Shown: positions 1 through 46,658, counted from the first letter of the stretch. The stretch is DNA of 46,658 nt from an uncultured bacterium (GCA_963705505.1 CAVPJU010000009.1:1-46658); one strand, 5' to 3'. The notes: generated by a model not told the origin, from the sequence alone. A program made the numbers and translations.

Positions 1-429
1 TGCCAAGGTGTCGCGCAGGTGGACTATGGCCATCGAGAGCTTGCCGTTGCCGAATACGTAAACGAGATCGTACGCGGGCTCTTCCTTCTCGACCTCGACG
101 GTGACGCGGGCGTCGGGCTTCCCTTCTACGTCGACCTGCACGTCGCCCTCTACGAGCACGGGGGCGGAGTCGCCGCCGAGCCTGTACGTGAGTATCTCGT
201 TCCCTTCTTTTACGAGCTCGGCGCTCTCGTGCTTCTTGACCTCGTCCTTGGTCATGCCCCACTTCACGTCCCTGAAATCGGGCTTTTTGTCGCGGGAGCA
301 GGACACTGCGGCGAGGGATAATAGTATGGTAAGGAGCATTGCGTATGACAGGCGGGTGAAAAGACGAGATTGCCGCGCGGCTGCGCAGCTCGCAATGACA
401 GGCTTAAAACACGCTGAGTGATTTTTCAT
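1..429 (-). CDS. Putative lipoprotein, 3'-truncated by window edge (DFRxxxWGM family)
   Basis: Hand translation MKNHSACFKPVIASCAAARQSRLFTRLSYAMLLTILLSLAAVSCSRDKKPDFRDVKWGMTKDEVKKHE..., open to base 1; GAGGA RBS; lipobox-like LAAVS-C; absent from ORF track. Confidence 0.8.
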   Translation of the reverse strand, partial: MKNHSACFKPVIASCAAARQSRLFTRLSYAMLLTILLSLAAVSCSRDKKPDFRDVKWGMTKDEVKKHESAELVKEGNEILTYRLGGDSAPVLVEGDVQVDVEGKPDARVTVEVEKEEPAYDLVYVFGNGKLSMAIVHLRDTLA

Positions 430-629
430 CTGCGGTCCTCACACCGGGCGGGGGGAGTAGGGATATATTATGGATTAGCCGGGGGAAGATGCAAGGCGCA
501 CACGTGGTGTGGTTCTACGGTCTTTCCGGGACTGCTTGATAGTGTTTAAACCCGCCTCATCCACAACGCTTATGTTTGCCGGCCTGAAGCTACGTAGTTC
601 TCTACCATTCCGTGGGAATAAGGAAGGGG

Positions 630-1256
630 CTAAATGTTATTTAATGGGTTTTCTTTTAACCAGTCGCTAACTATATAGGTGAAATCGACAAATGTAATTT
701 CATCAGGTTTTATGTGCAGCCTTTTGCGTATCGCAGGCAGCTGCTTTTGGAATAGAGTGTACCGTTTGTAAATTTCGGCACCACCAGGGATATTCGTTCG
801 TTTCGACTCCGTTCTTAGCCAACCCCTTATCTCGTGTATTGCTTTTTCAGAAGAATTATTATGTGCAACTATGTCTTGACCGGAGATATCCGAGATGAAT
901 TTGCGATAACGAAATTCATTCTGATCCATGATTAAACAGGTTTTTGCCTTTTGTTCCCCTGTTCCAAAATGGCTGCAGCCCAGAAAAATGCCCAGCTCCA
1001 AGGGCATGTTAAATCGGGGAAGGTGGGTCTTAGAGCTTATCCCGGTCCTAGAAATATCATGCAAGCCATATTTGCAATGGGAGATGATTTCAATGATTTT
1101 TTGGAGGCGGTTTTTTGCGGAGTTGCTCACCTCAAGGGCACACCTTGCTGTAAAGCCACAGTCGTGTATCGCAAAGATTTCTGCATTAAACAATGGCTTG
1201 TAGCGCGTATCAAAAGGACAGTTTATAAAAACACTGTTTTCATAGGTCGGGTTCAT
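630..1256 (-). CDS. TIR-like / nucleoside 2-deoxyribosyltransferase-like hypothetical protein
   Basis: VFINCPFD start, HDISR, PRFNMPLELG motifs; AT-rich versus flanks. Confidence 0.65.
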   Translation of the reverse strand: MNPTYENSVFINCPFDTRYKPLFNAEIFAIHDCGFTARCALEVSNSAKNRLQKIIEIISHCKYGLHDISRTGISSKTHLPRFNMPLELGIFLGCSHFGTGEQKAKTCLIMDQNEFRYRKFISDISGQDIVAHNNSSEKAIHEIRGWLRTESKRTNIPGGAEIYKRYTLFQKQLPAIRKRLHIKPDEITFVDFTYIVSDWLKENPLNNI

Positions 1257-1326
1257 ACTGTAGTTAATAAAAGATTATTATTCGGTGTCAAGGAGGATTC
1301 TTCGTCAGTCTTGATTTAGGTGTTTA

Positions 1327-1572
1327 TTATCCGGATTTGGCTTTAGATACCACGGCCTTTACTGCTTCCTTTATTTTTTCTCTGGGAATGGAGGTGTGAC
1401 CGGGATGGTATTTTACTGTTCGGGTTGTTTCACCTACTACTGGGAATGCGTGTTCTTTGCCATGCGTTTTGCTTACATAACGTCCCGTCACCGCTGATTG
1501 TTGCATTTTTTTAGATGGTGCACTTCTTTTACGTTTTCCATTCTTAGTTGATTTTGAACTTGTCAATATCAT
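1327..1572 (-). CDS. Small basic hypothetical protein
   Basis: GGGAG RBS before ATG(1572)/TTG(1566); SAVTGRYVSK motif; co-oriented upstream of TIR-like gene. Confidence 0.55.
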   Translation of the reverse strand: MILTSSKSTKNGKRKRSAPSKKMQQSAVTGRYVSKTHGKEHAFPVVGETTRTVKYHPGHTSIPREKIKEAVKAVVSKAKSG

Positions 1573-1654
1573 CTCCCGCTCAATGCCTGTATTACAATAT
1601 ACATTATAGCATTGAGTCGAATCTATAACAATTGCCGAGTTCACCTTTCTTAAA

Positions 1655-2542
1655 TTATTCCCCCAAAAAGCTCACTATCGCACCGATGACCTCGTCAGGC
1701 GCGTCCTCCTGCAGAAAATGCGAGGCGTCGGGTATCTCGACTGCGCGGGCATGCGGATAGAAGCTCTTCCACAACTCAAACAGGATGGGCGGGAGTATCG
1801 GGTCGAGCATCCCCCACACGATTAGCACCGGGACGTCCTCGAACAGCGAGAGTTTTTTCTCTATCGCCGCCATATCGTCCCACGAGGGATCCCCTTCGTT
1901 CACCGTAATGTCCCGCGACCAGCACAGAAGCGCTCTACGCGACTCCGGCGTCGGAAACGGCGCGAGGTATGCCGTCATGACTTCGGGCGTTATCTTCTCC
2001 GGGTAATTCGTTGTCCCCGTGATCGCCCTGCTTACATACCCGTTTTTCTCAAGGACGAAGGCCTCCCCGCGCGGAGAGCGTATCAGCTCCACGAGCTTCG
2101 GGAACGGAGCGCCGGGCCAGCGCGCGAATGCCCACGTGTTCATGAGCGCGAGACGCTTGATGAGCTCCGGGTGTCTCGCCGCGAATCCGAGCCCCACGGG
2201 GCCGCCCCAGTCGTGGACGACGAGAGTTATATCGGTGAGGCCGAGGGATGTGACCAGCGCTTCGAGGTTCGCGATGTGGTGGCGGAGCAGGTAGGGGTAA
2301 GGCTCGGCGGGGGTATCCGACTTCCCCATGCCCATGTGGTCTGGGACTATCACCCGGTGTTGCTGCGAGAGGACGGGGATGAATTTACGCCAGAGGTATC
2401 CCCACGTCGGGTCGCCGTGGAGGAGAAGTATGGGCGCGCCTTCCCCTTCGTCGATATAATGCATCTTGAAATTCCCCGCGTCGAAGTAACGGGGGGTGAA
2501 GGGGTACGTGCCGCCGAATGTTTCGTCCTTGATGCCCGGCAT
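1655..2542 (-). CDS. Alpha/beta hydrolase, haloalkane dehalogenase/OleB-like
   Basis: HGDPTW, HDWGG nucleophile elbow, HFLQED; the longer N-terminus in the ORF track is repeat DNA. Confidence 0.9.
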   Translation of the reverse strand: MPGIKDETFGGTYPFTPRYFDAGNFKMHYIDEGEGAPILLLHGDPTWGYLWRKFIPVLSQQHRVIVPDHMGMGKSDTPAEPYPYLLRHHIANLEALVTSLGLTDITLVVHDWGGPVGLGFAARHPELIKRLALMNTWAFARWPGAPFPKLVELIRSPRGEAFVLEKNGYVSRAITGTTNYPEKITPEVMTAYLAPFPTPESRRALLCWSRDITVNEGDPSWDDMAAIEKKLSLFEDVPVLIVWGMLDPILPPILFELWKSFYPHARAVEIPDASHFLQEDAPDEVIGAIVSFLGE

Positions 2543-2863
2543 GACGTTTACTACCATACTATATTTATACGCGGGGTGTCTATGGGGTGATTTAAAACTG
2601 AAAGACGGGATTGCCGCGAATGGCTTCGCTTCCGCATGACGACGAAGAAAAGGCAAATAAAGAAAAGGCATTTTTCTTCTTTTCCTTGATGAAAAGAGGC
2701 AAAAATCACACACATGGTGTGGTCCTATGAGGACATCCTTCGACAGGCTTCCGTCTTCGCTAAAGCTACGCCGGACAAGCAGGACGAACGGGTTGGGCTT
2801 CATTCTCGAGCGAAAGCAGTGGAGTGTGTGGGAAATCGTATATGAACACACATTGTGCGTGCG

Positions 2864-3595
2864 TTACTGCTGCTGCTCCGGCTCGCCCGAGCCCGCGAGT
2901 AGGTATTTGATTGCATCGACTGAGCGGTCGGGCGGGAGCTTGAGCGTCCCTTTATATAGATCGGCGATCGCGAGGCAGACTTTCTTTTTCTCCTCATCGG
3001 TGAGCGGGGTCTGGGCCGTGTAATCGATATCGGGGCCGTATTTGGCGACGACGTCGGAGGAGATTCTCCCTATATCCTTTTTCGCGGCCTTCACGTTGCC
3101 GAGCTTTTCGGGCTCCGTGTGTGCGGACCTGATTATAGCGGCGATTGCCTTCAGCATGTTGTTCTGCTCGTCATGAGACATGAGGGACCACATGCACTCC
3201 TCGCTGCCGTTTATCATGTCCACGCAGCACTGCGGGTCTGTGCCTGACGCCTTTTCGACGACGCTTATGAAAATATTGATGAAGCCGACAGTGGACTGTC
3301 CCGAGGCGAGCGGCAGGTCCGTCTGAAGCAATGCCGCGATGCTCTGGCCGTTGTCGGCGATGATGGCGTCCATGTTCCCGCCGTGCAGTACCGCATCCTT
3401 TGTATCTGCAAGTATCTGACTGTATAGCTCCGGATAGAATTCCTTTATCTCGGGGAAGCCGGGGACTTTCAGTATCTGGGACTCGGCGGTGTAGTAGTTG
3501 TAGAATTTCTCCGCCTGCGGGTACGCCCAGTAGCGGACGAGGGCGACGACTATGAGTATGACTATTACGCGGATAAGGATCTGAAGATATTTCAT
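2864..3595 (-). CDS. Hypothetical protein with N-terminal membrane anchor
   Basis: MKYLQILIRVIVILIVVALVR then soluble domain. Confidence 0.75.
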   Translation of the reverse strand: MKYLQILIRVIVILIVVALVRYWAYPQAEKFYNYYTAESQILKVPGFPEIKEFYPELYSQILADTKDAVLHGGNMDAIIADNGQSIAALLQTDLPLASGQSTVGFINIFISVVEKASGTDPQCCVDMINGSEECMWSLMSHDEQNNMLKAIAAIIRSAHTEPEKLGNVKAAKKDIGRISSDVVAKYGPDIDYTAQTPLTDEEKKKVCLAIADLYKGTLKLPPDRSVDAIKYLLAGSGEPEQQQ

Positions 3596-4033
3596 TGTAC
3601 GTTCACGGGATTTGTTCCGGTGCTGATGCAATTGTAGTATACGCGGCTAACGGGGAGGTGTGAAATTTTAGGGGGATACGGCATGCGATTTGACCCTTTC
3701 TTGCCCGGAATCGTAGTTCAGCAAGACAAAAAGACAGAAGCGTCTTCCCTCCGAGCGTGGGGTAGGGGGGCTTTTTTGTTGGCGGAGTCAGGGGTCAGCT
3801 TAATTGTGTATGCAAGTTTTCACTTTACTCGAATTTTAAAATATTCTATAATCATTTAATCGGGGGGGAGTATTGCGGGGGGATTTCGGAGGACGCCGAA
3901 TCCGGGTATTCCACGCCTGTTCCTACAGTCAGTATCGGTTTTTCCCATTTTTTTCTCATTCAGGCTTTTGTGGCATTCCTTTAATTGTTACACATAAAGC
4001 GTTGTAAAGAAACAATAAATATTTTAGGAGGAT

Positions 4034-5491
4034 GTGATGGAAGCAAAAGGCGGATTTTCCGGCATCTGGCTCATGGTATTTCTATTTCTTCTTCTTCCCG
4101 CTTCGGCGCTGGGGACGACAGTCACTAACACAAACAACTCCGGAGGCGGGTCTTTGAGGGACGCGGTGGCGAATACGCCGTCTGGGGGCATTGTAGATTT
4201 CGACCCGGGACTCGCGGGGAGCACCATCGTGCTCGGCACCGAGATAGTTATAGATAAGAGCCTGACGATCGCGGGGCCGGGACCCGGTCTGCTTACGGTA
4301 AGCGGGAACAACGTAACGCGCATATTCAATATAATAGCGGGCCAGGACGTTACGATCTCGGGACTCAGGCTCTTCAACGGCAGCTCCACGATCGGCGCCG
4401 CTATTAATAATGGTGGCGCGCTCAATCTGGTTATTAATAACTGCGTCTTCGAATCGAACACCGCTTCATGCACCGGCAGCTGCTTTGCCGGAGCTGCGGT
4501 CTTTGAAGGGCTCGGAGGCACGGGCACATTAAGCGTCAGCGATTCTTCCTTCTTATTCAACAGGGCGACATGCGACGGCAACAATTGTTTTGTTCTGGGC
4601 GCAGGCCTGGGGAACGGCTCGGGGGGAGATTTTGAATTCAATATCAACAACTGCATCTTCAGGTCAAACACGGCGTCCTGCAGCGGAGACTGTTTTGTAA
4701 TAGGGGCGGGTGTCGCAAACGGGGGCGGCGGGACTCAAAACTTCCACATCCTCAACAACACTTTCGATTCGAACAACTCCTCATGCGACGGAGACACCTG
4801 TTTCGTCGTAGGATCGGGTGTCGCGAACGGGGGCGGCGGGGTCCTGTTCTTTGAAATCACCAACAATACTTTCTACTCGAACATCGCCTCCTGCAGCGGC
4901 ATTGATTGCTTCGTATTCGGAGCCGGGTTCGGGAACGGGGGCGGCGGTCTTACATCGGATGTTTTTTTCAACACATTCAGCCGCAATTCCGTTTTCTGCA
5001 GCGGGGATGGCTGCGACGCGGATGGAGCCAGTATAAGCAGCAGCGACACACGGATAGACAGCAATATTTTTTTCACGGACTCCCTAGCGGGGAATTGCAC
5101 CGGGGGTCTTACCTCGCTCGGCTACAACATAGACAGCGACGGGACGTGCGTGGACGGGAGCTCTCCGGGCGACCAGCCTTTTACAGACCCCGGGCTGGTT
5201 TCCGGGCCGCCTCGGAATAACGGGGGGCCCACGCCGACGATCGCGCTCCTCGGTCAGAGCCCGGCGATAGATGCGGGCGACCCCGCGTGCCCTCCGCCGG
5301 ATACGGACCAGAGAGGCGTCACGCGCCCGCAGCTCCAGAGGTGCGACACCGGGTCTTACGAGCTGGAGTCTTTAGGGGTGATCAGGCCTATCCCCACGCT
5401 CAGCGAGTGGGGGATGATCGCAGCGGCTGTTGGATTAGGATTGATTGGTGTGTTCTTCGCGGTGAGGAGAAAGAGGATTAGTCAGGTCTAG
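4034..5491 (+). CDS. Secreted beta-helix protein with choice-of-anchor Q-like region and IPTL-CTERM
   Basis: Signal peptide, GGSLRDAV, NGGPTPTIALL..SPAIDAG..DQRG..CDTGSYE, IPTLSEWG+TM+RRKR; GGAGG RBS. Confidence 0.9.
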   Translation: MMEAKGGFSGIWLMVFLFLLLPASALGTTVTNTNNSGGGSLRDAVANTPSGGIVDFDPGLAGSTIVLGTEIVIDKSLTIAGPGPGLLTVSGNNVTRIFNIIAGQDVTISGLRLFNGSSTIGAAINNGGALNLVINNCVFESNTASCTGSCFAGAAVFEGLGGTGTLSVSDSSFLFNRATCDGNNCFVLGAGLGNGSGGDFEFNINNCIFRSNTASCSGDCFVIGAGVANGGGGTQNFHILNNTFDSNNSSCDGDTCFVVGSGVANGGGGVLFFEITNNTFYSNIASCSGIDCFVFGAGFGNGGGGLTSDVFFNTFSRNSVFCSGDGCDADGASISSSDTRIDSNIFFTDSLAGNCTGGLTSLGYNIDSDGTCVDGSSPGDQPFTDPGLVSGPPRNNGGPTPTIALLGQSPAIDAGDPACPPPDTDQRGVTRPQLQRCDTGSYELESLGVIRPIPTLSEWGMIAAAVGLGLIGVFFAVRRKRISQV

Positions 5492-5567
5492 AATGGATAT
5501 ACTGGATATAGCACATTAGATCCTGATATGTATTAAGGATGGCTGATTTTATAAATCAATAGTGACA

Positions 5568-5603
5568 CCCCCACCCGAACCCTCCCCCCTCAAGGGGGAG
5601 GGA
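5568..5603. repeat. C-rich REP family (copies/variants ~6349, 12069, 17640-17723, 18276, 19357-19443, 20802, 25660, 30746-30829, 33724, 37458, 38773, 40558, 40709, 41674, 42866)
   Basis: CCCCCACCCnnnCCCTCCCCC-loop-GGGGGAGGGAA hairpins. Confidence 0.85.
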
Positions 5604-5628
5604 ATCTAAATAAAGCAGGGGAAGAGGA

Positions 5629-6276
5629 TTATTGCGGCGGGGGTGCACTCTCACCCTGATCCTCACCTTTCTCTTTTGTATCCAGCTCCTGCTGAATCTG
5701 CCGCTCCGTGACTCGCGGGTTGAGCTTCACGCTGTAGTAGAGCACCGACAGGATCGTATTCACGTTCCCGCCCTCGAGGGTGAGGAATATCTGTGTTTCG
5801 GGCTTGTTCCATGAGGACTGGAGTATAAGCTTGCCGTCCGTGACCGCCTTGCCGTATTCCCCGGGCTTGTCGGTATGGGGCTCCTCGCTCCAGGTTTTCC
5901 CGTCCTGTGCGGGCTTTCCGAATTGCGCTGTCAGGACGCCTTTTAGCTTTTCATAGTCCTTGATGTACTGATTGGGGTCGGCGTATTTGTTCGTGATGGC
6001 GTAGCCGCCCAGGACAAGCTTGTCGTTCGTGAAGAGATACCCGATCTCGGCGTCGAAGCCCTCGTACTTCCCCTTGTAGCTGACCGCGAGGTCGTAGGGC
6101 GGGAGCTGCGTCTCGCTCACGGGGGCGGTGTTCTCGGTGAGCTTTACCTGCGCGGGCGACATGCCCCATCTGGTGTTGCGGAAGTCGTGGGTGCCGTCCT
6201 TCTGCGCGTGGGCCGATGTGACGAACGGGCTAATGATGATGAGCGTAAGCGCGATGAGCGCGGATGATTTCTTCAA
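5629..6276 (-). CDS. Secreted hypothetical protein (DFRxxxWGM family)
   Basis: TTG start with GAGGAG RBS, AHA signal cleavage, DFRNTRWGM shared with gene 1-429. Confidence 0.8.
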   Translation of the reverse strand: MKKSSALIALTLIIISPFVTSAHAQKDGTHDFRNTRWGMSPAQVKLTENTAPVSETQLPPYDLAVSYKGKYEGFDAEIGYLFTNDKLVLGGYAITNKYADPNQYIKDYEKLKGVLTAQFGKPAQDGKTWSEEPHTDKPGEYGKAVTDGKLILQSSWNKPETQIFLTLEGGNVNTILSVLYYSVKLNPRVTERQIQQELDTKEKGEDQGESAPPPQ

Positions 6277-6390
6277 CTTTGTGTCTCCTCGGTAGAATTA
6301 TACACTGAGATTGGAGGGAGGATTCGGAAAGAGGGGAGACATAAATATTCCCCCCTTAGAAAAAGGGGGATTTAAAAAGGCCGGAAATCA

Positions 6391-6561
6391 CTATTTCCCC
6401 AGGTCATGAATTATCCTTGTAAGCAGCACTTCCGTTTTTTTCAAACCTTCGCGGAAATCCAGGTTATCCGTGTCCGCGATTTCCATTCTCAGGTCGGAGA
6501 GATAGCCCGTGAGGACATCGTTCAACATCGCTGCTTCTTCTGCGGTCAGATTGATCTGCAT
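6391..6561 (-). CDS. Small hypothetical protein (56 aa)
   Basis: AAAGGAG RBS; MQINLTAEEAAMLNDVLTGYLSDLRMEIADTDNLDFREGLKK. Confidence 0.75.
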   Translation of the reverse strand: MQINLTAEEAAMLNDVLTGYLSDLRMEIADTDNLDFREGLKKTEVLLTRIIHDLGK

Positions 6562-6716
6562 AATTAGTCTCCTTTGTTCGGATTTCCTGTATATATATAG
6601 GTTAGATTCGCAAAGCGCAAATTGCAAGTGCGGGGGGAACCACTCTTCCGTCATCGCGGGGACTGCTCTGATAACGGTTCCGATTACTCTTGCGGGCAAG
6701 CGCGCAGCCGGTCGGG

Positions 6717-9700
6717 TCAATTAACATTCTCTAATTCTTGCCGATGGCTCATTCGTTCCTGAGGAGCATCCAGCACCTCGCGCACTTTGCTTAGTAGAAC
6801 CGCCGGCGTGAAAGGTTTTTGGATGAAAGATGTTCCGTTAATCAAAATGCCGTATTGTTTAATGGTATTATCGATATAACCCGACATGTAAAGGACTTTC
6901 ATCTCGGGGTGCAGGGCTATCAAGCGTTGGGCCAGCTCGGGTCCGCTCATCTTGGGCATCACTACATCGATCAGCAACAGATGGATCGGGTCCGGATATT
7001 GCTCACAGATATGAATAGCTTTATCGCAATGATTCGCTTCCAATACGTTATGACCCGCTTCTTTCAATACTCTGCTAACCAGAGTCAGAACCTCATCGTG
7101 GTCTTCGGCGATAATAATAGTTTCCGGTCCTCCGTGCGCGTTCCCCGCGACTACTATTTTGTCCTCTTTTTGTTCGGGACGTTCATCGTTCACCGGAAGA
7201 TAAATTTCAAATGTCGTGCCCCGGCCAATTTCGCTATCGACCGTGACGTGTCCTCCGCTCTGATTGATTATCCCATAGACGGTCGCAAGGCCCAGTCCCG
7301 TACCTTTTCCCAATTCCTTCGTCGTAAAGAAGGGCTCGAAGATTTGCGATAGCGTCTCTTCGTCCATGCCGTGTCCTGTGTCGCTCACGGCGAGCATCAC
7401 ATAACGGCCGGGTTTGACATCGGCGTGCCGGCTTGCGAAAGCCTCTTCCAGGTCAACGCTTGCCGTTCGTATCAGGAGTTTGCCCCCTTTAGGCATGGCG
7501 TCCCTCGCGTTAATAGCGAGATTCATAATCACCTGCTCGATTTGTCCCGGATCGGCTTTCACACGCCCGAGCTCGGGCTCAAGCGCGGTGACGAGCTCGA
7601 CGTCCTCCCCGATAAGCCGCCTGACCATCTTCTCTATGCCGGTAACTACGTCATTGAGGTTCAGCACCTTCGGCTGGAGCAGCTGTTTGCGGCTGAAGGC
7701 CAGCAGCTGACCCGTCAATGCCGCGGCCCGCTCTCCGGCATTTCTAATCTCCCGGATTCTCTCCTCCTGTTTGCTATCGAGGCTCGATCGCGATAACAGG
7801 AGCTCGCTGTAGTTCAATATGATCGTCAAAAGATTATTGAAGTCGTGAGCGATCCCGCCTGCCAGTCTTCCTACCGCCTCCATCTTTTGGGCCTGCTGCA
7901 GCTCCGCCTCAAGCCGCTTCCTTTCCGTTATGTCGGTAACGAAGCCTTCCAGGTAAAGAAGATCTCCCGAGGGCGAGAATACGCCCTGGCCTTTTTCCCA
8001 AACCCACTTCTCTTCATTCGTTTTGGTCGTGATTCTGTATACAAACTCGTACATTTGATGCTTTTCGATCGCTGCATATAGTTCGTTAAGGACACGTTGA
8101 CGATCATCGGTGTGTATAAGGTCTGCGTAGCTGATCGATCTGTTCGCGACGAAGTCTTCGACATCATAACCGGTGAGCGCCGATACGCCTTCGCTGACGA
8201 ACTCGAACGTAAAGTCTTTATCGTTCCTGCAGCGATACGAGCATCCCGGAAGATTGCTCATCACGGTTGCGAGCAAGCGTTCATTATTCCTCAATGCATC
8301 TTCGGTCCGCTTGCGGTCGGTAATATCGAGTACGGTTCCGATCATTCGAACGGGTTGGCCGTTGTCGTCAAAAATAACCTCGGCCTGCTCGTGAACGATC
8401 CGCTCCGAGCCGCCCGGCAACACTATCCGGTGGTCGATGCTGTAATTTGACCCGTTATGAAGGGCTTCATTTACGGATTTCCTTACGAATTCTCTGTCTT
8501 CCGGATGAACGGAATTTAAAAACGATTCGTATGTCGCGCCGAATTGCTGCGGGATAAATCCGAACATCCGGTAAACCTCATCTGACCAGAGGATCTCATT
8601 TGTCCCGATATCCCAGTCCCAATTTCCCAGATGCGCGATACGCTGCGCCTCCGAGAGGCTCTCTTTGGCTTTTTGCAGAGCCTCTTCCGCAATTTTACGC
8701 TCGGTGATGTCCTCCGCGACTCCCACGCCGCCGATGACGTCCCCATTCTCGTCATATAACGGAGAAAAGTATTGCGACAGCCATACATTCGCCCCGCTCG
8801 TGGTGGCTTGATACAGACCCTCGCGGTATGAATGCTGGCCCTGAATCGTCTTCTCCGTCACGGGAACGAAGCTCTTGTCTTTCAAGTCCCTGATATTGAA
8901 TCCTATGATTTTGTCATACGAGCTCTGTAATATTTCTACCATCCGTTTGTTGCATTGGGTAACCTTCAAATCTTTATCGAAGATATATACCCCGACCGGT
9001 GATTGATCGAAGAGTATGCGGTAACGCTCCTCGGATTGTCTCAGCGCCTCGGTCATGCGTATTTTTTTTATGGCCCTCTCGATCTGCTGAGCTACGGTTT
9101 CCAATAGATTTAATTCTTCCTCATCGAATGCGTCCCTCTTCAAGGAATGTATGTTTATCGTCCCTATGACCTCGCCTTCGTGGCTGAACGGCATGGATAC
9201 ATAGCTCATTGTCCCCAGCTTCCGCCCTGCGGGTCCGATAACCATGTCCTGGTCGACGTCAGAGCAATATAGTAAAGGCTTATTCTCCGTGATCGCCTTC
9301 CAGGTAAAGCCGCTCGGATACGCGATCTTTCCGGCCTGCCTGACATACCAGTCGGGGTAGCCCCTATACGCCTTGAGCACCGCTTCGCGGCCTTCGACGA
9401 AATAGATGGAAACGATATCGGACGGCTCCATATTTTTACTCATGGCTTCGACGATGTCTTCCAGAATTTCCTGAAGGTTGTGGGATTCGGTGACGCTCCT
9501 GTTAATCGAGCCTATGATCGACTCGTAACGGCTCTTCTTCGACAGCCGCGCGAGGCTCTCGTTTAACTCCTCGACGAGGCGCCTCTCCTCCGTAACGTCG
9601 CGGTAGCTGCAGACGGTGCCGACGATTTCGTCCCCGATCATCTGAGGGTTGCTCGAGTGCTCGAAGACCCTGCCGTCCTTGAGCTCTATAAGCTCGTGTA

Positions 9701-10385
9701 TCGCCTTCTCGGGGCACTTCTCAAGATGCCTTACCGTTCCGTTGATGCTTTCGGGGTCCTTTACTCTTTCAAGCAGGTGCCCGATCAGCAGGCTGAAGTC
9801 TTTCGTTTCCGCGACAGGCTGGGGCAGCCTCCACATTTCGATGTACTTCCCGTTGAGGTCCGTTATCCTGTTCGACCTGTCTATCGAGATGATGCCGTCG
9901 GCGGTGGCGTCGAGAGTCGCGCGGAGGAGGGAGAGGGCATTCTTCAATTCGATGCCGGACTTTTCGTTGGCGCTGACGTCGCGCAATATCGCGGTAAACA
10001 CCATCCCGTCCCCCGAGCCATATTTGGAAATCGAGGCTTCCGCCGGGAACTCCGTGCCGTCCTTGCGGTATGCATAGAATTTGGAGCGTTCGTTCATGTA
10101 CTTTGACTGTACGGGAGCGCGGGCAAAATTCTCTAAGTGCGTCCGGTGAGCTTCGACGAAACGGTCCGGTATCAGGTCGTCAAGCGGCCTACCCAGTATT
10201 TCATCTGAGCCGTAGCCGAATAACTTTTCCGCCCCTTGATTAAAAAAGACGATCTTCTGGTTTTTGTCGACGGACACGACCGCCTCCTCGGCAAGGTTGA
10301 GAATGCTGTCATGGCGGGCGCTTACGCTGCGAAGGTTATCGAGCTCGTTTATGAGCTGCGCCCTGGTCTTATATTTGTCTTTCAT
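6717..10385 (-). CDS. Hybrid sensor histidine kinase/response regulator with multiple PAS and one GAF domain (CckA-like)
   Basis: GIAHDFNN H-box, NARDAMPKGG, DTGHGM, FFTTK, GTGLGL, receiver DVVMP..KPF. Confidence 0.95.
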   Translation of the reverse strand: MKDKYKTRAQLINELDNLRSVSARHDSILNLAEEAVVSVDKNQKIVFFNQGAEKLFGYGSDEILGRPLDDLIPDRFVEAHRTHLENFARAPVQSKYMNERSKFYAYRKDGTEFPAEASISKYGSGDGMVFTAILRDVSANEKSGIELKNALSLLRATLDATADGIISIDRSNRITDLNGKYIEMWRLPQPVAETKDFSLLIGHLLERVKDPESINGTVRHLEKCPEKAIHELIELKDGRVFEHSSNPQMIGDEIVGTVCSYRDVTEERRLVEELNESLARLSKKSRYESIIGSINRSVTESHNLQEILEDIVEAMSKNMEPSDIVSIYFVEGREAVLKAYRGYPDWYVRQAGKIAYPSGFTWKAITENKPLLYCSDVDQDMVIGPAGRKLGTMSYVSMPFSHEGEVIGTINIHSLKRDAFDEEELNLLETVAQQIERAIKKIRMTEALRQSEERYRILFDQSPVGVYIFDKDLKVTQCNKRMVEILQSSYDKIIGFNIRDLKDKSFVPVTEKTIQGQHSYREGLYQATTSGANVWLSQYFSPLYDENGDVIGGVGVAEDITERKIAEEALQKAKESLSEAQRIAHLGNWDWDIGTNEILWSDEVYRMFGFIPQQFGATYESFLNSVHPEDREFVRKSVNEALHNGSNYSIDHRIVLPGGSERIVHEQAEVIFDDNGQPVRMIGTVLDITDRKRTEDALRNNERLLATVMSNLPGCSYRCRNDKDFTFEFVSEGVSALTGYDVEDFVANRSISYADLIHTDDRQRVLNELYAAIEKHQMYEFVYRITTKTNEEKWVWEKGQGVFSPSGDLLYLEGFVTDITERKRLEAELQQAQKMEAVGRLAGGIAHDFNNLLTIILNYSELLLSRSSLDSKQEERIREIRNAGERAAALTGQLLAFSRKQLLQPKVLNLNDVVTGIEKMVRRLIGEDVELVTALEPELGRVKADPGQIEQVIMNLAINARDAMPKGGKLLIRTASVDLEEAFASRHADVKPGRYVMLAVSDTGHGMDEETLSQIFEPFFTTKELGKGTGLGLATVYGIINQSGGHVTVDSEIGRGTTFEIYLPVNDERPEQKEDKIVVAGNAHGGPETIIIAEDHDEVLTLVSRVLKEAGHNVLEANHCDKAIHICEQYPDPIHLLLIDVVMPKMSGPELAQRLIALHPEMKVLYMSGYIDNTIKQYGILINGTSFIQKPFTPAVLLSKVREVLDAPQERMSHRQELENVN

Positions 10386-10780
10386 CTGGTTTTCACGGTG
10401 CCTCACTCAATCAGACCCGCGACTATCTTTCTATTATCGTACAAACCCAAGAAATCACTTTAATTAATAATCATAGTTGGCTGACCCCGGCCCATTTCTT
10501 TAATACATTCGCCCGGATAGCAAATTGTAAACATTACTTAATTATACGTCTTGTTCATCTTATTTAGTCGAATATGTCCGAATTCAGGGAAATTCATAGA
10601 GCCGCTCTTCGATATTCTCAGTTATTCGCGGCATCGCCTGCTTACCCGCCGCCAATTCTGTGAATGTCGGGGAAGAAAAAACGGTGATTGGCGACTTGAA
10701 ATTCGGACCGTGTTCCGCCGGCTTGACACTATGTATGCGCCGGACAATAATTTGTAATAATAGATAGAAGGAGGCGGGCG

Positions 10781-11635
10781 ATGAACGACAATGATGATTT
10801 TATCGGCTGCTGGAATGAAATACTGGTCCCGAAATGGAACAGGTTTCGTCATTTGCTTTCCGGGAACGGACACGTGCACAGCGCGTCGGCTTACGCTGAT
10901 TTTCAGATCAAGCCCGGCGACAAGGTGCTGGATATAGGCTGCGGCTACGGCGAGACCTGTCTCGAGATGGGCAGGATCGTCGGCCCCGGGGGCGAGGTGC
11001 TGGGGCTCGACTGCACCGAGGCGTTTCTGGAAATCGCGAACAGGGAAAGGGACGAAGCCGGTCTCGACAACGTGAAGTTCGTTTTGGGCGATGCGCAGAC
11101 ATACGAGCTCCCCGCGAATTACTACGACGTGGTTTATTCGCGTTTCGGCGTGATGTTTTTTCAAAATATCGTCTATGCGCTCAAGAACGCCCATAAGACC
11201 CTGAAACCGGGCGGCAAGCTCTGCATGATCGTCTGGAGGACGATAAGGGATAATCCGTGCTGGGGACTGGCGAAGGATGTCGCGCTGAAACATCTGCCCC
11301 CTCCGGGAGAAAACGCTCAGACCTGCGGCCCGGGTCCGTTCGCGCTCGCTGACGAAGAAACCGACAGGGCTATGTTGAAGGCCGCCGGATTCGAGAATGT
11401 AGTATTGTTCAAGAGAAACGACGCGGTAGTATGTATCGGGACGAGCCTGGAAGAGGCGCTCGATTTTCAGATACTGGTCGGCCCTTCGGGGGAGATAATC
11501 CGCGAAGCCGGCGAGCTCGGGCGGGAAAAGCTCCCTGAAGTCCGCGAGGACATGAAGAACTCGATGAGAAAGTATGAAAAAGCGGACGGAGTTTATCTGC
11601 CTTCGAGTACCTGGTTCATCATGGCGAGGAAGTGA
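10781..11635 (+). CDS. Class I SAM-dependent methyltransferase
   Basis: VLDIGCGYG, SRFGVMFF, LKPGG; GGAGG RBS. Confidence 0.92.
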   Translation: MNDNDDFIGCWNEILVPKWNRFRHLLSGNGHVHSASAYADFQIKPGDKVLDIGCGYGETCLEMGRIVGPGGEVLGLDCTEAFLEIANRERDEAGLDNVKFVLGDAQTYELPANYYDVVYSRFGVMFFQNIVYALKNAHKTLKPGGKLCMIVWRTIRDNPCWGLAKDVALKHLPPPGENAQTCGPGPFALADEETDRAMLKAAGFENVVLFKRNDAVVCIGTSLEEALDFQILVGPSGEIIREAGELGREKLPEVREDMKNSMRKYEKADGVYLPSSTWFIMARK

Positions 11636-12228
11636 TTTACCACGCGGAACGCCTCTGGGCTGTGCATGTGGTGAGGGAATAAGCTAAATCCGACGCCTAT
11701 CAGCCATCCGGACTAGTAGCCCGCAGTCAGACAGGAGCTAATTGTACCTCGGTGCCTTTGAACGTCATGGCGTCCGAATACGCGCTCGCTTGCATTCGCT
11801 CATATTATCTAAGAAGTGAATTAAAGACTGGACGGATATTAACTTATCCCGCTTACAATAAGGCGGATTCAGAGATATTGATAAACGAGATGATGAAACA
11901 AGTTCAGCATGACTGCTTATGGCTTCGCGCCGGTGTCGGGAATGGAAAAGTAAAGGCAAAGACTATTCTCTTCTTTGTCTTGATACAAAGAAGCAAAAAT
12001 CACACACGTAGTGTGGTCTTTCGAAAAGAGAGCACGGAATTGTGCTAGAAATCCCTCGTTAAGGTATACCCCCCACCCATACCCTCCCCCACTTTGAAAG
12101 GGGGGAGGGGAATTATTTTAATCCTTCGACAGGCTCAGGATGAACGGGTTGTGTTGAGACCCTGGTTTGAGCAGAGGAATTGCGGAGGGATCGAATATGG
12201 GCGCAGATTCTGCGCCCCGCCCGCTTCG

Positions 12229-12663
12229 CTACTCCTGCATCATCTCGCCCGAGCCGCCCGCTTCCTTCGGAAAGTCCTTGAACTTGGGCAGGCCGTCCTT
12301 CATGTGGAGGACCGTCTCCTGATAGTTCACGTGGACCGCCGGCTTGAACTGTAAGTCCGGGATGGTTGCCGCGTACACGTCGGTGAGCCCCATCGTCGGA
12401 TGATCGGTGAACAGGTGTCCGCCGCAGGTCTTACACCACTTGCGGAAGCTATGAGGGGTCTTGTTGTATGTGCCTATGTTGCCCTCGCCCTTGGTGACCT
12501 TCACCGCGTCGGGCTTCCAGAGCGTAAAGGCGTTCACAGGCCCTGCGGACCAGTGACGGCACGAATCGCAGTGGCAGTAGCCCATAAGCACAGGGTCGCC
12601 TGTTACCGTCATTTGAACCGCTCCGCAAAAACAGCTCCCTTTGTAAGTATTATTCTCACTCAT
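12229..12663 (-). CDS. GFA (glutathione-dependent formaldehyde-activating / CENP-V) family protein
   Basis: GSCFCG, CHCDSCR, CKTCGG Zn ligands. Confidence 0.92.
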   Translation of the reverse strand: MSENNTYKGSCFCGAVQMTVTGDPVLMGYCHCDSCRHWSAGPVNAFTLWKPDAVKVTKGEGNIGTYNKTPHSFRKWCKTCGGHLFTDHPTMGLTDVYAATIPDLQFKPAVHVNYQETVLHMKDGLPKFKDFPKEAGGSGEMMQE

Positions 12664-12727
12664 ATTGCGTCTCCTCTGACAATAGATTAGAAAAATTCAT
12701 GTGAAATAACAATAGGGGACAGGTCGC

Positions 12728-12994
12728 TTAAATCCTGACGCCGAATACTGATAGAGTATTCTCGTCGATTTCCGTCTCCTCGGTCGTTCTCAAAGTTTCG
12801 TTCTCAGCGCGTGCTTTAACCGGGCTGAGGTAGAAGCTCATCGGGCTCGTCTCTACTACTCCGCCGTTCGTTTCGCTCTTTACTTCACATACCGCCGGAC
12901 GATTGGTGTAAAGATCCATATAGTCCGAAGCGGACGAAAGAGACGTAAAACCTAGCGACAAACCTAAAACCGTGACTGCAATTAACTTCCTCAT
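12728..12994 (-). CDS. Small secreted hypothetical protein
   Basis: Signal peptide, AAGGAG RBS, sigma54 promoter upstream. Confidence 0.75.
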   Translation of the reverse strand: MRKLIAVTVLGLSLGFTSLSSASDYMDLYTNRPAVCEVKSETNGGVVETSPMSFYLSPVKARAENETLRTTEETEIDENTLSVFGVRI

Positions 12995-13033
12995 TTATCT
13001 TAACTCCTTTTGATGTATTTGCGAATATGTAGG

Positions 13034-13050
13034 TGCAACTGATGTGCCAA
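13034..13050 (-). promoter_or_regulatory. Sigma-54 (-24/-12) promoter
   Basis: Minus strand TTGGCACATCAGTTGCA = GG-N10-GC consensus, 40 nt upstream of the 12994 start. Confidence 0.8.
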
Positions 13051-13225
13051 ATAGAATAGATTCACTAAATATTAGTGATTACAGAGAGTTAAGATATAGT
13101 TTATAAATATTTTTGTCTGGCGGGATTTCGCTACTAGCGATCTCTCGCTATAATTCGATACGGGATTTCGACATCTTCGAGCCGCGCCGGCCCGGGGATG
13201 TCTGTTCGATGGAAAGGTTCGGCTG

Positions 13226-13705
13226 TCAATAGGGCGTTCCGTCTTTGTGGACGAACTTCCACTTACCCTCCACAAGCGAAGCCATGAGATCGTCATCGGG
13301 GTAGTATCCTTCATCTCCCGGCGTCCTGTCGCCCACTTCGAGGTACACGACGTCCTCACCGGTTTCGTTGATCAGATGGTGACCGTTGCCTGCGCCCGCT
13401 TTGAAACCCGCGCACATTCCCGGAGAGAGCACCGTATGACCTTCGTCCGTGTGTAATGTCGGACTACCCCGCAGGATGTAAATGAACTCGTCTTGTTTGG
13501 TATGATAGTGACGGATAGACGAAACCGCATTGGGCGCCAGGCGCGTGAGGTTGACGCCGAAGTTGGTAAGGCCAAACAAATCTCCCAGCGGACGTTTCTC
13601 CCTGCCCGTCATCATTGATGCGAATGGTTCAGGGTAGTTTGACGGCTTGGTCCGTGCGGGCGCCTCGGCCGCATTGACGGCGACAGGCCTTTTTTCTTGT
13701 GACAT
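13226..13705 (-). CDS. Cupin domain protein
   Basis: RHYHTKQDEF, GHHLIN, YLEVGDR. Confidence 0.9.
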   Translation of the reverse strand: MSQEKRPVAVNAAEAPARTKPSNYPEPFASMMTGREKRPLGDLFGLTNFGVNLTRLAPNAVSSIRHYHTKQDEFIYILRGSPTLHTDEGHTVLSPGMCAGFKAGAGNGHHLINETGEDVVYLEVGDRTPGDEGYYPDDDLMASLVEGKWKFVHKDGTPY

Positions 13706-13876
13706 ATACGCCTCCTGATCCCGGATGATTATGTATGAGATAATAATGGATCCGGCCTCCCCCCTGCTTTATACCAAGGCAGGCGAGAGTTCCCGATTCA
13801 TTTTATTATACTCAATCTTCTGTTTAAAGCTCCGCTAAAATGCTTCCGGCGTCCCCGTATTCGTACAAGAGACCCG

Positions 13877-13905
13877 TTGACTTGCGGAACCTTCGAACAT
13901 ATCTT
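13877..13905 (+). promoter_or_regulatory. Probable sigma-70 promoter for cupin gene with long leader
   Basis: TTGACT-17 bp-TATCTT. Confidence 0.5.
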
Positions 13906-14106
13906 TAGCAAAAAGAGATACGGGTTAATGCGCCGCACGCTCCCTGTGCTATGAATACAGGGTAAAGAGTCTTTAAAAATGATAGTCAGGAAAATGGAGA
14001 CCCGTTATCTCCGGCCGGTAAACCATCCGGTTGTAGCAGTTTTCCGACAAGGGCAAGAGTAGTTTCCACGCAGTGAAGTTATAACAAATCCAGAGAGGAG
14101 CAGACC

Positions 14107-14532
14107 ATGATTCCAGTAGTTGAATCCAACAAGCTAGAGCGCGGCGAGGTATGGGGCCAAGAGGACCCGACCGTACGCTGGGCAGGCGCTTTCGCGGTCT
14201 ATGGAGGCCACGGCACGACGCAGTCATCGACGATCGTGTACGAAATCGAGCCGGGTCACAGGCTCGGCTGGCATACCGACGCCACGGAGGAGACCCAGTA
14301 CATCCTGGCCGGCAGCGGCAAGCTGTTCCTGGAGGACGGCACCACGTTCCCGGTAGGTCCGGGCAGCGTGTTCACCCTCCCGACGGGCGTAAAGCACGAT
14401 CTCGCCAACGTCGGCAAGGAAACGCTGCGGGCAGTGGCGTTCTTCGCGGCCGCTATGTTCACACAGGACTTCGACAACGTGATGATGCCGCCCAAGTCCC
14501 ACATTCTCGGGACGCCCAACAGAAACGAGTAG
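14107..14532 (+). CDS. Cupin domain protein
   Basis: GWHTDATEE, PTGVKHDLAN; GAGGAG RBS. Confidence 0.88.
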   Translation: MIPVVESNKLERGEVWGQEDPTVRWAGAFAVYGGHGTTQSSTIVYEIEPGHRLGWHTDATEETQYILAGSGKLFLEDGTTFPVGPGSVFTLPTGVKHDLANVGKETLRAVAFFAAAMFTQDFDNVMMPPKSHILGTPNRNE

Positions 14533-14724
14533 CCGCATCGCGCGTATCTTGCCGCGGAGGCGGCGGCGCGCATATTGCTGCGGAGTGACCTGAAAAGTCC
14601 GGCGGGACAGTTGTGTCCGGCGCGGGCGCAGGGCGGCGGTGTGCCTTGGCGGGAAAGTTAAAGCGTGATGGGGCTTTGTTTTGTGGGGGAGGGGACTTGA
14701 GGTCACAAAGTGTGACTTCAAGAT

Positions 14725-15459
14725 TCAAATGGCTTCTTTATATCTGATGAAGCCGTGGGGCATTTCGTCATAAGTGCGTCCTTCGAGATTCCTGCCCGTC
14801 CTGTGTTTCTGGACACCACCCCATTGCTTGAAGAAAAATGGGACGTCGGATCTACGACACTGATCGAGTATCGAAGTCACCCACTCGGCTTTCATCGGAC
14901 GCGCTTTAGGTCCGGATTCTCCGCCTACGATTACCCAATGGATACCGTCGAGGTTGAGGCTGTCAAGCGGGCCGATCAATGGCTCGCATGAAAGGAACCT
15001 CACGTAAGCAGGGACTTCTCGTAAATCATCGATCCTTTGGAGCACTCTTCCGTCCTCAACGCTCACGCCCATCCATACGTTAGGCGACCAGGGCAAATCA
15101 CCCGCCATTTCCAAGAGCCTACCACTCCGCTTGGTGAGTATTTGATAGACGTGCTGAGGGGTTTCGCTCATCGTCACGAATATTTTCTCGATGAATGAAT
15201 AGGGGACTTTGTCGTGGAAGAGGTCGCTCATGGAGTTAACGAATATGACCCTCGGCTGCTTCCACTTAAGGGGTAGTGTGATAAGGTCTTCGTGGAGCGT
15301 GACGGAGAAGCCATTTTGATAACGGTGGTTCCCCATAGCTTTCAAACGCTTCGCCAGCCTTTCGGCATAGCAGAACTTGCACCCCTGACTTACCTTGTCG
15401 CAGCCGGTAACAGGGTTCCACGTAGTTTCAGTCCATTCGATTTTGGAATTGGTAGCCAT
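14725..15459 (-). CDS. DUF5131 / phage Gp37-Gp68 family radical SAM-like protein
   Basis: IEWTETTWNPVTGCDKVSQGCKFCYA, VNSMSDLFH, SCEPL, VGGESG, FFKQWGG. Confidence 0.95.
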   Translation of the reverse strand: MATNSKIEWTETTWNPVTGCDKVSQGCKFCYAERLAKRLKAMGNHRYQNGFSVTLHEDLITLPLKWKQPRVIFVNSMSDLFHDKVPYSFIEKIFVTMSETPQHVYQILTKRSGRLLEMAGDLPWSPNVWMGVSVEDGRVLQRIDDLREVPAYVRFLSCEPLIGPLDSLNLDGIHWVIVGGESGPKARPMKAEWVTSILDQCRRSDVPFFFKQWGGVQKHRTGRNLEGRTYDEMPHGFIRYKEAI

Positions 15460-15468
15460 CGGTTATCT

Positions 15469-16626
15469 TTACTTGTTCAAAAATTTAACCCTTCTTCCGT
15501 CCCCTAATGTTAATTTGCCATTTCTTACTTGTCGTTCGCTGGCTGGTTTATCAACTACTATCTTTCCTTTTCTTTCCAGATCAATTAATGCATCCTTATA
15601 ATTTGAAAGCGTATAATGTCTTGTAGATGCTTCTCCGATGTCATGTTCTTCATATACCTCTGATACTAATAAATTCCTACCTTTGAAATGACTTAACAGC
15701 ATAATTTTCAGTTTATCCAATGGTCCATTGGTATCCGTGAATGGTAGTTCTGGTTCTGTTTTGATTTCTGGGTTGAATTCAAACGATGCAACACCTTGAT
15801 TATACGAGTTGCTATTTTTTGCTAATATATCTTTCATTACTTTATAGCCCTTGATGTGTTTACTCACAAAAATTAGATAATGGCTGGTTCTTTCTTCGCC
15901 ATAATGCGGAAATCGAAAATCTAGTACATAATTACCGCCAATTTCTTTAATTGCATCTATTAAATATTCTAATATTATTCTTTCTCTTTGCCTAGGAGCT
16001 AAATCTTGTACTTTCAGTTTTAATTTTTTGTATCGTGATTCACCAAATAAGATGTTCATATGAGATGCCATGTATTTATTGGATATAGCACTATTGATAC
16101 GTTGGTAGTTAAAGAAAAAAATTCCGTCACTACCCCAATCTTTTAAGACGGAATGAATTAAAGTTAATGATAAACCTTTATAGCCAAATGGATCTATGAA
16201 AAACAGAGTAGGAATGAGTTCAGTTTCGGCTAACTTAAGCTCATCTATGATTTTTGAATCTTCGTCCATAAGGATAGTTTTGAAAACAGGTTTATGATGT
16301 AAGCTTTTATATCCTTTCAATTGCTCGATATTGCTCTTTAATTCCTCTATATATTCAGGATTTCCATCGTTGAAAATTGATACTAACATTTTGCGCTTAT
16401 TTGGGTTATTGATGGCTTTTTCCATGACAAGTAACGGTGTACTCATTGTGCCATCCTCATACTTTCCAGGTCCAGCAAAAAAATCAATATATAGGAACCT
16501 GTTATCATGTTTTTTAATGGAGGGGAGCAATATAGTAGACCAAGTGTCAAAATAATCCGCAACTAATTTTGCTTTACATAAAGAAGACTGAGTTGGCTTT
16601 TTGAAAAAATCTGAGTCTTTACTAAT
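15469..16626 (-). CDS. tcmP: Three-Cys-motif partner protein TcmP (probable ATT start)
   Basis: YIDFFAGPG, STPL, FIDPFGY, C-terminal wHTH-like NYKDALIDLE; the frame stays open upstream through FFKKPTQSS..K..VADYFDTW; adjacent to DUF5131. Confidence 0.85.
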   Translation of the reverse strand: MSKDSDFFKKPTQSSLCKAKLVADYFDTWSTILLPSIKKHDNRFLYIDFFAGPGKYEDGTMSTPLLVMEKAINNPNKRKMLVSIFNDGNPEYIEELKSNIEQLKGYKSLHHKPVFKTILMDEDSKIIDELKLAETELIPTLFFIDPFGYKGLSLTLIHSVLKDWGSDGIFFFNYQRINSAISNKYMASHMNILFGESRYKKLKLKVQDLAPRQRERIILEYLIDAIKEIGGNYVLDFRFPHYGEERTSHYLIFVSKHIKGYKVMKDILAKNSNSYNQGVASFEFNPEIKTEPELPFTDTNGPLDKLKIMLLSHFKGRNLLVSEVYEEHDIGEASTRHYTLSNYKDALIDLERKGKIVVDKPASERQVRNGKLTLGDGRRVKFLNK

Positions 16627-16747
16627 ATCATATCTCCCTTACAAATTAACAAGCTCTAATATAAATATGATATTAGCATTTTATCTATTAAATTCAAAAG
16701 CATTTTGGTGATTCACTATGTCGGATGTTACCTAAAAATCCCCCCCC

Positions 16748-17392
16748 TCACACATTCTGAAAGACCCAGCGGACGCGGCCGACGATGAGGTTGCGGTCCA
16801 TTTCGTCGAGCGGCACGGAGTAGTCGGCGACCATCTGGTTGTCGCTCTTGATGATGATCTCGTGGGGCTTGATCTCGACGCGCTTCACGACGTAGCCTTC
16901 GTAGGGCAGATGCAGGCAGTAGATACCGTTGCTCACGATCTTCTTGTCGTTCGGGTCAAAGCCCACGTACGCGCCGTTCACTATGGTGGGATACATGCTG
17001 TCCCCCTCGACGCGGAATCCGTTCGTGTAGTTGCGGACTAATTTCGACGGCAGGGTGACCCTCTCTATCGGCTCAGCGTCGGGCGACGTTAGCGGATTGC
17101 CCGCGCCGGCGAGCTCCCATATCTTTATCTCGACGAGGTTGTCCCCGCCGAAGACGTTCGAGATGTCGGGGAGGAACATATCCCCCTGGCCGCGGCGGAG
17201 CCACCTCGGGCTTACGCCGTATATCTTCTCTATAACTTTCAGAAAGTGGTCCGGCGGACGCGTGCGCCCGGACTCCCAGCTGAGGACGGTGTTGAGCGAT
17301 TTTCCTATCCCCTTGCCGAAATCGTCCTGAGTGAGGTCGAGCGCCTCCCTCACGAGCTTGAGCCTCTTTCCGATCTCATTATTGTGATCCAT
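16748..17392 (-). CDS. CI/LexA-like repressor (XRE HTH + S24 peptidase)
   Basis: RLKLVREALDLTQDDF..WESGRT HTH; AGAG cleavage site; VEGDSMYP and VVKR catalytic motifs. Confidence 0.92.
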   Translation of the reverse strand: MDHNNEIGKRLKLVREALDLTQDDFGKGIGKSLNTVLSWESGRTRPPDHFLKVIEKIYGVSPRWLRRGQGDMFLPDISNVFGGDNLVEIKIWELAGAGNPLTSPDAEPIERVTLPSKLVRNYTNGFRVEGDSMYPTIVNGAYVGFDPNDKKIVSNGIYCLHLPYEGYVVKRVEIKPHEIIIKSDNQMVADYSVPLDEMDRNLIVGRVRWVFQNV

Positions 17393-17404
17393 GTTGCCCC
17401 CTAT

Positions 17405-17512
17405 TTCCCAATTCTGTGAATTTTCCTATTGACAAATTCCCAGTTCTGTGAAATTATTATACATAGTGAATATGACAATAGCAATATTAATACACAATAT
17501 TGGGAATTGCAA
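17405..17512. promoter_or_regulatory. Putative operators and face-to-face promoters of the repressor switch
   Basis: TTCCCAATTCTGTGAA (17405), TTCCCAGTTCTGTGAA (17437), inverted TTCCCAATATTGTGTA (17491-17506); TTGACA at 17429; minus-strand TTGCAA-17-TAATAT. Confidence 0.6.
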
Positions 17513-17894
17513 ATATTTTTTCGCGGAATGGTTGGAAGGGATGATAAGAGGGCGCGAATGAAGATGAGGGGAGATGAGATGGGAATGGAAAGGGAGAAAG
17601 CTCATGATGCAATGGTTATCAAAGGAAGCAATATCACTTTCCCCCTTAGAAAAAGGGGGATTCAGGGGGATTTAAAAATAGATAAGAAAATCCTCCCTAA
17701 CCCTCCTTTTCCTAAGGAGGGAATTAAAAGAAAAGGCAAAAATGAGATCCTGAGTCAAGCTCAGGATGACAGATTAATGACGACGGAATTGACAGGGGGA
17801 GAATGGAAACTGATGGGACGGATAGAGCAACGATTTCGAGCGAGCGAGGAATCGGACGCCCTTGCTAATGAAACAGAGGAGAGAGTGGAAACTG

Positions 17895-18311
17895 ATGGGA
17901 CGGATAGAGCATATAACGACACAGCAGATAATCGGGGAGTGGGGGAGCATAGAGAATTTTGCGGCTTCGCACGGGGTGAGCCCGGCTTCGACGAAGATGG
18001 TGATTTACGTGGACGGGGCGAAGAGCAGGCCGGTAGAGGAGGCGCTCCGGAAGTACGGATACCTGAACTTGCTCCGGTTCGAGAAGGAGCTCAAAAAAAG
18101 GGGGCAGACGTTTTCGGGGTACGTTGCGACAGACGGGCTCAACCCCGTGGAGCTGATAGAGACGCTCAGGATGAAGGAGACGCACCGGGATGTGGTGACG
18201 GGGCTCAAGAGGAACGGATTCTGGGCGGTGCTGGAAAAGGGGAGTGAGCGGGAGAGGAGGGGGATAAAAATTAAATCCTCCCTGACCCTCCTTTACGAAA
18301 GGAGGGAATGA
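17895..18311 (+). CDS. Ner/Cro-like DNA-binding protein, apparently two tandem HTH units
   Basis: WGSIENFAASHGVSPAS and LKKRGQTFSGYVATDGLNPVEL; divergent from CI. Confidence 0.55.
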   Translation: MGRIEHITTQQIIGEWGSIENFAASHGVSPASTKMVIYVDGAKSRPVEEALRKYGYLNLLRFEKELKKRGQTFSGYVATDGLNPVELIETLRMKETHRDVVTGLKRNGFWAVLEKGSERERRGIKIKSSLTLLYERRE

Positions 18312-18389
18312 AAAGGACAAAGACGAGATGCTGATTAGATCACCGGATTCGAGTCCGGGATGACGAACAATGTGTGCGAGGAGGCGGTC

Positions 18390-18665
18390 ATGAAGTATTC
18401 GGTGATTAAGTACATGAGTTACGCGGCGCTCGGGTTCGGGTTTCTCTACATGACGTGGCATCTGGGGAGGGCGTTCGAGAAGCATGGGGCCGAGAACGTG
18501 ACGGTGACGGCGTGCAGGGATACGGGCGCGGGGTACGACTGCAGGGCGGTCGAGGTCGAGATCGGAGAGTTGAAGCGCGTGTACGAGCGGGCGATAGAGG
18601 AGCGGCAGGAGCCTGTGCCCGCAGCCGGGCGGAATAATAATTTGCTGGAGCTCACCAGGAGATGA
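18390..18665 (+). CDS. Small membrane-anchored hypothetical protein
   Basis: GAGGAGG RBS, hydrophobic N-terminus. Confidence 0.65.
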   Translation: MKYSVIKYMSYAALGFGFLYMTWHLGRAFEKHGAENVTVTACRDTGAGYDCRAVEVEIGELKRVYERAIEERQEPVPAAGRNNNLLELTRR

Positions 18666-18886
18666 GGGGGTAGAGGCCAGCCGCTCCGGCTTTCCTGCAA
18701 TATTCATCCTTCTTAGCGAGGGAAAGCCGGTGATGCACTCCTACAGAGACGGTCCCGGGACTCTCCGGCGGCCAGTCCCCTGGCGAAGCCGGGGAGCCGG
18801 GACGTCTTTTATATATATAAGGTGTGGGTGATGGGTTTGGGAGAATGTAACCCTATATAGATCCGGGTTCCGGGAGGTAACGGGTT

Positions 18887-19324
18887 ATGCTGCAGAACGG
18901 GAATGACAAACGTGCAGTAGGGTCGGGTTGGGTATCGAGGATATCCGAGACGGGGTTCAAGATCGAGGGCAGGGAGGGGTGGTTCTCGTTCCCCCGTGCC
19001 GAAGAAAGAGAAGCGGCGTTCGAGATACCTATCGCGGGTGATTTCATAGAGTACAGGTACACGAAGGACGCGGGCGGGACGTGGGTGTACGCGATCAACG
19101 TGCTGAGCAGGTGGGAGCCTCCGAAGACCCCGCTTCCGTTCAAGGAGCCCCGGAGGAGGAACGAGGCCTCGTGGGAGGTTGTGAGGGAGGAGAGGCTGAT
19201 TCAGCTCCTCGGGATAGCCGTGCAGAACTACAGCGGGCGGGCGATGGGGGTGGACGACCTGATGAGGGACGCGATACTGCTCGAGAGGGAGCTGCTCCGC
19301 GCGCTCAAGAGGTGGAAGGAGTAG
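18887..19324 (+). CDS. Hypothetical phage-type protein
   Basis: GGGAGG RBS, host-like codon usage. Confidence 0.7.
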   Translation: MLQNGNDKRAVGSGWVSRISETGFKIEGREGWFSFPRAEEREAAFEIPIAGDFIEYRYTKDAGGTWVYAINVLSRWEPPKTPLPFKEPRRRNEASWEVVREERLIQLLGIAVQNYSGRAMGVDDLMRDAILLERELLRALKRWKE

Positions 19325-19554
19325 GGGGTTGGGTGGGAAAGGCTAGAGATATCATTTTCCCCCTTTGTAAAGGGGGATTCAGGGGGATTTAAAGAATGAA
19401 AAAAGATAAATCCATCCTGGCCTTCCTTTACAAAAGGAAGGAATAAAAGGAAGGAAGGATGATTAGATTTCTCACCTCGTCGAAATGACAGGGTAGATCG
19501 GATCACGACGATGAGTTGGCGCGGAGACGGAATGGGAACAGCAGGGAGACAGAG

Positions 19555-20262
19555 ATGAGCAGGGAGAGCTGGGAGAGTTTGCTGACGGAGAAGGGGTTCA
19601 TGCGGGTGCCGAGGGCGTTGAGACTGAAGCGCGCCGAGCTGGGGATCACGAATAACGAATATACCATATTGCTCGACTATATAGACTATTATACGTTCAG
19701 CGGGACGATGAACCCTTACAGACACCTCTCGGAGGTGAGCGGTATGAGCGAGAGGTCCATAAGGAGTGCCCTGACCACGCTCGAGAAGAAGGGGCTCCTC
19801 AAGCGGAAGGTGAGCAGGCACGGGAACGGCAGGACGAACGGTGTCATATTCAGCATCGATCCGCTAGTGAAGAAACTGAAATCCATCATGAAGAAATCTT
19901 CCCCTACTGTAGGGGAAGAAAACGTCCCCTACGTGGGTGAAGAATCCTTCCACCCTAATACAGGAAAAGAATTTAATAAGAGAGACGAGGATAAGAACAC
20001 GTCCGCTAAGAACGCGGACGCTTGTGCGCGCGGGTATGAGTATCCAAGTGAGAAGGAAGATGAGGGAAAAGAGAGTGAGGCTTGCAATCAGATTTCCGGT
20101 TGGAGCGGGGAGACCGGGGGGCCGCAGGAGAACGCCGGGCGCAATGACCGCAATCCGGCTTGCCAGGGCGATGCCGTGACGAACGGAGGTAAGGCGAGTC
20201 AAATCCACCTTGCGCCCGAGCTCAGGAGGCTGGACGGCCCCCGGAATCCCTTTGTGCGGTAA
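19555..20262 (+). CDS. Winged-HTH phage replication-initiator-like protein
   Basis: PYRHLSEVSGMSERSIRSALTTLEKKGLLKR followed by low-complexity linker. Confidence 0.7.
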   Translation: MSRESWESLLTEKGFMRVPRALRLKRAELGITNNEYTILLDYIDYYTFSGTMNPYRHLSEVSGMSERSIRSALTTLEKKGLLKRKVSRHGNGRTNGVIFSIDPLVKKLKSIMKKSSPTVGEENVPYVGEESFHPNTGKEFNKRDEDKNTSAKNADACARGYEYPSEKEDEGKESEACNQISGWSGETGGPQENAGRNDRNPACQGDAVTNGGKASQIHLAPELRRLDGPRNPFVR

Positions 20263-20385
20263 GGGTAGGGAATGGGATTTAAATAAACTCCACCCTGACC
20301 TTCCTCTCAAAAGGAGGGAAGGGCCGAGCGGGTTAAGCACGAGATTGCCGCGGTCGCGTCGAAAGCGCTCCCTCGCAATGACGGG

Positions 20386-20874
20386 GTGGGAGAGATATGT
20401 GAATGGGAGAAGGGCGAGGCTGCCGGGGTTGCGCGTAAGGGGAAAAAGAAGCCCGGCGGAGGCGCTTACTCCTCGACCCGGTGGTACAACGAGGTGTTCA
20501 GGGACCTATACGAGAGGGCGGCGGGACAGCCGGCGCTCACCGGAGGGCGCGAGTACAAATCGGCCGAGACCTATTTCGGGAGGCTCCGGGAGCTGAACCC
20601 GGAGATGGAGCCCGGGGAGATTTACGCGCTCGCGGGCGAAGGCGCGGCGTTCATGCTCTGCTCGCAGCTCGAAGGCGGTATCTTCGGGTGGGTCAGCAAG
20701 CCCCCGGACATATGCCTTCTCTCGAGCCAGGCGCAGTCGGTCGACTGGCACCTCCGGAGGATGCGCGCTGCGCTTCGGCAGTCCGACCCCACCCGAACCC
20801 TCCCCCTGGAAAGGGAGGGAAATAATAGTAAGCGGAGAGGGCCCGGAACGGTTGATCGAAGCATCGGGCGCTGA
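20386..20874 (+). CDS. Hypothetical protein
   Basis: Codon usage like neighbours; C-terminus runs through a REP hairpin. Confidence 0.55.
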   Translation: MGEICEWEKGEAAGVARKGKKKPGGGAYSSTRWYNEVFRDLYERAAGQPALTGGREYKSAETYFGRLRELNPEMEPGEIYALAGEGAAFMLCSQLEGGIFGWVSKPPDICLLSSQAQSVDWHLRRMRAALRQSDPTRTLPLEREGNNSKRRGPGTVDRSIGR

Positions 20875-21055
20875 TTCGGACGGGTAGTCCGGGAGGATCG
20901 GATGAGCACGGATACGTGTCTTTCGATCCGTCGGCGGGTTCAGGACGGTTGATCGAAGCATCGGGCGTGATTCGGACGGGGAGGAAGGGGAGAGTCGTTT
21001 ATGAGCACAGATACTGTGCGGTTGAGTTTCATAGAAAGATTGAGGGAGGGACATT

Positions 21056-21964
21056 ATGCAAACGAACAGATCGAAAGAGTTTACGGAGAGCTCAGAGGGA
21101 TCGAGAACGCGTCCCGCGGCAGGGCTTTCCCGGCTGCGGGACGAACCGCCGGGGCGAGCGACTCCGCTCAGGAGAGCGGCGGGCGCCGCGCGCTTCCCGG
21201 CGGAGACAGGATCACGGCAGAAGAGGCTGCTCAGAGAAGCGCTCAGCTTTCTCGAAAAAGAAGGAGCAGATAAAGGCCCGGCAGACCCGGAAGGGACGCT
21301 CAAGGGGCTCTTCGCGCTCTATGAAGGGATCGACCCGTTCGCCGATTACATAAAGCCCGGGGAGAGGGAGTTCTTCCCGGTGCTCAGGGCGGAGAGGACG
21401 CTCGAGAGGTTCCTCGAGGGGTTCAAGTACATCTATTACATCCTGAGGCGCGCCGAGGAGAGGGTCTATCTCGTAAACGCGTTCGATAATTTCTGGGCGA
21501 GGTGCAGGGAATACATGGCCGCGTGCGGGTACTCGGAGAAATGTATATCCGATATATGCGGTACGGATTCTATATTCTACAGGCAGAGCTTCGGCTACTG
21601 GAGGCGCGAGTTCGGGGACTCGGAGGAGGGTTTCGGGCCGATGTACGAGTACTTCCGCGCGTGCTTCGGCATAGAGGGGAACGACGACTACTGCGCGGCA
21701 GGCGGGAGGGACGGGATGACGTACGACTGGCGGCGGATGAAGGCGTGCTGGGAGAGGGAGAATGCGGAGCGGACGCGCGCGGAGACACGGTTCGAGAAGC
21801 CGGTGTGGGAGGAGTGGTCGGAGGAGAACAGGAAGCGCGTGCGGGACATGATCGGCTCGATCAGAAATGAGCGGGAGGCGGAGCGCGTGGAAGGAGACAT
21901 GGGGGCGGACGCGATACTCGCCGAGATCAGGAGGCGGAACAGGGAGAGGGGGTATTTTGTTTGA
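21056..21964 (+). CDS. Hypothetical protein (true start possibly 21001, with a frameshift near 21220)
   Basis: Protein-like sequence from KRLLREALSFLE onward; RBS-preceded ORF at 21001 overlaps its N-terminus. Confidence 0.6.
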   Translation: MQTNRSKEFTESSEGSRTRPAAGLSRLRDEPPGRATPLRRAAGAARFPAETGSRQKRLLREALSFLEKEGADKGPADPEGTLKGLFALYEGIDPFADYIKPGEREFFPVLRAERTLERFLEGFKYIYYILRRAEERVYLVNAFDNFWARCREYMAACGYSEKCISDICGTDSIFYRQSFGYWRREFGDSEEGFGPMYEYFRACFGIEGNDDYCAAGGRDGMTYDWRRMKACWERENAERTRAETRFEKPVWEEWSEENRKRVRDMIGSIRNEREAERVEGDMGADAILAEIRRRNRERGYFV

Positions 21965-22074
21965 TGTAACGCCTGCCAGGAAGTAGATACCTGTTTGACT
22001 TTAGCCTGGGGCGTCCGGTTCCTTACTCGTTCGGAATGAAAAGATATACCCATCTCTCATTGGATAAATTTATA

Positions 22075-22499
22075 TTCCTTCCCCCCTTGAGGGGGAAGGG
22101 CAGGATGGGGGGTAAAAAATGAACAGGGCCGTCGCCAGGGAAATGAGGAAGAACCTCACTGATGCCGAGAGGAAATTGTGGAAGCATCTTCGTCTTAGAG
22201 GTGTTGGAGGACACAAGTTCCGCAGGCAGCAGATTATCGGAAAGTACATTGTTGATTTCGCGTGTATGGAGAAGAAGTTGATAGTCGAGGTGGATGGCGG
22301 ACAACACGGAGAGAATATTGCTTATGATTCTGAACGCACTGCATGGCTCGAATCTCAGGGTTTTCGGGTTCTTAGATTCTGGAACAATGAGGTGCTTGAG
22401 AATGTGGAAATTGTTTCGGATTCGATTTTACGGGTATTGGAAGAAGTTGGGGAATGTCTGTCACCCCCACCTTGATCCTCCCCCCTCAAGGGGGAGGAA
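22075..22499. repeat. Inverted pair of C-rich REP hairpins flanking DUF559
   Basis: 22075-22113 is the approximate reverse complement of 22463-22499 (ACCCCCACC..CCTCCCCCCTCAAGGGGGAGGAA). Confidence 0.85.
22119..22475 (+). CDS. DUF559 (Vsr-like) endonuclease domain protein
   Basis: AREMRKNLTDAERKLW, KFRRQ, YIVDF, EVDGGQH, GFRVLRFWN. Confidence 0.95.
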   Translation: MNRAVAREMRKNLTDAERKLWKHLRLRGVGGHKFRRQQIIGKYIVDFACMEKKLIVEVDGGQHGENIAYDSERTAWLESQGFRVLRFWNNEVLENVEIVSDSILRVLEEVGECLSPPP

Positions 22500-22896
22500 A
22501 TTAAAGGGAATCCGAACTTTTAGAATGGAGAAGGGATTAAACGAATCTAGGTAATAACAAGTGTGGCGGTTATGGAGTATGGAGCTGAGACAGTGAGTTT
22601 GAGTCAAATTGTGCGATATGGAAAAATGGCGGTTAAAAATGAGCTGTACGATATTAAACAGCGCGGGATTTCACGGTGGTGTATATGACACATTTGAGTA
22701 ATTGCAGTAGGTTAGTACCGGGCCGGACTGTACTCCGGGTCTGCCCTCATAGGGCTCGAAAGCGGGCAAAATGGTGCGCAATTTGATGAATTTTAATAAT
22801 TTATAAGGAATTTAGGGGATAATTGCACACTAATAAGGTATACTATTAACTTGGTGTAGTTTCCCCTTTTGAATCGCGGGATCAGGCTCGGAACGA

Positions 22897-23280
22897 ATGA
22901 AGACGATAATCAAGAGAAAACTGGCTGTACACATTAGCGAGAAAAAGACATTCGTGACCGGGAAAACCGCGGAAATTCGCAACGGTGAGGGAAACGGCAG
23001 GAATATGAAAGCACATTATTTCCACGAGCGCCTGGGTATCAGCTTCAGGATCATCGGACTGCTGTTCGAGGACGAGAGGTACGAGATATACCATGCCCGT
23101 AACAAGAAATACGACAGGGACTTGATACTCCACTTCCTGAAAAAGGATGGGAACGGGAAGAGGATGTTCAGCGTCCCGGCCGTAAATTTCGAGCGGCCCG
23201 CGTCGGCCGCGCAGGTGAAACCTCCGAAGGAAGTCAACCTGCCCTGGGATAACAGATCCGATAGGGTCAAGGGACACTAA
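22897..23280 (+). CDS. Hypothetical protein
   Basis: Open frame with plausible codon usage. Confidence 0.55.
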   Translation: MKTIIKRKLAVHISEKKTFVTGKTAEIRNGEGNGRNMKAHYFHERLGISFRIIGLLFEDERYEIYHARNKKYDRDLILHFLKKDGNGKRMFSVPAVNFERPASAAQVKPPKEVNLPWDNRSDRVKGH

Positions 23281-23506
23281 CAGCCGCGGTTCAGGGGACA
23301 AGGTGCGCGCCGCGCGTACCGGACCGACGGCTGAAATTTCATCATAAACGTTTCTGTAGAGTGAGCCGGGGAATGAGGATTCCCACGGTCGGGAGAGCTG
23401 CGTCCGCTGGGGGGGATGCACGATGCACGATTCAGGATCAGCACACACTGCGCGCGTGTAAAGGGATAGTACGGGAGGAGAGTAATTACGGTACAGGAGG
23501 GGCGAA

Positions 23507-24205
23507 ATGGAAGAGGGATTCGAACCCCTACGCTGCCCGATGTGCGGCGGGGAGCTTGTATATTCGGAGGGGCCGCACGACTTATGCTGCGGGAACAATC
23601 CGTACGAGGGGATGAGCGACGAGGAGTGGGAAGCCGCCGCGGCGCTCCGTGAGGGACGCGCGGAGTACGGGGCGGATGAGTCCGGCGGCGGACATAGGCA
23701 TGTTGTAGAAATATCCGCAGGGGAAAGGGATAAGGGAAACCCCTTCGCCGCGCCGGTAAAGGGACACGTCACGAGTGAGGCCGCCGGACATCGCGGTTTG
23801 ACCGGGGGCTACTCCGGTGGCGCGGGCGAGACTCCGGCTTCGAATACGCCGGTAGAATCGCACGCGTGCGTCTTTGCGGTATCGTACACGGAGAGCGGGA
23901 GGTTCGGGACGCTCTGGAGCGTGAGGGTGGTGCACGGCGGGACGAATTACTTTTCGCTCATGCGGCTCATGCAGAAGATAGAGAAGAGGCAGAGGAGCGG
24001 GGAGCCTCTCGCGGCGAACGCGCCCAACCCTCCGAAGAAGAGGGAGAGGTCTCAGGCGGCGAAGCTCGCGTTCAGGTACGGGATAGAGGAGGAGGACATA
24101 TACTCGATCAGGTACAGCAGTGAGACCGTCCCGCGGCTCGCGGTGTTCTACGGCATTTCGGAGAGGGAGATCAGGCAGATAAAACAGGCGGAGGTGGAAG
24201 AGTGA
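23507..24205 (+). CDS. Hypothetical protein: N-terminal Zn-ribbon, C-terminal Mor-like HTH
   Basis: CPMCGG..CC; LAVFYGISEREIRQI; AGGAGG RBS. Confidence 0.6.
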   Translation: MEEGFEPLRCPMCGGELVYSEGPHDLCCGNNPYEGMSDEEWEAAAALREGRAEYGADESGGGHRHVVEISAGERDKGNPFAAPVKGHVTSEAAGHRGLTGGYSGGAGETPASNTPVESHACVFAVSYTESGRFGTLWSVRVVHGGTNYFSLMRLMQKIEKRQRSGEPLAANAPNPPKKRERSQAAKLAFRYGIEEEDIYSIRYSSETVPRLAVFYGISEREIRQIKQAEVEE

Positions 24206-24234
24206 GGGGGGGCCGAGTAGGATTTTTCGTTCTT

Positions 24235-24315
24235 GTCATTTCGAACTTATGTGAGAAATCTGTATTTAAAGAAGTAAAAAGCAAAAAATAGATTTCTCGC
24301 GTTGCTCGAAATGAC
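24235..24315. repeat. GTCAT-type REP doublet (REPIN-like); copies at 28678-28762 and 30322-30406, collapsed copy at 24962-24991
   Basis: GTCATTTCGA..GAGAAATCT-spacer-AGATTTCTC..CGAAATGAC. Confidence 0.85.
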
Positions 24316-24422
24316 GGATAAATTAATGTACCCCCTCACCCTGTTTTTGATTTAATCGGTGTAGTTGAATAATTCTTTAAAAAATCATATAATCTTATCA
24401 ATTTAAGTGAAGGAGGAAGGTT

Positions 24423-24952
24423 ATGATGTATACGATTAAGCCGAGCTTTAATTACTTCCGGAGTATCGCAGCGTTCTTCATTTTTACATTTATTTTTGCC
24501 GGTGTCCTGACTATACAGCCCGGGAGGAGTTATGCCCAGGTGGGTTGTGAAATCGGTATTAGCAAAGTGGCGACGCCTGATGACGGTACCGAATTCCACT
24601 TTGTAGTTACGGGTCCGGCGAGCTCGCCTGAATTCGACCTTGTCAGCGGCGACGGTAAGGGTCTTACATCTCCTGCGGGAAGTTCGGTGGACATAGTCGA
24701 GGATCCGCTGAGCGGATGGGTGCTCGATCATGTGGAATGTGGTACTGAAAATGCAGCAGTTGTAACGAATATCGAGAACGGCGTACGAATTCTCTGTCCT
24801 CCCAACGGCGGCGGCGCAGGATGTACTTTCTTCAATATATTCCAGCCGCAAGTGCCGACTCTCAGCGAGTGGGGGATGATCGCGGCAGCTGTCGGATTAG
24901 GCTGGTCGGCGTGTTCTTCGCGGTAAGGAGGAGAAGGGAAGCGAGGGCTTAG
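24423..24952 (+). pseudogene. IPTL-CTERM protein (Ig/CnaB-like family A), 1-nt deletion in TM tail
   Basis: VPTLSEWGMIAAAVGLG then shift at ~24903; other frame gives VGVFFAVRRRREARA*. Confidence 0.85.
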
Positions 24953-25036
24953 GAAATAGATGTCATTTCGAGCGCTTCGGTTCGAAATGACAGAAAATCA
25001 AAATCATTAGCCGCACGATCAAAAAGGAGGGATGGA

Positions 25037-25570
25037 ATGACCAAAATATTACGTCCGATACTCAGCCTGATACTGGTTCTGACCGCGCTGCCGTTGGTTT
25101 TATTGTTTGCGCCTGAGACGAGCGCAGGCAACGGAATCTGCCATACGGAATTTACCCTTTCGGCTCCGGGGTCAGGTAGCTTCGTATTCCAATTCGATGG
25201 TCAGGATATCCCCGGGAGTCCTTTTTCGTTTGCCATCGCTGACGGCGGAACCGCCGGTCGAAATACACCCCTGGACACGACAACGGTCATAACGGAGGAG
25301 CCTCAGGACGGATACGTGTTTGCCGGGATCGAATGCGTAACGGGAACGGGAGTCCTCATTAATCAGATATCGGGAGGTTTCACCATAGAATGTCTGAACG
25401 TGGAGGACGATCAGGCATCCTGCGTGATAACGAATATACCGGTAGAGAGACCTGTCCCGACGCTGTCTGAGTGGGGGATGATCGCTGCTGCCGGCGGTTT
25501 GATGCTCGTGGGAGTTTTCTTCGCGGTTAAACGACTGCGAGCAAGTAAGCAGTCGGACGCCATTGGCTGA
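25037..25570 (+). CDS. IPTL-CTERM protein, family A
   Basis: Signal peptide, EEPQDGY, CVITN, VPTLSEWG. Confidence 0.9.
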   Translation: MTKILRPILSLILVLTALPLVLLFAPETSAGNGICHTEFTLSAPGSGSFVFQFDGQDIPGSPFSFAIADGGTAGRNTPLDTTTVITEEPQDGYVFAGIECVTGTGVLINQISGGFTIECLNVEDDQASCVITNIPVERPVPTLSEWGMIAAAGGLMLVGVFFAVKRLRASKQSDAIG

Positions 25571-25701
25571 CGGCAGAGAAGTGAATTGTACACTGAACTG
25601 AAGTGACTGAAGCCAAAAAGAGTAGGATGGCGGTTAATTCTTAAAACATAAATACAAAATCCCCCTTAATCCCCCTTTGCAAAGGGGGAAATTGAAAAGG
25701 A

Positions 25702-25791
25702 GAGTGGGGGATGATCGCGGCTGCTGCGGGATTGGGACTTATCGGAGTGTTCGTCACTCTGAAGCGGAAACGGTTACACGCGAGCGCGTAA
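25702..25791 (+). other. Orphan IPTL-CTERM tail 1
   Basis: EWGMIAAAAGLGLIGVFVTLKRKRLHASA*, no passenger domain, directly after a REP hairpin. Confidence 0.85.
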
Positions 25792-25886
25792 CCGGACACC
25801 ATTGGCTGATTGCTGAGCGGGAAGGGGCTTTTTCGCTTGGGAGAAAAAGTCGTAAATATTATGTCATTTCGACCAACGGGAGAAAT

Positions 25887-26186
25887 CTAAAGAATTTCAT
25901 CATTCATAAATTTCCATTCGGGGTTGAGTTTTTCTATCAGCCTGTTCTTTTTTTCTCTTCTCCATTTCTTGATTTCTTTCTCACGACTAATTGCGTCTAT
26001 GACACTTTCGTACACTTCACAGTAAACGAGATTATAACAATAGTATTTTCCTGCGAAGCTGCTTTGATCGTCTCTATTTTCGTAATGTTCTTGAAGTCTT
26101 CTTGCGAGATTATTAGTGACACCAATGTAGAGTGTTGTTTTATTAGAGTTGGTAGTGATATAAACGTAGTAGTTGTATTTAGCCAT
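25887..26186 (-). CDS. GIY-YIG nuclease family protein (YhbQ/UPF0213-like)
   Basis: YYVYI..LYIGVTNNLARR..EH, AISREKEIKKWRREKK..NPEW; inverted GTCAT REPs at 25863-25888 and 26209-26235. Confidence 0.95.
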   Translation of the reverse strand: MAKYNYYVYITTNSNKTTLYIGVTNNLARRLQEHYENRDDQSSFAGKYYCYNLVYCEVYESVIDAISREKEIKKWRREKKNRLIEKLNPEWKFMNDEIL

Positions 26187-26384
26187 CACAAAAATATACA
26201 ACAAGATTAGAATTCTCACATGCGTTCGAAATGACAGGGTGGGGGGTGTTCGTAATGATATTGAAATGACATATCCTTAAAGACGAGTCCCTGAACAGCC
26301 CCCAAAAAAAGTTTTTGTGAATCTCCGGTTAAGGAGTAAAATTTTTCATTCCAAATCCGGGATTCCTCTTGTAAACTTTTTCTT

Positions 26385-26573
26385 ATGAGAAGCGAATCAA
26401 AAGTTACACTCGAAAAAGCAGCGAGGATTCTCGGCACCGATCTCACCACTCTGCTCGACGAGATTTACGAAGTCGGCATCACGGTACAGCACGACAGGGG
26501 CTCGGGCTTCGATTTCATAAGCGAAGCGGATTTCGAGGACCTGAAGCAGAGCATGAGCGTCGACAGGAATTGA
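26385..26573 (+). CDS. Small excisionase/MerR-like wHTH protein, paralog 1
   Basis: VTLEKAARILGTDL..EVGITV..DFISEADFEDLK; fold call is inference. Confidence 0.75.
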   Translation: MRSESKVTLEKAARILGTDLTTLLDEIYEVGITVQHDRGSGFDFISEADFEDLKQSMSVDRN

Positions 26574-26674
26574 ACCGGGCGGACTACATTTGAGCGCTCG
26601 GGGGAGTCTTACGCGGCGCGGGCAAGGGCGCGTTTGAAATTGGCGCGCGGCACGGACGAGAGAGGTGTGCGCGT

Positions 26675-27340
26675 TCAGTGCTCTTCGCCCTTTCCCTTGT
26701 TCACGGGCTTGCCGGGCTCGCAGAAGAATTGGTCCGAGTGGGTTTCCTTCATCGTCGCGAGGTCGAGCGTCATTTTCTCCGCGTAGAGGACTATCGACCC
26801 TTCCTTCTCCCATTTCTCGGCGTCGGGGCACGGGGCTTCCTCCTTCGCTTTCCTTCCCGCCCTGAGCACGCGGCTATAACGGAGCGTCCCGCCCTCTATC
26901 ACGGGGTCCGCGTACCAGTCGAAATAAACGAGGCTCTTCTTTCCCGCGTCGATAATCAGGAGGCGCTTGTTGTCCTCTCCCGGCCACTCGTCCACGAACA
27001 TGTAGTCGCCGTGCATTCCTCTGAACGTGTGGGAGCCGCCGAACTCGCCCGCATTTATGGTGTAATAGGCTGCCCTCGCCGCGAGGGAGCACGGGTCGCT
27101 CACCGGCGCGCGCGGCTTGAAGACGTATATGTCCTGCCCCTCGAAGTAGGGAGACTTGCTCGTATATACAACATATGCGGGATAAACGTAGGCCGTGCCC
27201 TCTCCGCACTGCTTCACCTCAGCGGGGTCCGCTCCGGGGATCCCGTGCTGCCCGCCGGGTCCGGCGGCGAGAGAAAGCGCCGAGGACGCGAGAGTGATGA
27301 GCAGGGCGGCTGCGAGAGCCGTGAAATTGTGTCCGTGCAT
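26675..27340 (-). CDS. Secreted hypothetical protein
   Basis: Signal peptide FTALAAALLITLASSALSLA; Cys pairs. Confidence 0.75.
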   Translation of the reverse strand: MHGHNFTALAAALLITLASSALSLAAGPGGQHGIPGADPAEVKQCGEGTAYVYPAYVVYTSKSPYFEGQDIYVFKPRAPVSDPCSLAARAAYYTINAGEFGGSHTFRGMHGDYMFVDEWPGEDNKRLLIIDAGKKSLVYFDWYADPVIEGGTLRYSRVLRAGRKAKEEAPCPDAEKWEKEGSIVLYAEKMTLDLATMKETHSDQFFCEPGKPVNKGKGEEH

Positions 27341-27507
27341 GGTAAATAGGATACCGGCGAAGTGCGGCTGGGCAAGCGCTTTATGGGGAGGCGGAGGGAG
27401 AGCGCGGCGAATCCTCCGACCTGAGATAATGCGCATTCGGACGATGATTGAATATGTCCGATTAATTTAGTAAAATATGTGCTGCTTAGCTCTAAAGGAG
27501 GAGTGAA

Positions 27508-28029
27508 TTGAGAAGACTGATCGGACCTGCTGTATGTGTGTGTGCTTTATTGATAATGGTATTAGCGGTATTCCCCCGACAGGCGTCGGCGCAAAAAGGT
27601 TGTTCGATCGCGGTTCAAAAAGATGCATTCCCGCCTGTCGATATGAATTTCGATTTTGCCGTGGATTCTAATGTCGATCCGGCATTTGAATTTTCGATAC
27701 CCGCCGGAACACATAGTAATGTGTTTTTCATTCCGGGCGAGATCGACACAATATCCGAGATAGTGCCTGAAGGATGGGAGCTGGTCGACGTCACATGTGA
27801 TACGTCAGATCCCGGTTTTATTGTGACTGTGGATGAGAAAAAGAACGTGATAGCTAACTGTTTGTCCGATGGCTTTTCCTTATGTACTTTTACCGACAGG
27901 GGGCCGGCGAATGTGCCTGCTCTGTCCGAGTGGGGGATGATCGCGGCGGCGGCGGGATTGGGAATGATCGGCGTGTTCTTCGCGGTGAGACGACTGCGAG
28001 CGAGCAAGCAGTCGGACGCCATTGGCTGA
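27508..28029 (+). CDS. IPTL-CTERM protein, family A
   Basis: TTG start with AGGAGG, EIVPEGW, VPALSEWG. Confidence 0.9.
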   Translation: MRRLIGPAVCVCALLIMVLAVFPRQASAQKGCSIAVQKDAFPPVDMNFDFAVDSNVDPAFEFSIPAGTHSNVFFIPGEIDTISEIVPEGWELVDVTCDTSDPGFIVTVDEKKNVIANCLSDGFSLCTFTDRGPANVPALSEWGMIAAAAGLGMIGVFFAVRRLRASKQSDAIG

Positions 28030-28164
28030 TTATGGTCCAAGGTGACGAAAATGCGGCGCCTCGCCCGAACGGCGTATCCGGGCTCAAATTCCTGTGAAAT
28101 AGGGATTGCTACACGGCGCCGGATATAGTAAAATTTGCTTTTAGCAAAGGAGACGGAGGGTAGT

Positions 28165-28668
28165 ATGAAAAAGGACTTCAATTATCTTATAGGTATCATT
28201 ATATTTGCAGCCGTCGTATCAGGCGGTTTTTTTGTATCCGGGGCGCGTGCTACGACATGCGGGATTACCGATATCAAATCTGCGCCCGGCGCCGGCGACA
28301 TGGAGTTCGTGTTCAATTGTGAGAGGAATACCGGGAACTGTGACTTTACACTCAAGGACGGCCAGGTCGGCGGGGACGATATCGAGCAGGGCGATTTTGT
28401 TGTCATACATGAAGAGCCCCAGGACGGGTGGGTATTCGGAGGCATCGAATGTGTGGGCGATCCGGGTATTGTGGTTACACAGCTGGCGGACGGATGGACG
28501 ACTCAATGTGTGGTGCCGGAGAGCATAACGGTTTGCACTATAACGAATATATTTACAACGAGGTCGGTCCCGACGCTGTCTGAGTGGGGGATGATCGCGG
28601 CCGCTGCGGGATTGGGACTGATCGGGGTGTTCTTCGCGGTAAGGAGGAGAAGGGAAGCGAGGGCTTAG
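28165..28668 (+). CDS. IPTL-CTERM protein, family A
   Basis: GGAGG RBS, EEPQDGW, CTITN, VPTLSEWG..RRRREARA. Confidence 0.9.
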   Translation: MKKDFNYLIGIIIFAAVVSGGFFVSGARATTCGITDIKSAPGAGDMEFVFNCERNTGNCDFTLKDGQVGGDDIEQGDFVVIHEEPQDGWVFGGIECVGDPGIVVTQLADGWTTQCVVPESITVCTITNIFTTRSVPTLSEWGMIAAAAGLGLIGVFFAVRRRREARA

Positions 28669-29009
28669 GTAATAGCTGTCATTTCGAGCGCACGCGAGAA
28701 ATCTGTTTTTTAAAACGACAAAAGAATAAAGATGGATTTCTCACGCTTCGGTTCGAAATGACAAAAGATAAAAGATGAGATCCTGAGTCTTGCTCAGGAT
28801 GACAAAAGAATGAAGCCTCTTCCCTCGACGAGGGGGAAGGGGCTTTTTTTGTTTTTTGGGGGGAAGACGGATCGAAGCGATTACCGTTCCGGGGACTATT
28901 ACATTACTTTCTCAATAAAACGTAGTATAATGGTGATTAATATTTTTTCTTAGGTTTTAATCTCTACAGGATTTAGGTAGTGACAAGATTATCCTATAGG
29001 AGGATGGCC

Positions 29010-29763
29010 ATGCGTAAATCCACTCGCTTTTCCCGTTTTACAACCTTATTCTTTGCCGCGATTTCCTTTATTCTTATTACCGGAGTGCGTGCGAACGCGC
29101 AGGCGACGTTCACGAATGACCCGGCGGCGTTCTTTAACAGACATCCCAATTTTCAGCTCCAGCTTTTCGCCCAGGGGAACGTCGCACCCGGAGGAGTGGT
29201 CACGTGTGTCCCGCCTGTGGACGAAAACAGTAACGACTCCTGCTTTTCGCCCGGAGATATACTCCCGGGAATCCAGTTCACCGATCCCCCCGCGCCGAGT
29301 GCACTGGATTCTGGTAGGCGAAAATTTTATGGGCACTAGCGGAAATCCCGATAATGCGCTAGTAACCGCATCAGGGACCGATACGTTCGATATAATTTTC
29401 ACGGGCGGGAACGTGTTCGCGGCGGGTATAGGGCCCGGCTGCTTTCTCGATGGAGGGGGGTTATGCGAGGCGACCCTTACGATCCGGGTGTTCGGTGCGG
29501 GAGATGTCCTGTTAGGCTCGACCGTGGTCGACGCCTCGAGTCACTTCGACGATTTTCTCGGGATCGAATCGAACGAGTTCATTACCAGAATAAATGTTTC
29601 CGGACCTGCCGATGTCTTGCAGGGGATAGACGGTATAGCTTTTGTAGAGAGGGTGGCATCCAATGTGCCGACGCTCAGCGAGTGGGGGATGATTTCAGCC
29701 GCCGCCGGATTGGGATTGATCGGCGTGTTCTTTGCCTTGCGCAGAAGGATGGCGAAGGCTTAA
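29010..29763 (+). pseudogene. IPTL-CTERM protein, family B, +1 frameshift at ~29306
   Basis: QFTDPPAPSAL|ILVGENF aligns with VFTDDPVGSELFLAG of the 39114 paralog once one G is removed. Confidence 0.85.
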
Positions 29764-29793
29764 TAACGAAAATAATAAATCCAGGAGGATGAT

Positions 29794-30312
29794 ATGCAGA
29801 GGAAATTCAATCTCTTTACAACCCTTGTATTGTTTGTAATCGTCGTGACCGGGGCGTTCTTCATTACGGCCGGGGAGAGCCGCGCCCAGGGCGGCACCTG
29901 CAAAATAGCGCTTACGAAGGTCGCGGAAGGCGGGGAAGGCTTGATTTTTGATTTTCAGGTCGAGGTAAGCGGAGACACCGGTCTTGCTGAATTAATAGGA
30001 GGCGCTACGATAGTCGGTAATTTCGGGCAGGGGGAACCCGTGACCCTGACGGAGCTTCCCAAACCCGGCTGGGTATTAGTGGACAAATCGTGTGAAACGG
30101 GGCCCGGAGTTATCGTAACGGAGGTGGACGGCGGATTCACTTTTCAGTGTCTCGAGCCGCAGGAGGATGTTCAGGGGGAATGCACCTTCGTGAACGAGCA
30201 GTCGAATTCTGTGCCGACGCTCTCCGAATGGGGGATGATTTCAGCAGCGGCGGGCTTGGGATTGATCGGAGTGTTCTTCGCGGTGAGGCGGAGAAGGGAA
30301 GCGAGGGCTTAG
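29794..30312 (+). CDS. IPTL-CTERM protein, family A
   Basis: CKIALTK, TELPKPGW, CTFVN, VPTLSEWG. Confidence 0.9.
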   Translation: MQRKFNLFTTLVLFVIVVTGAFFITAGESRAQGGTCKIALTKVAEGGEGLIFDFQVEVSGDTGLAELIGGATIVGNFGQGEPVTLTELPKPGWVLVDKSCETGPGVIVTEVDGGFTFQCLEPQEDVQGECTFVNEQSNSVPTLSEWGMISAAAGLGLIGVFFAVRRRREARA

Positions 30313-30480
30313 GTAATAGCTGTCATTTCGAGCGCACGCGAGAAATCTGTTTTTTAAAACGACAAAAGAATAAAGATAGATTTCTCACGCTTCGGTTCGA
30401 AATGACAAAAGTTGAATGGAGCCTCTTCCCTCCGAGCGGGGGAAGGGGCTTTTTTGTTTTAGCTTTATTTTCCTGTTCCC

Positions 30481-30675
30481 GGAAAAGACGAATAAACAGA
30501 AAGGCAAATATATTTCTCTTCTTTTCCTTGATGAAAAGAAGCAAAAATCACTCGACAGCACAGAATTTGCTAAAAATATCTTATTAAGGCTAAAATCTTT
30601 CAATTCCGCCCCAGCCCTGAAACATTTTCACGCCTTAACAATCTATTTTCTTAACGCAAATTCTGTGAATGTCGG
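30481..30675. repeat. ~190-bp hairpin/MITE-like repeat; near-identical copy at ~46466-46658, partial copies at ~2650, 11950, 34190, 37190, 42460-42830
   Basis: AAAGGCAAATATATTTCTCTTCTTTTCCTTGATGAAAAGAAGCAAAAATCA followed by a long imperfect inverted repeat CGACAGCACAGAATT...AATTCTGTGAATGTCG. Confidence 0.85.
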
Positions 30676-30920
30676 GGAAAAGAAAAGACGAGATTGCCCC
30701 GCCGCTTTGCTGCTCGCAATGACAAAGATGAGAAGAAAAATCATTTCCCCCCTTTAGCAAAGGGGGGGCGGGGGGATTTAATAAGATGTACACCCCCATC
30801 CTCTCCTTCCCCTTTCAAGGGGGAAGGAATTAAAAGGGAGCAGATGAGTGATGGTGAGATCGTAAATACACACTACGTGCGCGTGTTGCGGATGGGGGCG
30901 TATTGCCTTAATATTTACTC

Positions 30921-31130
30921 GTGACGAATCACGGGGAATTCGTGTGTCCCAACTGCGCGTCGGACGAGGTTATTCCGATAATCTACGGCCTGCCTTCACC
31001 GGAGACGGAGGAGAACGCAAAGAAGGGGGAGTTCATTCTCGGCGGATGCGTCGTTATGGAGGGCTCGCCCAATTTGCACTGCAAGTCGTGCGGGCACGAG
31101 TGGTTCGGCAAGTCGATACGCCGGTGGTAG
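30921..31130 (+). CDS. Small Zn-ribbon conserved hypothetical protein
   Basis: CPNC..IPIIYGLP..LGGC..CKSCGHEW. Confidence 0.8.
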   Translation: MTNHGEFVCPNCASDEVIPIIYGLPSPETEENAKKGEFILGGCVVMEGSPNLHCKSCGHEWFGKSIRRW

Positions 31131-31170
31131 CGGCGGAGGGGTATTAATAATAATTCAGGAGGATGGTGAC

Positions 31171-31668
31171 ATGCGTACAATTTCGATATTCGTATTAGCT
31201 CTGATTGCCGTCGCGGCGCTGGGCATGGCGGCGGGGGCGGCTGAAGGGACGGTCACCGGCAGCGTGATGTATGAGGGGAAGACGGTCACTTTCAAGCACG
31301 TTTACATGATCACGGGGCCCGACGCATTCGACCCGAAGTTTACGGACAGGACGCTCCTGTTCACGGCCGACGACATAGGCGCCAAGCTGATGGCTTGCGA
31401 GTCGGTATTCTGCGCCGAAGGGCTCGTCATCAACGGGATGACGCTCGAGTGGGGACCGAACCCGAGGCTCAACTACTGGGTGGGCGTGAATAACCAGCTC
31501 ATCCAGATCGGAGGGACCGCCATACCGGGGGAGGTGTTCAAGGCGAAGGCGGATACGCCGGACCATCTGGCCGGGATGCTGCTGATCGACGACACGAAGG
31601 TCCAGGGGCCGGCGGCCACGGCTGAGTTCGACGTGACGCTCACCAAGGCGTTCAAAACGCACCATTGA
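31171..31668 (+). CDS. Secreted hypothetical protein
   Basis: AGGAGG RBS, signal peptide. Confidence 0.8.
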   Translation: MRTISIFVLALIAVAALGMAAGAAEGTVTGSVMYEGKTVTFKHVYMITGPDAFDPKFTDRTLLFTADDIGAKLMACESVFCAEGLVINGMTLEWGPNPRLNYWVGVNNQLIQIGGTAIPGEVFKAKADTPDHLAGMLLIDDTKVQGPAATAEFDVTLTKAFKTHH

Positions 31669-31710
31669 TGGGGGGACTTTTCCGGTTAATCGTGTAGAAT
31701 TATTTCCACT

Positions 31711-31896
31711 ATGACAAGAGAAGCCAGAATCACACTTGAAAAAGCCGCACAGATACTGGGAAGCGACCTGGAATCGCTGAATTTACAGCTATACGAGCTC
31801 GGGATCAGCATACACCATGACAAGGAGACCGGGACGGACTACATCTCCGCAGCCGACCTGGAGGATCTGAAGGAGAGAATCGGAGTGTTGGAGTAG
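31711..31896 (+). CDS. Small excisionase/MerR-like wHTH protein, paralog 2
   Basis: ITLEKAAQILGSDL..ELGISI..DYISAADLEDLK. Confidence 0.75.
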   Translation: MTREARITLEKAAQILGSDLESLNLQLYELGISIHHDKETGTDYISAADLEDLKERIGVLE

Positions 31897-31937
31897 TTTG
31901 CTGTAGAAATATTATTGACGAAATCTCAGGATTAGTG

Positions 31938-31976
31938 AAAAGCCTCTTCCTCCGAGCGGGGAAGGGGCTTTTTTTT
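31938..31976 (+). terminator. Repeated intrinsic terminator family (also ~3738, 28813, 30419, 32743, 40795)
   Basis: AAGCCTCTTCC(C)TCCGAGCGGGG(G)AAGGGGCTTTTTT hairpin plus T-tract. Confidence 0.8.
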
Positions 31977-32200
31977 GGCGGGGATAGTGACAATTGGTGG
32001 ATGAATGTACCGCTCTCCTTATCGTCAGGCAGAGACTAGCTGAAGGTTTTCCGGAAAATAACCAAATATTCCGCGTTTACAAGGGCTTATACCAACCATA
32101 TTTACCCTCCATAAATAATGGATGTAATTGGATTTTGCTAAGCTATGCTTTTAATGTGCTCCATCAGAGCATAAATCAATTAACAAGGAGGTATTAAGCA

Positions 32201-32695
32201 ATGAGTATAGGTAGAATTTTGGGGATTTGTTCCCTTCTTGTGGTTGTATCCTTTTTTGTCCTGTCCGGGACGTTGCCCGCGGCTGCTCAAGGGGGCGCTC
32301 TCGACGGGAAAACCTTCGCAGGTAAGTTGGGTGAAAAAGGTAAGAAGGGCGATAAGGATGAATTTATTTTTAAAGAAGGAACGTTTGAATCCAAGGCTTG
32401 TGAGAAGTTCGGTTTCGGAAGCGCCCCTTATACAACGACCGCCGCTGGACCTACTACGACTTTCAAAGCGGAGACTACCAATGATAAGGGGGATAAGATG
32501 AGTTGGGAAGGTACAGTCACAGGTATCTTAATCTCGGGAACCTCAACCCTGAATCAGGAGGGTAAAGCTCCGGTTCCGTATTGGTTCAAGGGCAAGATGA
32601 GTGTGGAGGTGCCTAAGGCAAGTATGCCGGAGACTCCTAAAGTAGATACACCGGAGATGCCTAAAGCGGACACGCCGGGATCCTCTAATTATTGA
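32201..32695 (+). CDS. Secreted hypothetical protein with Pro-rich repeated C-terminus
   Basis: AAGGAGG RBS, signal peptide, PKASMPETPKVDTPEMPKADTP. Confidence 0.8.
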   Translation: MSIGRILGICSLLVVVSFFVLSGTLPAAAQGGALDGKTFAGKLGEKGKKGDKDEFIFKEGTFESKACEKFGFGSAPYTTTAAGPTTTFKAETTNDKGDKMSWEGTVTGILISGTSTLNQEGKAPVPYWFKGKMSVEVPKASMPETPKVDTPEMPKADTPGSSNY

Positions 32696-32961
32696 TACCG
32701 GGCTGAGCTAGAAATACTAAAGGGGATTAATTAAGGATAGCGAAAAGCCTCTTCCTCCGAGCGGGGAAGGGGCTTTTTTTGTTTTGGGGTGGGGCTTGGC
32801 GCTATAATCATCGCGCTTCTTCCGTTCCTGTTTTTGAACTTTTACTTCGGAGATTGGTTGTGTAGCTTTTTTAAGCAAGTCAAAGAAACTGCTTTGTTGG
32901 TGCTTTTAATTCTTTAGAACTTGGTTTTTTCTTCATATGCTAAGTTTAACATTTCAGAGAT

Positions 32962-33558
32962 TTATTTAGACCAATCTTGACGTTGAATATTTAAACAGGC
33001 CGTATCAATTTTAGTTTGACCTTCCTTTGCTTTGATAGTGACTAAACAATTAATTATATATTCATCGCCACGTTCATTTTTAATATAGAGCGCATATGGT
33101 ATAGTTTTAAATCCATATTTTGCGACTAGCGTTTCTTCCTTTGTATCAAAAGTAGCACCATTACCCGATCCCGGCGTTATTAGAGTTGAATATTGATATA
33201 TTTCAGGATTTCCATAGTCTATTCTATAGCCCCAAAGATAAATATTTGTTTTTCCGTTATTAAATATTTGAAATTGATGGCTATCGTAACCTAAATCAAC
33301 CGATGGTGCATAATTAAGCTCAACTAAATCTTTCTGATATTGAGTATTGCTTTGTTGGAGATAGTACGTTCGATATCCTTGTATTGCAGTGAGACATAAG
33401 GCAAGAATAAATATGAGGACATATTTAATCCTATATGCTCTGTTTTTATTCTTGATGAACTCAGTCATTGCACCCAAGACCAGAATGCAGGCTAGAATTA
33501 AGAAAGGTAGAGCAATGTCGATCTTGGACATAAACCAAGTAAAAATTTGTGATAACAT
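32962..33558 (-). CDS. AT-rich hypothetical membrane protein
   Basis: Two N-terminal TM segments; TATACT-7 nt-ATG. Confidence 0.7.
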   Translation of the reverse strand: MLSQIFTWFMSKIDIALPFLILACILVLGAMTEFIKNKNRAYRIKYVLIFILALCLTAIQGYRTYYLQQSNTQYQKDLVELNYAPSVDLGYDSHQFQIFNNGKTNIYLWGYRIDYGNPEIYQYSTLITPGSGNGATFDTKEETLVAKYGFKTIPYALYIKNERGDEYIINCLVTIKAKEGQTKIDTACLNIQRQDWSK

Positions 33559-33933
33559 GGAAATGAGTATAGGGCTTCATAGCATTACTTTTCAAGAGGG
33601 GATATTTACGTAATAGAATGACATTCATCCACCCTTCGACAAGCTTCCGGCTTCGTCAAGACTTCGCCGGACGGACAGGGCGAACGGGTTAAAGAATATT
33701 CGAGTATATAAGATTAATGTGTCCCCCCCATCCTTCACCTTCCCCCTCGTAGGGGGGAAGGAATTAAGTGCCGGGAGGGGAATTATTAGAGAAGCATGTA
33801 TATAAATGTAAATTAATATGGATTAACTCTCGCATATATTGGGATTAGATGATAAAATTGGTATAAGACAAGTTGCTGAGCTTGCATCTGACTAACAAAG
33901 TCCGGCATACGCTATATATATAGGAGGAGAAAT

Positions 33934-34047
33934 ATGATTCCACTGTTTTCTGTACCGACATTGAGCGAATGGGGATTGATCGCGATGGTAGCCGTTATGG
34001 CGATCGTTGGAGCGATTGCGCTGAGAAAGCGCCTGGCTTCAGCATAG
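33934..34047 (+). CDS. Stand-alone IPTL-CTERM peptide (37 aa)
   Basis: AGGAGGAGAAAT-ATG; MIPLFSVPTLSEWGLIAMVAVMAIVGAIALRKRLASA*; below ORF-track cutoff. Confidence 0.8.
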   Translation: MIPLFSVPTLSEWGLIAMVAVMAIVGAIALRKRLASA

Positions 34048-34502
34048 TCTTCCGGGTAGTAAATAACTGCCGAATTCCATCTCAGAAATTATGTAGTCAG
34101 CCTCCGGCCACGGTTCCCGGCATGGGATTTGTGCGGCCGTTCCGTTAGAGAGCCGCGCTTCTTCACAATGACAAATAAAAAGCGAAGATAATTTCTTCTT
34201 TGTCTTGATACAAAGAAGCAAAAATCAAGACCCAATAATCTAACTTATACTATGGCCCTATTATAGGGGTCGGGTCAATGATAGAATCTTGTTAACATTA
34301 TCAATTAATGCAAATATTTATGTCTATTAATTTACGGCAACTGAATACCTATTTATAGTTATTCTTAGTCAGAGCTATAATAATGAGGTTTTTATTTAAA
34401 CAGGGAAAATATAAAAATATAACATGTACAATACGTTGAATGTGATTCGAACACCAAATTCCACGAAGTCTCCGTCATTCTATAACACACGTGTTTGACT
34501 AA

Positions 34503-36080
34503 ATGTCTAGACCGAAATTATATTCACTGGCAATATCAATCGGCTTAATATTCATTATCTTTTTATTGATCGTCATTAAAATGCTTACAACATTCTATAT
34601 CCCAAACGAAGTAGATATCCTTCCGTTTGCCAGACAGTTTTCAGACTCTAACTGGTTACAGAATGACTGGTATTTAAATCTCGAATTTACTTACCGTAAT
34701 CTTTTCAACATAATTTTGGGTCCCCTCGTTTCATGGCTAGGTTTTGACATTGGGAAATTCGTGGGGCGGTTTCTGGTTTATCTATTTTTAGCTATAGCAA
34801 TATATAACTTTTTTAAGACTATCCGCTTAAATTTTGTAATCGGACTTCTCGTCGTATTCTTTTTTCTAGACCATCAGTCAATTGTTGCTGCAGAATGGAT
34901 TGTTCAAGGGGTCGATACTAAAACAGTCGCATATTCATTTGTAATCTTTTCATGGGCGGCATTAATTCGGAAGAGATATTTGCTTGCATTTGCATGTATA
35001 GGTGCTTCAATTTCTTTCCACCCATTAGTAGGAGTTTATGCTATTTATTGTTCCGTCCTTGCAATTCTGGCAAATAAAGAATGGAGAGATGATTGGCATA
35101 TTCTAATTAAACAATCGTGGCCATTTTTCATAACAGGGATTTTCGGTATTTGGACGATCATAGAATCACAACTTCAAAGCAGCGATGTAGATTCAAATCG
35201 AACATGGTGGATTTATACCGTATATCGTCACCCGCACCATCTACTTCCTAGTTCTTGGCATGACGAATATTGGATAATCAAATTGTCTCTCGCCATATTT
35301 TTATTCGGAGCCGTTTTCACTATCGGCAAGTCACGTGCGCTACGTTTCCTCGCTGCTTACGCGTTGGCCAGTGTGTCTTTATTTCTTATTGGATTGGGGA
35401 TATATGCTCTTGGAGAAATAAATCTTCTCAGATTCTATTGGTTCAGGTTCCCTGACGTGATTGTACCGTTTATGAGCTTGATTCTCTTCGGAATAATTTG
35501 CAAGGATTTTTTAAAAGTCCTTGAAAACAAATTCTTTTCTCTCCCTGGAATTCGAACATATTCTGGAAAAGATCTCGAAAAACGGATAAGAAGCATTGCG
35601 ACATTCGTAGCAATACTCGTAATTTTCGCAACAGCTTCCGAATCAACGTTCTATAGGATAAAATCCGAAATAAATGATCGGAGCTCAACTCGGGATATGG
35701 AGTTATGGATAGCTAAATATACTCCAAAAGACTCTGTCTTTCTTATCAACCCGAAGATCGACACTTTCTATGTATTTGCCCAAAGATCTGTATTTGTTAC
35801 GTTCAAACACGTACCACAATCCGCTCCAGATATAATAGAATGGTATGAGCGGATCAAATTATGTAATGGAGGCCGTCCTCCTGTGAAGACAGGTGTTGAC
35901 TCTCTTGATGAAATTCAATCTAACTTTTATAATCTTGATGAAGGATCAATCAGAAAAATAGCTAAATCATATGGGGTCGATTATTACTTGGGATTGCTAA
36001 ATCAAAATCTCACATTCGACCTGGTACATTTCGATGGGGATTATGCCCTCTATAAAATTGACCTTCCCCCCGGAAACTAG
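34503..36080 (+). CDS. Polytopic membrane protein, DUF6798-like (GT-C-like architecture)
   Basis: Many TM segments, PNEVD luminal motif, FHPLVG, YRHPHHLLP, soluble C-terminus WIAKYTPKDSVFL; AT-rich. Confidence 0.7.
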   Translation: MSRPKLYSLAISIGLIFIIFLLIVIKMLTTFYIPNEVDILPFARQFSDSNWLQNDWYLNLEFTYRNLFNIILGPLVSWLGFDIGKFVGRFLVYLFLAIAIYNFFKTIRLNFVIGLLVVFFFLDHQSIVAAEWIVQGVDTKTVAYSFVIFSWAALIRKRYLLAFACIGASISFHPLVGVYAIYCSVLAILANKEWRDDWHILIKQSWPFFITGIFGIWTIIESQLQSSDVDSNRTWWIYTVYRHPHHLLPSSWHDEYWIIKLSLAIFLFGAVFTIGKSRALRFLAAYALASVSLFLIGLGIYALGEINLLRFYWFRFPDVIVPFMSLILFGIICKDFLKVLENKFFSLPGIRTYSGKDLEKRIRSIATFVAILVIFATASESTFYRIKSEINDRSSTRDMELWIAKYTPKDSVFLINPKIDTFYVFAQRSVFVTFKHVPQSAPDIIEWYERIKLCNGGRPPVKTGVDSLDEIQSNFYNLDEGSIRKIAKSYGVDYYLGLLNQNLTFDLVHFDGDYALYKIDLPPGN

Positions 36081-36110
36081 CCCATTGTAAATGAGAGTTC
36101 TCCTCGGTAA

Positions 36111-36225
36111 TGATCCTCACCCAAAAGTTGTACCGGGTAAAGTAGAGATTTCTGACGTTTTTAAATGCTTTTTCAAATACTCCTCGGGCGTCATGTTATC
36201 CAGCGCTAAATGGGGCATGAACTGT
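36111..36225 (-). mobile_element. IS3-family transposase C-terminal remnant with terminal IR
   Basis: Minus strand QFMPHLALDNMTPEEY (cf. RPHSxLxxxTPxE) ending ...GGTACAACTTTTGGGTGAGGATCA. Confidence 0.6.
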
Positions 36226-36409
36226 CGTATTCCATTTCTACCTACACCATCTAAACTTGCTACATTTTTTCGATGTAGATAGTGTAGGAAATGTAGCTAT
36301 ATATTGAATAGAAAAGACCTTATTTGTACTGCTCCCCTTTTGTCAAGCTCGGTTTAAGTTGGATATATGAATAGTATAAAAATACCCTGCTCCGGTTTTG
36401 TGGCTGAAC

Positions 36410-36433
36410 AAAAAAGGGAGCCGAAGCTCCCTT
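36410..36433 (-). terminator. Intrinsic terminator
   Basis: AAGGGAGC-TTCG-GCTCCCTT-TTTT on minus strand, downstream of the 36464 gene. Confidence 0.85.
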
Positions 36434-36463
36434 GATTTAATAATACATATTAGCAGATTGGGA

Positions 36464-37030
36464 TCAAGAAGCTGCTTTTCTTCTTCTGTACACCAGAATG
36501 CTTACTATCCCCAAAATCATTACTAGGGCAATCATCCCCCATTGGTTAAGGGCGGGAATGTTGGTGTAGGCAGGTGGTGGTCCGCATGGACATATTGAAC
36601 GCCTTGATTCAGGCCCACAAGGAAGGCCTAGATCATCCATATCAGTGCGGTGGTCGGCTGGGCATCCATCAAAACTTGAGCAAAGCAATGGGCCATTTAA
36701 CCCTCCATGCACAGAATGAAAACCAAAGGTATCCTCAAGACAACCGTGCGTATAGCTATTAAAGTCCACACTGTTCCCAAGCCCTAGTGCCTGACTAATC
36801 GCCTGGCATTTTTCTTCGGTATTCTGTGCTTCAAACCATACCGTGTCATCCTCGATCGGTTGTGAACCAATTGTTCCGCAAACCTCGTCACAGGCCTGGC
36901 CGCACGCTTGGTCGTTGTAACACCACGTCAGACCGTTTGCCTCCACGCAATTCAACCCCCCCCGTGCCCATAGCCTGGGAGCAAATACCAATAGCATTAT
37001 CACTACTAGAAATAAGTAACTTTTTTTCAT
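36464..37030 (-). CDS. Cys-rich secreted protein with variant IPTL-CTERM
   Basis: Signal peptide, about ten Cys, IPALNQWGMIALVMILGIVSILVYRRRK. Confidence 0.85.
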   Translation of the reverse strand: MKKSYLFLVVIMLLVFAPRLWARGGLNCVEANGLTWCYNDQACGQACDEVCGTIGSQPIEDDTVWFEAQNTEEKCQAISQALGLGNSVDFNSYTHGCLEDTFGFHSVHGGLNGPLLCSSFDGCPADHRTDMDDLGLPCGPESRRSICPCGPPPAYTNIPALNQWGMIALVMILGIVSILVYRRRKAAS

Positions 37031-37588
37031 TTCCCCCTCCTCTCCTCGAAAATTATTTCTAATTATGGAATAATATTGATCTGTATTGATCATAATGGCA
37101 CAATCTTAGCAAATATTCAATAATATAAAAAAATAAGATTATTATCCAACTCCCAATTCTCACTATCCACTTAGTCAAGCAGCTCGATAATCTGTTTTCT
37201 TAACGCCAATTCTGTGATGTCGGGAAAAAAGAAGACTAGATTGCCGCGGTCTTGAAATTGATTCTATGGACTTTCCACCCTTGATCTATCTTTGTGCTAG
37301 ACTAAGCGAGGGCGTCCGGTTCTTGCTAATTTGGCTTCGACGACATCAGCGCGGAGTGATATTCACGTACATCGATTCGACTCATGAGTGACCAATTCTT
37401 CAGCTTGTTCAGAATTGTCGTTCAGAACACGTTGCTTCGCAACGATGGATTTATATCACCCCCATCCTTCACCTTCCCCCTCATAGGGGGGAAGGAATTA
37501 AGTGTCAGGGGGAGGGGAAATGTAATAGGAAATCGCGGAACAAAAAAGTTGTTGATTCCGAGCGAAAAATATTGGTAGAATAGTGGCC

Positions 37589-37768
37589 ATGACCCAAGGT
37601 GTCAGAATTGCCCTGGAGGACGCGGCCAGTATGCTGGGTACCGACCTGGAGAAGCTGCTGATCAAGACGTTCGAGCTCGGGATCAGGATTTATAATGACA
37701 GGACCTCTGCGACGGATTACATTACCGCAGCCGATCTCGAGGGTCTGAAAGCGAGCATGCGGAAATAG
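37589..37768 (+). CDS. Small excisionase/MerR-like wHTH protein, paralog 3
   Basis: IALEDAASMLGTDL..ELGIRI..DYITAADLEGLK. Confidence 0.75.
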   Translation: MTQGVRIALEDAASMLGTDLEKLLIKTFELGIRIYNDRTSATDYITAADLEGLKASMRK

Positions 37769-37987
37769 CGGCAGTCGGGGAAACGCCCGACGATCGCTCG
37801 TCTGTGTCTGTGAGGGAATCCGAAGCCGGCGATGAGGCCGTGAGGGTGGAAGTGTGCGCTTGCGGTGAAATTCGTGCAGTTAACCATTCCATTTTGTTCC
37901 TGAAAATTGTATAATACCGGTTAATCTGTTTTCGTATGATTCAATCTGCAATATCGACCGATAGTTATTTCAACAGGAGGATTTTGG

Positions 37988-38767
37988 ATGACCTTAATTA
38001 ACCGGTATTACAAGATTTATCTATATTTTTGCGCGGTTTGCCTGGTCTGGTCAATTGCGGGGCCGAGGGCTTCGGCGCAGGTTACGTTTACAAATAACGA
38101 AGCGCAGTTCTTCGCCGACAACCCGGGGCTCCTGGTTCAGACTTTCGATTCCGCCATCACCTCCGGCTGTGAGGCGCCCTTCGATTCGACCAGCAGTGCC
38201 GGCTGTTTCCCGCCGGGCGCAATATTCCCGGGAGTGGTGTACGATGTCGCTCCCTCCCACGAGTTCCTCGATATATTCCCCGTCAATTTCAGCGGAACGA
38301 GCGGTAACCCCTCGAAAGCGATCGGACCGGACAACCATACCGATACTTTGGACTTTATTTTCGAAAAAGGCGGCGTGTCCGCCGCGGGTGTCAGACCCGG
38401 ATGCTTCATATTCGCCGACGTGTGCCGTAGAACGGTAACGGTCAGCGTCTATGGGGCGGGAGACACGTTATTAGGCTCTACGCAGGTGGATGTGTCGAGC
38501 CACTTCGACAATTTCGTCGGGATCGAGTCCGACATTCCCATAGCGAAGATCAGCGTCGCGGGGCCGGATTTGGGGCCTCAGAGCGGCTTCCACGCCGTAT
38601 CGGAATTGGTTTTTCCGCAGGGGCAGCTCACAAATGTTCCCACGCTCTCGGAATGGGGGATGATTGCCGCGGCTGGCGGAGTTCGGCTGGGCGGGGTGTT
38701 CTTCGCGGTGAGAATGCGTAACGAAAGCGCAGGCGGTCTGAACGCGGCCGGATTGTTTATAAGTTAA
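37988..38767 (+). CDS. IPTL-CTERM protein, family B (degenerate tail)
   Basis: AQVTFTN.., VPTLSEWGMIAAAGGVRLGGVFFAVRMR. Confidence 0.88.
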   Translation: MTLINRYYKIYLYFCAVCLVWSIAGPRASAQVTFTNNEAQFFADNPGLLVQTFDSAITSGCEAPFDSTSSAGCFPPGAIFPGVVYDVAPSHEFLDIFPVNFSGTSGNPSKAIGPDNHTDTLDFIFEKGGVSAAGVRPGCFIFADVCRRTVTVSVYGAGDTLLGSTQVDVSSHFDNFVGIESDIPIAKISVAGPDLGPQSGFHAVSELVFPQGQLTNVPTLSEWGMIAAAGGVRLGGVFFAVRMRNESAGGLNAAGLFIS

Positions 38768-38819
38768 GGTAAACCCCCACCCGGGCCCTCCCCCTTAGAA
38801 GGGAGAGGGAAATGAAAGA

Positions 38820-38909
38820 GAGTGGGGGATGATCGCGGCGGCTGCGGGGCTTATGATCGTGGGCGTGTTCTTCGCGGTGAGACGGAAACGGTTACAAGCG
38901 AGCGCGTAA
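38820..38909 (+). other. Orphan IPTL-CTERM tail 2
   Basis: EWGMIAAAAGLMIVGVFFAVRRKRLQASA*, directly after a REP hairpin. Confidence 0.85.
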
Positions 38910-39113
38910 CCGGACGCCATTGGCTGACGGCAGAGAAGTGAATTGTACACTGAACTGAAGTGACTGAAGCCGAAGAGCGGCGGGCGGGGTTGAAAATTCG
39001 TGCAATTACCCATTCCATTTCGTTCCTAAAAATTGTATAATAGGGGTTAATTTATTTTCGTTTAATTTAATCTGTAAGTTTTACCGATAGTTAGTTCTTC
39101 AGGAGGATCCCAG

Positions 39114-39869
39114 ATGGCTTTAATTAATCGATATTACACGATTATTCTATTCCTGTGCGCTGTTTCCGTATTCGGCTTCATGACCGGCACGCGGGCTTCT
39201 GCGCAGGTCACTTTTTTATTCAATAAAGGCGAATACATAGCGAACCATCCGCACCAGACGATACAGACGTTCGCCGCAGGGAATGTATCGCCGGGGAGTT
39301 TCACATTTTGTCTTTCGCCTGTAGATCAATTCAGCAACGACAAGTGCTTCGTACCGGGCGACATACTGCCGGGGCTCGTATTCACAGACGACCCCGTTGG
39401 TTCGGAGCTCTTCCTTGCCGGGGTACATCTCAATGGGGCGCCAAATCCGAGGAAAGCTCTTTCTGTCGGGGGGGACCTGACCGACCTGGATATAACGTTC
39501 CCGGACGGGGGAGTCCACTCGGCGGGGATAGTTCTGGGCTGCTTCGTCGAGGGTCCCGGATGCAGCACTACGCTGGCAATCCGCCTCTTCGGTGCGGGGG
39601 ACGCGCCGCTCGGCAATACGCAAGTGCTTGTGTCCGACCGGTTCGACTCCTTCATAGGGTTCGATTCGCCTGTAACCGTGACGAGGATCGAGATCGCGGG
39701 CCCGGACTCGGGTAATACGGTAGAGGCAATTGACGAAGTGAGGTTCGAAGGGGTTTCGAGGGATATTCCCACGCTCAGCGAGTGGGGGATGATTTCCGCC
39801 GCCGCCGGATTAGGGCTGATCGGAGTGTTCTTCGCGGTGAAGAGGCGCAGGCTGCAGGCAGGCGCTTAA
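39114..39869 (+). CDS. IPTL-CTERM protein, family B
   Basis: AQVTF.., CFVPGDILPG, IPTLSEWG. Confidence 0.9.
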   Translation: MALINRYYTIILFLCAVSVFGFMTGTRASAQVTFLFNKGEYIANHPHQTIQTFAAGNVSPGSFTFCLSPVDQFSNDKCFVPGDILPGLVFTDDPVGSELFLAGVHLNGAPNPRKALSVGGDLTDLDITFPDGGVHSAGIVLGCFVEGPGCSTTLAIRLFGAGDAPLGNTQVLVSDRFDSFIGFDSPVTVTRIEIAGPDSGNTVEAIDEVRFEGVSRDIPTLSEWGMISAAAGLGLIGVFFAVKRRRLQAGA

Positions 39870-39962
39870 AAGGGATGGAAGCAAACGGAGTTATAAGACG
39901 TGATTGTAAGGGGATCCAGATTTTGAGAAGAGTTGAAAAATAAATTCTGGAGGAGGTGCTTT

Positions 39963-40478
39963 ATGAGTATATACGGGAAGTATTTAGTCGGAGTTTTAAT
40001 TGCTTTTGTCTTTTCGGGTGTTTTATTATTTCATGCGGATAGTTCCCGCGCGCAGCAGCAGTGTACTCTGAATATAACCAAAGTTACGGAACCGGCGTCG
40101 GGGACTGTATTCTCGTTTGATTATATAGATACGAACGACACTCAGTTCGTTTTCGATCTATCAAACGGCGATACGCAAAAAATACTGATTCCGCCGCCGA
40201 CTACCATTGCCGATATAACGGAGGAGCCGGTGGAAGGGTATGTGATCACGGATATAACGTGCGATACCGAAGAAGGTATAACCGTTACGCAGATCGAGGG
40301 CGGCATCGAAGTGAGCTGCGAAAGCGCAAACGGCGTTACCGCGAATTGTACGATTACCAACACACTCAGAACGAACGTACCGACGCTCAGCGAATGGGGG
40401 ATGATTTCAGCCGCCGCCGGATTAGGCTTGATCGGAGTGTTCTTCGCGGTGAGGCGGAAGAGGGCTAGCGCGGTGTAG
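39963..40478 (+). CDS. IPTL-CTERM protein, family A
   Basis: CTLNITK, TEEPVEGY, CTITN, VPTLSEWG. Confidence 0.9.
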   Translation: MSIYGKYLVGVLIAFVFSGVLLFHADSSRAQQQCTLNITKVTEPASGTVFSFDYIDTNDTQFVFDLSNGDTQKILIPPPTTIADITEEPVEGYVITDITCDTEEGITVTQIEGGIEVSCESANGVTANCTITNTLRTNVPTLSEWGMISAAAGLGLIGVFFAVRRKRASAV

Positions 40479-40609
40479 AATGGATATGCGGAATATATAG
40501 GTTGTAACACAAACTTCTGAAATAAAAGAAGTACTGCTAGTTTATAAATGAAAGGTGACACCCCCACCCTATCCCTCCCCCCTCCAGGGGGAGGGAATAC
40601 AAATAAAAG

Positions 40610-40693
40610 TGGGGGATGATAACGGCGGGGGCGGGATTGGTATTGGTTGGCGTGTTCTTCGCGCTCCGCAGGAGAAGGGCGTTTAATTCTTAA
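40610..40693 (+). other. Orphan IPTL-CTERM tail 3
   Basis: WGMITAGAGLVLVGVFFALRRRRAFNS*, directly after a REP hairpin; in-frame stop just upstream. Confidence 0.8.
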
Positions 40694-41061
40694 AAGAAGG
40701 AAATACAAATCCTCCCTAACCCTCCTTTTTCTAAGGAGGGAATTGAAAGGATAAAGATGAGATTCCCGATTACTCGGGAATGACAAAAGTTATGAAGCCT
40801 CTTCCCTCCGAGCGGGGGAAGGGGCTTTTTTTTTGAGGGGGTGACGGCCTCTTACGGCGGAGCGGCCCGGGACAAAAACCCGGAATATTAATGAGCTGTG
40901 AAGGGCGGAAAATAAAGATTGCATATACTTCTATTTTATAGTAAAATCGAACAATAATTCTTAAAGGATGGTAATAATGGAGGGAGCTTACAAGCCGTAT
41001 AGAAGCAGTTCCCCGATTATTCCGAATATAAAACAATATTAAATCTCAGGGGAGGACAAAT

Positions 41062-41577
41062 ATGAAGTACATAATTAAAACCTGTACATTATTATTTATC
41101 ATCACGGCGGGAGTTATGCTCATCCCGTCGCTCACCAAAAGCGCGAACGCGCAGTTCCCGTGTGCGCTGACTATTTGTAAGTCCGCTCCGGGGGCGGGGG
41201 ACCAGGGCTTTAATATCGACTTCACCGATTCCGGGGTGACGGAGACTGTAGAGCTCTTCGACGGAGGGGACTGTATTACAACTCAATTAAATTTTGACGC
41301 CGACGTCGATATAACCGAGCAGCCGACGCCGGGATGGAGACTCGTCGATGTCTTGTGCGATTTCAGCCCGGGATTTGAGTTCACCAGTATTCAGGACGGT
41401 ATAACAGCGCTCTGCACGAGTGAGAGTCTGTCCGAGACTACATGCACGTTCGTGAACTCGGCATCGGCGAACGTCCCGACTCTCAGTGAGTGGGGGATGA
41501 TCGCGGCGGCGGCGGGATTAGGCTTGGTCGGCGTGTTCTTCGCGGTGAGGCGGAAACGGTTACAAGCAAGCGCGTAA
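41062..41577 (+). CDS. IPTL-CTERM protein, family A
   Basis: CALTICK, TEQPTPGW, CTFVN, VPTLSEWG. Confidence 0.9.
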   Translation: MKYIIKTCTLLFIITAGVMLIPSLTKSANAQFPCALTICKSAPGAGDQGFNIDFTDSGVTETVELFDGGDCITTQLNFDADVDITEQPTPGWRLVDVLCDFSPGFEFTSIQDGITALCTSESLSETTCTFVNSASANVPTLSEWGMIAAAAGLGLVGVFFAVRRKRLQASA

Positions 41578-41794
41578 TGTAGGTAATAAATATAGTGAAT
41601 GGATTCCCGGCTCGTCAGGGCGTCGCCGTGGCAAGCCCGATCGTAGTCGGGAATGACAGGAATATTAATGTACACCCCCACCCGAACCCTCCCCCTTTAC
41701 ATATGGGGAGGGAATTAAAATTGAGGACGAACGGGCTAAAGAAAGTACGAGAAAGATTTCTCGCGCCGCTCGAAATGACATGTTGGGATTGTGT

Positions 41795-42265
41795 CTATTC
41801 GATGAAGCGTTTGCAGTCGGGGACCTTGAAGGTTTTTCCTACGACGTCCGACTCCGAGCGGAGCATCTCCGTGAAAATGCCGTGGTAGTCGTTATCCACC
41901 TTCGCGTCCGTGACCTTGAGCACGCAGGTCGCGGAGTTGAGCGTCCCGCGCGAGCTTATGTAAACGGTGTGGTCGAACACCACGTACTCGAACGGGTTAT
42001 TCATAACCTCCCTGTTCCTGAGCGCGGCTATGCCGAAGACGGAGTAGCGGTCTTTCCCGGCGGGGTCGACGGTCAGGGTCTTAAGCGTCCCCTCTCTCTC
42101 GTTCCCGATGCAGTTGAGAGCGCAGAACGCCCTTATCTCCTCGTCGAGTATCGTTTCCCTTATGACCTGGTTCTTGATGTCCTTCGCACGGAGCGCGCCC
42201 GGGTGTGAGATGAAGACCGCGCACAGGACGAGCGCGGCTGTGAAATATCTGCCGGTGTTGCGCAT
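41795..42265 (-). CDS. Secreted hypothetical protein
   Basis: Signal peptide, 4 Cys in mature part; TACACT-7 nt-ATG. Confidence 0.75.
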   Translation of the reverse strand: MRNTGRYFTAALVLCAVFISHPGALRAKDIKNQVIRETILDEEIRAFCALNCIGNEREGTLKTLTVDPAGKDRYSVFGIAALRNREVMNNPFEYVVFDHTVYISSRGTLNSATCVLKVTDAKVDNDYHGIFTEMLRSESDVVGKTFKVPDCKRFIE

Positions 42266-43268
42266 CGTTATAAGTGTAACCTGTACGCGCGCGGTTGAAA
42301 GGGGGAATTTTGGGAGGGGAGAGTGGATTTCCGATTTCTCGGGAATGATGCACATCATGTGTCATCGCGAGGGAGAGAATCGACCGTGGCGATCTCGCTT
42401 ATGTACTTAGATTGCCGCGCTTCGTTTCACTACGCTCGCAAGGACACAGAAAAGACAAAGAAAGGCAAATATATTTCTCTTCTTTGTCTTGATACAAAGA
42501 AGCAAAAATCACACACATAGTGTGGTCTTTCGAAAAGAGAGCACGGAATTGTGCTAAAAATATATTACTAATGCGAAAATCTTTTAATTCTGCCCTAATT
42601 AGTATCAAGGTTTAGTGAAACAAGACTCATGACATAATTGCATTTAGCGAGTGGCGTCCGATTTGTTTTGGCTTAAGTAGATTATCCGAAGAACATCAGC
42701 AAAGTGCATTCAGCTAAAGTCGTCCGATTGTGCGCTCGCTTACAATCGTTACTTGCTCGGAATCGTCCCGTAAAAGATTTTTGACGCATTACTAATATAT
42801 TTTCTTAACGCAAATTCTGTGAATGTCGGAAGGGAAAGACTTTCTTGATCGAGCAATAAAGTAAACCCCCCACCCAAACCCTCCCCCCTTATAATGGGGG
42901 AGGGAATTTTATGCGCGGGCGCTTGCCCGCCGCAAATTCTGTGAATGTCGGAAAGGAAAAAGGCATTCGGGAACGACAGGAATGATAATGTACCCCCTCA
43001 CCCTAATTTGGATTTAGAGAACAATGAGACTGGGGTTAATTAGCAGTGGTGACCTTACTGTAATGGCGTCCTATTTCTCCTGTTCATCGAAATAGTCCTC
43101 TCCCTCGCTGGGGAGAGGGGAAATATAGTATAAGGATGAGATTGCCGCGGCGGAAAGTTCGGGGGAAGTTTTTTCGCCTATTGTAATTTTAATCTAACGG
43201 CATTAATTTTAGGGTCAAGATTCTATTATTTAGAATCAAGATTACATTATAAGATTTAAAAATATTTT

Positions 43269-46200
43269 GTGCCTATCTCTGATTCGAGGGATTGTGAAAT
43301 CTTGAGATATACCATTAAAATTGTTCTATCTATACTCGTCGCGATTCTCTCGATCGGCGGCTGCGACGAAAGCAGCACGACGAACGAAGGCCCTCTGCCT
43401 AAAGACCCCAGCCGGTGGGTGTGTAAGAGCTCGCTTGTACCCCCTACTCAGGAGCAAATTGATGAATTTTGCAGTATGCATTCCGGCGCGGGGCGGGAAG
43501 CTCCGATAAACCTCCAGGACCCTCCTCCGTTGTCTGACCTCGACGCGAAGAATGAATACGACCTGGCATTCCAGGATTTTCTCATAGCCAGGGACTATGT
43601 GAACGAGCTTGAGTGGTCAGGCGATATGAACTGGAGATTGACGGGTCCTTATGTCGGAGAAATAGGAAAGGGTCAGAACTACGGCGTGCATCCCGCTGTC
43701 AGAATCTACTACTCTCCCGAGGTGCTGGAGTGGCTCTGTAACGGCAGAGAGGGCAGCATCCCCGACGGAGCTATGATTATAAAGGAGATGCACTCGATTA
43801 ACGATAAGCTCGGAATCACCCTCAATAGCGAGGGCTGTATGGTAATTAACAACGATGTCGAGCCACAGTCCTGGACTGTAATGGTCAAGCAAAGCGGCGC
43901 ATCATACGACGGCTGGTACTGGGCTTCCTATGCCGTCGTCCCCGATCCTCCCGATTCCGCATGGGAAATAGGAAACCCTCCGGTATTCGACGCCTCGGGC
44001 GTTACGGGAATGGGTTTCTTCGAGGATGGTTTAATACCGACAAAACCGAACCCGCTCTGGTATCCGACGGGCTATGTTTACTCGAGCACTAATAAAATTC
44101 CGGACGTGGTATATCCCTACAGCGAATACGGGAATAACTGCATAAACTGCCACGCTTCGGCAGCGACCGAATCGACATTTTCATCGCTCGACAATTTATT
44201 GACTCCGGGTATCGAGTATAAACAGTTTCCTTCTAAAGGGACTACCAGGTCTTTCCCCGCTGAGTTTCTCGCCGGCCCGCAGCCGGGGTTGATATCCCTG
44301 ATTGCGCGAGACTCCGAATCTATAGGCGCTACGGACGTTGCCAGCGGAGCACGGGACGAGGTCAACGGCTACGTATCGCCCTTTACGACCGCGCTCGAGG
44401 AGCCGGAAGCGGAGTTCCTGAATTTCTATAATCAGCTCGACGAGGTTTCCTTTACCGACGCGTGGTTTCTGCGTCTCCCCGCCGAGACCTACGATCACAT
44501 AGTGTCGGCTTCGACAAGCCCGGGGCAGTTTATCACGTCGGACCAGTGTATCGGATGCCATGACGCCACTTACCTGAACGCTGCACAACCCAATATGATA
44601 CTCGAGCAGGATGTGAGCGGCGGGACGCAGCTTGTTAATCTTTCCCAGTACAGCGAATGGAGGGCGTCGCCCATGGGGCTTGCGGGCCGCGACCCTATCT
44701 TTTTCTCGCAGCTCCAGAGTGAAACGAACAACCTGCCTCAATACACGACGTGCGTGGAGAGCACGTGCCTTCATTGCCACGGCGTCATGGGACAGCGCCA
44801 GTTAGCCATAGATACTCCCGGCCAGGACACGGAGGACTGCAACAGCTTGTTCGCCGTAGCCCCGCCGGCCGGAGTGCCGTCCGGAAAGCCGTTCAGTCTC
44901 GATATGGTGACGCAGTGGCCCGATTCCGAGCAGAACGAGTTTCAGGAATACGGGGCGCTTGCCAGGGACGGTATCTCCTGTACGGTCTGCCATCATATGT
45001 CTGACGTCGATCTGGGTAATGAAGAAACTTTCACCGGGAATTTTGTTACGGGTCCTCCCGACGAAGTCTACGGACCATATATGGACGACACGATAGTTCC
45101 GAAACCGATGCAGCACGCTCTGGGTATAACGCCCGTGTTCAAGGATTATTTTGTAAGCGGCGACGCGTCCAGCTCGGATACTTGCGGAAGCTGTCACAAC
45201 ATACTGCTCCCGGTTGTCACAAATCAGGGCGAGATAATCGGCGCGAGTTACGAGCAGACCACTAATCTCGAATGGGTAAACAGCGACTTCGCTCCCGGCA
45301 AGCCGGGGTTCCTCTCATGCGCGGACTGCCATATGCCTACGACGTTCGACGGACAGCATCTGTCGTTTAAAATAGCCAATATCGAATCAAACGGGCTCCC
45401 GCCGACTACCGGGCGTCTGCCCGATCAGGATATAACGCTTACCGAGCGTGACGTATTCCCCAGACACTCGCTCCACGGTCTTAACCTTTTTATAAACCAG
45501 ATGTTCCAGCAGTTCCCGATCATCCTGGGCGCGCGTCAGATCGACTACATGACCGGAACGTCGACCGTTCCAGCTCTGATTACCGGAGCGAATTCCATGA
45601 TCGATATGGCGCAGAATCAAACGGCCGCTGTCGACGTTCAAACGCTCGAAGTCACCCCCGAGGGACAACTGAGAGCGGTGGTGAAGGTAACCAATAAAGC
45701 CGGTCATTTCCTGCCCTCGGGCGTAAGCTTCAGACGGGTGTTTATCGAGTTCCTGGTACGCGACGCGGAAGGGAACGTGCTCTGGGCCTCGGGACGGACG
45801 AACGAGCTGGGCGCCATAGTTAAAGGTACTACGGAAGAAGTCCTTCCGAGCGAAGAGCCGGTCGAGAACCCGGACGCCCCGTTCCAGCCTCACTACCAGA
45901 CTATCACCCGGGACGACGAGGTGCAGATATACCAGGAGCTTATCGAAGATTCGGAAGGCCATCTCACCACGAGCTTCCTGAGGCGCTTCGATACGGTCAA
46001 GGATAACCGCATCAGACCCAGGGGTTATAATCCGGCTTTCTTTCTGACATTCGACTCTCCTTACATTCAGGCCCTCGCCGAGACACACGGAGAGGCCGCG
46101 CAGGACCCTTATTACACCGACCCCGCACTTACGGGAGCGGACGTGATCGAATATTTGATACCGCTCGATGAGGCGACGCTCGGCAAGGTCCACGATATAA

Positions 46201-46412
46201 AGGTCACTCTTTATAACCAGTCCATACCGCCGTTTTATCTCCAGGAGCGTTTCAGTGATGCTAACCGCGGCGCGGGAGAGAAAGATGAGATAGAGCGTCT
46301 TCAATACCTGACGAGCCACCTGAATGTCGGCCAGGTAGCGGACAGCGATGGGAATAAGGTCTTGAAGGACTGGAAGCTGTTTATAACCAGCGCTACCGCC
46401 GCGCTTAAGTAG
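43269..46412 (+). CDS. Multiheme (6 CxxCH) cytochrome c lipoprotein with cytochrome P460-like N-terminal domain
   Basis: LSIGG-C lipobox; GAMIIKE..VMVK..GWYW..CINCH; CIGCH, CLHCH, CTVCH, CGSCH, CADCH; start may be TTG 43302. Confidence 0.88.
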   Translation: MPISDSRDCEILRYTIKIVLSILVAILSIGGCDESSTTNEGPLPKDPSRWVCKSSLVPPTQEQIDEFCSMHSGAGREAPINLQDPPPLSDLDAKNEYDLAFQDFLIARDYVNELEWSGDMNWRLTGPYVGEIGKGQNYGVHPAVRIYYSPEVLEWLCNGREGSIPDGAMIIKEMHSINDKLGITLNSEGCMVINNDVEPQSWTVMVKQSGASYDGWYWASYAVVPDPPDSAWEIGNPPVFDASGVTGMGFFEDGLIPTKPNPLWYPTGYVYSSTNKIPDVVYPYSEYGNNCINCHASAATESTFSSLDNLLTPGIEYKQFPSKGTTRSFPAEFLAGPQPGLISLIARDSESIGATDVASGARDEVNGYVSPFTTALEEPEAEFLNFYNQLDEVSFTDAWFLRLPAETYDHIVSASTSPGQFITSDQCIGCHDATYLNAAQPNMILEQDVSGGTQLVNLSQYSEWRASPMGLAGRDPIFFSQLQSETNNLPQYTTCVESTCLHCHGVMGQRQLAIDTPGQDTEDCNSLFAVAPPAGVPSGKPFSLDMVTQWPDSEQNEFQEYGALARDGISCTVCHHMSDVDLGNEETFTGNFVTGPPDEVYGPYMDDTIVPKPMQHALGITPVFKDYFVSGDASSSDTCGSCHNILLPVVTNQGEIIGASYEQTTNLEWVNSDFAPGKPGFLSCADCHMPTTFDGQHLSFKIANIESNGLPPTTGRLPDQDITLTERDVFPRHSLHGLNLFINQMFQQFPIILGARQIDYMTGTSTVPALITGANSMIDMAQNQTAAVDVQTLEVTPEGQLRAVVKVTNKAGHFLPSGVSFRRVFIEFLVRDAEGNVLWASGRTNELGAIVKGTTEEVLPSEEPVENPDAPFQPHYQTITRDDEVQIYQELIEDSEGHLTTSFLRRFDTVKDNRIRPRGYNPAFFLTFDSPYIQALAETHGEAAQDPYYTDPALTGADVIEYLIPLDEATLGKVHDIKVTLYNQSIPPFYLQERFSDANRGAGEKDEIERLQYLTSHLNVGQVADSDGNKVLKDWKLFITSATAALK

Positions 46413-46658
46413 AGTTTTTCTACTTTTCCTGATACAAAGAAGCACACACACATAGTGTGGTTTATGGAAAGACGAATAAAAAGAAAGGCAAATATATTTC
46501 TCTTCTTTTCCTTGATGAAAAGAAGCAAAAATCATCCGACAGCACAGAATTCGCTAAAAATATCTTATTAAGGCTAAAATATTTCAATTCCACCCCAGCC
46601 CTGAAATATTTTCACGCCTTAATAATCTATTTTCTTCACGCAAATTCTGTGAATGTCG

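Follow-up and report, generated by a model that had tools for sequence, protein, structure and literature searches.

Orphan IPTL-CTERM tails behind REP hairpins in an uncultured bacterium are most likely inherited recombination scars

Results

The window analyzed in this study, a stretch of 46,658 nucleotides on a Dadabacteria-like contig, contains 16 IPTL-CTERM tails, three of which lack a gene body. These orphans are most likely inherited recombination scars of a fast-changing surface-protein gene family, not working genes. Specifically, we consider them, with a probability of roughly one half, to be untranslated IPTL-CTERM relics within heritable blocks (tail end, REP, tail start) that would have originated a few times and would have spread, expanded, and collapsed by recombination between tails.

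Layout of the orphan tails

The first codon of each orphan is the Glu or Lys codon of an (E/K)WGM motif positioned 10 to 12 nt 3' of a C-rich hairpin repeat (REP), and each REP with its orphan stands 3' of the complete tail of an intact gene (Table 1). Reading of the sequence bore out the layout that the earlier note had described, i.e., gene, REP hairpin, A-rich linker, and tail, as well as its claim of a common breakpoint, the (E/K)WGM start, which is also seen across the genomes of relatives. As likewise stated there, all three frames are open and keep the hydrophobic stretch and the basic cluster; a stop codon is present in each, and none of the tails is attached to a protein. An in-frame stop lies 0 to 8 codons 5' of each orphan, and PTLS is absent. 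In orphan 3, codon 1 is AAG (Lys) and the Trp codon starts at 40610. The distances from orphans 1, 2, and 3 to the start of the preceding intact gene's own tail are 233, 169, and 215 nt, respectively.

Table 1. Features of the window related to the orphan tails
Feature	Position	Strand	Details
REP type B behind tail of gene 4034-5491	5580..5645	+	11-nt linker, then AGCAGGGGAAGAGGATTATTGCGGCGGGGG
DUF559 gene	22122-22442		single copy
IPTL-CTERM gene, intact, 177 aa, 5' of orphan 1	25037..25570	+	own tail from 25469; TIGR04174 21.1 bits (cut-off 20.5)
Tail-end-like fragment on REP left side	25623..25648	+	last codons (..MAVNS) and stop; sequence reading
REP type C	25660..25701	+	C-run TCCCCC 25660-25665, hairpin 25670-25689, A-rich linker 25690-25701
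Orphan tail 1	25702..25791	+	GAG TGG GGG ATG from 25702, TAA 25789-25791; EWGMIAAAAGLGLIGVFVTLKRKRLHASA, then stop
IPTL-type gene, 259 aa, degenerate tail	37988..38767	+	TIGR04174 19.5 bits, just below cut-off
REP type B	38774..38819	+	C-run CCCCCACCC 38774-38782, hairpin 38786-38809, linker 38810-38819
Orphan tail 2	38820..38909	+	EWGMIAAAAGLMIVGVFFAVRRKRLQASA, then stop; motif, translation, and nhmmer match
IPTL-CTERM gene, intact, 181 aa, 5' of orphan 3	39933..40478	+	own tail from 40392; TIGR04174 24.6 bits
REP type B	40561..40606	+	C-run CCCCCACCC 40561-40569, hairpin 40572-40596, linker 40597-40606; fold z-score -2.5
Orphan tail 3	40607..40693	+	KWGMITAGAGLVLVGVFFALRRRRAFNS, then stop; motif, translation, and nhmmer match
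REP type A and second kind of hairpin repeat	40710..40786	+	C-run 40710-40717, hairpin 40720-40740; then 40757-40786, GAGATTCCCG..CGGGAATGACA
Intrinsic-terminator-like hairpin	40794..40838	+	15-pair stem, then T-run

The motif AGTGGGGGATGAT occurs 22 times in the window when up to two mismatches are allowed (1.48 expected from shuffles), and 15 of these occurrences are tail starts. A six-frame motif scan combined with an nhmmer profile, which detected orphan 1 with an E value of 3.9e-18, revealed about 27 tails in the 2.88-Mb genome, 16 of them on the window contig. This genome-wide scan yielded no orphans beyond the three in the window; each of these is REP-associated, and their breakpoints are not scattered. 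The protein model TIGR04174 matched none of the three orphans at an E value of ≤1, while five of six nearby full genes scored at or above its cut-off of 20.5 bits and the sixth scored 19.5. Of the IPTLSEWG signature of the IPTL-CTERM domain (TIGR04174/PF18203), the orphans lack PTLS and have a REP and stop codons upstream.

The repeats are short imperfect palindromes in many dispersed intergenic copies, as is characteristic of classical REPs; according to the criteria of the present analysis, the genome harbors 141 hairpins with an upstream C-run. The fragment on the left side of the REP of orphan 1 matches both the terminal part of orphan 3 (40670-40693) and, in the related genome G007, a block (L019) that bears the same fragment. 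The tail of gene 37988 has a long extension and an Arg within its hydrophobic stretch, and the gene's final codons and stop are located within the left arm of the REP; the G007 orthologue of this gene (83% DNA identity) has a normal tail. The 3' flank of orphan 2, up to about position 38965, is shared with the flank of gene 25037 (81% identity to 25469-25620). The first terminator-like hairpin 3' of gene 39933 comes after orphan 3, REP-A, and the next hairpin; as no such site separates the gene's tail from orphan 3, this orphan is probably part of the 3' untranslated region of that gene. The sequence following the REP at 5580 may be a decayed fourth tail start, a likeness judged by eye only.

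The joint in related genomes

The same joint recurs in five other genomes belonging to the same genus and a sister genus. The count comes to about 25 orphan tails or truncated starts and seven 10-base stubs, and the block of tail end, REP, and tail start is present in two genera and at least six genomes. In a sample of 20 stretches from the five relatives plus the own genome, nhmmer detected 116 tails, 100 with PTLS upstream and 16 orphans. All 16 orphans begin with (E/K)WGM or a near variant (KRGM, RVGM), directly preceded by a C-rich hairpin and an 8- to 15-nt A-rich linker. Of 280 REP hairpins, 35 are located 3' of a tail at a distance of up to 130 nt and 245 elsewhere. Thirteen of the post-tail REPs are followed by an nhmmer tail and, as judged by eye, six more by truncated or internally deleted tail starts and seven more by the 10-nt stub GAGCGGGGGA fused to the 5' untranslated region of a gene, i.e., 26 of 35 in total, whereas a tail follows none of the 245 REPs away from tails. 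The count of truncated starts is biased because the search looked to the right of REPs and mostly missed 5'-truncated orphans, two of which were met (L012 16183, behind REP-A, and L013 21, behind the REP there). In 112 PTLS-EWG motifs and in the remaining PTLS-like matches, which were inspected by eye, no REP was found to separate PTLS from EWGM.

The left edge of the joint is constant in all cases, leading from the right arm of the REP to the first one or two bases of the Glu codon, whereas the right edge varies from 10 nt up to an entire tail including a 3' flank of its own; stubs measure 10, about 20 to 25, 23, and 33 nt, and several orphans show internal deletions. The joint occurs behind four REP sequence types (A, B, C, and D), each paired with its own tail-end type. 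By eye, REP-B joints of G007 and G009 share, at several loci, the linker AATTTATTGTN before GAG, and type B and type D joints of G003, G004, and G012 share AAGnnnAAAGG before AGTGG, similarities that would fit inheritance as blocks. One 23-nt stub is found at the same array end, 5' of the same non-IPTL gene, in G007 and G009; therefore, the joint is older than the split of these two genomes. In two runs of three tails (L013 at 8213, 8357, and 8501, with a period of 144; L011 at 8615, 8777, and 8938), the outer tails resemble each other (0.92 and 0.89, respectively) and the middle tail differs, as would fit expansion by exchange. The similarity of orphans to their partners falls into two groups, with ranks 1 to 5 in 8 of 16 pairs and ranks near the bottom in others (14 of 19, 26 and 28 of 29), a distribution that would fit the collapse of pairs with similar tails.

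Gene-body turnover, sequence support, and codon constraint

Behind its orthologue of gene 37988, G007 carries a full gene at the place taken in the window by a REP and orphan 2, and nothing else in G007 matches orphan 2 as well as the tail and flank of this full gene. In one run, the remaining contigs of which deviate from the window at 0 to 3 letters, a 151-nt contig joins the end and tail of a 41062-like gene directly to the end of orphan 3 and REP-A; this closely related strain has a full gene at the place of orphan 3's 3' end in the window. Both the strain and the G007 differences would fit loss or exchange of passenger domains. A contig of the independent public run X1 is identical to 40600-40788 (0 mismatches), covering the linker end, orphan 3, REP-A, and the next hairpin; it does not bridge REP-B, and X1 may be the sample of origin. 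The comparison of syntenic arrays assigned none of the window orphans to deletion, duplication, or import.

Between complete orphans and the nearest full tail there are 69 synonymous and 35 nonsynonymous codon differences; the corresponding counts for working tails are 424 and 279 (Fisher p = 0.28). The comparison is of low power because the differences may predate orphaning. This check, proposed in the earlier note, thus detected no relaxed constraint. Fourteen of 14 complete orphans are intact versus 94 of 100 full tails. Judged from these codons, unrelaxed constraint would fit a function, too.

Search for known recombination systems

Y1_Tnp had no match in the own genome (93.6% complete) and matched in three of nine other genomes of the genus; in two of these three, G003 and G009, the RAYT-like genes are flanked by a different repeat, GTAGGAGCGGCTTCCAGCCGCGA. 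A RAYT-type REP system (REPtron) is not supported, since the repeats bear neither a GTAG nor a CGTC tag and no RAYT gene bordered by them was found. As for an IS200/IS605-type end, the guide complementarity is not general: at least six complementary bases downstream were found for 20 of 189 REPs away from tails, versus about 25 of 189 with shuffled partners. An integron-like array is not supported, given the lack of any recombinase family among the 41 window open reading frames (ORFs) scanned and the stub right ends of 10 to 33 nt, nor is a diversity-generating retroelement (DGR), given the lack of RVT_1 matches in the own genome and the 21 to 24 mismatches per pair that fall on all four bases.

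Discussion

Proposed origin of the orphan tails

The setting of the proposed scars is the 3' regions of intact genes in tandem arrays of small, fast-turnover secreted-protein genes. The joint would have been founded on only a few occasions, when the right end of a REP located directly behind a stop codon became illegitimately joined to the Trp-Gly G-run, an event that would either delete the body of the next gene or duplicate the gene's own tail. The resulting block would then be inherited, being copied with neighboring genes, and could enter other genes via homologous exchange through the approximately 85-nt tails on both of its sides. Unequal tail exchange would lead either to expansion (tail-REP-tail-REP-tail) or to collapse to one tail, and pairs of dissimilar tails would therefore persist longest. 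Complete orphans may look intact owing to gene conversion from the many working tails, or to youth, and their decay would proceed by deletion. As a likely by-product, orphans would serve as portable homology through which passenger genes could be lost, duplicated, or re-tailed. Since four REP types stand behind one joint, pure inheritance requires that founding took place at the same nucleotide at least twice and perhaps four times, or that REP cores were replaced in place. Repeated founding at one nucleotide is unlikely by chance and points to some site preference.

In the main rival, a possible but clearly less probable one, an enzyme would repeatedly cut and join the REP right end and the GAGTGGGGG of the sorting motif as a site pair by an IS200/IS605-like or other single-strand mechanism. 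With the motif downstream, the passenger gene would be deleted; with the motif upstream, tail and REP would be duplicated or moved into another gene, ousting its tail. The occurrence of the joint behind four REP types in two genera, the complete tail always present on the left without disrupted-gene intermediates, and the coexistence of similar-tail and dissimilar-tail outcomes would all suit such an enzyme. The order of C-run, hairpin, about 10 nt, and complementary G-run would, by analogy, resemble the guide and cleavage layout of IS608, and the fold of each of the three window joints includes an outer helix of 7 bp, which at orphan 1 involves GGGGGAT and is formed in addition to the hairpin. 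However, the fold z-scores are modest (-1.9, -0.4, and -2.5), no Y1 transposase was found in the own genome or in G007, the repeat flanking the RAYT-like genes of G003 and G009 is of a different, GTAG type, and no integrase, reverse transcriptase, or transposase was found among the 41 window ORFs scanned. The stubs have no fixed right end, the modules from tail start to REP vary in content as well as length (see the three window distances above), and complementarity between C-run and right flank is unenriched at the 189 REPs away from tails. The complementarity of CCCCCAC to GTGGGGG reported in the earlier note does exist at orphans 2 and 3 (38774-38780 and 40561-40567, 5' of the hairpin), whereas at orphan 1 the C-run TCCCCC is complementary to GGGGGA, not to GTGGGGG. 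Of the REP-directed passenger removal suggested there, the shared, REP-tied breakpoint and gene-body differences fitting passenger loss or exchange stand, but a nuclease cut at the REP finds no such support, given the unenriched complementarity, the variable right ends of stubs, and the lack of any gene found with a REP between PTLS and EWGM. No observation points to the DUF559 protein named in the note, the single-copy gene of which is found also in relatives where the tail/REP DNA query gave no match; the nuclease gene beside orphan 1 is of the GIY-YIG type, not DUF559. The farther-reaching idea that the REP right end and the Glu-Trp-Gly codons form a true recombination pair within a REP-guided cassette system for surface proteins, served by a putative enzyme, appears unlikely.

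Still less probable is that the orphans are small genes that start at the Met of WGM and encode a membrane peptide of about 26 residues, composed of a hydrophobic helix and a basic end and, e.g., competing with or regulating the sorting enzyme. The intact frames and the tail-like codon constraint are in line with this idea, as is AGGAG at 25698-25702, located 8 nt before the ATG at 25711 of orphan 1 as the earlier note had observed; several relatives have AAGGAG, formed by linker and Glu codon, 6 nt before the ATG. Orphans 2 and 3, however, have no Shine-Dalgarno motif, and at least 11 related copies are truncated, internally deleted, or frameless stubs of 10 to 33 nt; the note's suggestion of microproteins is not supported. 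The untranslated Glu-Trp-Gly codons are kept equally well, so descent fits better than selection on a peptide; family matches are limited to generic transmembrane-tail models below cut-offs, and the stretch is present in no RNA run. The alternative role offered in the note, that of silent donor cassettes repairing or varying expressed tails by gene conversion, is very unlikely: tails are mosaic and have evidently recombined with one another, but the orphans consist of the conserved tail only, with no variable part, 100 working tails in the sample are already available as donors, and none of the orphans has an identical counterpart among the working tails of the window (best identity, 0.80 to 0.85). 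Finally, misjoining of repeated tails and REPs during metagenome assembly is scarcely credible. The window does stem from a 10-contig, metagenome-type assembly, and no run contains more than 0.13 of the sampled words, but the joint occurs in six separate assemblies, including contigs of 2.79 Mb (G007:C9) and 644 kb (G003:C2), and another run's contig matches 40600-40788 exactly.

Relation to known systems

As leftover copies with a sharp common boundary behind a working 3' end, the orphans resemble the displaced gene 3' ends (attR remnants) that island integration into tRNA genes leaves behind a complete 3' end; unlike these, they show no integrase, island, or fixed right boundary, and the inserted material, if any, is only tail plus REP. 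At the right end of IS608 (IS200/IS605), a guide-like run lies 5' of a hairpin and its complementary site about 10 nt 3'. The C-run 5' of the REP hairpin and the complementary G-run about 10 nt 3' are similar, but no Y1 transposase is linked to these repeats and the complementarity is not repeat-wide. Kofoid et al. (2003), as cited within Slack et al., reportedly found REPs at duplication and F' junctions in E. coli. REPs at duplication junctions and in F' formation in E. coli are treated by Slack et al. (2006, PMC1428787), where, as in the present case, illegitimate or short-homology joins duplicate or delete adjoining DNA; those joins are REP-to-REP or at scattered microhomologies, whereas in the present arrays a single coding motif invariably serves as one of the partners and the product is retained in several species. 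REPs are known to adjoin gene ends and can supply stop codons (Di Nocera et al. 2013, PMC3733652); like those REP/BIME elements, the present repeats are short, many-copy palindromes just past stop codons that sometimes provide the last codons and the stop, but a repeat whose right end is consistently fused to one protein-motif codon is not described in the available part of that paper. Within the accessible parts of the literature on IPTL-CTERM, on REPs, sorting signals, and tandem arrays, and on Dadabacteria repeats (for the last, titles and abstracts among the matches listed), no description of the REP-EWGM joint was found.

Significance

How new passenger domains gain or lose a shared C-terminal sorting signal in fast-changing surface families is poorly known. 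If the cassette system proved true, passenger domains would be deleted, duplicated, and exchanged before a constant membrane-anchor tail, a REP plus orphan would represent an empty docking site, and a REP plus 10-nt stub plus gene an occupied one; if the joint is actively made, it would constitute a new link between a REP element and a protein-coding motif. As for inherited scars, the approximately 85-nt tail and the hairpin repeat act as interleaved repeats that would leave a recognizable, datable scar for each gene-body loss or tail duplication. In practical terms, the scar flags orphan open frames that may end up as tiny membrane proteins in the output of gene callers, and it would provide a concrete record of turnover for such arrays in an uncultured phylum.

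Three orphan tails begin at the same codon behind a hairpin repeat

The genome from which the window was taken comprises 2.88 Mb in 10 contigs, one of which is represented in its entirety by the 46.7-kb window. Sixteen IPTL-CTERM C-terminal tails are found in the window; the proteins that carry them are mostly secreted and about 170 to 260 residues long, several have a weak match to SpaA_4 (prealbumin-like), and five of the six full genes tested reached the TIGR04174 cut-off. Three tails are orphans with no gene in front of them; they start at the Glu (or Lys) codon of (E/K)WGM and retain the hydrophobic stretch, the basic cluster, and the stop codon. A C-rich hairpin repeat (REP) is located 10 to 12 nt in front of each orphan, and each hairpin in turn comes after an intact IPTL gene with its full tail and stop codon, 233, 169, or 215 nt before the orphan. 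When the whole genome was searched by six-frame motif scan and with an nhmmer profile, about 27 tails were detected, with no orphan besides the three in the window. These searches confirmed the layout described in an earlier note, orphan tails joined to a REP at a shared codon, in every checkable detail except the C-run of the first repeat, which reads TCCCCC rather than CCCCCAC. Two genes of the window possess damaged tails (see table); for one of them, a REP supplies the last codons and the stop, a known habit of REPs (PMC3733652). A further IPTL tail, RPVNVPALSEWGM..AFNT* at G000:C10:182097 (minus strand), has an in-frame stop nine codons upstream of PALS and no REP joint, and probably belongs to a frameshifted or truncated gene.

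Features of the orphan tails, their neighborhood, and related repeats (positions in the window unless a stretch from a related genome, L-number, or another contig is named)
Feature	Location	Strand	Description
Orphan tail 1	25702 (start)		First codon Glu (or Lys) of (E/K)WGM; no gene in front
Orphan tail 2	38820 (start)		As orphan tail 1
Orphan tail 3	40607 (start)		As orphan tail 1
Gene 24423	24423-24926		Damaged tail at 24868-24926; frameshift after WGMIAAAVGLG
Gene 37988	37988-38767		Damaged tail at 38652-38767; Arg within hydrophobic stretch; long extension, last codons and stop inside REP-B left arm
DUF559 (Vsr-like endonuclease) gene	22122-22442	+	Sole copy in own genome; 3.2 kb from orphan 1
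GIY-YIG nuclease gene	25887-26216	minus	109 aa; next to orphan 1; Pfam 1.8e-15
AT-rich insert with GIY-YIG gene	25862-26236		Bracketed by 11-bp inverted repeats
Inverted repeat of insert	25862-25872		TGTCATTTCGA
Inverted repeat of insert	26226-26236		TCGAAATGACA
Phage-like or mobile-element-like genes	14725-20262		Upstream of arrays; DUF5131 (3e-102), LexA-type HTH-S24 repressor, GMT-wHTH protein, DnaD_N/HTH_36 protein
Module with GGACGAACGGG(T/C)(G/T)GGG (examples)	41686-41740; G0C4 5492		Often after REP-B right arms
REPs with inserted element	L027 ~2572; L030 ~2928; L026 1829 and 5728; L025 1018		In G004 and G009

The hairpin repeats form a family of four types

The repeat family is abundant: by our own criteria, 141 hairpins with an upstream C-run are present in the genome. 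Each copy consists of an A-rich left arm, a C-rich X-box similar to the stem's 5′ arm, the 7- to 11-bp stem itself, and, on the right, an A-rich arm of approximately 10 nt. Four types were told apart by their stem sequence: A (CCCTCCTTT), B (CCCTCCCCC, with X-box CCCCCACCC), C (TCCCCCTTT), and D (CCCTCTCCC). Unlike classical REPs of the RAYT type, which are GTAG-tagged, these C-rich repeats lack a GTAG tag, no Y1_Tnp match exists in the genome, and the RAYT-like genes of the related genomes G003 and G009 are flanked by another repeat. An identity with RAYT-type REPs was therefore rejected, as was RAYT/IS200 as the mobilizing enzyme. The RAYT-like genes (stretches L036, G003:C8, and L035, G009:C25) encode Y1 transposases with a conserved core of about 155 residues, and their flanking GTAG-tagged repeat, GTAGGAGCGGCTTCCAGCCGCGA, is dispersed across the arrays of the relatives. 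In the window, no Rfam family reached the gathering score, with only sub-threshold chance matches between 38600 and 41000. In the genome and its relatives, the right arms of REP-B are often followed by a repeated module (see table), which together with a second hairpin repeat and the GTAG repeat makes up BIME-like mosaics. An element of about 95 to 170 nt, starting tattttgGcttag.. or similar, is inserted at one and the same spot between C-run and stem inside several REPs, indicating that REPs are themselves insertion targets.

The joint recurs in related genomes with a fixed left edge

A DNA query consisting of orphan 2 and its surroundings matched all nine other genomes of the genus and, elsewhere in the family, four genomes from three genera; several of the alignments span the joint between REP and tail. 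The joint was surveyed in 20 stretches fetched from five related genomes (G003, G004, G007, G009, and G012) and in the own genome. Of 116 tails, 100 had PTLS upstream and 16 were orphans, and all 16 orphans started at (E/K)WGM or a near variant and had a REP and an 8- to 15-nt linker in front of them, with all four REP types represented. REPs were found within 130 nt after a tail in 35 of 280 cases; nhmmer detected a tail after 13 of these 35, and inspection by eye revealed truncated or internally deleted tail starts after another six and, after another seven, a 10-nt stub, GAGCGGGGGA, joined to the 5′ UTR of genes from a single IPTL subfamily. None of the 245 REPs not standing behind a tail was followed by one. 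A regular-expression pass over 358 hairpins gave 39 candidate tail-like right flanks, of which 28 were accepted as true tail starts; the other 11 proved to be a different repeat containing GAACGGG. Four additional orphans stand behind REPs into which another element has been inserted. The left edge is thus constant apart from two 5′-truncated cases (after REP-A at L012 16183 and after the REP at L013 21), while the right edge ranges from 10 nt up to the whole tail with its natural 3′ flank. The common, REP-bound breakpoint proposed earlier recurs in five other genomes behind four REP types.

Gene bodies are gained and lost around the orphans

Gene 37988 has an orthologue in G007 (83% DNA identity) whose tail is normal and which has a full gene directly behind it. 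The tail and flank of this full gene match orphan 2 better than anything else in G007; the window carries REP-B and orphan 2 at this place. Tail identity to the G007 orthologue is not discriminating, being 0.71 both for the gene's own tail and for orphan 2. The G009 orthologue lies in a different context, and a metagenome scan with the protein of gene 37988 itself returned two distant loci only. The region from 17.8 to 30.4 kb of the window is syntenic with G003, G007, and G009, the gene bodies and tails around orphan 1 being too reshuffled to separate deletion from insertion. Among contigs of the public sequencing run X2, compared only where contigs gave cover, one of 151 nt joins the end and tail of a gene like that at 41062 straight to the last codons of orphan 3 and REP-A (46 nt identical); other contigs differ from the window by 0 to 3 letters per 151. 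In a close strain, a full gene may thus carry the 3′ end that belongs to orphan 3 in the window, or this single low-depth contig may represent a paralogous locus. Separately, an internal deletion has left an IPTL gene of G007 (L017, reverse strand, 7236-7545) with about 100 codons; the gene is still flanked by its REP plus 10-nt stub and, at the opposite end, by its own tail, which shows loss of a gene body with other end points.

Besides the GIY-YIG nuclease encoded next to orphan 1, the genome contains two other GIY-YIG domains (contigs C8 and C10), and one clear homologue of the nuclease was identified. The ends of the AT-rich insert that carries the nuclease gene resemble GAGATTCCCG..CGGGAATGACA, a small hairpin repeat that is common and may be a miniature derivative of the insert.

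Open frames are retained in complete orphans

The earlier suggestion that orphans may be translated as microproteins appears improbable. A good Shine-Dalgarno motif precedes orphan 1, some relatives build AAGGAG from the linker and the Glu codon, and all 14 complete orphans are intact, but no fewer than 11 related copies contain deletions or are reduced to stubs without a frame. Codon differences in complete orphans (69 synonymous, 35 nonsynonymous) resembled those in working tails (424 and 279; P = 0.28), so that no relaxation of constraint was seen in this comparison of low power; the differences may have arisen before orphaning or been refreshed by gene conversion. No intrinsic terminator precedes orphan 3, but one stands downstream of it, past REP-A and the next hairpin; orphan 3 is consequently predicted to be transcribed, probably as a 3′ UTR. 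No RNA run was found among the public runs, the best share of sampled words being 0.13.

Inheritance of blocks is the best reading of the joint

The orphans are best read as relics within inherited blocks composed of a tail end, a REP, and a tail start, which would spread, expand, and collapse through homologous exchange between tails. G007 and G009 share an array whose end, comprising a REP-B, a 23-nt stub, and a non-IPTL gene, is the same in both, so that this joint is older than their split. Joints in these two genomes have the linker AATTTATTGTN in common, those of G003, G004, and G012 share AAGnnnAAAGG across types B and D, and each REP type is paired with its own tail-end type, as predicted by descent of whole blocks. 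In two runs of three tails, the outer tails are alike and the middle one differs, which is exactly what unequal exchange between tails would give. In identity to the tail in front, orphans fall into two groups, ranking 1 to 5 in 8 of 16 pairs and near last in some others; the three window pairs rank 11 to 14 of 19. Since two similar direct repeats at a distance of about 150 nt would be expected to collapse fast, dissimilar pairs should be the ones that survive. The pair 2545/2698 of L028 (G012) is identical across the 54 nt visible, the remainder including the right boundary reading N, and looks like a very recent duplication.

Inheritance of blocks does not account for founding joins that, with REPs of different types, always fell at one particular nucleotide. 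This leaves real room for a site-preferring or enzyme-driven process making the joint, the core of the earlier idea, which we regard as less likely. The note had proposed the DUF559 protein as a candidate nuclease. The gene occurs in six of nine other genomes of the genus, often near arrays (next to or within the IPTL arrays of G003, G009, and G012; in G004 and G007, on contigs that bear IPTL genes), a proximity that may be plain synteny; as it is single-copy and also present in genomes in which the tail/REP query finds no match, it has no specific link to the joint. As to the proposed mimicry of a REP end by the Trp-Gly codons, a 7-bp outer helix of C-run and G-run can form in all three window joints, but with modest fold z-scores (−1.9, −0.4, and −2.5). 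X-box and right flank were complementary in 20 of 189 REPs away from tails, compared with about 25 with shuffled partners, which argues against guide-target pairing as a general REP property; the match looks incidental, arising where C-rich repeats abut the G-rich Trp-Gly codons. A scan of 41 window ORFs turned up no integrase, transposase, or reverse transcriptase, and an integron was rejected for want of the integrase. A diversity-generating mechanism (DGR) was excluded by zero RVT_1 matches in the genome and no adenine bias. The variable right ends of the stubs speak against a fixed att-like core, and REP insertion into intact genes with subsequent REP-REP deletion was rejected because a REP between PTLS and EWGM was not seen in any gene. 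The literature searched on IPTL-CTERM, REPs with sorting signals, and Dadabacteria repeats contained no description of a joint between a REP and a fixed tail codon; REP-associated rearrangement scars as such are of an already known kind.
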